Source: a virus | Taxonomy: Duplodnaviria; Caudoviricetes | Reading direction: 5' to 3' (one strand) | Length of the DNA stretch: 43,386 nucleotides | IMG/VR virus record: IMGVR_UViG_3300047202_000076 | Span: 1 to 43,386 of that record | In this document: piece by piece, positions 1-43,386 of the stretch | How the letters are laid out: each line of letters opens with the position of its first letter | Position numbering within the stretch: the stretch's first letter is position 1 | Program-made: the position numbers and the translations under genes | The notes under the pieces: generated by a model | Seen by the model: the letters and a program-made list of their open reading frames with translations, nothing else | What the model was told of the DNA's origin: nothing | Database searches by the model: none

Positions 1-126
1 GTAGGCGGCGTAGACGGTGGCGTGGGCGGCGGCTTGGGCGGCGGCGTAGGCGGTGTAGGCGTAGGCGGTGGCGATGGTGTAGGCGGCGGCGACGGTGGCG
101 TCGGCGACGGCGTCGGGGCCGCCGCC
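1..126. repeat. Terminal direct repeat, left copy (circular-assembly overlap)
   Basis: 1-126 is identical to 43260-43385; the next base differs (127 c vs 43386 t). Confidence 0.95.
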
Positions 127-474
127 CTCGTCGGCGGTGGCGTCGGCGACGGCGTCGACGAGGGCGTCGGCGGCCTTTCTTACATCTTTTAAGGTAATCT
201 CATTTTCTCCTCTTGCCCATTGTTCTAATATCTTAATGCAATTTTTGCCAGCAGGTGATAATAAATCCCAAATTAGACGAACTTGTTTTGATAAGCATAA
301 ACAGAGTTTTTTCCTTTGAACGCTTCCTGGTTTCCCAGATAATCTTCCTATTAACCAATTCATCCAATCACCTCTCTCACAAAGAGCCCAAACTTCTTGT
401 GCAGTTTTACCTTGCGCATCATCAATCGCCTCTTTGCAAGCATCGATAGTTTTTAGATATGTTGCATAGTTCAT
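1..474 (-). CDS. Ala-rich phage protein (Imm5-like), 5' part; continues across the circular junction to 43152 (193 aa)
   Basis: ATG at 474 with GGAG RBS; MNYATYLKTIDACKEA...RGDWMNWL...EQWARGE..., GCC-rich Ala tract, in frame to TGA at 43152-43154. Missed by the ORF track because it spans the junction. Confidence 0.8.
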   Translation of the reverse strand, partial: MNYATYLKTIDACKEAIDDAQGKTAQEVWALCERGDWMNWLIGRLSGKPGSVQRKKLCLCLSKQVRLIWDLLSPAGKNCIKILEQWARGENEITLKDVRKAADALVDAVADATADEGGGPDAVADATVAAAYTIATAYAYTAYAAAQAAAHATVYAAY

Positions 475-483
475 TTATTTCTC

Positions 484-552
484 CTATATCACAATTCCTA
501 AACTTTTGATTAACTCTTCTTTTTGGGTGATTTTGTGTTTAATCTGAATCAT
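484..552 (-). pseudogene. Collapsed pentapeptide-repeat gene (22 aa, repeats absent)
   Basis: MIQIKHKITQKEELIKSLGIVI resembles the N-terminus (MKIQIKHKITQ) and C-terminus (EIIKALNIIL) of 4136-4570; GGAG RBS present. Confidence 0.75.
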
Positions 553-570
553 TTTGAATTCTCCAAAATA

Positions 571-674
571 AAGGACGGCGGCTATCGGCTACCTACTACA
601 AGCAAGCAACCGATGACGTTGGACTTAAACCCTTGTAATCTCGGATAATCTTCACTTTTTGTGCCACCGTCCTT
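571..674 (-). ncRNA. Putative structured small RNA
   Basis: 12-bp closing stem AAGGACGGUGGC/GCCGCCGUCCUU; internal 14-bp hairpin (584-614) with four G-U pairs possible only on the - strand; no ORF. Confidence 0.7.
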
Positions 675-695
675 ATCATACATATTTATTATTCC

Positions 696-737
696 GAGCC
701 GGAAGTGTAGCTACACTATTGATTGTTTTACCGGCTC
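696..737 (-). ncRNA. Putative small structured RNA
   Basis: GAGCCGG/CCGGCUC closing stem with internal AGUGU/ACACU hairpin; strand inferred from neighbours. Confidence 0.5.
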
Positions 738-752
738 TAAATCTATTATGCC

Positions 753-812
753 GAACCAGAGGGACTGGACTTATTGATACGGTCAATAAGTAGCCACCCC
801 CTTAACTGGTTC
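753..812 (-). ncRNA. Putative long-hairpin small RNA
   Basis: GAACCAG/CUGGUUC outer stem; ACUUAUUGA/UCAAUAAGU inner stem. Confidence 0.55.
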
Positions 813-819
813 TGATAAA

Positions 820-923
820 TCGGCAGATAGTAACTAAACGACCTGCGATACTGTCCACTACTTGCATATCCTTTTCGCAGTAGATATGCACAGTTTGATA
901 GATTCCTATCTTACTGCTGCCGA
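820..923 (-). ncRNA. Putative pseudoknotted RNA
   Basis: UCGGCAG/CUGCCGA closing stem, GAUAG/CUAUC and UGCAUAUC/GAUAUGCA hairpins; loop CUGCGA is complementary to downstream UCGCAG. Confidence 0.6.
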
Positions 924-955
924 CAAAAGCGCTTATTAACTTTTGTAAGAACAAA

Positions 956-1026
956 CGGGACAGGCAGGAGTCGAACCTGCAACCATAACATACCGGATGT
1001 TTGCTTTACCATTAAGCTACAGTCCC
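956..1026 (-). tRNA. tRNA-like element with aberrant anticodon arm (central CGG, nominally Pro); no encoded CCA
   Basis: GGGACUG/CUGUCCC acceptor (one U-U), D arm GCUU-AAUGGUA-AAGC, T arm GCAGG-UUCGACU-CCUGC; anticodon arm AACAU-CCGGU-AUGUU has a 5-nt loop. Confidence 0.8.
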
Positions 1027-1046
1027 ATTATTAAGTTTTAAGATAA

Positions 1047-1093
1047 CTGAGCCAGAAGTAGGACAATCTGTTCGGGTTGACCCGCTGGGTCAG
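1047..1093 (-). ncRNA. Putative small structured RNA
   Basis: CUGACCCAG/CUGGCUCAG stem (one mismatch) enclosing a CGGG-UCAA-CCCG hairpin. Confidence 0.45.
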
Positions 1094-1118
1094 AATCTTT
1101 TCATTTTTATTCTCCTTT

Positions 1119-1478
1119 CTAATAAGGCAGAGGCGACCCTTCTAATTTGCTTTTGGCTGATTTTTTATTATGAATACTTAAACTTGGCCTGCGTAAACAG
1201 GCGATTCCTTCTGGTGGTGTAGTAAGAGCCACAGTTTCATCGGGATTATAACCGAGTGATTCAAGTACCCATCTATCACTACCTAATAATAGAAATTCTG
1301 TCGTTTCCCTCATAAAACCGATTATGTGGTTATCTTTTCTTAATTGATAATATGCAGGGTTTCTATCCATTGCCATATCCCATTGTTCAATTGTTCGTTG
1401 GGCATTTACCTCATTCAATACAAACTGTTTCATTTGTTCAAACTGCTTTGACATCTTTTTCCTTTTTATTTTTGCCAT
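1119..1478 (-). CDS. Hypothetical protein
   Basis: ORF; AAGGAGG RBS before ATG 1478 (MAKIKRKK). Confidence 0.7.
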   Translation of the reverse strand: MAKIKRKKMSKQFEQMKQFVLNEVNAQRTIEQWDMAMDRNPAYYQLRKDNHIIGFMRETTEFLLLGSDRWVLESLGYNPDETVALTTPPEGIACLRRPSLSIHNKKSAKSKLEGSPLPY

Positions 1479-1638
1479 AACCCTCCTTATAAAATGTTGC
1501 GTTTGGGTCTTTTGGTTCCGGTTCATTGAGAATGGCAAGGATTATATCGCCACAATCTCTTGTACTATAAAGACATAACTTGCTCCATATTTGAGCAAGT
1601 TTCTTTATTCTTTCGCATTTCGGACATTCATCCATCAT
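1438..1638 (-). CDS. Hypothetical protein (CxxC)
   Basis: 66-aa ORF in the leftward operon. Confidence 0.55.
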   Translation of the reverse strand: MMDECPKCERIKKLAQIWSKLCLYSTRDCGDIILAILNEPEPKDPNATFYKEGYGKNKKEKDVKAV

Positions 1639-1659
1639 TTCACTTTTGCCTCATGCCAG

Positions 1660-2907
1660 TTAGAATTTTATAAGGTTTGCATCCCCGCATTCGGGGCAAC
1701 AGCCGAATAAATCCTCTCCTTCACCTCTCATAGATGGTTCGTCAAATTCGTGGCCGTTCTTGCAACGATATTTTATCTTTTTGTTGCTCGGCAAAGTTTC
1801 TTTCGGTTGTTCTTGCTGGTCTGTTTTGTATTCTTGACTAAAAATAATTGCTCGAATTTTAGATAATCCTTCCTTTAGGACTTTACTGTTAAGATTTTCG
1901 ACTGCCGTCCAGCTTCGAGTATTAAATATCTCAAAAACTATATTTGTTTTTTTCTTTTTTTCCTCAACACTTTGGCCTGGATATGCCGCTACTAATTCAC
2001 CTTGAATTTCTTCACAGAAAATTTTCCGTTGTTCTTTTTCGATTGCCCAACTATCCCGTCCTTCTTTATCAAACATTTCCTCACTATCCCCCGCCTCAAG
2101 CGGTTTATGTTCGCCGCCGATGTTGATGGCTTGCCAATGCGGAGAAAAATCTTCATAAGTAGGATTATAAAATACTTTACCATCGAGAATATCAGCCCTG
2201 TCTTTCAGGATTGTTGCTTTCCTGACAAATTCCCTTCCTGTTGCCATTTTCTTGGCCGCTTTCATTTTTCCATCACGGGTTTTTGCCTCTCTATATTCTT
2301 CTGTTGCTTCTGGATTTTTAATGCGTTCCATTTCTAACAACAAGGATGGTTCAAATCCAAATTCTCCTTCCGCTTTCATCTTTATACCAGTTTTGTATAA
2401 TTCCATTTTTCCATCATCACCCTCAAAGTAATCGTATTCAAAACCCGCCCGTCCACAGACTATAATATGTAAAGCGGATGTAACAAATGGAGTAGCAAAT
2501 TGATTATTCCACGCCGGTTTAAGTATCGCCCAATCCTGAAATGCTAATCGGGTAACATTTTTCTTCTTTCGATAGGATTCCACAATGTCAACCCAATAAT
2601 GACTGACACTGTCGATAATGAGAATATCAAAAAGTTGGGGGGCAATTTGTAGCCCTTCGGCCAAATCCTTGAACGCTCTTGTTTTGGATACTTGCAGTTT
2701 AATTCCGTGTTTCTGGAAAATTGGCAAGACGAAATCGGCGCCCGTTTCAGTGTCCATAAATCCAATAGGTTTTGTGGATTTTATCGCCTTGTATAATCCG
2801 ATTGCGATTTCCGTTGCGGTTCTTGTCTTACCACTTCCCGCAAAACCAAGAATTCCCACCTTCGCAAAAGCCATTGTGTTTTCTGCATCCTTAAACAAAT
2901 CACCCAT
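1660..2907 (-). CDS. AAA-family ATPase (Sak4/AAA_24-like recombination protein) with C-terminal zinc ribbon
   Basis: Walker A GFAGSGKT, MDTE, Walker B ILIIDS; C-terminal CKNGH...CPECG. Confidence 0.85.
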   Translation of the reverse strand: MGDLFKDAENTMAFAKVGILGFAGSGKTRTATEIAIGLYKAIKSTKPIGFMDTETGADFVLPIFQKHGIKLQVSKTRAFKDLAEGLQIAPQLFDILIIDSVSHYWVDIVESYRKKKNVTRLAFQDWAILKPAWNNQFATPFVTSALHIIVCGRAGFEYDYFEGDDGKMELYKTGIKMKAEGEFGFEPSLLLEMERIKNPEATEEYREAKTRDGKMKAAKKMATGREFVRKATILKDRADILDGKVFYNPTYEDFSPHWQAINIGGEHKPLEAGDSEEMFDKEGRDSWAIEKEQRKIFCEEIQGELVAAYPGQSVEEKKKKTNIVFEIFNTRSWTAVENLNSKVLKEGLSKIRAIIFSQEYKTDQQEQPKETLPSNKKIKYRCKNGHEFDEPSMRGEGEDLFGCCPECGDANLIKF

Positions 2908-3040
2908 TTTCAATTCTCCTTTCAGGTTCTAAATCACCACCATAAAATCTTGGACAGTATCCATTAGGACAATCCCGTTCTGTTCTTTTTTCGTTTAATG
3001 GTGTATCACATACAGGGCATTTCTGCTCTTGTGATTCCAT
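2900..3040 (-). CDS. Small Cys-rich protein (46 aa)
   Basis: MESQEQKCPVCDTPL...CPNGYC; overlaps neighbouring start/stop codons. Confidence 0.55.
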   Translation of the reverse strand: MESQEQKCPVCDTPLNEKRTERDCPNGYCPRFYGGDLEPERRIENG

Positions 3041-3216
3041 CATTCATTCTCCTCTGCGTTTATTCTCTCGTTTTCTTCGGTCTGTTTTATTGATACAATA
3101 TCTGTCGAGCCACAAACAGGACATTTCTCCGGCGGATATAAGGCGGCATTTATTATCTTGCCTTCAAGCAATTCGCCGCAATCCATACAGATAAAATCGT
3201 AATCGTCATCAGCCAT
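3040..3216 (-). CDS. Small zinc-ribbon protein
   Basis: MADDDYDFICMDCG...CPVCGS. Confidence 0.7.
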   Translation of the reverse strand: MADDDYDFICMDCGELLEGKIINAALYPPEKCPVCGSTDIVSIKQTEENERINAEENE

Positions 3217-3547
3217 TATTTTCCTCGATTTCCGCCCCGCAATTAGCACAAAATTTTTTGCCATCCTCTTTGTAAGTCTTCCATTCATCTTTGCAGGCGG
3301 AACAAAGATTTCGTATTGTTTTTTCTACTGATAACTGAACCATATCTTGAGAACGATGGTCTCGAAGAAAATCGTGAAATTCCTTACAGGCACGCTCAAG
3401 ATCTTTAGCTAATTCGAGGGGGTTTTTACTATATCGACTTCTTGAACCCCACAACATTCCACTCAAATCGGCCTCAACATGAGCATCTACCAAAACATCT
3501 TTTAGCATTGTAGCTTTTTTGATTTTTATTTCAATTTCATCAGCCAT
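3209..3547 (-). CDS. Hypothetical protein with C-terminal zinc finger
   Basis: CSAC...CANCG; 112 aa. Confidence 0.75.
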   Translation of the reverse strand: MADEIEIKIKKATMLKDVLVDAHVEADLSGMLWGSRSRYSKNPLELAKDLERACKEFHDFLRDHRSQDMVQLSVEKTIRNLCSACKDEWKTYKEDGKKFCANCGAEIEENNG

Positions 3548-3699
3548 TATTTAGTCCTCATCCAAACTTTTGTGCTTAATAGTCTATAACCAAAATCGGC
3601 TAAAATGATATTTTCTTTACCGGCACCACATTTACATCTGTTAGGTTTTCGCTTGTAAATTGAAAATGTTGTGCCACACAAAGTACATAGATAATACAT
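3547..3699 (-). CDS. Small Cys-rich protein (50 aa)
   Basis: MYYLCTLCG...RCKCG; TAATG coupling at both ends. Confidence 0.55.
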   Translation of the reverse strand: MYYLCTLCGTTFSIYKRKPNRCKCGAGKENIILADFGYRLLSTKVWMRTK

Positions 3700-3815
3700 T
3701 ATTTCTCTCCAATCTCGATAAGAAGTTGCTCAGTCTCTTTAATCCATTCATCAAAACTTGTTGCTTGTTCTTTTCTTACTGGCAATTTATACGGACATTT
3801 CATAATTCATTCTCC

Positions 3816-3852
3816 AAAAAGGCAGAGGAAAGCATCCTTTCTTTCCCCCGCC
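3816..3852 (-). terminator. Intrinsic terminator-like hairpin
   Basis: GGCGGGGGAAAG/CUUUCCUCUGCC stem followed by UUUUU; a second hairpin lies at 3861-3894. Confidence 0.55.
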
Positions 3853-3917
3853 ACCTGTTCGGCTCGGCGACCGGATATTTCCAATCACCGAGCCATACAA
3901 CAACACTACCGCTAAAA

Positions 3918-4109
3918 TTACTTAATCTCCGACAAACAATGCTCTATCATCTGGCGGATAATTTCTGCTCTTGGTGTTAAAGATTTACTACGAATAGATT
4001 CTAATTTTTCTAATAAATTTTTATTAAGACTTGAAAATACCCAATAAGTCATAACTCCTGTTTGCTTTTTTTCTTTTACCTCTTTTAATTTTAACTTAAA
4101 TTCACTCAT
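3918..4109 (-). CDS. Ribbon-helix-helix-like DNA-binding protein
   Basis: LLEKLESIRSKSLTPRAEIIRQMIEHCL pattern, 63 aa. Confidence 0.6.
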   Translation of the reverse strand: MSEFKLKLKEVKEKKQTGVMTYWVFSSLNKNLLEKLESIRSKSLTPRAEIIRQMIEHCLSEIK

Positions 4110-4135
4110 CTTATCCTCACAAAATAATCAATCCT

Positions 4136-4570
4136 TCAATATAAGATTATATTTAATGCTTTAATTATTTCGCTTTGTTGATTAGTTTTTATTTTTGCTC
4201 CACGCAGGTCTGCTCCACACAGGTTTGCTCCACGCAGGTTTGCTCCACGCAGGTCTGCTCCACACAGGTTTGCTCCACACAGGTTTGCTCCACGCAGGTC
4301 TGCTCCACGCAGGTCTGCTCCACACAGGTTTGCTCCACACAGGTTTGCTCCACGCAGGTTTGCTCCACACAGGTTTGCTCCACACAGGTTTGCTCCACGC
4401 AGGTCTGCTCCACGCAGGTTTGCTCCACACAGGTTTGCTCCACACAGGTTTGCTCCACGCAGGTTTGCTCCACACAGGTCTGCTTCACACAGGTCTGCTC
4501 CACGCAGGTTTTCAGCTTCAATTTCTTTCAATACTTCTTGTGTTATTTTGTGTTTAATTTGTATTTTCAT
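4136..4570 (-). CDS. Pentapeptide repeat protein
   Basis: About 21 A(N/D)L(C/R)G repeats; AAAGGA RBS. Confidence 0.92.
   Translation of the reverse strand: MKIQIKHKITQEVLKEIEAENLRGADLCEADLCGANLRGANLCGANLCGANLRGADLRGANLCGANLCGANLRGANLCGANLCGADLRGADLRGANLCGANLCGADLRGANLRGANLCGADLRGAKIKTNQQSEIIKALNIILY
4195..4510. repeat. 15-bp tandem repeat tgctccac(a/g)caggt(t/c)
   Basis: About 21 near-identical units coding the pentapeptide repeats. Confidence 0.95.
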
Positions 4571-4600
4571 TTATTTATCCTTTCAAGAATATAGGGGAAA

Positions 4601-4819
4601 GGCAGGCCGAAAGAATAGGTCTGAGCTTGCGAGATGTCCTCGGCCTGCCCTTTGTTCGCTGCGCCGGACGGGATGAGGAGGATACTTTCCCCGTGCAGGG
4701 AAAGATTTCCCATCCAGGCGCATAAATCGTTGTATCCTAAAAAAAAGATGCCTGCCGCCGGTTTTAACTTTGCAAGTAGCTGGACGCAAACTTGGTGAGG
4801 TGTGGCCAAACGGCAGGCA
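4601..4819 (-). ncRNA. Cluster of three stem-closed structured RNAs (4601-4649, 4660-4722, 4749-4819)
   Basis: GC-rich closing stems GGCAGGCCGA/UCGGCCUGCC, UGCGCCUGGAUGGGA/UCCCGUCCGGCGCA and UGCCUGCCG/CGGCAGGCA plus U-tract, downstream of a consensus promoter. Confidence 0.7.
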
Positions 4820-4921
4820 AGGTCTAATTTGCTGTTATCACTTTCCAAATCGAAAGTTACCACAGCTTTTGAAGGTCCTAATTTATGTAATTGTTTTCGT
4901 CCAGCTATCATATTATCAGGC

Positions 4922-4950
4922 ATTATACCATAAAGATATTAGGTTGTCAA
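4922..4950 (-). promoter_or_regulatory. Sigma70-type promoter
   Basis: TTGACA-17 bp-TATAAT, perfect consensus with extended TG. Confidence 0.85.
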
Positions 4951-4963
4951 GAAAAAAATGAAA

Positions 4964-5188
4964 TTATTTAATCTTTGTTCGGTTTTTATGATGTTGGCCT
5001 TCAAGATGATTATTACTTCTGATATGCAAACTACAATCACGACAATACTAAGAACTTGTTCTTTGTAGTCTTGGTTGATTTTTCATATTGGGTCGGCAAT
5101 ATGTTAAACCTTGATTTTTTGGCGAAAACTTAGATATTATTTTTTCTACAAGATTTTGAATTCCGTTTTCTATAAATTTTTTCATTCA
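4964..5188 (-). pseudogene. Disrupted small Cys/His protein gene
   Basis: Frameshift in an A7 run and in-frame TAG (5048-5050) before YCRDCSLHIRSNNHLEGQHHK. Confidence 0.5.
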
Positions 5189-5227
5189 CTTTTTCGCTCT
5201 ATGTAAACTCATCACGCCCGCATCAAA

Positions 5228-5301
5228 TAAAAAACCTGCCAAGCTACCCCAGCAGGAATCTCGACAGGTTTGAAATAATAACAATTTTTTTGCTGGGGTA
5301 G
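5228..5301 (-). promoter_or_regulatory. A-B-A'-B'-U leader (attenuator/antisense module)
   Basis: 5291-5301 pairs with 5244-5254; 5260-5271 pairs with 5232-5243 (two G-U); U-tract follows. Confidence 0.65.
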
Positions 5302-5400
5302 TGTTCTCTAAATTCTCTAATTCAGATGTCTCATTTTTGCTCCTTTAATTAAAGGTTAATAATCTTAAAATCTACCTAAATTCTTTGATTATTTGCTCGT

Positions 5401-5429
5401 ATTATACCACAAGGTACAAACAAAGTCAA
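5401..5429 (-). promoter_or_regulatory. Sigma70-type promoter
   Basis: TTGACT-17 bp-TATAAT with extended TG. Confidence 0.8.
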
Positions 5430-5481
5430 GTACTATTTCGGATTTTTCAAAAGATTATTTGGGAGATAATCAAAGATTTTT

Positions 5482-5790
5482 TCAGTCATCGACATCCTGG
5501 CGACAACTGGCTGCCTTCTTGAACGCCTCGATAATGTCGGCTGCCTTCTTGAACGCCTCGATAATTTCGGGCGTCCTGTTTTGTTCTACCCATTTCTCCA
5601 CGTTTTTAACGGACGAATTGATAATATCAACGTGGATGTCTTTTATGTCTATTCCTATTAGCATAAACAAGGCAAGTTTTATCCGTGTCCATCTGCTTAT
5701 ATAATAAAATCCTACACCGCCAAAAGGAGAATAAGACTCATTTTTGCTTACCTGTTTATATCGCTGTTTTTCATAAGTGTTCCACTTCAT
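5482..5790 (-). CDS. Hypothetical protein with a 10-aa tandem duplication
   Basis: ORF; IIEAFKKAA repeated on a 30-bp period (about 5509-5565). Confidence 0.55.
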   Translation of the reverse strand: MKWNTYEKQRYKQVSKNESYSPFGGVGFYYISRWTRIKLALFMLIGIDIKDIHVDIINSSVKNVEKWVEQNRTPEIIEAFKKAADIIEAFKKAASCRQDVDD

Positions 5791-5829
5791 TTTTTTATAT
5801 CTGCGTTTTTAGGGGAAAAATCAGGGTAT

Positions 5830-6162
5830 TTATATAAAAGCAATAGGCGGCAACGGTATTTCTTTTGAAACAGGTCGCCATAAATGCAAACAATAATTGT
5901 GCCTGTTTATGTAATTCTTTTTTGCCGAATGCAGTTGCATTACAACTTCATCGTCCTGCCAAAAAATCTCTTTGAACATACACGTTTCTTCCCAGGTTGG
6001 CGTTCTTTTCGCTAAACTGACGCTTAAATGTTCCCAATTCTCGCCCCAACTAAATTGATAAACAAAAGTTTTGCCGCAAGTCGAATAATAACCTCGGAAA
6101 CCATCCTCGCCTTCGGATTCAACTTTCGGCAACATAGATTTTATTTGTTCGATAGTTTTCAT
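5830..6162 (-). CDS. Conserved phage hypothetical protein (WEHLSVS...PTWEE...CLHLWRP family)
   Basis: Recognisable widespread phage motif set; start approximate (MKTIEQ). Confidence 0.8.
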   Translation of the reverse strand: MKTIEQIKSMLPKVESEGEDGFRGYYSTCGKTFVYQFSWGENWEHLSVSLAKRTPTWEETCMFKEIFWQDDEVVMQLHSAKKNYINRHNYCLHLWRPVSKEIPLPPIAFI

Positions 6163-6169
6163 ATTTTCA

Positions 6170-6442
6170 TTATTCCTTCTCGGCCTGGGCAATAACCTGT
6201 TCTACAATTTCCCGATCATAATCCGGGCTTTTAGGGTCTGCCACACTGTATAATGTAAGTCTTACCATCAAAGCATTTAATTGATTATCATTTATTTCAC
6301 TTGCTCTTTTTGCGACCTCGGCAAGTAAATTACTAAGAATATTCAATGGAATCCTAAGTATGGAGGTTGAAGGATTATTCAGGATTTCTTCAAATAAGCT
6401 TGGTAAATGTATTCGCCATTTAAGCTTCGGCAATTCAGCCAT
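6170..6442 (-). CDS. Hypothetical protein
   Basis: 90-aa ORF with AAGGAG RBS. Confidence 0.75.
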   Translation of the reverse strand: MAELPKLKWRIHLPSLFEEILNNPSTSILRIPLNILSNLLAEVAKRASEINDNQLNALMVRLTLYSVADPKSPDYDREIVEQVIAQAEKE

Positions 6443-6767
6443 AAAATCTCCTTTTCAATATAGGGCTGCTTACTACATTTCGGCAGCCCTGCGCCAAAAA
6501 TAGTAATCAATTACAGTATTTTGCCCTACTTAAAAGATACTGTCTCAGCTCTTTATATCGCCGCTCACTTATGCGGTTATTGATAACCGCATAAATCAAT
6601 GCTTCTGCCATCTTTTCGCCGTAAGTTTTTATGATTGTTTGAAACTCGGCGATTACTCTTTGCGATTCATTCATTTTTCACCACCTTTGCACTATATAAT
6701 AAACAATGCCGAACAATATGAAAACACAAATCGGTATTTCCGTGAAAGCCAACATTTTTATCTCCTT

Positions 6768-7055
6768 TCAGTCGGTTATGTTTTGTAACCGTCTCAATTT
6801 TCGCACAAATATAACTCTTTCGGCGATAAATCCTTCATTTGGTTTTTTCTTAAAAGACACTTTGAATAAACCATTAAACGCATCGTGAAATAGAGAATGA
6901 CTGCCTTCCAGCCCTGTCCCGTCTTTATTACTCCAATGCCCCGAATCTTTCTCGCACGGCTTTTTTACATTCGGACACCAAACGGGTTTTATGAACCAAA
7001 TCGTAATACAACAATCGAATTTCCAGTTTTTTGTAATCCAGATTTTGCGTTTCAT
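6768..7055 (-). CDS. Hypothetical protein
   Basis: 95-aa ORF in the leftward operon. Confidence 0.55.
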   Translation of the reverse strand: MKRKIWITKNWKFDCCITIWFIKPVWCPNVKKPCEKDSGHWSNKDGTGLEGSHSLFHDAFNGLFKVSFKKKPNEGFIAERVIFVRKLRRLQNITD

Positions 7056-7087
7056 TTATCACCCGGGGCATACTCTAACTACCCTGC

Positions 7088-7266
7088 TTAAAGATATTGA
7101 CTAAATATACATTTATCCTGATGTTGCCAGCACCTATCATTTTTTATGGCTTTCCGGCTACATTGTTTTTTTGTATAGCTCATTTCAAAACCAGTTTTTC
7201 CTCGACCTGTTCACCTCAAAGTAAAGTATCTTTGACATAAACAGTAACTTGACATCTTTTATTCAT
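7088..7266 (-). pseudogene. Disrupted small Cys-containing protein gene
   Basis: Removing a 5-bp tandem duplication (7218-7227) gives MNKRCQVTVYVKDTLR*TGRGKTGFEMSYTKKQCSRKAIKNDRCWQHQ; in-frame TGA at 7211-7213. Confidence 0.6.
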
Positions 7267-7367
7267 TCGGTCAGGGCCAGTGTAACATTCATAAATTACT
7301 CTTTTGCTCTAAAAAATGTTTCTCAGGATTCACTACAGTCGACGAACTCAATCGAGTCAATACCAAA

Positions 7368-7766
7368 CTACCCTCTTTTCAATAACTCTCGATAACGCCT
7401 GTCAAAAGTTTTGTTGTGCGGCTGATTCGGAGCTAATAAATGTGCGTACTCATGCAATACTAACCGGGATGGTTTATCAATGATAATCGTAACAGTACCG
7501 TCATCGTTTGCCACCGTGTGATATTCGCCAAGACGTTTAATGCTGCGGAAACAAAGTGTTCCGAATAACTTATCTGCTTTATAACAATGCGCATCTGCTT
7601 TGTGCCGAAAACTACTACCAACACCACGCTTAACGCAACCACCAATAAATAACCTTGTGCATTTTTCAAAACCGGCAGGCAATATCACTTCTTTAATCTG
7701 CCGATAAAAGCTTTGCTTTTCAGCTTTTCTTTTATCAAGTTCAAATTTGCTTAATGGTTTAATCAT
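7368..7766 (-). CDS. HExxH zincin-like protein
   Basis: VLHEYAHLL...PHNKTF (SprT/M48-like pattern). Confidence 0.75.
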   Translation of the reverse strand: MIKPLSKFELDKRKAEKQSFYRQIKEVILPAGFEKCTRLFIGGCVKRGVGSSFRHKADAHCYKADKLFGTLCFRSIKRLGEYHTVANDDGTVTIIIDKPSRLVLHEYAHLLAPNQPHNKTFDRRYRELLKRG

Positions 7767-7767
7767 A

Positions 7768-7803
7768 CTTCGTGATAATCCTTTACGGAACGTATTCTTC
7801 CAA
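7768..7803. repeat. 36-bp exact copy of 40819-40854
   Basis: cttcgtgataatcctttacggaacgtattcttccaa at both loci; tcatac at 7763-7768 and 7806-7811. Confidence 0.95.
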
Positions 7804-7936
7804 ATTCATACCCTCACTTTCAACCGGTTACCTCAATATTGCCTGACCTAACCTGCCACGTCTAAAGCAAGGCCACTGGCTTGCCCTACAAGGCACGATA
7901 AGCCCTGGGGGGCATACTAACTACCAACACCACCTC

Positions 7937-7970
7937 CCGATTTTATCGACTGACTGATTACACACGACGA
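7937..7970. repeat. 34-bp exact inverted copy of 19458-19491
   Basis: Reverse complement of tcgtcgtgtgtaatcagtcagtcgataaaatcgg in the tail tubular A gene. Confidence 0.95.
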
Positions 7971-8004
7971 CATATTTCACCTTCTTTCGTTTTTACCTCA
8001 CCTT

Positions 8005-8141
8005 AAAAAGCAGGCGCCCGCCGTAGATATAGCAGAGTCCTTTTTTGGTAAAGCAAGAAAGACGTGCAACGGCGAGCGGCCTGCTCTGTGTAGTTTGTAT
8101 CGGCAGCCATTTGATTGTAAGTTTAACTCTGCCATATCTAC
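8005..8141 (-). promoter_or_regulatory. A-B-A'-B'-U leader
   Basis: 8126-8141 pairs with 8023-8038; 8069-8085 pairs with 8009-8024; U-tract follows. Confidence 0.65.
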
Positions 8142-8145
8142 CTTA

Positions 8146-8173
8146 ATTATAGCATATCTACAGACACGGTCAA
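8146..8173 (-). promoter_or_regulatory. Leftward promoter
   Basis: TTGACC-16 bp-TATAAT. Confidence 0.65.
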
Positions 8174-8281
8174 GAAAAATCTGGACAAAATATCAGCAAA
8201 TCTTAACTATTTTAGCCAGCGTAATTAACGTTTGTATCGGTTGTAACGATTAAAAATCTTCAAAAATTCCTAAAAAGTAAC

Positions 8282-8309
8282 TTGACGCAACATAGAACCG
8301 CAGTAGAAT
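8282..8309 (+). promoter_or_regulatory. Rightward promoter (divergent pair)
   Basis: TTGACG-16 bp-TAGAAT. Confidence 0.55.
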
Positions 8310-8352
8310 GGCGATTATGTAGTTAATGTCAATCTTAATGCTGATAAATTGG

Positions 8353-8464
8353 ATGGATAATACGTTAGCATATCATTGCTTTAATCCCTTTGACCGACTT
8401 GGCAATTCTGCGAAGATTGTCTGCGCTCTAACGTGCGTATCCATAAGTCGGTCAGGGATTTTTT
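8353..8464 (+). promoter_or_regulatory. A-B-A'-B'-U leader of the replication gene
   Basis: 8353-8368 pairs with 8428-8444; 8383-8400 pairs with 8445-8460; T-tract follows. Confidence 0.65.
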
Positions 8465-8487
8465 ATTAAGGGGCGTGGCGGTGTATT

Positions 8488-9321
8488 ATGGCACGGATTC
8501 GCTATCTTAAACCTGATTTCTTCAAGGACGAGGACGTAGCCAAACTACCGTTTGAAACAAGATTATTCTTTCAAGGTCTGTGGGGATTAGCAGATAAAGC
8601 CGGACGGCTCGAAGATAGACCTCTTCGATTAAAGGCAGAGATTTTCCCTTATGATAAGGTAGATGTTGAAAAATGCCTTCAGCAACTTAATAAATCAAAG
8701 GACGGCTCAGGACAACCGTTTATTAACCGTTATACAACCGATAATCAACGTTATATCCAAATAGTAACTTGGGAAAAACACCAACGACCACACCACACCG
8801 AAAAAGAATCGACAATCCCCCCTGCACCATTGGATGTTGAATATAATTTTGGTCGAGACGAAAATCTCTTTTTTGGGAATGTTCCTGGTGTGTTGCCACA
8901 CCCACATGATTTGATTGAATTGGCCGGAAAACTTCAACCAAAAGAAAAAGGAACTATAATGGAGAAGGGAATGGAGAAGGGAATGGAGAAGGAGAAGGAA
9001 AACCAGCTCGAAGCGAGTAGGGAGTTAAGGAACGGTGAAGGAACGGTTAAACAACCGTTAAAGATACGTTATTTGGATTTTGTCCTTCTTTTTGAATCAG
9101 AATATAAGAAATTAGCTGACGACCTCACCGAACCGATAGTAAAGCAGCTTATTGAGGAGCTTAATGACGGCATCGGGAGTAAAGGGTATAAATACAAGTC
9201 TCATTATCATACTATACGTTCTTGGGCGAAGAGAAAGAACCTGAATAAGCAGGAGACCACCGAAGACAGGATTAAGCGTTTGCAAGAGAAAGGATATTTA
9301 GATGGAAACAAATCAAGCTGA
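8488..9321 (+). CDS. Phage replication initiator / replisome organiser
   Basis: MARIRYLKPDFFKDE...LFFQGLWGLADKAGRL N-domain; MEKG linker repeats; C-terminal KGYKYKSHYHTIRSW. Confidence 0.85.
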   Translation: MARIRYLKPDFFKDEDVAKLPFETRLFFQGLWGLADKAGRLEDRPLRLKAEIFPYDKVDVEKCLQQLNKSKDGSGQPFINRYTTDNQRYIQIVTWEKHQRPHHTEKESTIPPAPLDVEYNFGRDENLFFGNVPGVLPHPHDLIELAGKLQPKEKGTIMEKGMEKGMEKEKENQLEASRELRNGEGTVKQPLKIRYLDFVLLFESEYKKLADDLTEPIVKQLIEELNDGIGSKGYKYKSHYHTIRSWAKRKNLNKQETTEDRIKRLQEKGYLDGNKSS

Positions 9322-9787
9322 TAAGTTTATTGAAACTGAAATCAAAGGTCTTTATCAAGAATGGAAACCTCAAGATGCTGAAAGGTCTATTTTAATGAAT
9401 GCCTTGAAGTATTTGGATTATGGCCAAGCAAGAATGGCTTTGAATAATTGGTTCATTACCCAGACAAAAACCTTCAAAAACCCACCTATTTCTCAAATGA
9501 TACAACTTTTTAGGAAAATCTATCAGCGGAACCAAAAAAGACAATCGAATGAACCTGTGTTGCTTTATACGATTATAAGGGAACGATTTGTCAAAGAAGG
9601 CAAAACTGTAAACTGTTATAGTCAACGATTATATGCTAATGTTCCTGCAAATATACCATCAGACCCTTTAGTAATCGAAAATCAAGCAGAAAAACATCGA
9701 GAAAAAATGAATCAACTTTATGGTGAAAACTATATAATTCTTTATAAAAACACACAAAATTCCCTTGACAAAACAAAGGAAATATGA
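9302..9787 (+). CDS. Hypothetical protein (possible replication accessory)
   Basis: 161-aa ORF overlapping the initiator gene; function from position only. Confidence 0.7.
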   Translation: METNQADKFIETEIKGLYQEWKPQDAERSILMNALKYLDYGQARMALNNWFITQTKTFKNPPISQMIQLFRKIYQRNQKRQSNEPVLLYTIIRERFVKEGKTVNCYSQRLYANVPANIPSDPLVIENQAEKHREKMNQLYGENYIILYKNTQNSLDKTKEI

Positions 9788-9977
9788 TAAGTAAAATGTT
9801 GTATAATTGCTCAAAATCAAATACAAAATGTCAATATGCTGGCAATAAACGGTATAATTATGGTTTTATTTCTGGCGGCTCAGGAAAAGAATAATCAAAT
9901 AGCCCATCTTATTTTTTTGCAATTATTTATCAAAATAATACTTGACATACACTATCAATCAAACGTATATAAAAAAT

Positions 9978-10433
9978 ATGTCAAATAGATTATCTCCAGA
10001 AAAAGCCAAAGCAATCGCAGCAGAATATCTAACTAACGGCCTAAATAGAGAAAAAGCTCTATTAGCTGTGGGTTATAAACCTAAATATGCAGCTAAAGGC
10101 GGTTTGAAATTATGGCAGAATATGGTATTAACTGCCGAAATTGCAAGAATGCAAGCCAAAAGCGCGTTAAAAACCGATGTTACTGTTGAATTTATAGTAG
10201 ATAAACTCTTATCTGGTCTTGCTTTAGCTGAAAGCAGGAATAATGTTGTTGCAATAGCTCGTTTTTTAGAGCTACTTGGTCGATATAAAGCGATGTTTAC
10301 CGATAACGTCAATCAGAACGATATTGTGGCGCAGCGAGAGCTTGACGAGCGCGATGCCGCAGAAGCGGCGGAGTTCGCAAGGTGGCGATTAGCACAGAAG
10401 TTTAACCTGTTACCTGCGTCCAAAGTGGGCTGA
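9978..10433 (+). CDS. terS: Terminase small subunit
   Basis: N-terminal HTH (NREKALLAVGY), ARFLELLGRYKAMFTD; probable start ATG 9978 just after a TTGACA promoter at 9942. Confidence 0.8.
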   Translation: MSNRLSPEKAKAIAAEYLTNGLNREKALLAVGYKPKYAAKGGLKLWQNMVLTAEIARMQAKSALKTDVTVEFIVDKLLSGLALAESRNNVVAIARFLELLGRYKAMFTDNVNQNDIVAQRELDERDAAEAAEFARWRLAQKFNLLPASKVG

Positions 10434-10445
10434 AAGCGGGATGAA

Positions 10446-10571
10446 ATGATTAAACGATTGATATGTCGATTATTAGGCCATAAATGGATATATTTAATAG
10501 ATGATTACTACGAAGTGCATATGCAACGTTGCAAAAGATGTGGTATGTACTTAGTAATAAACGACTTATAA
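10446..10571 (+). CDS. DUF1660-like small zinc-binding protein (41 aa)
   Basis: MIKRLICRLLGHKW...CKRCG. Confidence 0.7.
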   Translation: MIKRLICRLLGHKWIYLIDDYYEVHMQRCKRCGMYLVINDL

Positions 10572-10827
10572 TATAATAGTCCCAGAATAAAGGTTATGTT
10601 TCATTCGATTAGAGTTACGATAAATCAAAACCCTGTCCAAGCATACCTTAAGCCATACTTCGTCAATCCTGATGCATTGTGGAGCGTTTAGATGACCTTT
10701 GGAATGGCTTTACGAAAAGATGAGACCCCCCATTACCCCCCAAGCAGGCGGTGGCTTCATTTTTCATTACTTACCGCTAATTATAATTTAATTTCAATGA
10801 TGTTAAAATAGGGGTTTTGTAAAGGAA

Positions 10828-11061
10828 TTGATTATGACTTTACAAGAATTTTGTGATAAATACAAAATAGTGGTGGCTGATGCGGATATTCCTAATTTTG
10901 AGGCAATTAAATGTAAATATGGTGTTTCTATTGTGATGGAAAAGGGCAGGACTATTCTTAAGGATGCAGTATTTGGAATTCTTCGTGCTTTTTTGAATCA
11001 GTCCCGCCTAATGAAAGAGGATTTTGAAAAGATAGATTTCAAAACTGCGTTGAAAGAGTAA
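10828..11061 (+). CDS. Hypothetical protein
   Basis: ORF with AAGGA RBS, directly upstream of terL. Confidence 0.65.
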   Translation: MIMTLQEFCDKYKIVVADADIPNFEAIKCKYGVSIVMEKGRTILKDAVFGILRAFLNQSRLMKEDFEKIDFKTALKE

Positions 11062-11063
11062 AT

Positions 11064-12713
11064 ATGGTATCAGTTGTCGAAAAGAGTGATTGTGCATATT
11101 GGGCTAATTTTCACAAGATAAAGTTGCAGGGGGGTATATTTTCATTAGAGGGACGGGAGTATTTATACGAGCCGATGGAGAGCAGGTCGAGGCGAGTGTG
11201 TGCGATGAAGGCGACTGGTATGGGTTGGAGTGAGTGTTTAGGGATATTGCCTTCGATACACGGGATGATATTTGGTCGGTATCCGCAGGGTGTTTTGTAT
11301 ATGTTTCCCACGAATGATGACGTTCAGGATTTTAGTAAGAGCAGGTTTAACCCATTGATTTCAGCGAATCGGTTAGCGATAGGGAAGTATGTTAAGAGTG
11401 GGGGTATGGGAACTGACACGGCGGCTTTGAAGAAGGTGGGTAGTGCCTTTCTTTATTTGCGGGGTGCGAGGTTAAATCCTTCTGACGAGGGTACGGGAGC
11501 GAAGTTTTCTACTAAGCTGACGGGTATTCAGGTTGACAGGATAGTGCCTGACGAGATAGACCAGATGGACAGTGAGGCGATAGCGAAGGCGAGGGGTCGG
11601 ATGGGCAACGCCTGTGTGGACGGGGTGAAGGGCAGGAGTGAGGAGAGGTACATAGCCAATCCTTCTGACGAGGACAGGGGGATAGATTTATACTGGCAGC
11701 TGAGTGACCAGAGGGAATGGTTTGTAAAGTGTGTTTGTGGCGCTTTTACCTGTGCCTTGCACGAATTTATGAGTAATCCCGAAAAGTGCGTGGGATTTTA
11801 TCCTGATGGCAAAGGTTATATTCGATGTAGTAAGTGTGAGAAGCCGCTCGGCAACGCCCCTGGCCAGTGGGTTATAGGTAAGCCATCGGTTACTGATTTG
11901 GACGGTTATCAGGGCAATCATTTGAACAGTATTTATCACGACCCCGCCCGGATTTTGAGGGACTTTACGAACCCGCCGGAGAATAATTTAGGGGACGTTT
12001 TTAGGTTGGATTTAGGGCTTCCGTATTCTTCTGCCGAAGACAAATTACAGAAAGATATTGTACTTCGGTGTTGCGGTCAGGACATAATGCCGGAAAGGCA
12101 TGAAGGGCCTTGCGCTATGGGTGTTGACGTCAAGGGCGTCAAGCACGTTGTTATAGGGACGAGGACGGGCAACGACAGGTACGAGATAGTCAAGGTGGCC
12201 GAAGTGCAGAGTTTCGGCGACGTTCACGATTTGGGGAGAAGGTATAACGTTAAGAGTGCCGTTGTGGACATTAGACCTTACGAGGATGAGGCGAGGCAGT
12301 TCCAGAAATCGGAAGGGTACAAAGTATTTTTATGTGAGTACACGGAAAGTCCTTTACAGGAGGCGAATTTCAACGACAATACGGGCGTGGTCAAGGCGTA
12401 CCGGACTGGCATATTCGACGCCACGCACAGGATTATCACCAACGGCCAGGTACGATTGCCGAGACGGTGCAAGGCGGTTGAAGATTTCGCTGCCGGATGT
12501 TGCAAGTGCGTGAAGTCGAAGGAAGTGAACAAGAAGACCGGCCAGGTAGTTTTTCATTACCGCAAGACCGGAGACCAGCAGGATGATTACAGAAACGCGT
12601 TGAATTATTTTGTCCTTGCCGCTTCAGGGCATAGAATAGGAACGGTAAAAAGGAATTTTGGTTCGAGTAATGAACCGCAGTTTGTAATAAATGATAATAC
12701 TCGTTACATTTAA
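11064..12713 (+). CDS. terL: Terminase large subunit (GpA-like)
   Basis: MKATGMGWSE Walker A variant, VPDEID Walker B, Cys zinc region, nuclease MGVDV and DDYRNALNY. Confidence 0.9.
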   Translation: MVSVVEKSDCAYWANFHKIKLQGGIFSLEGREYLYEPMESRSRRVCAMKATGMGWSECLGILPSIHGMIFGRYPQGVLYMFPTNDDVQDFSKSRFNPLISANRLAIGKYVKSGGMGTDTAALKKVGSAFLYLRGARLNPSDEGTGAKFSTKLTGIQVDRIVPDEIDQMDSEAIAKARGRMGNACVDGVKGRSEERYIANPSDEDRGIDLYWQLSDQREWFVKCVCGAFTCALHEFMSNPEKCVGFYPDGKGYIRCSKCEKPLGNAPGQWVIGKPSVTDLDGYQGNHLNSIYHDPARILRDFTNPPENNLGDVFRLDLGLPYSSAEDKLQKDIVLRCCGQDIMPERHEGPCAMGVDVKGVKHVVIGTRTGNDRYEIVKVAEVQSFGDVHDLGRRYNVKSAVVDIRPYEDEARQFQKSEGYKVFLCEYTESPLQEANFNDNTGVVKAYRTGIFDATHRIITNGQVRLPRRCKAVEDFAAGCCKCVKSKEVNKKTGQVVFHYRKTGDQQDDYRNALNYFVLAASGHRIGTVKRNFGSSNEPQFVINDNTRYI

Positions 12714-12727
12714 CCGAAGGGATTAAA

Positions 12728-12928
12728 ATGTTTGGACTAACAACCAGGTATTTCAAACCACCTAAAGTAAAAACACCACCGCTCCCGCCGCCTGCGGCGA
12801 TACTGGATGTAGGCGAGGAGACCGGCGAGCAGGCGATGAAAAGGGCAAGACGCAGAAGCGGGTTTGGAAGTACGTTGATGACTGGAGCATTGACCCCGAA
12901 AACCGGAAAACGCACAACTTTAGGATAA
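12728..12928 (+). CDS. Small Pro-rich protein preceding the portal
   Basis: PPLPPP...RRSGFGSTLMTG...KRTTLG, typical of this position in podoviruses. Confidence 0.8.
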   Translation: MFGLTTRYFKPPKVKTPPLPPPAAILDVGEETGEQAMKRARRRSGFGSTLMTGALTPKTGKRTTLG

Positions 12929-12931
12929 TTT

Positions 12932-14581
12932 ATGCCTGACGAAAAAGCTGAAATGATTATTCGGGAAGCTGAGGCGGAAAAAAGCAAGGCCGCCAATTTT
13001 ATGAACCTCTATCAGCAGTTCGCCGATTTGGGTTATCCTGTCGAAAATCAAATCACTACAAAAAGGACGCCTGGCGAGGATAAATCTCTCGAAATAAGAG
13101 ACCCGACCGCTATATTCGCCCTCGACAAGGCCACGTCTAATTTTATCAGGGCATGGATTCCGAGAGAGAAATTTTTCTTTAACATAAAACTTCAAAACCC
13201 GCAAAGAAATACTTACGATGCGAAACAATGGTGCGCACGGGCAGTTGAATTGGCTCACGATTATCTTTTCGCAAGCAATTATACAATGCAGCTTCACAAT
13301 ACAATCAAAGCTGCTCTTGGTTTCGGGACGGGCAATTCATACTCCGAATGGTCTGACAAAAAGATGAAACTGATTTTTCGGGACTGGCACGTTTCGTCTT
13401 ATACCTTTAAGCAGGACGAGGAAGGCATGGTCGATACCATGATTTTGCAGTATGACCGTACCGCCCGCCAGCTTGTCGATAAATACAACGACCCTGGCGA
13501 TGAGGTTGTCAAGGCCGCCGAAGAGCTTAAAACCGAAAGTAACCTGTTCCCGATTATTCATTTTGTCAGGCCGAGATATAGGAAGACCTTCAAGTTAATC
13601 AGCAAGCTCAATATGCCTTTCGAGAGCGTTTTCGTGAACGTCAAAGAAAAGAAAATTATGAAGGAAGGCGGGTACGAGGAGTTTCCGTTTGCCGTGCCGA
13701 GATGGGAGCAGGCGTCTTGTGAAAAGTGGGGCAGGGGCCGGGGAACTGCAATGCTGTCATTTATAAAAGAATTACAACAGATGGCTAAAGACTATATGGA
13801 ATTATGTAATAGGTTGGCCGGACATTCTCCGATTGAGGTTGTTAAAAATAACGTTGAGGGTGAAGTTAATATGAAGCCGGATGGCAGGACGGATGTTTAC
13901 GAAAAAGGTTCGATAAATCCTATACATCCTGCAATACAAGGCAATTATCCCGTTACGGTTGAGGCGTTACAGGAAAAAAGGAAAATTATAGAAAAAGGAT
14001 TTTACGTCGACGTGTTCTCGCAATTTGGCCAGCTCAAAGGCGACAGGCGGACAACCACCGAAATAGAGTTACGATACGAAGAAAGTTTGGGTGACCTTAT
14101 GTCGCCGGTGTCGAGATTGGAAAATGAAGATTTCACGCCGCAATTAACGAGGGTAATAAATATCCTTATTCGCAAGGGTAAAATTCCCGCCCCGCCTTCG
14201 GAGCTTCGAGGTCAGAATTACGGATTAGAATATATGGGCAAGTTTGCTATGGCCATGCGAGATATGCAGGCGAGAGGATTCGAGAGAGGAATGACGCTTA
14301 TTGGCAATATGTCAGCCATGTTCCCAGAGGTCGGGGACGAAATCAATCTTGGCAGGACTATACCGGACATTCTCGTCAATTATGGTATGAAGGTCGAGCA
14401 TCTCAACACGCCCGAAGAAAAAGTGGCCATTCGTCAGCAACGTGAGCAAGAACGGCAACAGCAGAAGTTGGCTATGATGGCCCAGGTGGCAGGCAAGACG
14501 TATTCCGATACGTCAAAGAAAGCGGACGAAGGCAGTCCTGCTGCCGAATTACAGGGTGCATTAGTGGGAGCGGGAACGTAA
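12932..14581 (+). CDS. Portal (head-to-tail connector), T7/Bbp21-like
   Basis: EGGYEEFPFAVPRW...EKWGRG, RTTTEI, YGLEYMG motifs; 549 aa. Confidence 0.92.
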   Translation: MPDEKAEMIIREAEAEKSKAANFMNLYQQFADLGYPVENQITTKRTPGEDKSLEIRDPTAIFALDKATSNFIRAWIPREKFFFNIKLQNPQRNTYDAKQWCARAVELAHDYLFASNYTMQLHNTIKAALGFGTGNSYSEWSDKKMKLIFRDWHVSSYTFKQDEEGMVDTMILQYDRTARQLVDKYNDPGDEVVKAAEELKTESNLFPIIHFVRPRYRKTFKLISKLNMPFESVFVNVKEKKIMKEGGYEEFPFAVPRWEQASCEKWGRGRGTAMLSFIKELQQMAKDYMELCNRLAGHSPIEVVKNNVEGEVNMKPDGRTDVYEKGSINPIHPAIQGNYPVTVEALQEKRKIIEKGFYVDVFSQFGQLKGDRRTTTEIELRYEESLGDLMSPVSRLENEDFTPQLTRVINILIRKGKIPAPPSELRGQNYGLEYMGKFAMAMRDMQARGFERGMTLIGNMSAMFPEVGDEINLGRTIPDILVNYGMKVEHLNTPEEKVAIRQQREQERQQQKLAMMAQVAGKTYSDTSKKADEGSPAAELQGALVGAGT

Positions 14582-14812
14582 ATGATTGATATAAGATGTG
14601 AAACCTGTGATTGCTGGAATCGTATAAATAACACCGATAATGGTTCTTGCCACAGATACCCGCCAATACCGTACCCGATACCGATACAGGGGCCCCGATT
14701 AGTCGGGTCGTCCGCCCCGCAAATCGGGCAGGTATGCCTGTTCCCGATGGTCGGAAAAAATATGGTATGCGAAGAATGGCGTTGTAACGATGGCAACGAT
14801 AAAGAGGTTTAA
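14582..14812 (+). CDS. Small Cys-rich protein
   Basis: CETC...GSCHRYPP...FP...CEEW. Confidence 0.75.
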
Positions 14813-14814
14813 TT

Positions 14815-14988
14815 ATGCCATTAAAAGCAGGTTCATCACAGAAAACAATATCGTCTAATATATCGGAATTAGTTAATGCAGGTTATCCTGATGGGCACGG
14901 ACAGGCGGGAGCAATTGCTTTTTCACAGGCAAGAAAATCGGGTGCATTAAAACGCCGAACTAAACTACGGCGAAGGAAACATAAATGA
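14815..14988 (+). CDS. Conserved small basic phage protein (57 aa)
   Basis: [25 protein letters not shown]...[11 protein letters not shown]; below the ORF-track cutoff. Confidence 0.8.
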
Positions 14989-15143
14989 TAGAAAAATTAA
15001 AATTTAAAGACATAATTAAAGTGCCGGGTAAGGTTCTTGTTGGCAATGATAAGAAAAAAGGAGATTTTTCCTGTAAAGCACAAGAGAAAATAATTATTGA
15101 TAAAATCAATGAAATTATCGAAAAGTTAAATAAGGAGCAATAA
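14985..15143 (+). CDS. Hypothetical protein (52 aa)
   Basis: ATGA overlap; MIEKLKF...[11 protein letters not shown]. Confidence 0.65.
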
Positions 15144-15144
15144 A

Positions 15145-15423
15145 ATGGCATTACCTACACGGGAAGAAATAACCGAATTCAATCGGCGCGGCGGCAGCAA
15201 AACGGCGGAAGGCAGGGCGTATCAGCGTAGTTGGATGGCTGGAAAAGATAAAACTCCTGCTGTTCCGCCGAAAAAGAAAAAGAAATCTGCTCTTAAAAGA
15301 CTGGCGGCGCGGATGAGAAGAATGGGGGAAGGAGAGACCGTTAGGACTAAAGACGTTTCAGGCGGGTTAGAAAGAGCCGGTTTGAATGAGAAAGAAATCC
15401 AGAGGTTAAAAACAGGAAGATGA
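15145..15423 (+). CDS. Small basic hypothetical protein
   Basis: AAGGAG RBS, 92 aa. Confidence 0.75.
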   Translation: MALPTREEITEFNRRGGSKTAEGRAYQRSWMAGKDKTPAVPPKKKKKSALKRLAARMRRMGEGETVRTKDVSGGLERAGLNEKEIQRLKTGR

Positions 15424-15683
15424 CGGAAGAAGAAATACAGTTAGTCAACGCTTACCGGAATTGCTTTACGGCTGATGCGGGCAAAATAGTTTTGTCTGAT
15501 TTGAGAAAGATTTTTAAATTTGATTTATCGGTAATTCCGATAGGCGAAGATTCTCATATAGACGTAAATAGGTTGATTCGCAATGAAGGACAAAGGTCTG
15601 TGTTAATTCATATATTGACACAAATGGCAAAAGATTTGAATAAACCCGTTCCCGAACCAGTTAAAGATGAAAATTATATATGA
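15420..15683 (+). CDS. Bbp19-like conserved podovirus protein
   Basis: F...GKIVLSDL...NEGQRSVLIHI motif between portal and scaffold. Confidence 0.85.
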   Translation: MTEEEIQLVNAYRNCFTADAGKIVLSDLRKIFKFDLSVIPIGEDSHIDVNRLIRNEGQRSVLIHILTQMAKDLNKPVPEPVKDENYI

Positions 15684-15719
15684 CCTTACCAGTTAAAGAT
15701 GAAAATTATATATGACCTT
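15656..15719. repeat. Perfect 32-bp tandem duplication
   Basis: accagttaaagatgaaaattatatatgacctt twice. Confidence 0.95.
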
Positions 15720-16183
15720 TAGGAAGTTTTTTATGACACTTGCGACATACGGGTATAACATCAAGAGGTTTGGAATAGTCAGGATGAGGTGTTGGTAGTA
15801 GTTTTCGGCACAAAGCACAGATGATAATCATTTGCTTGTTGTTGGCAATAATTGCATTTAAGTTGTTTTGGAAAGGACAACCCCTTGTCCCTAATGGCAT
15901 TATTGATAATTCGGTGTGCTTTTTTAATGAGTGGATTAAGTTTTGCATATTTTTTATTTGCTCGCCTAATTGCCAATTTACCATTTTCAGTTTTGCTGTA
16001 TTGTTTGTATCTGTTGATTATTTTTTTGGTATGAGTGAGATAGTATTTATGTTGGCTAATACTTACGCAAAGTTTGCATATATACTGACAACCATCTTTT
16101 GCGCTTCGGTTTTTATGAAAATACATCAATGGTTTAGTTTGCTTGCAATGAGGACATCTTTTCGATATGATTTTATCAGGCAT
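15706..16183 (-). pseudogene. HNH-type endonuclease gene frameshifted by a 34-nt insertion
   Basis: KRCPHCKQTKP...FHKNRSAKDG..CKLC N-terminus; deleting 15787-15820 restores CNYC...DYHHPDYSKPLDVIPVCRKCH. Confidence 0.85.
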
Positions 16184-16284
16184 TTTCGTTCCTTTCAACG
16201 AAACTGTTTAGAGCCATTCACCCCGACTGTCGGGGTGCGTGGCTCATCTTATATTAAAACTATCAATTAGTAAAGGAGTAAATT

Positions 16285-17259
16285 ATGCCGGAAGAAATAA
16301 TAGCCACAACCCCGACCCCTGCCGAAGGGACAACGGGGACGACTGACGCGATTGATATTTCAAAATATATCAATAATGACGGTACGTTCAGGGAGGGTTA
16401 TAAAGATGCTCTCGTGCCGGAAGAATTGAGAACGAACAAGTTCTACGACATCTTCCACGACATTCAGGGTATTATGAAGGCTGCCGGGCACCAGGCGGTA
16501 ACTTTAGGTAAATACGGGACTACGAAGGGCGTATTACCGATAAATGAAAAATCCTCACCTTACGAGGTTGAGGCGTTCCGTGCGGCTATGGGCGTGCCGA
16601 AGGATGGGGCAGGTTATAAATACGCCCCGCCAGAGGACATTTCGTCAGAGGATTTAAGCCCTGAATTCATGAAGGAAGTAAACGAAAGTTTCAATAAAGC
16701 ACATTATACACAGGCGCAATATGACACAGCAATAAATCTTTATACGAATCACCTGCGACTTATCGAAAAGGTGGTCGATGAGGAACTTTCCCGACAGGTC
16801 TCGGATGCTGAGAATCGCCTGCGGGGCGAATGGGGCGATATGTTCGATGCGAGAACAAATCTTGCAAGGGCGTTCATTACCAAGATGGCAGGTGGCTGGA
16901 GTCCTGAAAAATACAATGAGTTGTTTGGTGAAGAAGTAACCATCCAGAATGAGGACGGCACTCAAGAGACAATGAGAAAAGGCGGAATTAACGATGCTGA
17001 ATTTGCGCCGTTCCGACCATTGCTGCTGGACTTATTTGCTACCATCGAGGAAAAATACGGAATTGAGGATAGTGCTTTATTTTCTGAATTTACAGGTGCA
17101 GGTGTAAAGAGCATACAACAGCAGATTGAGGATATTGAGGCAACGCCTGGCTTTATGGATGGTAAACTGCGTGGCTCGATGGATTCAAAAGACAGGGCAA
17201 AATATGAGGAATTAGTAAAACAACGGGATGCGCTTTACAAAAAGATGTATCCAGGTTAA
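16285..17259 (+). CDS. Capsid scaffolding protein
   Basis: Position before MCP; acidic; AENRLRGEWG motif. Confidence 0.8.
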   Translation: MPEEIIATTPTPAEGTTGTTDAIDISKYINNDGTFREGYKDALVPEELRTNKFYDIFHDIQGIMKAAGHQAVTLGKYGTTKGVLPINEKSSPYEVEAFRAAMGVPKDGAGYKYAPPEDISSEDLSPEFMKEVNESFNKAHYTQAQYDTAINLYTNHLRLIEKVVDEELSRQVSDAENRLRGEWGDMFDARTNLARAFITKMAGGWSPEKYNELFGEEVTIQNEDGTQETMRKGGINDAEFAPFRPLLLDLFATIEEKYGIEDSALFSEFTGAGVKSIQQQIEDIEATPGFMDGKLRGSMDSKDRAKYEELVKQRDALYKKMYPG

Positions 17260-17271
17260 TATAAGTAAAAT

Positions 17272-17390
17272 CCTGGTCAATCCCTCACGGGGAAACCAGG
17301 TTGACATTCTGAAAGAAGGACATCGACCGGATGTAAAACGCAGGAGTCCCTGGTAACAGATAACTCTCCAAAAGTGGTTTGAATAATTAG
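17272..17390 (+). promoter_or_regulatory. Structured leader of the capsid gene
   Basis: CCTGGT/ACCAGG stem with inner CCC/GGG hairpin and further short stems in a 150-bp intergenic gap. Confidence 0.4.
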
Positions 17391-17413
17391 AAACTGTTTT
17401 TAAGGAGATTATT

Positions 17414-18373
17414 ATGTTACCAGTAACGATTGATAACGCTTTCAAACGGGAGTATGCGGCGACATTCGAGCACGTTTTTCAACAAACAATGTCCGAATTG
17501 CGCCAGACCGTCAGGAACGAGCATCAGGAAGGCGAGATGAAATTGTGGGACTTTGTCGGCGAGACCAGCGGTCAATGGGACTTGCCGAGAAATTCGGATA
17601 CGCCTGATATTCCCACACCTTATACGAGAAGAAAAAATGTTTTGCACAGGTGGAACTGGGGCGAATATATCGACACCTGGGATAAGATTAAAGCCCTCAA
17701 AGACCCTACCAGTGATACTATTAAGGCCGCTGTATCCGCCGCAAATCGAGCTTTTGACGAGCGAGTTCTCCAGGCTGCTGCTGCGATTGTTTATACGGGC
17801 AAAGAGGGTTCTACTGCCGTTAATAGCTACGATGTAGGTGAATGCCGTCTTATCAATAGTGATGGCACTGAAGTAACGGCGGGCAGTAATTTTTCGGCTG
17901 CGACAGAAATTGCACTCAAGCTCAAAACAATCGCCCTTATCGGCAAATTGATGGACGATGCGTCCGTTCCGCAAAATGACAGGCATATCGTTTGCAATAC
18001 AGACCAGAAGTGGTATCTGCTCGGCTCGACAAAGGCGACAAGCGCCGATTATAACGGCATCAGGGCATTGGTTCACGGTGAGATGAACACTTACCTCGGA
18101 TTCACCTTCCATTGGCTGCCGAGCAATAGGTTTACTGTCAGCTCCGTTGAGGCAAGCAGCGATTGTCTCGAATGCTGCGCTTATCATAAGAGCGCAATGC
18201 TGCTCGGAATGGCAAAAGATATTGTTACAAGTGTTGATACGATTCCGACAAAAAAGAACAGTGTACTTGCTCAGGCCGAGATGTTTGTCGGTGCAGTCAG
18301 ATTGCAGGGGCCTGGCGTGGTCAGATTCCTGCTCAAGAAATCGCCGACACTTGATTTTGCGCAAACTGATTAG
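17414..18373 (+). CDS. Major capsid protein
   Basis: QQTMSELR, RNSDTP, IDTWDKIK...DPTS, ALVHGEMNTYLGFTF, GAVRLQGPGVV; AAGGAG RBS. Confidence 0.92.
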   Translation: MLPVTIDNAFKREYAATFEHVFQQTMSELRQTVRNEHQEGEMKLWDFVGETSGQWDLPRNSDTPDIPTPYTRRKNVLHRWNWGEYIDTWDKIKALKDPTSDTIKAAVSAANRAFDERVLQAAAAIVYTGKEGSTAVNSYDVGECRLINSDGTEVTAGSNFSAATEIALKLKTIALIGKLMDDASVPQNDRHIVCNTDQKWYLLGSTKATSADYNGIRALVHGEMNTYLGFTFHWLPSNRFTVSSVEASSDCLECCAYHKSAMLLGMAKDIVTSVDTIPTKKNSVLAQAEMFVGAVRLQGPGVVRFLLKKSPTLDFAQTD

Positions 18374-18413
18374 TTTTGAATTGAATTGAAATTCTTTTTA
18401 AGGAGATTTTATT

Positions 18414-19220
18414 ATGAAAGAATTAACTCCAAACAGGAGAAATCTGGGTCTGGAAATTGAGCGAGATGGCAGGCCGATGGATAATGGTTTGTATGTCGCC
18501 ACCGATGACCAGCTTTTCCACGCAGGCAAAAGAATCCTATCGTGGGATGGTTGCGTCTATAAATATTCTTATGGCGTAACCACAATGATAGAGGATAGAC
18601 TTGCATGGCAAAGTTATTCTCAACATATTGATTATGGCGCTACCGTTGCCGCCACCACCGTTGCCGGAGATTCATCTTTTAAGGTGGATATAAGTGCCGC
18701 TATGGGTAAGGCCGATGATGGTGTAATCGCAGAAGATGAATTGATGGGCGGTCGTGTAATTGTGTATTCCGATACAATCGCAACCATACAAAGAGGCATT
18801 GTCGGGAATAGCGCTGTTGCTACCGGCGAAATGACGTTGTACGTAGATGCCCCGATTGACAGAATTTTGACTGTCGATGCCAGCTTCGTTGAAGCAATAT
18901 GCAATCCCTGGCGATTCGTTAGCACTGGTGAAGGCGGCGGAGTTCGTAGTATGGTTGGGTTGCCCAATGTTGTAACGGCGGCTACTGCAAAGTGGTTATG
19001 GCTTCAAACGTGGGGGCCGTGCTGGGTTGCGCCTCAAGGCCCTCTTGCCGATGCTGCTCACGATTTGGAGGTTGTTGCGAGGTCTGATGGCAGTGTTCAG
19101 GCACACGAGTACGGGACTGCGATGGCGACATTGCAACAGCACGTTGGGTTCATTCTCTCTCACGCTGCTAACGGAACTCAAGGAGCACCGTTCTGGATGA
19201 TGCAGATTTCACCTTGTTAA
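18414..19220 (+). CDS. Putative capsid decoration/structural protein
   Basis: Follows MCP; DGCVYKY...WLQTWGPC. Confidence 0.7.
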   Translation: MKELTPNRRNLGLEIERDGRPMDNGLYVATDDQLFHAGKRILSWDGCVYKYSYGVTTMIEDRLAWQSYSQHIDYGATVAATTVAGDSSFKVDISAAMGKADDGVIAEDELMGGRVIVYSDTIATIQRGIVGNSAVATGEMTLYVDAPIDRILTVDASFVEAICNPWRFVSTGEGGGVRSMVGLPNVVTAATAKWLWLQTWGPCWVAPQGPLADAAHDLEVVARSDGSVQAHEYGTAMATLQQHVGFILSHAANGTQGAPFWMMQISPC

Positions 19221-19232
19221 AGGACAATAAAG

Positions 19233-19427
19233 ATGAATTTTGGTCGTGCAGAGTTAGTACCGAATAACGTAAGTGATAAAGACCTCAAAGATGAGGTCAA
19301 TAGGCGGACAGCCAGGGCGGGTTACACCACCCGCTTTGGCGAATCGCCTTCCAGAACAAAAATTATGGCACAACCGCCAACGAAACAGTATGAAGAAAAT
19401 TACGTCAGGATTTTCGGACACGATTGA
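19233..19427 (+). CDS. Hypothetical protein
   Basis: 64-aa ORF ending YEENYVRIFG. Confidence 0.7.
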   Translation: MNFGRAELVPNNVSDKDLKDEVNRRTARAGYTTRFGESPSRTKIMAQPPTKQYEENYVRIFGHD

Positions 19428-19435
19428 GGTAATTT

Positions 19436-20335
19436 ATGTCTCTAACGGAATTAGAAATCGTCGTGTGTAATCAGTCAGTCGATAAAATCGGTGCGAAGAA
19501 AACACTTACATTGGCTATCCAGACTTCCAACGAGGGTATTAAGTGCAACTTGCATTATTCTCAGACCAGGGATGCTTTGCTTCGCAGTTTCGATTGGAAT
19601 TTTGCTTCTGCCCGTGCCGAATTGACTCTTTTGCAGACATTGACGCTTGATTCTTCGCCCAAACACGATGTGTGGGCGGTCGGCGATGTGATAACTGGAA
19701 CTTCGTCTTATACAACCGCTACAGTTGTTTCCGTTACGAGCAATATAGAATACGAAATTGCATATATATCCGGCGATTTCACGGATGGCGAAACGATAAC
19801 CAACGCAATCGATATTGCAGTTCTTACTTGGGAAGGCATACCGCTCGAATACGAAGATGAGACCTTGCTTTGGTATGATGAATCGGCAAGTGATGATGTT
19901 AAATGCGGCACAGGGTATCCGACAGTTGCAGATTTACCACCCGATTTTGAGTGGAGCTATAAATTCAAATTACCAGATGATTTTTTGCGGTTAAAGTCGG
20001 ATTACACGGCGGATGAGACGCTTGGCGTTAATGACAGGTTTACGATAGAAGGCAAATATCTACTGACTAACGATGATGAGGCCGAGGTTCGATACATCAG
20101 GAAAGTTACCGACCCTGCGGAATTCGACCCGTTATTTACGGAAGTTCTGATTTTGCAACTTGCTCTTAAATTAGTTAATCCTCTGGCCGGAACGAATACA
20201 TCTCAATTAAAGCGGGATTTGAAACAAGACCTTGCTGATGCAATGAGACGAGCAAGAACGGTATGCAGTACAGAAATAAATGTCAGTGGTAGAAGCGACT
20301 GGAACCTGGCGAGGTATGGTTCGGGAAAAGTATGA
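19436..20335 (+). CDS. Tail tubular protein A (adaptor) with inserted domain
   Basis: VCNQSVDKIG, RDALLRSFDWNFA, KLPDDFLRL, FDPLFTEVL. Confidence 0.85.
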   Translation: MSLTELEIVVCNQSVDKIGAKKTLTLAIQTSNEGIKCNLHYSQTRDALLRSFDWNFASARAELTLLQTLTLDSSPKHDVWAVGDVITGTSSYTTATVVSVTSNIEYEIAYISGDFTDGETITNAIDIAVLTWEGIPLEYEDETLLWYDESASDDVKCGTGYPTVADLPPDFEWSYKFKLPDDFLRLKSDYTADETLGVNDRFTIEGKYLLTNDDEAEVRYIRKVTDPAEFDPLFTEVLILQLALKLVNPLAGTNTSQLKRDLKQDLADAMRRARTVCSTEINVSGRSDWNLARYGSGKV

Positions 20336-20847
20336 AACGAATATCATTAACACAAAATAAGTTTGCAATTGTTGATGATGAAGATTACGCCGAACTCTCT
20401 AAATATAAATGGTGTGCGGCAAACCATAAAGGTAAATGGTGTGCAGTTCGATATTCAAAAGAAGAATATAGAAAAACAGGAAGTCGTGGCACTCTTGTTT
20501 CTATGCACAGACAAATAATGAAGGCTGAAAAAAGAGAACAGATTGACCACAAAGACGGAAACGAATTAAACAATCAAAAAGAGAATTTAAGATTTTCAAC
20601 GCAACAGCAAAATGTTTTCAATCAAATGCCTATTAGACAAGGAACGAGCAAATACAAAGGTGTATCGTGGTGCAGGGAATCCCACGATTGGTATGCAAGT
20701 ATCAAACATAACGGGAAAAGTAAAAATCTTGGACATTTTATTAACGAAATAAATGCCGCAAAAGCATACGATACTGCGGCAAAACAATTATTTGGGGAGT
20801 TCGCAAGAACTAATTTCCCAAAAGAAAGAAAGGTGCTTTACGGCTGA
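20332..20847 (+). CDS. HNH-AP2 homing endonuclease
   Basis: AIVDDED, MHRQIM, IDHKDGNELNNQKENLR, SKYKGVSW, AAKAYD. Confidence 0.92.
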   Translation: MKRISLTQNKFAIVDDEDYAELSKYKWCAANHKGKWCAVRYSKEEYRKTGSRGTLVSMHRQIMKAEKREQIDHKDGNELNNQKENLRFSTQQQNVFNQMPIRQGTSKYKGVSWCRESHDWYASIKHNGKSKNLGHFINEINAAKAYDTAAKQLFGEFARTNFPKERKVLYG

Positions 20848-21202
20848 CGCAAAAGAAAAAATAGGTATGGCTTTATTAAGCTCTACGGTAGTGGATATGA
20901 AAACGGCACAGGCAAACACGCTCTATACCGTTCCAACTGGAAAGGTTTGCCGGATTTCTCACGTTGTTGTGAGAGACCCGACCGCGTCTCTCGCAGGGGG
21001 GACGAGTTACAGCATTACAAACTGGAAACAGGCGTTTAGTCTGGCCACCGTAACAGGAGCAACTTATTATATCGTTATTGACAACGAAAACGTTGCGTAT
21101 GTTGAAACTGCTGCGGGAGTGTCAATCCAGCTTACCGTTACTACGGGTTCGACCCTGGCGGCAAATGCAACGATAGATTTGTTCGGCTACCTCTCTGCTT
21201 AA
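20840..21202 (+). CDS. Putative virion protein; start appears to be ACG
   Basis: AAGGTG RBS then ACG GCT GAC GCA AAA GAA AAA; LYTVPTGK motif; alternative ATG 27 nt downstream. Confidence 0.7.
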   Translation, partial: TADAKEKIGMALLSSTVVDMKTAQANTLYTVPTGKVCRISHVVVRDPTASLAGGTSYSITNWKQAFSLATVTGATYYIVIDNENVAYVETAAGVSIQLTVTTGSTLAANATIDLFGYLSA

Positions 21203-21211
21203 AGGTGATTG

Positions 21212-21721
21212 ATGTATGAGATTAAGTTCGGATATGTTTCCGGCTACTCACTTATTTTCGCCGCATTTCAGCCGAGTGGTGCTGGTCGGGGAATCGCCAA
21301 CCAGCCGTTACCGGAGATTCGACCGACAGGTTTTTATATTGCCACGCCGATTACCGACCTTGAAGTTGGCGATGTGGTTTTGGTGTATAATCTCGAAACT
21401 CTTTATTGGGAAGATGACCCGCTTTACATTGAGACCGAAGATTTTCTTACTTATGAAGGTGAAAGACTTCATTGGGAAGGTGAATGGCTGATGTGGCCGG
21501 ATGATACTATCAGTGATGTCTTGACCTGGGTCGGCGACCCGCTCGGTGCGGGAGAATACGAGTCGCCAATTGATTTTGCGGCGGACTTGACTGGCCTCGA
21601 AGCAAAAGTGGATGTAGTAGATGAGAACGTCGACTTATTGATTGTCGAGGCGCAGAGAGTGAATAATGTTTACGATGAAACCATCGTGCCAACAACTGTA
21701 ACTGTGATTAAGAATTTATAA
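21212..21721 (+). CDS. Acidic putative virion protein with L-x-[YW]-E-[GD] repeats
   Basis: LYWED, LTYEG, LHWEG. Confidence 0.75.
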   Translation: MYEIKFGYVSGYSLIFAAFQPSGAGRGIANQPLPEIRPTGFYIATPITDLEVGDVVLVYNLETLYWEDDPLYIETEDFLTYEGERLHWEGEWLMWPDDTISDVLTWVGDPLGAGEYESPIDFAADLTGLEAKVDVVDENVDLLIVEAQRVNNVYDETIVPTTVTVIKNL

Positions 21722-22848
21722 TGGCAAATATACCGATAATCAGGTTCAATAAAGGTGAGACGACCCCGAAGACCGATGCCCGAATAGATACAGAAATGTA
21801 TGAGGGTAGTTGCCGTCATCTTGAGAATATGCTTCCCTTGATTTATGGCTGTGTTGAGCGAAGGCCAGGTACTTATTACATCACATCCGCTTACGGTGCT
21901 GCACAGATAGTCCGAATGATTCCGTTCATATATTCCTCTGAAATTGCTTATGAATTGGAGTTTGGCAATTTATTTATCAGGGTACTTTACGATGACGAAG
22001 TTATTGAGACAATTTCATCGCCATATAAGATTGATGACTTATTCCAGATTCAATACAAGCAGGTCGGCGATGTAATGTGGCTCGTTCACCCATCCTATAA
22101 ACAAAGAAAACTTACAAGGACAAGTGCAACAACCTTTTCGCTCGATGTCATATCATTTACCAAGGGGCCGTTCCTGACAAGGAATGATTTGATTGACCCT
22201 GATGAGACCGATGCGTCGACTATGTCTTGCACGGCCATTGCCGTTGGTGCTACAGGAACTCTTACCTGCACGGGCGAGATTTTCGATGCACTTCACGTTG
22301 GTGCGCTTTTCAAATTGATTCATCCGAGAGTTACAACCAAAATATCTCAATCCGGTGCTGGCACAAGCTCTACTCTTTCGGATGTCAAGGGTACTTGTTC
22401 GTTTGTTACTACCGGAACGTGGAAAGGTACTGTGATTCTTCAAAGGCGGGAAAATTCGACATCAGATAACGACTGGGAAGATTACAGAACTTATGAGGCA
22501 TTGACTTCAGGAGCAAGAAACGATTCTCTGTCTTTTGTGGAAGATGCCGATAACGTTCAATATCGTATATATGCCGTTGCCGGAATGTCGGCGAATTTCG
22601 GGGCGACTTTGACTAATAACAATCCCACACAGGAAGGTATTATTCGGATAAATTCAATAAATACCGAATTAAGCGCTGAGGTAACTGTTTTGACGGCTCT
22701 TGCATCCATAAACGCCACTAAAAGATGGGCAGAAGGTTGCTGGAGTGATTATAGAGGTTATCCCTCCTCAATTACTTTTATGGATGGTAGGTGTATTTAC
22801 GGTGGCGCTTCCGTGATTGCTGAACAAATAGTCGAAGCGCCGGAATAA
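21721..22848 (+). CDS. Tail tubular protein B (nozzle), N-terminal part
   Basis: FNKGE..P...RID, LENMLPLIYGCVERRPGT, QVGDVMWLVHP, WSDYRGYPSSITF. Confidence 0.88.
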   Translation: MANIPIIRFNKGETTPKTDARIDTEMYEGSCRHLENMLPLIYGCVERRPGTYYITSAYGAAQIVRMIPFIYSSEIAYELEFGNLFIRVLYDDEVIETISSPYKIDDLFQIQYKQVGDVMWLVHPSYKQRKLTRTSATTFSLDVISFTKGPFLTRNDLIDPDETDASTMSCTAIAVGATGTLTCTGEIFDALHVGALFKLIHPRVTTKISQSGAGTSSTLSDVKGTCSFVTTGTWKGTVILQRRENSTSDNDWEDYRTYEALTSGARNDSLSFVEDADNVQYRIYAVAGMSANFGATLTNNNPTQEGIIRINSINTELSAEVTVLTALASINATKRWAEGCWSDYRGYPSSITFMDGRCIYGGASVIAEQIVEAPE

Positions 22849-22877
22849 TTAGATGTGATTTATTTTGGAAGTTTGTA

Positions 22878-24884
22878 ATGGCAGTATTAAAACAATCGTG
22901 GACGACATTAAGTAGCGAGTTGGCTGTTTATTATAGCGCTGCACAAACATTTTATGCCAGTGAAGATTATGAATTAGTGCAAATAGATTTAAAATTGGCA
23001 CGTTCTGCTACGCACGATTTTACCGTTGATGTTTATTTATATGATGTTGATGTTAATCACAAACCTAATAATCAGTTGGATTATTTCGGAAGCATTGCCA
23101 GTAATGATTTAGGCACATCTCTTGCGTGGAAAACTTTTAATTCTGGCTCTTACAATGTTGTTAATGGAACAGAATATGCTATTTTAGTATCAGTTAATAT
23201 TGTCAGTGGTTATCTGCGTTGGTCAAATAGAAATGGATATACTGGTATCGGATGGACTCAAGAGGTTGATGATGTATGGGTAGATTACGGCGTAGATTGG
23301 CACTTCAAAACTTATACTGTAGATGCTCCTTCTAAACCAATAAATCCTACACCAACCAACGGAGCAACAGATGTTGATATAGACCAAGCCACAATAAGTT
23401 GGGAGGATGGCGGTGGGGCTACGTCTTATGATGTATATTATGGAGAAAATGAGGCAGGATTAACTTTGGTTTCAGAAGGTCAAACTGAAACTTCTTTTAC
23501 AATTACCGGAATAGAATACGGTTCTCCATTTGATTATGAAGTAAGTCGTACCTGGATGGTTAATGCTATCAATGCAGGTGGAACTACAGAAGGGGATATT
23601 TGGACTTTTACAACAGAAAGTTATTCAGTTATATCCGCAGAACCAAAAGACCCTCGGCTCTGGTTTTCTGAAGTGGATGATTTTGAAAATTTCGAGGAAG
23701 ATGTAAAAGACGCTGATTCGTTTTCTCTGACCATTCCTGCAACTAACGAAATCAGGTGGATTGAAGCGCTCGAGGCCTTGATTGTCGGTACTTCCGGCGA
23801 GGAGTGGAAGGTCGGCTCGAATGATTTCGGCACTCCAATTACGCCTACGAATTATACCATCAAGCAGCAGTCGAGTTACGGCAGCAGGAACATCCAGCCC
23901 GCCAAAGTTAATGAGCAGATTCTTTTTATCGATTTCGTGGGACGAAAAGTCAGAGAATTGACTTATTCCGATTCTGTCCAGAAATTCGTATCGCCGGATT
24001 TAACAGCTCTTGCCGAGCATATCACATTGTCGGGAATAGTCTGCATAGCACATCAAAGAAATCCTGACTCAATTTTATGGGCAGTTCTCGATGATGGCTC
24101 TTTAATCTCTATGACTTACGAAAGAGAGCAGGACGTTGTTGCTTGGGCAAAGCAACCGATAGACGGCAGAGTCCAGTCGGTTTGTGTTTCGCCAAGTGCA
24201 AATGAGGATAAGATAACATTGTCTATTGCCAGGGACGAAACCCTTACTTACGAAGGTGCGATTCTTACTTATGAAGGTGAAACCCTTACTTATGAAGTTG
24301 TATATATTGAGAAAATGATGTCGAGAAATTTCGGGACGGAGTTAGAGGATGCTTTCTTTGTCGATTGTGGTATCACTTACGAGGGAACTGCGACATCTAC
24401 GATAACGGGATTAAGCCATCTTGAAGGCAAGACAGTTAAAGTTTTGGGTAATGGTGTGGTTTTTGATGATGCCGTAGTTTCAGGTGGACAGATAACTACT
24501 AAACTGGCAGGAGTAACAACTACAGTTACGAAAGCGCAGGTCGGATTGCCTTATATTCCGGTTCTTGAGCCGATGAAGCCGGTGATAAATACAGAAATGG
24601 GTTCTTCGGTAGCAAGCATCGTGTCAGTCAAGGAAATGGGTATATCGTTTTTGGACACGGCAGGCGCTAAATGCGGGACTTCGCTCGATGATATGCAGGA
24701 TATAGATTTTGACGACTCAAGATGGACAAATACTTCTGAAATTGAAGGTTTATTTACAGGCACGGTTGTGGTAAGTGTTGACGGTGGATTTTCGCTCGAT
24801 AACCCGTTGATTATATCGAGTGATAGTCCGTTGCCTCTCTGTGTCCGTGCCTTAATACCCCGATTAGATATTAGTGGGCGTTAG
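22878..24884 (+). CDS. Tail tubular protein B, C-terminal part, with about 250 aa of extra N-terminal beta-rich domains
   Basis: RLWFSEVDDFENF, LIVGTSGEEW, SPDLTALAEHI, FFVDCG, GLSHLEGKTV. Confidence 0.88.
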   Translation: MAVLKQSWTTLSSELAVYYSAAQTFYASEDYELVQIDLKLARSATHDFTVDVYLYDVDVNHKPNNQLDYFGSIASNDLGTSLAWKTFNSGSYNVVNGTEYAILVSVNIVSGYLRWSNRNGYTGIGWTQEVDDVWVDYGVDWHFKTYTVDAPSKPINPTPTNGATDVDIDQATISWEDGGGATSYDVYYGENEAGLTLVSEGQTETSFTITGIEYGSPFDYEVSRTWMVNAINAGGTTEGDIWTFTTESYSVISAEPKDPRLWFSEVDDFENFEEDVKDADSFSLTIPATNEIRWIEALEALIVGTSGEEWKVGSNDFGTPITPTNYTIKQQSSYGSRNIQPAKVNEQILFIDFVGRKVRELTYSDSVQKFVSPDLTALAEHITLSGIVCIAHQRNPDSILWAVLDDGSLISMTYEREQDVVAWAKQPIDGRVQSVCVSPSANEDKITLSIARDETLTYEGAILTYEGETLTYEVVYIEKMMSRNFGTELEDAFFVDCGITYEGTATSTITGLSHLEGKTVKVLGNGVVFDDAVVSGGQITTKLAGVTTTVTKAQVGLPYIPVLEPMKPVINTEMGSSVASIVSVKEMGISFLDTAGAKCGTSLDDMQDIDFDDSRWTNTSEIEGLFTGTVVVSVDGGFSLDNPLIISSDSPLPLCVRALIPRLDISGR

Positions 24885-24945
24885 AAAGAATGATTGAAAA
24901 AAGAAAAAAGTCGGCAAAAAAGAAAAGCATTTTTTACCTTCTATA

Positions 24946-24974
24946 AATATAGGTTATTTTTGAAAGAAAGTCAA
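24946..24974 (-). promoter_or_regulatory. Antisense promoter inside the late operon
   Basis: TTGACT-17 bp-TATATT, followed by RBS and a 19-codon ORF (24871-24930). Confidence 0.5.
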
Positions 24975-25087
24975 GTAAGTGTTGTTTTTTATAGTAAAAA
25001 CAGGGATAAAAATTTATTAGACACTTGTTTATTAGGACATTAAGATTGGACATTTAGTTAGATAGGACAAAGTCAAGTTGAGAAAAG

Positions 25088-25510
25088 ATGATTGAAATTC
25101 GTGATGCTTTGCAAAGTGATTTGGATTTGGTCAGGCAGGATTCGATAGACGTTGCCGCAAAGAATTATCCTAATTGGGACTTAAACGGCTGGGCAAAGAC
25201 GGCTCTTATAGACGGCCAGATTATTGGGGTGGGTGGCTGTGTCGTTTATTGGGAAGGCGTTGGCGAAGGGTGGTTCTGCCTGTCGAAAAAAGCACTTGAG
25301 CATAAAATTGGGATATTTAAGTGTATCCAGAGGATTATCGAGCAGGCATTTTTGGAATTGAAATTGAAACGTATGCAGGTAAGTGAGCGGGCAGATTCCT
25401 CGCAGACAATAAAAATGGCTGAAGCATTGGGTTTTAATCGGGAAGGTCTTATGAAGTCCTACCTGCCTGACGGGACGGATGCTTATCTCTACGCACTTGT
25501 AAGGGAATGA
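25088..25510 (+). CDS. GNAT-family acetyltransferase-like protein
   Basis: IIGVGG...WEGVGEGW, KRMQ, ALGFNREGLMKSY; usual position after tail B. Confidence 0.85.
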   Translation: MIEIRDALQSDLDLVRQDSIDVAAKNYPNWDLNGWAKTALIDGQIIGVGGCVVYWEGVGEGWFCLSKKALEHKIGIFKCIQRIIEQAFLELKLKRMQVSERADSSQTIKMAEALGFNREGLMKSYLPDGTDAYLYALVRE

Positions 25511-25513
25511 TAT

Positions 25514-26038
25514 ATGGGTCTTACAGCATTGGGAATAGGTCTTATTGCAGGCACACAAGTATATGGCGGCATTGCTGCCGCACAGGAAGGCGCATCTGCG
25601 CAGGCGATGGCAAATTATAACGCTGCCGTTAAGGAACAGGATGCGAAAGCTATAGAGCAAAAAACGGCCTTCGAGCAGAAAAGAGATGCGGAAGCGGCTG
25701 AAAGAATAAAAAGTACGATGCAGGCCGGAATGGGCGAGGCCGGAGCGGTAACTACGGTAGGTACTCCGCTTTTAATACAGGCAAAGCAGGCGTCCGAATT
25801 GGAACTTAAAAATCTTATGATTGGCTATGAAGGCGCAACCGAAGCAGCACGGGCAAGAAGCGAAGCTGCCGGATATAAAATGGAAGGTAAAATAGCAAGA
25901 CGAAAAGGTCGAGCCGGAATGATAGGCGGATTCTTGGGTGCAGGCGGGACTTTGCTTACAGGTTTTAGTGGAATGGACTGGGGTAAAGGCGGCGGTGGTT
26001 TAACAAAAGAAGGCAAAGCGACTTTATTGAGGTATTAA
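25514..26038 (+). CDS. Internal virion (ejection) protein, small
   Basis: Ala/Gly-rich; AMANYNAAV..Q, GTPL. Confidence 0.8.
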   Translation: MGLTALGIGLIAGTQVYGGIAAAQEGASAQAMANYNAAVKEQDAKAIEQKTAFEQKRDAEAAERIKSTMQAGMGEAGAVTTVGTPLLIQAKQASELELKNLMIGYEGATEAARARSEAAGYKMEGKIARRKGRAGMIGGFLGAGGTLLTGFSGMDWGKGGGGLTKEGKATLLRY

Positions 26039-26040
26039 AA

Positions 26041-27540
26041 TTGGCTCAATTACCAGGAGAAATTCAATATACTGAAGCAACACCATCCGGTCGGGGGCCG
26101 AACGTGCCTTTGCGTATAGATGTTTCTACAGGTGCAGAATACATAGCAAGAGGTATGGAGCAACTTGGACAAGGATTTTTGAAGGTTGCAGAAGCCAAGA
26201 GAGCGATAGATTTTTCTACGAAAAAACGTGAATTCGAGCAAAAAAGTTTTGCTTTTGTTAATACTCATAAAACCACAGGCGACCCTGAAGCACGGAAAGC
26301 ATTAGAGGAACAATGGAGTAAAGATGTTGATTCAATCTTGACGTCTGATAACCCCTTTCTTAATGTTGAACTTACGAAATACAAGAATGAGGTTATGCCG
26401 CAGTGGGGACAGATTGTTGCCAATCAAAATCTGGCTGTCGAGGCACAACAAAATAAGGATGCTTTTGAAACCAATCTGCAACACTTGAAAGAGACGGGGG
26501 CGGTTGAGGAGGCAAGGAAACAGATTTGGAATTTTCAGAAAACGACCAACCAGATTTCAGAGGCGCAATCCGCTCAAATGGATAAAGATATGCCTATTGA
26601 TTGTATTTTGGCTCAATCAAGAATAGACATAGGCAATAACAGGCCACAAGAGGCAATAAATAAACTTGCAAATCCTGAATTTCGCAAAGGTCTTTCGGGT
26701 GAGCAGCTTGATTACGCAGATAAGTTGCAGCGAATGGCGGAACAGCAATCGGCAATCAATACAGACCAGATACAAAATGAGATTGTTTTTGGAATGTTTG
26801 AGAATAGGGATAAAACTCTGGTTGAAAAAGGAAATCTCGGTCAGCAATATATCACTAAATTAAAGACAATATCAGGTCTTTCTTCTGAAGATGCAAGGGT
26901 AATGACTAACCGGGTGGAAGGTTGGATGGCAGGCAAAGAAAGGGTCAATGATTCTCTTGTCTATACGAATTTATTTAGAGATGTAACCCAACTTCACAGG
27001 GGAATAGGGCAGGCCGATGAAATCAGGAAAAAGATTGTAAATGAGTTCCCGAACCTTGACGACCAACATTTTGAATCACTTAATAAGTATCTTGATGAGA
27101 CGGTTGAGGAGTGGAACGCCGATACTTTAAGCAGGCTTGAAAAAGAATCCAAGATACATTTAGCCCCGAATCTTTCAATGCTCGAAAAATTTATGGAGAT
27201 GCCTGCCGGCGAGCAAATCAAGAATAAGAGTCTGATAGACAGGTTGCAAGAACCGGCTAAAATAGATGCCAACAGGTTGGCTCTTTATCTTGACAGATGC
27301 CGCAAATGGATTGCTGCAAATCCTAAAGCTCCTGATTTATACGAAAACGGCAGGCGTATTATGGCACAGTTTGAAAGATATACAGATGTCCAAATCAGGC
27401 AAATGGAGAAGCAACTGGAATCAGGGACGTTGACCGAGATTAAACAGAAAGACCAATTTGGTTTTGAGATGGGTGAAACGAGAGATAAAGATGGTAAAAA
27501 TTACAAGTATATTGGAAACAATCAGTGGCAGAGATTTTAA
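26041..27540 (+). CDS. Internal virion (ejection) protein, medium
   Basis: 499-aa helical protein; position. Confidence 0.7.
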   Translation: MAQLPGEIQYTEATPSGRGPNVPLRIDVSTGAEYIARGMEQLGQGFLKVAEAKRAIDFSTKKREFEQKSFAFVNTHKTTGDPEARKALEEQWSKDVDSILTSDNPFLNVELTKYKNEVMPQWGQIVANQNLAVEAQQNKDAFETNLQHLKETGAVEEARKQIWNFQKTTNQISEAQSAQMDKDMPIDCILAQSRIDIGNNRPQEAINKLANPEFRKGLSGEQLDYADKLQRMAEQQSAINTDQIQNEIVFGMFENRDKTLVEKGNLGQQYITKLKTISGLSSEDARVMTNRVEGWMAGKERVNDSLVYTNLFRDVTQLHRGIGQADEIRKKIVNEFPNLDDQHFESLNKYLDETVEEWNADTLSRLEKESKIHLAPNLSMLEKFMEMPAGEQIKNKSLIDRLQEPAKIDANRLALYLDRCRKWIAANPKAPDLYENGRRIMAQFERYTDVQIRQMEKQLESGTLTEIKQKDQFGFEMGETRDKDGKNYKYIGNNQWQRF

Positions 27541-30500
27541 CAACAAAAGAATTGATGGGTAAAGATCCGAATACTTTTTCAACAGAGGAGTTATTTGCCG
27601 AAAAACCACAACCGCAATTTTTGGATAATCCAGCAGAATCACAGTTAAAGGCAAAGAACAATCTTGATACCGCAGTTGAAAATAATGTTCCTCTTGATGT
27701 TGTTGACAGTGGATTATTCGATGTAATAAGAAACGCTTCTGAAGACCCGTTCACAACGAAACTTTCCCCGCCGCTTATGCTTATTGGCGTCCCGCCATTT
27801 GAAACGGAATCATCCCAGGCGGTATTGAGAGCTATAACGACAAATCCTGTTAGTCGTTTGGTATGGAAGGGAATCGGTGCGATTGGTTGGCCTTTCGCAA
27901 GGGCGGAAAACCTTATGGCAAATCTGATGACACCAGTATCGAAGGAAAGTGCCAGGAGGGCGTCTTTGACAGTACAGTATATTATGACCAAAGCCAATGG
28001 ATTAGAACCGACAGAGGAGCAAAAAGAAGCTGTAGAAATGCAGCATTTTTTCCAATATGTCAGAGAGCACGCTATTCCTGCTTATGTAGAAGGTGCAAAA
28101 GCCGTTGTTCCTGCCGTAAAAGCCCTTAATCCCTGGAGTAAAGTCCCCCAAAAAGACCTAAAAGATTTCACGGATTTTTACAGAGGTTACTGGCAGGGTT
28201 GGATGAACGATGAGCCACCGCCAGAATGGTTGGCTCAGCCAGTTGGTATTGCAACGTCTTTTGTCGTTACTCCTTACGTTGTCGGCAAGGCATTTCGTTT
28301 GGCAGGCAAATTGGGGAAGGCAACACCAGTTTACAAAGCCATTCAAGAATATAGGATACCGGAATATCAAGCAGCGAAAGGATTGACCCGTCTTGAAACT
28401 GGTGCAAAGATTTACGATGCAGAACAACTTGGCAAGACAATACACCAAAAAGACCTTACGGAGATAACCAAGCAAATAAGCGAAAAGATTGGTAAGCCAA
28501 TAAACGAATCTGCCGTTCAAAAACGTATAATCCAGATTATCAAAGGTGGAATCACAGAACAACCAGCACTTCAAGCAAAAGCAAGCCCGATTATAGATGA
28601 GTTTAAGGCAAACGCTAAAATCCTGAAAGAATATGGAATTTTAAGTGATTATACTTACACGACAAAAATGACCAAGGTGCAGGTTGCTAAAATCAATAAA
28701 GGAATTGAGGTCGCTGAAAAACAACTTACTCACTTACAAACTGAAGTGCCACATAAAGAAATTTTAACGAAATTAACAGGGGGATTGAAAGTATCAGGTC
28801 AGGAAAAAATAATAAATGACCTTATTGCTCTCGGTGAAAAAGTTGATGAGCCGGAAAAGTTCGTAAATCGTTTAGCACAGGTTCTTAATATCAAAACTAC
28901 TCAACCAGCAAAACTGCTTGATTGGGCAGTAAGATTTGAAAAAGCGGGATTAAAAGAGAAAGGGAAAATAGTAGATGAAATTCTTGATGTGGCCGAAAGA
29001 GTTGAGGGACAAAAAATCACAGGGCTTCGACCACTGATTAAAAAAATTGCCTCTATGAAATATCAATTTCCTGGTAAAGCGGAAAAAATCAGGGAATTGG
29101 AAGATTCTATTGCAACGAATTTAGACCGGCTTTACACGAATGAGATTTACGGCGGTACTAATTATTTTCCCCGAATGTATCTGACCAAAGAGGCGGAGCA
29201 GGCGGCAAAGAGATTTCCTTTCTGGTCGAGGGGCAGGATTCGTGCGCCTTATGCGAAAGCAAGGGAGAAAATACCTGCCGAAGTCCGCAAGAAGATGGGA
29301 GAGATTCTTACGGAGTATCCTGTTGTAAAGAGGATGATTCAGGAAGGAATCGATATTGAAACTGCCAAACTATACAGGCAGATAAATCAAACGCCTGAAT
29401 GGACAAGTCGTGTCGCCGCCGATGGTTTCAAGATGATGCCGGAAGATAAGGCGTATGGGGAATTGGCGGGCAAATTCGTAAAGAATGTTATCTACGGTGA
29501 TATAAAAGATATGCACCGAATCAAAGGCAACATCGAAGTTATTTACGATACTGCTATCGGCTCTTGGAAGGCTGCCGTAACCGTCTGGTCGCCATCGGTT
29601 CATTTCCGCAATATATACAGCAACAGTATTCTGCTCGATTTGAGCGGAGTTGACCACGCAGAGCAGGCAAAACTTCTCGTCCAGGCAATAAAAGAAATCA
29701 GCAATAACAGTGATGATTACCAACAGGCAAAACGATATTTGACAAGAGGCGCTTTTTCGCAGGCGGAATTATTAGATGATTTACTTGCGGGAACAAAGGT
29801 GGCGGAAGGGACAGGACTTCAAAAGAGTATAAATTTCGCGGCAGGATTGAGTAAAAAAATATCTTCTGTTCCATCGGACATATACGGGAAAGAGGAGTTC
29901 ACTGGTAAATTTGTGAAGTTTCTTTCCGAAAGAAACAAAGGTAAATCCGTGATAGAGGCTGTTCAGCAGGCAAATAAGTATCTTTTTGATTACGGAGATT
30001 TATCTGCATTTGAAAAGAATGTTGCTCGCAGGATTATGCCATTTTACACCTTTCCCCGCAAAGCAATTCCCAATGTAATGGAGGCAATGGAAAAAAATCC
30101 TTATGGAGTTGCGAAGTATGCTATGCTTCACTGGGCAATGGAAAAGTATTCTTTGCATAAATTACAATTAACCGAAAATGATTATGCAGAAATTAAAAAG
30201 ACAATGCCCGATTATATGAAAAACGGCAGTTATATGCTTATGCCTTATCGAGACCAGAATAATGATTTAAGATTCTTTGACATTACATATATTTTGCCCT
30301 GGGGACAAATTTCTGATTTTCAGCAAAGGGGAGTGTTGAATGTCATCGCATCAAATCCGATGCTCCAAGTGGTAGGTGATATTCAAAGAAACAAAGACAG
30401 TTTTATGGGCAAAAAAATATGGGAAGACACTGATACAGACGAGGAAAAGTTTGCCAAACGGGTTTTGCATTTTTGGCAGTCGGCAGCACCTTTGCCTTCC

Positions 30501-30878
30501 TGGTTTCCGGGTGGGATATATTACGATAAAATATACGAAGCCGTAACAGGAAAACCGTCGAAGAAATGGGACATTCTGCTTGATAAAAAACCGTCTCTGC
30601 TTGAAACTTTGCTGCATACATTGGGAGGAATACGTTTACAACCACTTGACGTAGAAAAACAGGAAATGTTTTACTGGCAGGACAAACAGGAAAAACTCAT
30701 AGAATTGGAAAAGAAATTAAGTGATTCCTTTATACAAAGTTCAGCAGGGAATATCACGCCGGAACAGTTGCAGCAGGTACGAGACCAGTACATACAACAA
30801 ATGATTGATTTAGTAAGCGACCCCGAAGAAGAAACTGAACCTGCTTCTACAGTAAAACCACCGAAAGGATTTGAATAA
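27525..30878 (+). CDS. Large internal virion (ejection) protein
   Basis: 1117 aa; PSVHFRN, YLFDYGDLSAFEK...IMPFYTF, YILPWG. Confidence 0.8.
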   Translation: MAEILTTKELMGKDPNTFSTEELFAEKPQPQFLDNPAESQLKAKNNLDTAVENNVPLDVVDSGLFDVIRNASEDPFTTKLSPPLMLIGVPPFETESSQAVLRAITTNPVSRLVWKGIGAIGWPFARAENLMANLMTPVSKESARRASLTVQYIMTKANGLEPTEEQKEAVEMQHFFQYVREHAIPAYVEGAKAVVPAVKALNPWSKVPQKDLKDFTDFYRGYWQGWMNDEPPPEWLAQPVGIATSFVVTPYVVGKAFRLAGKLGKATPVYKAIQEYRIPEYQAAKGLTRLETGAKIYDAEQLGKTIHQKDLTEITKQISEKIGKPINESAVQKRIIQIIKGGITEQPALQAKASPIIDEFKANAKILKEYGILSDYTYTTKMTKVQVAKINKGIEVAEKQLTHLQTEVPHKEILTKLTGGLKVSGQEKIINDLIALGEKVDEPEKFVNRLAQVLNIKTTQPAKLLDWAVRFEKAGLKEKGKIVDEILDVAERVEGQKITGLRPLIKKIASMKYQFPGKAEKIRELEDSIATNLDRLYTNEIYGGTNYFPRMYLTKEAEQAAKRFPFWSRGRIRAPYAKAREKIPAEVRKKMGEILTEYPVVKRMIQEGIDIETAKLYRQINQTPEWTSRVAADGFKMMPEDKAYGELAGKFVKNVIYGDIKDMHRIKGNIEVIYDTAIGSWKAAVTVWSPSVHFRNIYSNSILLDLSGVDHAEQAKLLVQAIKEISNNSDDYQQAKRYLTRGAFSQAELLDDLLAGTKVAEGTGLQKSINFAAGLSKKISSVPSDIYGKEEFTGKFVKFLSERNKGKSVIEAVQQANKYLFDYGDLSAFEKNVARRIMPFYTFPRKAIPNVMEAMEKNPYGVAKYAMLHWAMEKYSLHKLQLTENDYAEIKKTMPDYMKNGSYMLMPYRDQNNDLRFFDITYILPWGQISDFQQRGVLNVIASNPMLQVVGDIQRNKDSFMGKKIWEDTDTDEEKFAKRVLHFWQSAAPLPSWFPGGIYYDKIYEAVTGKPSKKWDILLDKKPSLLETLLHTLGGIRLQPLDVEKQEMFYWQDKQEKLIELEKKLSDSFIQSSAGNITPEQLQQVRDQYIQQMIDLVSDPEEETEPASTVKPPKGFE

Positions 30879-31097
30879 ATGTTAATCGCGGCTATTCCCA
30901 TTCCGGCTTCCGGCATTGCAACGGATTTATTTGCTTTACGCAGGGGAGAAGATTATTATTATGAAATAATCAAGGAAGGTAATGTTGCGGGTGATGACGA
31001 TAACTGGGCTTTGAAGGTAGAAGGAAACAATCTGGCGTTTTTCTATAAAGAAGGTACTTGGAAAAGAGGCGGTATAGATATGGAAAGGCCACAATAA
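30879..31097 (+). CDS. Small tail-associated hypothetical protein
   Basis: 72 aa; TAATG-coupled to the next gene. Confidence 0.6.
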   Translation: MLIAAIPIPASGIATDLFALRRGEDYYYEIIKEGNVAGDDDNWALKVEGNNLAFFYKEGTWKRGGIDMERPQ

Positions 31098-32149
31098 TGA
31101 AAAAGATTATATTTTTAATTGTATTGTCGTTAGTTTGTTCGGCAAACGCTTATGTTTATTCTGACCTTGACCCGAATCATAGTGGACTATCTTTGGGTGA
31201 GCCGGACGACCCTAACCATTACTGGCGTGCGGCTATATCAAGGATATGGAATCTGACTACAGATGGTTATGTTAGGGTATCGGATAATAATGGTGTGCTG
31301 GGGGTTGATGGTAATTCACTTTCTCCTAGCTCTCACAGTCATAATTACGGTGATATAAACGAGACTACGTCCGCAAACTGGCAAACAAGGGTATCCGATG
31401 AAAGCGGTACGGGCGTATGGATATTCGTGAATATTTCGACTTTGGGCAAGAATGATACTATCAAGTGGACTGGCTCGGGATGGCGGGACGCCAACAGCAC
31501 GGACACTTATACATTCAGCATCGCTACTTTTTCGGACAGCATTTCAGCAACGCAGGAAATTGGCTCTGGCACTTGGAAGGCAATCGGGGCATTGACTTTT
31601 ACCGCCACTTATAATAACGGGCCTCCTGATGCCACGCCTTACGTGGCTAAATCGACATCGGGCGGGACTAATACGTGGGCAAGTAATCTCAATATGACTA
31701 CATCACCGGCATTTGAAGGGCCTACGACCAATACTATAATCGTTACTCATCGAACCAGTGTAGGCACGATAACTTTTACGTTGTATGCCCAATCAGGTAC
31801 GGAAACAAGCAATACCGTCGAAACGGTTACTTTCTATAATAAACGCCATTGGGGAGTAACCACAGAGGCAAGTGGATGGGACAGTAGCGATATAGGTAAC
31901 CTCGCAAGTAACGAATTGTCCAACAGCAAGGCAAAGACCTTTACCGTTACGGCGGGGGCAGGGGAATATATACTCTATGCCTATCCCTCACGGCTTGGAA
32001 CTGCCACTTTTACCGTTGGTGGATTTGAAGGCGGTTTTGAAAGTCCGGCAACGGTATCAAGAACAAACGATTCGGGATTCGTGGAAAACTACTACGTTTA
32101 CAGAAGCACTAATGCTAACTTGGGAGCGACCACGGTCGTTGCTCAATAA
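31097..32149 (+). CDS. Thr/Ser-rich putative tail protein with Sec-type signal peptide
   Basis: MKKIIFLIVLSLVCSANA (A-x-A site); C-terminal AGEYILYAYP...VGGFEGGF...YYVYRS. Confidence 0.8.
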   Translation: MKKIIFLIVLSLVCSANAYVYSDLDPNHSGLSLGEPDDPNHYWRAAISRIWNLTTDGYVRVSDNNGVLGVDGNSLSPSSHSHNYGDINETTSANWQTRVSDESGTGVWIFVNISTLGKNDTIKWTGSGWRDANSTDTYTFSIATFSDSISATQEIGSGTWKAIGALTFTATYNNGPPDATPYVAKSTSGGTNTWASNLNMTTSPAFEGPTTNTIIVTHRTSVGTITFTLYAQSGTETSNTVETVTFYNKRHWGVTTEASGWDSSDIGNLASNELSNSKAKTFTVTAGAGEYILYAYPSRLGTATFTVGGFEGGFESPATVSRTNDSGFVENYYVYRSTNANLGATTVVAQ

Positions 32150-32166
32150 ATGAAAAGGAAACTAAA

Positions 32167-34803
32167 ATGAAAAAATTGATTATGTTTTTAGTATTGATTA
32201 TTGTTTCTCTGGCTGTTAGTCAAATTGTAATCATAGATGATTTAGCGCCGAAGAATAATGCCTTTACCGTCATAGCGGATATTAATCGTGTCGGAAATAA
32301 TACTACGGATTTAAGTGCTGATGCAGACAACGACCGATTGCTTGATATGGCTTTTGGCGGTACGGACACAAATTTATCTGACCCCGCAGACGACAGGATT
32401 CTTTTCTGGGATGATTCGGCAGGGATAATGGCATGGCTTGACCCTAACAATCTTCTTTCGATAACGGGACTCTATCTTGACGTCAGCGAGGATTTGCACC
32501 AATATACCTGGACGAATGTAACCGCCGCTGATTTGGGTGTTGGCTCTATAACTGAAGCATACGACAACGACCTCAATGACATTGCAGCCCTGACTCCTTA
32601 TGATTCCAATATCCTCGTAGGCAACGGCACGGATTGGGTTGTCGAAGGCGGAAATGTGATGAGGGCTTCTTTGGGTCTTGCTATAGGCACTGATGTTCAG
32701 GCGTACAATGAGTATCTTACTGGTATAGACCAGAATTTAGCAACAACATACCATCCGTCTTTTGCTTATGCAAATATCACGAACGAGGCAAACGGTTACC
32801 AAGTCGATGGAATAAGGGTATTGACGCTCAAAGGCACTTCTCCAAGTGAAAATATATTTTTGGGACAAGCAGGCAATTTTACGATGACTGGACTTTCTAA
32901 TATATTTACTGGATACGATTCAGGGAAATTTAATACAACTGGAAGTTTTAATTTTGGACTTGGTTTTCAAACTCTAAAAAATAACACAATAGGAGAATAT
33001 AATACTGCACTTGGAATTAAGAGTCTCGAAAATAACATAGATGGTTCTTATAATTTTGGACTTGGATATTATGCGTTAGGTATAAATACTTCTGGAAGTT
33101 GGAATATAGCCATCGGAGATTATTCTCTTTTTTGTAATGTTGAGGGCAATGATAATGTGGCTATTGGTGGGTCATCCTTATTAAATTCTATAGGGAACGA
33201 GAATACGGCTATTGGTGTATTTGCAGGGAATTTTTTGACTACAGGTGAGAAAAATGTTTTTATCGGATTTAATGCCGGTAAAAATCAAACTACAAACAGC
33301 AATCATCTTATTATAGACAATCAAGATAGGGGTTCGGAAGCGAATGAAATAATAAACTCGCTAATATATGGGGTTTTTGATGCTGACCCGAATAACCAAA
33401 AAGTAAGATTTAATGCTGATGTCAATGCCACGTCTTTCACGATAGGTGCGAATACTCTCACAACTTCGGAGTTCGCTTACCTTGACGGCATAGACCAGAA
33501 TTTAGCAACTACGGCAACGGTGGCTCATGCGGAAGTAGATATAGGTCAGGTGGGCAGTGATTCAGCCACAAAACTTGCCATAGGCAATACTGCCGCATCG
33601 ACAAATGTTTTTCCCGCGATGGTGGAAATATATACAACTCCGGCCAGTCCTTTATCAGATAGTCTTTATTCTCTTTTGCACGGAGAAGCGTCTCATGCGG
33701 TAAGTGCAACATCACCCCAATATTCTACGGCGGGAATGTTTTATCAGACTTCTTCTGGCGATATTAAAAATATGGCTACGGCAAATATGATTAGTTTTTA
33801 CAATGCTCTATATGGTAAAACGGCGACTGCATTTACCAATACCAAAACTTCACCTATAGGATTCAAGCACGCATATTCTATTGGATTAAACTTTTTGGCA
33901 TATAATGCGGCTGATTGGACACCTGCCGGGGGTTCAGTAAATAATACAATATACACAAGAGGAGTTTCAGTTCAATCCTATCTTGGTTATGTAACTTATA
34001 CAATATCAGGGGCAAAGTCGGCAGGAGTTAGTGCCGGTGTTTATTCGGGTTCCACATTAGCCGGTACTTATGACGGCGCTGCTGTAGGTTTGAACTATGG
34101 CGGATATTTTTCTACGACAGATTCGCTCAGTGCCAATTCCACGAGTGATGTCAATTCATTTGGTCTCCTTGTCTTCCCGTGCGGTTCTTCTGTTAAATCA
34201 GGACTCAAAACGGTTACTTTGAATGCCGGCGGCAGCGGTTATGCATTCGGCGAAACGCCGACTATTACGCAGGGAGGGGCTTCAAACGGCACAGTTTGCG
34301 TCGATACCGTTGATGGCGGTGGTGCTATATTAACATTTCACATAAACACTTATGGTACTGCATATTCAGTAGCCGATGGATTGGCAACAACTGGCGGCAA
34401 TGGTAGTGGTTTCAAAGTGAATATAACCGCTGTAGGCGATTCTATCGTAACAAGTTATGGTCTTGGTGTGGAAACTGCCGGAGTGAAAAGTTACTTCAAA
34501 GGCAATTTACAGGTCAACGGCTCGTTCAACTTCGCCGCCGATGCGGGAGCCAGTGATACTTATGTAATCACTTTGAGTCCTGCCCCTGCGGCTTATACGA
34601 ATGGAATGATGATTATATTCGACCCAAACACTGCCAACACGGGCGCTTGCACGTTGAATGTAAATGCTCTTGGTGCTAAATCCTTAAAAGCATATCACGA
34701 TAAAGACCCAAATGATAATTATATCGAGGCTCACTATCAGATAATGTGTACTTATAGTTTGAGTGAAGATGTTTTCCAGATACAAACGCCTTCGGCGAAT
34801 TAA
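32167..34803 (+). CDS. Tail fibre-like protein with signal peptide
   Basis: MKKLIMFLVLIIVSLAVSQ; LGLAIGTDVQAY, NxAIG repeats, GGSGY motif, terminal ANTGACTLNVNALGAK domain. Confidence 0.85.
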   Translation: MKKLIMFLVLIIVSLAVSQIVIIDDLAPKNNAFTVIADINRVGNNTTDLSADADNDRLLDMAFGGTDTNLSDPADDRILFWDDSAGIMAWLDPNNLLSITGLYLDVSEDLHQYTWTNVTAADLGVGSITEAYDNDLNDIAALTPYDSNILVGNGTDWVVEGGNVMRASLGLAIGTDVQAYNEYLTGIDQNLATTYHPSFAYANITNEANGYQVDGIRVLTLKGTSPSENIFLGQAGNFTMTGLSNIFTGYDSGKFNTTGSFNFGLGFQTLKNNTIGEYNTALGIKSLENNIDGSYNFGLGYYALGINTSGSWNIAIGDYSLFCNVEGNDNVAIGGSSLLNSIGNENTAIGVFAGNFLTTGEKNVFIGFNAGKNQTTNSNHLIIDNQDRGSEANEIINSLIYGVFDADPNNQKVRFNADVNATSFTIGANTLTTSEFAYLDGIDQNLATTATVAHAEVDIGQVGSDSATKLAIGNTAASTNVFPAMVEIYTTPASPLSDSLYSLLHGEASHAVSATSPQYSTAGMFYQTSSGDIKNMATANMISFYNALYGKTATAFTNTKTSPIGFKHAYSIGLNFLAYNAADWTPAGGSVNNTIYTRGVSVQSYLGYVTYTISGAKSAGVSAGVYSGSTLAGTYDGAAVGLNYGGYFSTTDSLSANSTSDVNSFGLLVFPCGSSVKSGLKTVTLNAGGSGYAFGETPTITQGGASNGTVCVDTVDGGGAILTFHINTYGTAYSVADGLATTGGNGSGFKVNITAVGDSIVTSYGLGVETAGVKSYFKGNLQVNGSFNFAADAGASDTYVITLSPAPAAYTNGMMIIFDPNTANTGACTLNVNALGAKSLKAYHDKDPNDNYIEAHYQIMCTYSLSEDVFQIQTPSAN

Positions 34804-34814
34804 AGGAACAAACT

Positions 34815-35078
34815 ATGGACGAACAAGAAATCTACAATAGAATATGTGAACCCGCTTTTAGAGAATTGAAAAAGGATGTTAAAATAATTTTAACTGTTCT
34901 TAAAGGGGAAAATGGTGATGAAATAGGATTGTGTGAGAGACTTAGGATTGTCGAAGGTGAGCATAAGAAAGTCAAAAAGGCGATAAGTAAAGGTATTTGG
35001 ATTCTTGTCGGAGTCCTGCTTCTAAATAATGCCCCTGCCCTCTGTGGTTGGTTGGCAAGGATTTTAACGGTAAAATGA
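34815..35078 (+). CDS. Small membrane protein (holin-like candidate)
   Basis: C-terminal hydrophobic helix; follows the fibre gene. Confidence 0.6.
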   Translation: MDEQEIYNRICEPAFRELKKDVKIILTVLKGENGDEIGLCERLRIVEGEHKKVKKAISKGIWILVGVLLLNNAPALCGWLARILTVK

Positions 35079-35287
35079 GAAAATTTGCGCCGGCAGATAC
35101 AATCAAGTGGGTTACGCAAGACGATTATAAATGGAAATGTTCTATTTGTGGTAAACCAAGTTTTGTAGATTTATTGGAAAAAGGTGAAAAATTAGGAAAT
35201 AGATTCCCTTGTTTTGAGCATTATAGTATAATGTTACTTAATGAGAAAAATATCATTAACGCAGGGAAAATCCGCCATAGTAGATGA
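35075..35287 (+). CDS. Hypothetical protein (CxxC...CxxH)
   Basis: ATGA overlap; CSICGK, CFEH. Confidence 0.5.
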   Translation: MRKFAPADTIKWVTQDDYKWKCSICGKPSFVDLLEKGEKLGNRFPCFEHYSIMLLNEKNIINAGKIRHSR

Positions 35288-35726
35288 TGGTGATTTTGAA
35301 TGGTTAAATCAACATAAATGGTTTGCTCGGAAAGAAGCAAGGGGAACTCAATACAATGCTGCTCGAAACTCACATGGCAAAAAACGACATACAATACTTA
35401 TGCACCGATTTATTATGAACGCCCAAAAAGGGGAACAAATTGACCATAAGAATCATAATGCTCTTGATAACCACAGAAACAATTTAAGATTTTGTACTCC
35501 CTCACAAAATGCACAAAACCGAAAAATTCAACGAAACAAAAAGTCAAGTCGTTATAAAGGTGTATCTTGGGTAAATAGAGATAGATGTTGGGTAGCGGCA
35601 ATTAAAATCAATCAGAAAACTATTTTCATAGGAAAATTTCACAACGAAATTAAAGCTGCTAAAGCATACGATAAAAAAGCCAGAGAATTATTTAGAGAAT
35701 TTTCTTATGTTAATTTCAAAAAATGA
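35241..35726 (+). CDS. HNH-AP2 homing endonuclease
   Basis: MHRFIM, IDHKNHNALDNHRNNLR, SRYKGVSW, AAKAYD. Confidence 0.92.
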   Translation: MRKISLTQGKSAIVDDGDFEWLNQHKWFARKEARGTQYNAARNSHGKKRHTILMHRFIMNAQKGEQIDHKNHNALDNHRNNLRFCTPSQNAQNRKIQRNKKSSRYKGVSWVNRDRCWVAAIKINQKTIFIGKFHNEIKAAKAYDKKARELFREFSYVNFKK

Positions 35727-35759
35727 ACACTTGGCGGATGATTTATTGAAGAAGAAAGA

Positions 35760-35963
35760 TTAAGGAAATAATGCTCGTTGTCCTTGTCTTGCCTCTTTGA
35801 CTGGCACACCGGTATCAAAACTATCGAATTGTTCTTTTGTATAACGATGATATAAACCATTTACGAAAACTAATCGGAAATTCCAATAAGGACAAAAATC
35901 ATCTTTGCATTGTTCAGCAATCTTTCTTTTGCAATTCATCAAACAAAATGCAGGTAACTTCAT
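35760..35963 (-). CDS. Hypothetical Cys-rich protein
   Basis: AAGGAG RBS, 67 aa. Confidence 0.7.
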   Translation of the reverse strand: MKLPAFCLMNCKRKIAEQCKDDFCPYWNFRLVFVNGLYHRYTKEQFDSFDTGVPVKEARQGQRALFP

Positions 35964-36022
35964 TTTTGCTCCTTAATAAAAGAAAATCAGGCAATCTTCT
36001 CGAAAATTAAAACATCTCCTAT

Positions 36023-36985
36023 TCAAGAAAATAACTCTTTGTCTTTTGTTTTTTTAAGACAGTGAGGACTGATAAACAATCGCTCTCTGTGCCGATTTAC
36101 CTCACCTCTGGATTTGGCATTAGAATATCCGCCAGCAGCAGACCATGCTTGGAAAATCCAGCCATTATCTAATAGCGATTGGTATTCATCATCGTAACCC
36201 GCAACAACGATTCGGTAGTTAGGATTTTTACCCCGTTCCAAACACCATACCTCAACATCTTTGGCTACAGTCATACTATCGTGACGGTAGATAGTTTCAT
36301 CTCGCCCGCTTGTTGCGTAAGGCGGGTCAAAGAACATACCGACGGGCTTGTTGTTGTCTTGCCAATTCCCGCCACATACTCTTGACCAGTCACCGCAAAC
36401 AACTTTGACGTATCTTAACCGCCTTGACAATGCGTTAATCCATTCATAAACATTCGTGGATGGTTCAAGGATTTTGCGGCGAGAATCCATGTGCGGTCTC
36501 TGGCTTGTTATGCCCATATCCCCCGCAAGGTGCGGTCTCTGATTTGGACAGTTAAGTCCTGAACCTATCCAACAACTTGCAGCCCAAACCCAATATCCAG
36601 CAAGTTTGGCATCGTGCCATTCAGGGTCGTTTTGCAAACCGTTTAATAGATACCCTTCGTTTTCGTTTAACACTTTTTTGCGGGCCACAAGGTCTGCGTG
36701 ATTTACGGGCCAGTCGCACCATCGAGCCACCTCGTCTGGGCTAAACTGTATCGACCGCCAAACATTTGCAATATGACCATCTTTATCATTCGCAATTTCG
36801 TAAATCTTTTCCAGTTTTGTCGGCGGACGTTTTAACAAAACCGCACCACTGCCGAAAAACGGCTCGATGTATTGTTTAACATCACCAAGATACGACCAGA
36901 CTATATCTGCCACCATAGACTTGCCGCCAAAATAAAATCAAGGAAACGGGGCAGAGATGGACGTAAATCTCAAAGCCCCGTTTCC
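36023..36985 (-). pseudogene. Dam-like (D12 class) N6-adenine methyltransferase with disrupted 5' end
   Basis: YIEPFFGSG and FDPPY motifs; upstream APFP*FYFGGKS has TGA at 36938-36940 and the start segment appears inverted; intact ORF only from ATG 36916. Confidence 0.8.
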
Positions 36986-36996
36986 GTCGGACTCCT

Positions 36997-37085
36997 TATA
37001 CATGTTTCCATGCCTTTCTATTAAGAATATATCCTGTGTTTGCTTCGCTAATGCCAAATTGAATTGCCAACGACCTTCTGCGTCA
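36997..37085 (-). pseudogene. Remnant of an HNH-associated C-terminal HTH
   Basis: SLAIQFGISEANTGYILNRKAWKHV with no in-frame start. Confidence 0.5.
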
Positions 37086-37196
37086 TTTTAATACTCTACC
37101 CCATACTTTGACCGTTCCAAGCCCTTTCGTGCCTCTACGCAAGCCACAGGAGTAAATTTCGCTATCCTATGAGATGTTTGTCATAGTTTTATTTCA

Positions 37197-37229
37197 AAAA
37201 GGAAAGGCCGGATTTCGACCCGGCCTTCC
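37197..37229 (-). terminator. Intrinsic terminator
   Basis: AAGGCCGG/CCGGCCUU stem followed by UCCUUUU. Confidence 0.65.
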
Positions 37230-37444
37230 TCGGAGGGTAATAAAAATGAAAAAGCATATTACGCAACAGGTGTAGTTTATGGGTCTTTCCGGGACGGAGA
37301 CCATAATTCACGATGTTTTTTGCAATCTCTGTGGTTTTCCCATACTTCTTTGAATAAATCTAAATTGGCAATAATGCCAAGAAGCAGAGCGATAATAGTT
37401 AGAATCCAATGAAACATTTTACACAGGCCTTTTTAATCCACTGA

Positions 37445-37957
37445 TTATCCAACTTTTAAGTAAGACACTTTCTTTTTATGAAAGTTTTTGTGGCAATTTT
37501 CACAAAGTGTTATACCATTATCTATTGCAAATCTTAATTCAGGATAGTTGGCAAAACCTAAAATATGATGAGGATGCAAATATATTTTTTTTGTTTTGCA
37601 TTTCTGACAAGTCCAATTATCTCTTGCAAAAACTGCTTCTCGCCATAAACGAAACTCAATAGTATGTCTTATTCTTTTATTTTCAGGCGAAATCCCACCT
37701 TTCCAAAGACTACTTTTTACTCCCTTATGTGCATCACTGTTTTTTCTTCTACTTTTTTCAGAATGATGTCGTCCCTTCATCCAGGGATTATTCCCCTTTT
37801 TGAACTCTGTAGAAAGAGAATAATGTTTTCCTTTATGAACATCACTCATTTTTCTTTTAGTTTTTTCAGCAAGATGTTTCCCTTTTGTTTTTCCTTTAAG
37901 GGATTCGCTTATCTTTCTACAATGTTCTTTTGTTCTTGGATAAATACCTGTTGGCAT
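37445..37957 (-). CDS. NUMOD3-HNH endonuclease
   Basis: KISESLKG, HSEKSRRK, WKGG, WREAVFARDNWTCQKC, HHI...NGITLCENCH. Confidence 0.92.
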   Translation of the reverse strand: MPTGIYPRTKEHCRKISESLKGKTKGKHLAEKTKRKMSDVHKGKHYSLSTEFKKGNNPWMKGRHHSEKSRRKNSDAHKGVKSSLWKGGISPENKRIRHTIEFRLWREAVFARDNWTCQKCKTKKIYLHPHHILGFANYPELRFAIDNGITLCENCHKNFHKKKVSYLKVG

Positions 37958-38407
37958 TTAGTTGCCTTTGAGACCTGCAATCAATGCCTTGCCAATTTTG
38001 AACCAATCTTTGTCTTCCAGTTTTTTCTGTACTTGCGCCTTAACTATATCACCAATAGTTCCTTCCGTTGTTGGCACGTTTGCTACGTCTTCGATGGCAT
38101 TTACAACAGCTGCCGTAGTGATTTCTATGGCTTCGTATTTAGTGGCGGCCTTAACTTTATTGCGGTAATTATTATAAGCGGTTGCGATAGCTGAAAAGAT
38201 ACTGCCAACGGTGATTATCACATAGCCCCAGGGCAAACCCGCTCCTGTTGCCGCTCCGCCCGCCGCTCCTGCCACACCACTGACCACATTGGCATTGTTT
38301 GGGTCAAATAACCAATCCAGAGTCTTACAACCACCTATTGTCATTAGCGATACTGCTACAAGCAGTAAGATTGCGGAACAAATTCTTTTTTTCCAAATCA
38401 TTTTCAT
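37958..38407 (-). CDS. Putative lipoprotein with an extra TM helix (possible lysis component)
   Basis: MKMIWKKR-hydrophobic-IGGC lipobox-like; Gly/Ala-rich TM segment. Confidence 0.7.
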   Translation of the reverse strand: MKMIWKKRICSAILLLVAVSLMTIGGCKTLDWLFDPNNANVVSGVAGAAGGAATGAGLPWGYVIITVGSIFSAIATAYNNYRNKVKAATKYEAIEITTAAVVNAIEDVANVPTTEGTIGDIVKAQVQKKLEDKDWFKIGKALIAGLKGN

Positions 38408-38591
38408 TTTTTTCTCCTTATCAAAAACCTTATTGTTTTACTGTACCTGATTAGATTATACGCATACTTTATACCAAAGGCAATACACATTCTTACCTGT
38501 CCGCAGAATTGCCGGACATTGGGGCAGGCTAAATAAATACATATTATCACAAGACCAAGAGAGACAAACCAAATTATTATAAGTGCTATGG

Positions 38592-39509
38592 TTATTTTAA
38601 TCCCCTAACTTGCTCAATTTTATCACAAAGCAATTCTTCCGCTTCTGCAAGGCAAACACCCCATTTGTGTTTTACATTAGCAGGGTCTCTTGTGTGAATG
38701 TCATAAGATAAATCCGCTATGTCTTTCAACTGTTCAATCCTTTTCTCTTGCCGAAGAATCTCATTGGTTTTTAATTGCAATTCGAGATGGTTGATAAGAG
38801 TGTGTTTTCTATAAGGATTCATGCAAGTTGAATTTTTCGAATCATACGAAGGACAAACTTCTGGACTTTCTGTTTCTGGCTGGCAATCAGAGCAAGAACT
38901 TATTGGACTTTGCCTGCCACCCGTAAAATTCTGGCCTAATACTACTCCTGTGCCTTTGCAAGAAGGACAAGATTCTGAGTAGCCAACTTCTCTTGCGCCA
39001 TTTTCTTTTGAAATATAAACTTCTCCTGTCCCATTGCATTTTTCGCAGACTGTTTTTTCTATTTTTGGTGTATCATCAAAATCCCTACCTTGTTCTATGT
39101 TGCAAAGTTCTGAAGGTAAAATACCCAGCCAGGCGGCGAATTTAAGTATTCCCATATTGAGAACATTTAGTCGAAATAACTTAAGGGCTTGACCGTTATT
39201 GAGGGCTTGACTTCTTTCCTTATCAGTTTCATCTATTGGTTTTTCAGCTTTCAGAAGGGCAAGGGCTTTTACAACATTTTCGTCAGCATCACATATTTCT
39301 GTTAATTTATAACAATCAGAACCGATAATTTTTCTTGCATCTTCCAGCAACTTCACCGCCTCTGCTATTTTAGAGGCGTGGCATTGAAGGATAAAAAGTA
39401 ACTGTTGTAATCCCGCCTTATGTGCGTGTACATCTATAACAGAACAATCATCAGGGCAGTTATCAATAAAACTTATTTCTTCTTTTAATAGTTCAATCGA
39501 TTGGCTCAT
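38592..39509 (-). CDS. Mosaic protein with XRE-like HTH and CxxCxGxG zinc motifs
   Basis: KFAAWLGILPSELCNIEQGR; CEKCNGTG, CPSCKGTG. Confidence 0.7.
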   Translation of the reverse strand: MSQSIELLKEEISFIDNCPDDCSVIDVHAHKAGLQQLLFILQCHASKIAEAVKLLEDARKIIGSDCYKLTEICDADENVVKALALLKAEKPIDETDKERSQALNNGQALKLFRLNVLNMGILKFAAWLGILPSELCNIEQGRDFDDTPKIEKTVCEKCNGTGEVYISKENGAREVGYSESCPSCKGTGVVLGQNFTGGRQSPISSCSDCQPETESPEVCPSYDSKNSTCMNPYRKHTLINHLELQLKTNEILRQEKRIEQLKDIADLSYDIHTRDPANVKHKWGVCLAEAEELLCDKIEQVRGLK

Positions 39510-40179
39510 CTTTTATCCTTTTCAAAATTACAGGGATTCCCAACTTTGATAATTCCCAATGTAGCTGTTGAACTTGTTCGATTGATGGTTCGGGTAAGTT
39601 GTTCTTTTTGGTGTCATATCCAATCCAAATTAGTTGCGGTTTAACTATACCTATTAATCCCAACAATGCCCCTATACCAAAATCCATTATTGGTTCACAA
39701 GTTATCATTTTATTAGGATGTTTGATTTTAGCAAAGTCAAGACATCTTTTCATTAAAGAAGGGGCTTTGGAATAATATCTTGTAATTTCTTTATCCGTTT
39801 CTATCGTTGTCCCCAAAATTACATTGTCAGGCCATTTGACTCGCTCGAAAGTCTTTGGATTCTTGGATTGAATAAGGAAATTCTTGTCTGCATTACTTTC
39901 CATTATACCTCCAATTTCATTAAGATATTCCGTAGAACAGAAAGAAATATCACCCATCGAGCAACAAAAGATAAACTGCATATATCCCGTCGATGGCAAT
40001 TTTTGGCCAAGTTGCTCTGGATGTTCGTGCGGAGTAAAGTCGTAGCATTTCTGGCAATTATGTTTCTGCCGTTTCGCCTGTGCCTGAAAAGAGTTGCGAC
40101 AGTAAACACAATCGAACTTGCAGCCGACAAAAGGATTCCATTGAAACACAGACAGGTTATACATATTGCTTTTGCCCAT
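39493..40179 (-). CDS. DUF5131 (Gp37/Gp68) radical-SAM-like protein
   Basis: WNPFVGCKFDCVYC, CSMGDI, QSKNP, LGTTIE, TCEPI. Confidence 0.88.
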   Translation of the reverse strand: MGKSNMYNLSVFQWNPFVGCKFDCVYCRNSFQAQAKRQKHNCQKCYDFTPHEHPEQLGQKLPSTGYMQFIFCCSMGDISFCSTEYLNEIGGIMESNADKNFLIQSKNPKTFERVKWPDNVILGTTIETDKEITRYYSKAPSLMKRCLDFAKIKHPNKMITCEPIMDFGIGALLGLIGIVKPQLIWIGYDTKKNNLPEPSIEQVQQLHWELSKLGIPVILKRIKDEPID

Positions 40180-40185
40180 AAATCC

Positions 40186-40422
40186 TCAATCCCAATCATT
40201 CATATATTTGGACAACTTAAAACATCCCATCCAATCTGCCCCGTTTTTTAATAGTACCCACCAATTATGGAAAATTACTACACATTCATTTTTTCCATTT
40301 TTGAGATATTGTCGGGCTTTATTAAAACCTTTTTTGCCGTTGAAAACCTTGCCTTTGAAAGTGCCAAGAAATTCATCCAAATCTATTTTTGGACTTTGGT
40401 TTATAAGTTCCTGTAACATCAA
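40186..40422 (-). CDS. Hypothetical protein
   Basis: 78-aa ORF. Confidence 0.6.
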   Translation of the reverse strand: MMLQELINQSPKIDLDEFLGTFKGKVFNGKKGFNKARQYLKNGKNECVVIFHNWWVLLKNGADWMGCFKLSKYMNDWD

Positions 40423-40712
40423 TCCTTAATCGGCTTAATTATAAAATAATAATGGCCACCTCGCAAAGTTTTCTGCCAGTATAAAGCCCAAAACATAGTG
40501 CCTTGAAGTTCTCCGATGATTTCCTCATTTCCTGACCATCCTCCAGTATGCAGTTCCAATTTTAGAACTTTCTTTCCTCTTAATTTATAACCCCATCCTG
40601 ATTCCCACCAAATATCTTTTAGGAAATCCAATAGACCTTGTATGTCTTTGGCATCCCAATCTTTGAGAATTTTTAATTCTTCTTCGGTAGGGTATCCATC
40701 TTCATCAGGCAT
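40419..40712 (-). CDS. Conserved phage hypothetical protein
   Basis: DEDGYPTEEEL...LHTGGWSGNEEII...RGGHY. Confidence 0.85.
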   Translation of the reverse strand: MPDEDGYPTEEELKILKDWDAKDIQGLLDFLKDIWWESGWGYKLRGKKVLKLELHTGGWSGNEEIIGELQGTMFWALYWQKTLRGGHYYFIIKPIKD

Positions 40713-40783
40713 AAATCAATCCTTCTGTAATTCTTTATAGGCATTTTTGTAGTACAATAATAATCCTTCTGTAATTTCAGGAC

Positions 40784-41020
40784 TTAAATTTGCACCTCAA
40801 TAGCTTCACACCAACAATCTTCGTGATAATCCTTTACGGAACGTATTCTTCCAATATCGGAAGAAGATTCTTTACGTCTAATTTTAGAAACATATATACG
40901 TATTTGACCGAGACACCATTTGCAACGAACAACAGTTCTATCGTAAACTACAGGACTTTGTGCCTTTAATGGATATTGTAATTCCATTTCTAAATCCTCA
41001 ATCCTTATATCAATCCTCAC
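40784..41020 (-). CDS. Hypothetical protein
   Basis: GTGA overlap with ninG; CKWC...HEDCWC. Confidence 0.55.
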   Translation of the reverse strand: MRIDIRIEDLEMELQYPLKAQSPVVYDRTVVRCKWCLGQIRIYVSKIRRKESSSDIGRIRSVKDYHEDCWCEAIEVQI

Positions 41021-41436
41021 ATATTCTCAACTAACTTTTTATACTCTTGTTTGTAGTATAGCAAAAGACCTTCCAGTTCCATCAAACTGTACGTATGGGT
41101 CTTGTCTTTAATCTTCAATTCATCTATGATTTCCTGACCGTATTTTTTCAATAGGTACTTTTCAAATTCTTCCGGGGATCCTTGTTTGAAACAATTGCAT
41201 TGATAACACTGAATTGCCAAACCTCGTTCATCAAAATAGATTCCACTTGAACCACCTATCCCACGAGACAAAAAATGACCTGCTTGAGCTTCTCTGGATT
41301 TTGTTTTTAACCATTTGCCGCAAGTTCTACACCGCACCAAATCCAAATCGTGGCTTTCGGGATAATCCTCAAGGGAATCTCTTGTCTTAATATACTTTGC
41401 GCACCATCGCCAAACAGTTTTTTTAAGTTTTCGCAT
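41017..41436 (-). CDS. ninG: NinG-like recombination protein
   Basis: YIKTRD, CRTCG, QAGHF, FDER...QCYQCN, KKYG. Confidence 0.85.
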   Translation of the reverse strand: MRKLKKTVWRWCAKYIKTRDSLEDYPESHDLDLVRCRTCGKWLKTKSREAQAGHFLSRGIGGSSGIYFDERGLAIQCYQCNCFKQGSPEEFEKYLLKKYGQEIIDELKIKDKTHTYSLMELEGLLLYYKQEYKKLVENM

Positions 41437-41682
41437 ATAGTTTTTTCATCTGTTTTGCAGACATTTTCGTTTTATCGTGACATTTTCTACATAAAGTTCG
41501 TCCATTGGATAATTCGAACCGTAATTCTGGGAAATAAGCAAAAGGTTTAATATGGTCTGCTTCCAGATAACTACCTTTGATACCACAAATTTGACAAATA
41601 TAATTATCTCTGGCAAACACTGCCTTGCGCCAATTTCTGGCTTTGTTGGCCGTGTGGTTGAAGAATGAGTATTTTTTAGCAT
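41423..41682 (-). pseudogene. HNH endonuclease with a 1-nt deletion after the start codon (or restart at GTG 41620)
   Basis: GGAG-ATG at 41682 is out of frame with AKKYSFFNHTANKARNWRKAVFARDNYICQIC...ADHIKP...NGRTLCRKCH. Confidence 0.7.
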
Positions 41683-41840
41683 TTTAACTCCTATCTATTT
41701 TTATATAATTTAACCATCGCTTAGCTTCATTTTTGGTTTTGGCTACACCGACTTTAGTTTCGTAGTACATCTTTCCCCTCACGGTTATTTTTTTTATCCG
41801 GGTATTTTTTCCAGTGGAATGATTGTTTTTTGGCATGGTT

Positions 41841-42365
41841 TTACTCATTTGCCACTATCGTCTCAAGACGCCGGCATTTTGGACATTGTTGTTTGCCGTG
41901 CCGAATAAGTGCATCAGGATTATCTACCTCTTTACCGCAACTTGTGCAGTGAAATGAGGCCAATTTTGGTTTTTCGCCTTTTTTAACTCTTGTCTTGCGT
42001 GTCTTGGCCTTTGGGATAGGCAAATTAACGCCTACGGCTTCGCTGGCTGCATTATCGTGTCCTAAAGGCGTATAGGGATAGGTCTTGGTCTTCTGTGGTT
42101 TTACAGGGGGCATATTGGCAAGTCCTTTGGGTATGCTCGCAAGGTCAGTCAACGCAGGGGCTTTTGTGGTCTTTTTGCGGGGTTTTCGTGGATTTAGATT
42201 GAGTACTGTATCTAATCCGGCTTGTACCGCATAAGGAGGTGATATTCTCTTTATGTGTTCTCGCTCATAAATGCCCCAATAGGCTTTTTCCGGTAACAAC
42301 ACTTCTTCCCCCTTGTCAGTCATTCCCAAAAAGATTGTTTTGCGAAATTCTTTCATTCTACTCAT
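41841..42365 (-). CDS. Basic hypothetical protein with C-terminal zinc ribbon
   Basis: CTSCG...CPKC. Confidence 0.75.
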   Translation of the reverse strand: MSRMKEFRKTIFLGMTDKGEEVLLPEKAYWGIYEREHIKRISPPYAVQAGLDTVLNLNPRKPRKKTTKAPALTDLASIPKGLANMPPVKPQKTKTYPYTPLGHDNAASEAVGVNLPIPKAKTRKTRVKKGEKPKLASFHCTSCGKEVDNPDALIRHGKQQCPKCRRLETIVANE

Positions 42366-42742
42366 TTTATTTTCTCCGGCAGGTTATCAATCTTGGCCCA
42401 ATATGCAGGGTCTGCACCAAAATTCCAAACTTGTAGTTTAGGATAAAAATTACCTACAGATACAAGTCCTTCTTCGATTATCAAAACATCAATAGTTCCA
42501 TCAACTACAAGTTTGCCATCTGCTAATGTTGGCAATCTTTCCATTACCGGAATCCACTGGATACCTTGCTTAATATCCGCCCTTGTCGCCTTTTTGAAAG
42601 CGGCGATGGCTTCGGCTTCGGTGGGACATTCTTCTGTTGTGATTCCGCATCTATGACATCTTAACCAATAATCATCTGAGGACAATAATTTATGACTTTC
42701 TATTTCTCCCCCGCACCCGCAAAACAATTTTGCTTCGCTCAT
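42362..42742 (-). CDS. Lar-like zinc finger fused to DUF551-like domain
   Basis: CGCGG...CHRCG...EAEAIAAF; WIPVMERLP...YWAKI. Confidence 0.75.
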   Translation of the reverse strand: MSEAKLFCGCGGEIESHKLLSSDDYWLRCHRCGITTEECPTEAEAIAAFKKATRADIKQGIQWIPVMERLPTLADGKLVVDGTIDVLIIEEGLVSVGNFYPKLQVWNFGADPAYWAKIDNLPEKIK

Positions 42743-42880
42743 TTTATCTCCACAATATTTATGTCGTTTGGCTCTCTGTGCCACTTACTTAAATTCCGAG
42801 AACACCACCATCCAAACCAAATCACAATAGCTATCATTACGGCTATTGTTACCTTTGAAGCGAAATCAAGTTTTGGTTTT

Positions 42881-43099
42881 TCATAAGGCATTGTCATTCT
42901 CCTCTAATTTTCTCTCAATAGACTTTATAATGATTGCGTAATCGTCCGTGTCGTCAATCATTTCAGAAGGAATGATTGACCTGCCAGATTCACATATCAC
43001 GTTCTCGAATATGAGTCTTGAGATTTCCTCTGTATCTAACGGAGTTTTGGCTTCGCCATCAATTTCAACGTCAAATTCTACAGTTATAGGAATTTTCAT
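42881..43099 (-). CDS. Acidic hypothetical protein
   Basis: GGAG RBS, 72 aa. Confidence 0.7.
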   Translation of the reverse strand: MKIPITVEFDVEIDGEAKTPLDTEEISRLIFENVICESGRSIIPSEMIDDTDDYAIIIKSIERKLEENDNAL

Positions 43100-43151
43100 T
43101 TATTGTTCTCCATCAATTCCGGATTTTCGTAATCTTTTCGCCTTGCCTTCT

Positions 43152-43386
43152 TCAATTATTTTCTCCGATAATTTCTACTGCCGGTGAAACTGGATAATCT
43201 GTCCTGACAATATCGGCACATTGTTTAAGTATTTGATTTCCTGCGGCGGCGATGGCGGCGTAGGCGGCGTAGACGGTGGCGTGGGCGGCGGCTTGGGCGG
43301 CGGCGTAGGCGGTGTAGGCGTAGGCGGTGGCGATGGTGTAGGCGGCGGCGACGGTGGCGTCGGCGACGGCGTCGGGGCCGCCGCCT
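43152..43386 (-). CDS. 3' part of the Ala-rich protein starting at 474
   Basis: ...AAYAAIAAAGNQILKQCADIVRTDYP...*; frame continuous through the terminal overlap. Confidence 0.8.
   Translation of the reverse strand, partial: GGGPDAVADATVAAAYTIATAYAYTAYAAAQAAAHATVYAAYAAIAAAGNQILKQCADIVRTDYPVSPAVEIIGENN
43260..43385. repeat. Terminal direct repeat, right copy
   Basis: Identical to 1-126. Confidence 0.95.

Follow-up and report, generated by a model that had tools for sequence, protein, structure and literature searches.

The genome and its three dispersed self-copies

The window, by which we mean the whole 43,386-nt stretch that was analysed, is a whole virus record of a phage from lake sediment, with a 126-nt end overlap. 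On self-comparison there are three exact dispersed pairs, of 36, 34 and 30 nt. In pair C positions 7768-7803 are identical to 40819-40854 (36 nt), in pair B 7937-7970 is the reverse complement of 19458-19491 (34 nt), and in pair A 15788-15817 is the reverse complement of 7596-7625 (30 nt), just as the first-pass annotation had placed them. The expectation for one 30-mer pair by chance is ~3e-9. The next-longest dispersed exact repeats in the genome are of 21, 20 and 16 nt, and this genome contains no non-paralogous dispersed copies of 22-29 nt or longer than 36 nt.

Homologs show each of the three donors to be native coding sequence, and copying has been in one direction, into other sites. The three pairs are true second copies of phage coding DNA at new sites. 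The annotation had described one copy of each pair as coding and the other as interrupting something; the coding part holds for every donor, and interruption is demonstrated for A and probable, by inference, for B and C. One end of all three pairs lies within 375 nt (P ~0.002), and this region at 7.6-8.0 kb adjoins the GC-skew minimum (8299) and the replication-initiator gene.

The phage encodes a Sak4-like gene. Integrase, RT and Cas had no match among the ORFs scanned (49 ORFs with PHROGs; 29 + 13 window ORFs with Pfam), and neither transposase, Cas1 nor RT with terminal repeats or target-site duplication (TSD) was present among the scanned ORFs, many of which have no family. A search for CRISPR RNA found no Rfam family except tRNA in the genome, and direct repeats flanking the spacer-sized copies, as in a CRISPR array or viral mini-array, are absent. 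The earlier statement that CRISPR repeats, transposase and RT are lacking is consistent with the Rfam, PHROGs, Pfam and repeat tests.

Insert A splits an endonuclease gene

Insert A (15788..15821, minus strand) is a pure 34-nt insertion between two His codons of a free-standing HNH/endonuclease-VII-like gene (phrog_2340; 15706..16180, minus strand), causing a frameshift that splits the gene. Positions 8-132 and 135-159 of the phrog_2340 profile fall in two frames, and the uninterrupted homolog in the relative G002 reads DYHHP. What had been described as 30 bp inside a 34-nt insertion can be refined to 32 nt of donor (7594..7625, minus strand) plus a 2-nt slip. The donor provides codons of the conserved GVGSSFRHKA motif in the SprT-like gene. 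One end of the insert is clean and the other, on the ATC side, is ragged; junction microhomology is 0 nt at one end and 2, or up to 4, nt at the other, with no target duplication. In 5/5 aligned relatives no such endonuclease gene follows the Bbp19-like gene, suggesting that it is dispensable. A loose end at 15787 in run X3 was rejected as an alternative insert; its sequence is absent from the window and reads as that of a different endonuclease gene, whose HHPDY motif is intact.

At a distance of 68 nt from insert A there is a perfect 32-nt tandem duplication (D; 15656..15719, plus strand), which spans the overlap between the 3' end of the Bbp19-like gene and that of the endonuclease gene. 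Its match length equals its period, with no microhomology. An in-frame tandem of 30 nt at 5509-5570 was left out of the events because it has a mismatch and end overlap.

Copies B and C lie in the leader of an early operon

The SprT-like HEXXH protein (132 aa; 7368..7766, minus strand) has a start codon that is backed by 17 homologs. The putative insert C (7768..7803, minus strand, 36 nt) lies 1 nt upstream of this start codon, which it separates from a GAGG-type ribosome-binding site, and its empty state is reconstructed by inference. Donor C (40819..40854, minus strand) is within the gene for a conserved 67-aa Cys/His protein (40784-40987), where nine homologs align across the donor region. 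The putative insert B (7937..7970, minus strand, 34 nt) is located directly 3' of an ATG that has a ribosome-binding site of AAGG type, and its donor (19458..19491, plus strand) comprises 5' codons of a tail-tubular-like gene (19436-20335), whose relatives align from residue 1 and are gap-free at the donor. Both B and C are sense to the donor mRNAs.

The two copies are spaced by 133 nt in a single leader, upstream of which lies a candidate sigma-70-like promoter (8146..8173, minus strand; an 11/12 consensus match only). A hairpin region at 8000-8145, upstream of B and C, gives z = -2.65; the fold of the whole leader is no better than that of shuffles (z = -0.84). Further along, a small early gene (7088..7266, minus strand) is broken twice, once where 5 nt are duplicated in tandem (7218-7227) and once by a stop codon, which marks the early operon as decaying. 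Copies B and C sit at start codons of this operon, in recipient sites that were probably dispensable.

Beside B there is a possible template-switch chimera (7909..7933, minus strand), in which 14 nt matching 7614-7627 are followed, via a shared 6-mer, by 17/19 nt of 7065-7083. Such matches arose in 1/400 and 2/400 shuffles, for a feature noticed post hoc.

The B/C arrangement is missing from the homologous loci L024 and L025. Similarity of the leader to L024 is not significant, being equalled by 213/1000 shuffles, and in INPHARED leader positions 7780-8200 gave only chance matches. No close relatives of the early region were found in the collections searched; SprT-like loci (80 metagenome, 21 viral) align inside the gene only.

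Support from other sequencing runs and viral records

Copy A is bridged by a record of run X4 (15690-16531), and run X5 shows its flanks as loose ends. Copy B is bridged by run X7 from 2021 (record 7780-8710) and by run X6 (record 7902-8139). The flanks of donor C are loose ends in runs X2, X3, X4, X5 and X8, and on one side in X6. Records of runs X2, X3 and X5 stop at 7797, as is expected of a real 36-nt repeat. None of the records listed spans recipient C with 31 nt to each side. The junctions are backed by contigs of other runs, from different studies and years, beyond the window's own assembly. A further IMG/VR record (L001) is 100% identical over 14711-27447 and may be from the same sample.

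Empty alleles were sought in runs X2, X3, X4 and X7 over 6000-20600 and in X5, X6, X8 and X10 over 4600-9400, so that the site of A was covered by four runs only. Neither joint nor indel was found at A, B or C in 8/8 Logan runs, whose contigs drop rare variants. The low-share runs X8 and X10 were rejected as variants, having thin coverage and other organisms. A 16-nt flank pattern occurs at 18 loci in viral contigs, of which the sole related one is an identical record (L019). Related phages, to which the annotation had pointed for empty sites, provide one for A, as the uninterrupted motif in G002, and none for B or C.

Comparable copies were found in 0/32 other phage records (1.29 Mb, including nine closer kin), so that the generality anticipated for the pattern failed its first test. 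A host search of genome contigs gave one distant match only. Two spacer-like stretches with a loose end on each side, 4941-4974 and 5122-5158 (80% likeness), were rejected as host spacers because their flanks are unlike.

Lengths, ends and flanks

The lengths are 34, 34 and 36 nt, where net insertion length can be read only for A; the donor part of A and the unit of D are both 32 nt. The probability of a length range of 2 nt or less for three events is 0.002, 0.014 or 0.051 under three null models, in favour of a prespacer origin. Each of the three donors has an ATC overlapping its left end, in every case on the same strand, a weak signal that would favour prespacers. The chance of this is 0.005-0.04 for the same strand and 0.02-0.12 for either strand, depending on the margin allowed; the ATC is shifted by 1 nt from one donor to another and is shared when 1-2 nt inside the end are permitted, and no strictly adjacent trimer is common to the donors. 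ATC differs from the AAG PAM of type I-E, and we know of no type I system for which it is the PAM.

Full-site Cas1-Cas2 integration duplicates a repeat-length target (about 25-45 nt). No such duplication is found here; the best in-register identity is 0.40-0.45 over 20-45 nt, and the longest shared flank word is 5-7 nt. Canonical ectopic integration of this kind, which the annotation had offered as a route, is thus not sustained. The recipient flanks are weakly alike when gaps are allowed (P = 0.03) and not otherwise (P = 0.57), the B-C flank score is matched by 102/780 pairs of start contexts, and two-sided similarity of the empty sites between recipients is at background (33 vs a mean of 35.7).

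A possible origin from prespacers captured at breaks

What follows is a reconstruction drawn from one genome. We propose, with a probability of about 0.45, that the copies are spacer-length fragments of phage DNA, probably CRISPR prespacers, that were end-joined into breaks and kept where harmless. The fragments would have been made by the host, probably as prespacers cut from sibling phage genomes. On infection of a CRISPR-active host, protected phage fragments of 32-38 nt may build up while the genome is cut, and a break could be closed over one of these with 0-2 nt of microhomology, through ligase-based end-joining or ligation of a Cas1 half-site intermediate. Survivors would keep scars in non-essential places, namely the selfish endonuclease gene and the start regions of the decaying operon, the scars being retained because the sites hit were dispensable, and the scar-bearing lineage would later have spread. 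The scars would be inert, with no phage-encoded system.

In the accessible part of PMC6787059, on primed adaptation, E. coli type I-E prespacers in vivo have strands of 32-34 and 36-38 nt, blunt at one end and with a PAM-derived 3' overhang at the other. They resemble the present copies in size, in their ends and in coming from attacked DNA, but are described there as substrates for the array and not as inserts in a phage genome. Breaks made by Cas9 in a mycobacteriophage are repaired by host NHEJ, with capture of heterologous DNA described (PMC12848934, seen in part). This homology-independent Ku/LigD closure of Cas-made breaks is like that proposed here, although the part available mentions no insert of constant length. 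Off-target Cas1-Cas2 integration creating 'neo-CRISPR' units (Nivala, Shipman and Church 2018, as relayed in parts of PMC7054753, PMC6698737 and bioRxiv 10.1101/148544) likewise places spacer-sized DNA outside a CRISPR array, as here (34, 34 and 36 nt; net length shown for A). Unlike those units, A, B and C have no repeat-length duplication, and the 32-nt duplication at D has no insert. Lacking a target-site duplication, the copies are not repeat-spacer-repeat scars. Among titles and abstract openings, in which subscription journals are thinly covered, we found no paper describing TSD-less spacer-length self-insertions in phages.

The absence of microhomology at one end of A and at D favours capture of prespacers. 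Against it, the three events are in a single lineage, with none in the 32 other records, and ATC is unfamiliar as a type I PAM. Dispensability would account for the clustering within 375 nt where B and C are concerned, but leaves donor A unexplained. The broader idea of the annotation, a process capturing self fragments of fixed length, survives as to real, one-directional copies of native coding sequence with clustered lengths; its suggested routes by full-site integration, type IIB fragments and Sak4 joining do not. Annealing by the Sak4-like protein fits poorly as the joining step, with only 0-2 nt of microhomology where this can be read.

Alternative explanations

Template switching during replication repair or restart would be the nearest competitor, although we think it somewhat unlikely. 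A broken 3' end would prime far away, copy ~30 nt and return, helped by the Sak4-like annealing protein that the genome encodes; similar lengths would be coincidence, or reflect a polymerase or SSB run length. The apparent fusion of two local templates over the 25 nt next to B, together with the 2-nt slip in insert A and the 2-4 nt of homology that A has at one end, points to such switching and against prespacer capture, but the chimera was spotted post hoc, and microhomology is absent from D at either end and from A at one. All pairs touch the region beside the GC-skew minimum and replication-initiator gene, and the length clustering reaches only P = 0.05 under the steepest null; yet dispersed copies of other lengths, 22-29 nt or above 36 nt, are missing. 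T4 minihomology recombination after CRISPR cleavage similarly leaves break scars with very short homology, but in the available part of PMC8262927 these are deletions between 3-13-nt repeats, compared with 34-36-nt insertions here.

A different arrangement of the CRISPR components, which we regard as unlikely, would trace each of A, B, C and D to an aborted attack by Cas1-Cas2 on the phage DNA, of which it would be one half. At A, B and C a free target end would be ligated straight to the prespacer, giving a spacer of 34-36 nt without duplication; at D staggered nicks would be filled and joined, giving a 32-nt duplication without a spacer. A type I-C array with a 32-bp repeat is described in the part of bioRxiv 2022.05.30.494039 available to us.

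Fragments from an enzyme cutting on both sides of its site, type IIB or a modification-dependent equivalent, could have been ligated back in at cut ends elsewhere. CTAG, GATC, CGCG and CATG are strongly avoided in the genome, suggesting a host that restricts DNA, and BcgI-family fragments are of comparable size (27-34 bp) with the recognition site inside (PMC1892151, in part). That site is central and bipartite; here no bipartite motif (2+2 to 3+3 letters, gaps of 3-8, up to 3 nt off centre) is common to A, B and C or to all four of A to D, as against 335/3000 random triples that share one, and the lengths range from 32 to 36. We consider this origin improbable, and the proposal of type IIB fragments in the annotation is not upheld.

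It is quite improbable that the copies are functional and were selected; on that reading B and C, carried in the early leader RNA, would act as guides or decoys for some RNA-guided protein of the host or the phage, and A would be a deliberate knock-out. The 133-nt spacing of B and C within a single leader that follows a strong promoter-like site, the upstream hairpin region and a state that looks fixed in eight runs would suit such a role, but the copies have no flanking repeats (shared flank words of at most 5-7 nt), the leader as a whole does not fold significantly, Rfam offers only tRNA, and B and C are sense to the donor mRNAs in an arrangement absent at L024 and L025. An assembly chimera or library artefact is very improbable; the window is a metagenome assembly and recipient C is unbridged on both sides among the records listed, but junctions recur across studies and years and single records span A and B.

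Implications

If prespacers were indeed captured, CRISPR adaptation or its by-products would mutate the viruses targeted, and the writing of memory would be a source of phage mutation. Such TSD-less scars would be invisible to existing searches for repeat-spacer-repeat units. Were the copies halves of aborted attacks, adaptation would be a direct insertional mutagen, giving phages ready-made gene knock-outs. Under template switching, the copies would instead illustrate cleanly, in a natural phage, how insertions can be templated over long distances, a finding of interest though less of a surprise. The signature, an isolated, sharp-edged, two-copy match of 32-38 nt with one copy in a gene, can be searched for in any phage database, and with prespacer capture the spacer length and PAM of the host could be read from the length peak and the flanks of the donors, without its genome.

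Three dispersed self-copies in the phage genome

The first-pass annotation described three exact dispersed pairs, and each of them is exact. Copy A, exact over 15788-15817, lies in an insert at 15788-15821 (donor 7594-7625), copy B at 7937-7970 (donor 19458-19491) and copy C at 7768-7803 (donor 40819-40854). On comparing the window with itself the next dispersed repeats in size are 21, 20 and 16 nt, and the chance expectation for such 30-mers is ~3 × 10⁻⁹. The copies are not assembly chimeras, and we regard an artefact as very improbable. Copy B is spanned by records of other metagenome runs, X7 (7780-8710) and X6 (7902-8139), and copy A by a record of X4 (15690-16531), and no two-sided bridge of recipient C is found among the records shown. 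In five runs both flanks of donor C occur as loose ends, and contig ends fall where a real repeat of 34-36 nt would break a 31-mer graph. No empty allele is found in the eight runs compared, and only two single-letter differences from the window are listed over 14.6 kb. Thus the inserted state seems to be fixed and the lineage almost clonal, as seen in contigs, which conceal rare variants.

Donors and direction of copying

Donor A codes for a conserved block, GVGSSFRHKA, in a SprT-like HEXXH protein that has 17 homologs. Donor B is the 5′ end of a tail-tubular-like gene, with relatives that match from residue 1 and are gapless there, and donor C lies inside the gene for a 67-amino acid Cys/His protein, with nine homologs aligning across it. 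These alignments show that copying ran from native coding donors to insertions elsewhere. The 67-amino acid gene is followed by codons that repeat, in diverged form, the C-terminal part of NinG (EGLLLYYK..., 40713-40790, minus strand), which suggests that the gene entered by recombination inside ninG.

The recipient sites

Copy A interrupts a minus-strand endonuclease gene (15706-16180), not named in the first-pass annotation, whose two frames match positions 8-132 and 135-159 of phrog_2340. The intact homolog in phage record G002 reads DYHHP, and the insert sits between the two His codons. It comprises 34 nt, being 32 nt of donor plus a 2-nt slip. The insertion is blunt, one end being clean and the other showing 2-4 nt of homology. 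At a distance of 68 nt from A is a perfect tandem duplication of 32 nt that lacks microhomology (15656-15719). It is of the same size class as the inserts, and comes between the 3′ ends at which two convergent genes overlap. A hairpin 5′ of the endonuclease gene (16211-16245, and near 12150-12280 in the homologous locus L133) is possibly a regulatory or mobility element; in the G002 homolog its outer stem is preserved and the inner part differs.

Insert C sits 1 nt upstream of the start codon of the SprT-like gene. Its removal in silico places GAGG 9 nt upstream of that codon, and the last 12 nt then match the L024 homolog at 6 of 12 positions vs 2 of 12 when filled; a second homologous locus, L025, is uninformative, with 2 matches in either state. 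Copy C thus probably separates the ribosome-binding site from the start codon. Insert B comes directly after an ATG that has a ribosome-binding-like site and from which no ORF of >18 codons extends in the filled or empty state. The early operon is decaying: relative to five homologs, a small downstream gene of the RDTYRRTGRGKTGFEM family (7088-7266, minus strand) is broken by a tandem duplication of 5 nt and by a stop codon. A 16-nt inverted repeat (15/16) at 8023-8141 on the minus strand could close a ~120-nt stem-loop right after a promoter-like site at 8173, with a GC hairpin and then a run of T beyond it (z = -2.65). The structure matches no Rfam family and is possibly a small RNA.

Origin of the inserted fragments

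There is no target duplication at the copies, where the best in-register identity over 20-45 nt is 0.40-0.45, and the longest word shared by their flanks is 5-7 nt. This excludes canonical neo-CRISPR units, the repeat-spacer-repeat products of off-target full-site Cas1-Cas2 integration; the copies resemble ectopic spacer capture, but are not classed there as the defining duplication is absent.

Capture of protected fragments at breaks would account for the fixed size of about 34 nt, the origin in the phage itself, the blunt joints and the dispensability of the targets. We favor, tentatively and with a probability of roughly 0.45, prespacer-type fragments of the phage's own DNA that would be joined by end-joining or half-site ligation; the inserts may be neutral. 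Prespacers in vivo have strands of 32-34 nt and 36-38 nt, and are blunt at one end and PAM-derived at the other (PMC6787059). In vitro, Cas1-Cas2 attacks sites outside CRISPR loci (PMC6698737), and one-ended integration products are normally reversed (PMC8390005). Cas9 breaks in a phage can be sealed by the NHEJ of its host, which is also said to take up foreign DNA (PMC12848934). The three lengths lie within 2 nt (P = 0.002-0.05 for the three null models tried); if the lengths of the exact matches, 30, 34 and 36, are taken instead, P is 0.01-0.23. One end of every pair falls within 7596-7970 (P ~0.002). No strictly adjacent trimer is common to the donors, and the proposed PAM-like ATC is common to them in the same orientation only when positions 1-2 nt within the end count as well (P = 0.005-0.04 for the same strand, or 0.02-0.12 for either strand, in an interval chosen post hoc).

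Template switching is the main rival, though less likely. It is favored by the 25 nt beside B, which look like copies of two nearby templates that meet in a common 6-mer (1/400 and 2/400 shuffles). T4 minihomology repair yields deletions, unlike these insertions (PMC8262927). Fragments from a restriction enzyme cutting on both sides, the type IIB idea raised earlier, are improbable; the donors share no central bipartite motif, though 335 of 3000 random triples do, and type IIB excision differs from these copies (PMC1892151). A functional guide or decoy is slightly less probable still, and the remaining probability falls to no named explanation. In a mostly open-access literature, the papers listed by the searches include no account of spacer-length self-insertions without target-site duplication in phages. 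The observation is real and unusual, and comes from one genome.

Occurrence in other phages

We scanned 32 other phage records (1,292,805 bases), comprising seven capsid relatives (one complete), six Sak4 relatives (two complete, ~80% protein identity), nine with SprT-like homologs and ten unrelated. Dispersed exact repeats of at least 28 nt occur in five. Those in G003 and G008 have flank identities of 9/12 and 7/12. The two matches in G006 are collinear and are interpreted as a gene duplication; the repeat in G007 belongs to a motif present in several copies, and that in G033 to a repeat array in coding sequence. An isolated sharp-edged copy is found in 0 of the 32. The feature is rare and, to date, confined to this lineage.

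Genome and setting

The 43.4 kb virus record is whole, with ends overlapping by 126 nt, and its DNA is present in freshwater-sediment metagenome runs. It encodes terminase, a portal-like head-tail adaptor, capsid and tail proteins, a lambdoid-type replication initiator, Sak4-like ATPase, NinG, a DNA methyltransferase, three intact HNH genes and, in the early region, tRNA-Pro (CGG; 955-1027, minus strand). No integrase, RT, transposase or Cas family matched among the scanned ORFs, and tRNA was the sole family in an Rfam search of the window. Four tetramers are strongly avoided throughout (observed/expected: CTAG 0.02, GATC 0.03, CGCG 0.14, CATG 0.19). On the minus strand, an array of 21 15-nt units (4194-4511) encodes a pentapeptide-type repeat protein, and an early ORF of unknown function contains an in-frame 30-nt tandem duplication of 10 codons with one mismatch (5509-5570). 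An LTYEG/LTWEG-type peptide motif recurs in several tail proteins (21444-21464, 24237-24297 and within 19436-20335), two of which share an exact 21-nt DNA match.
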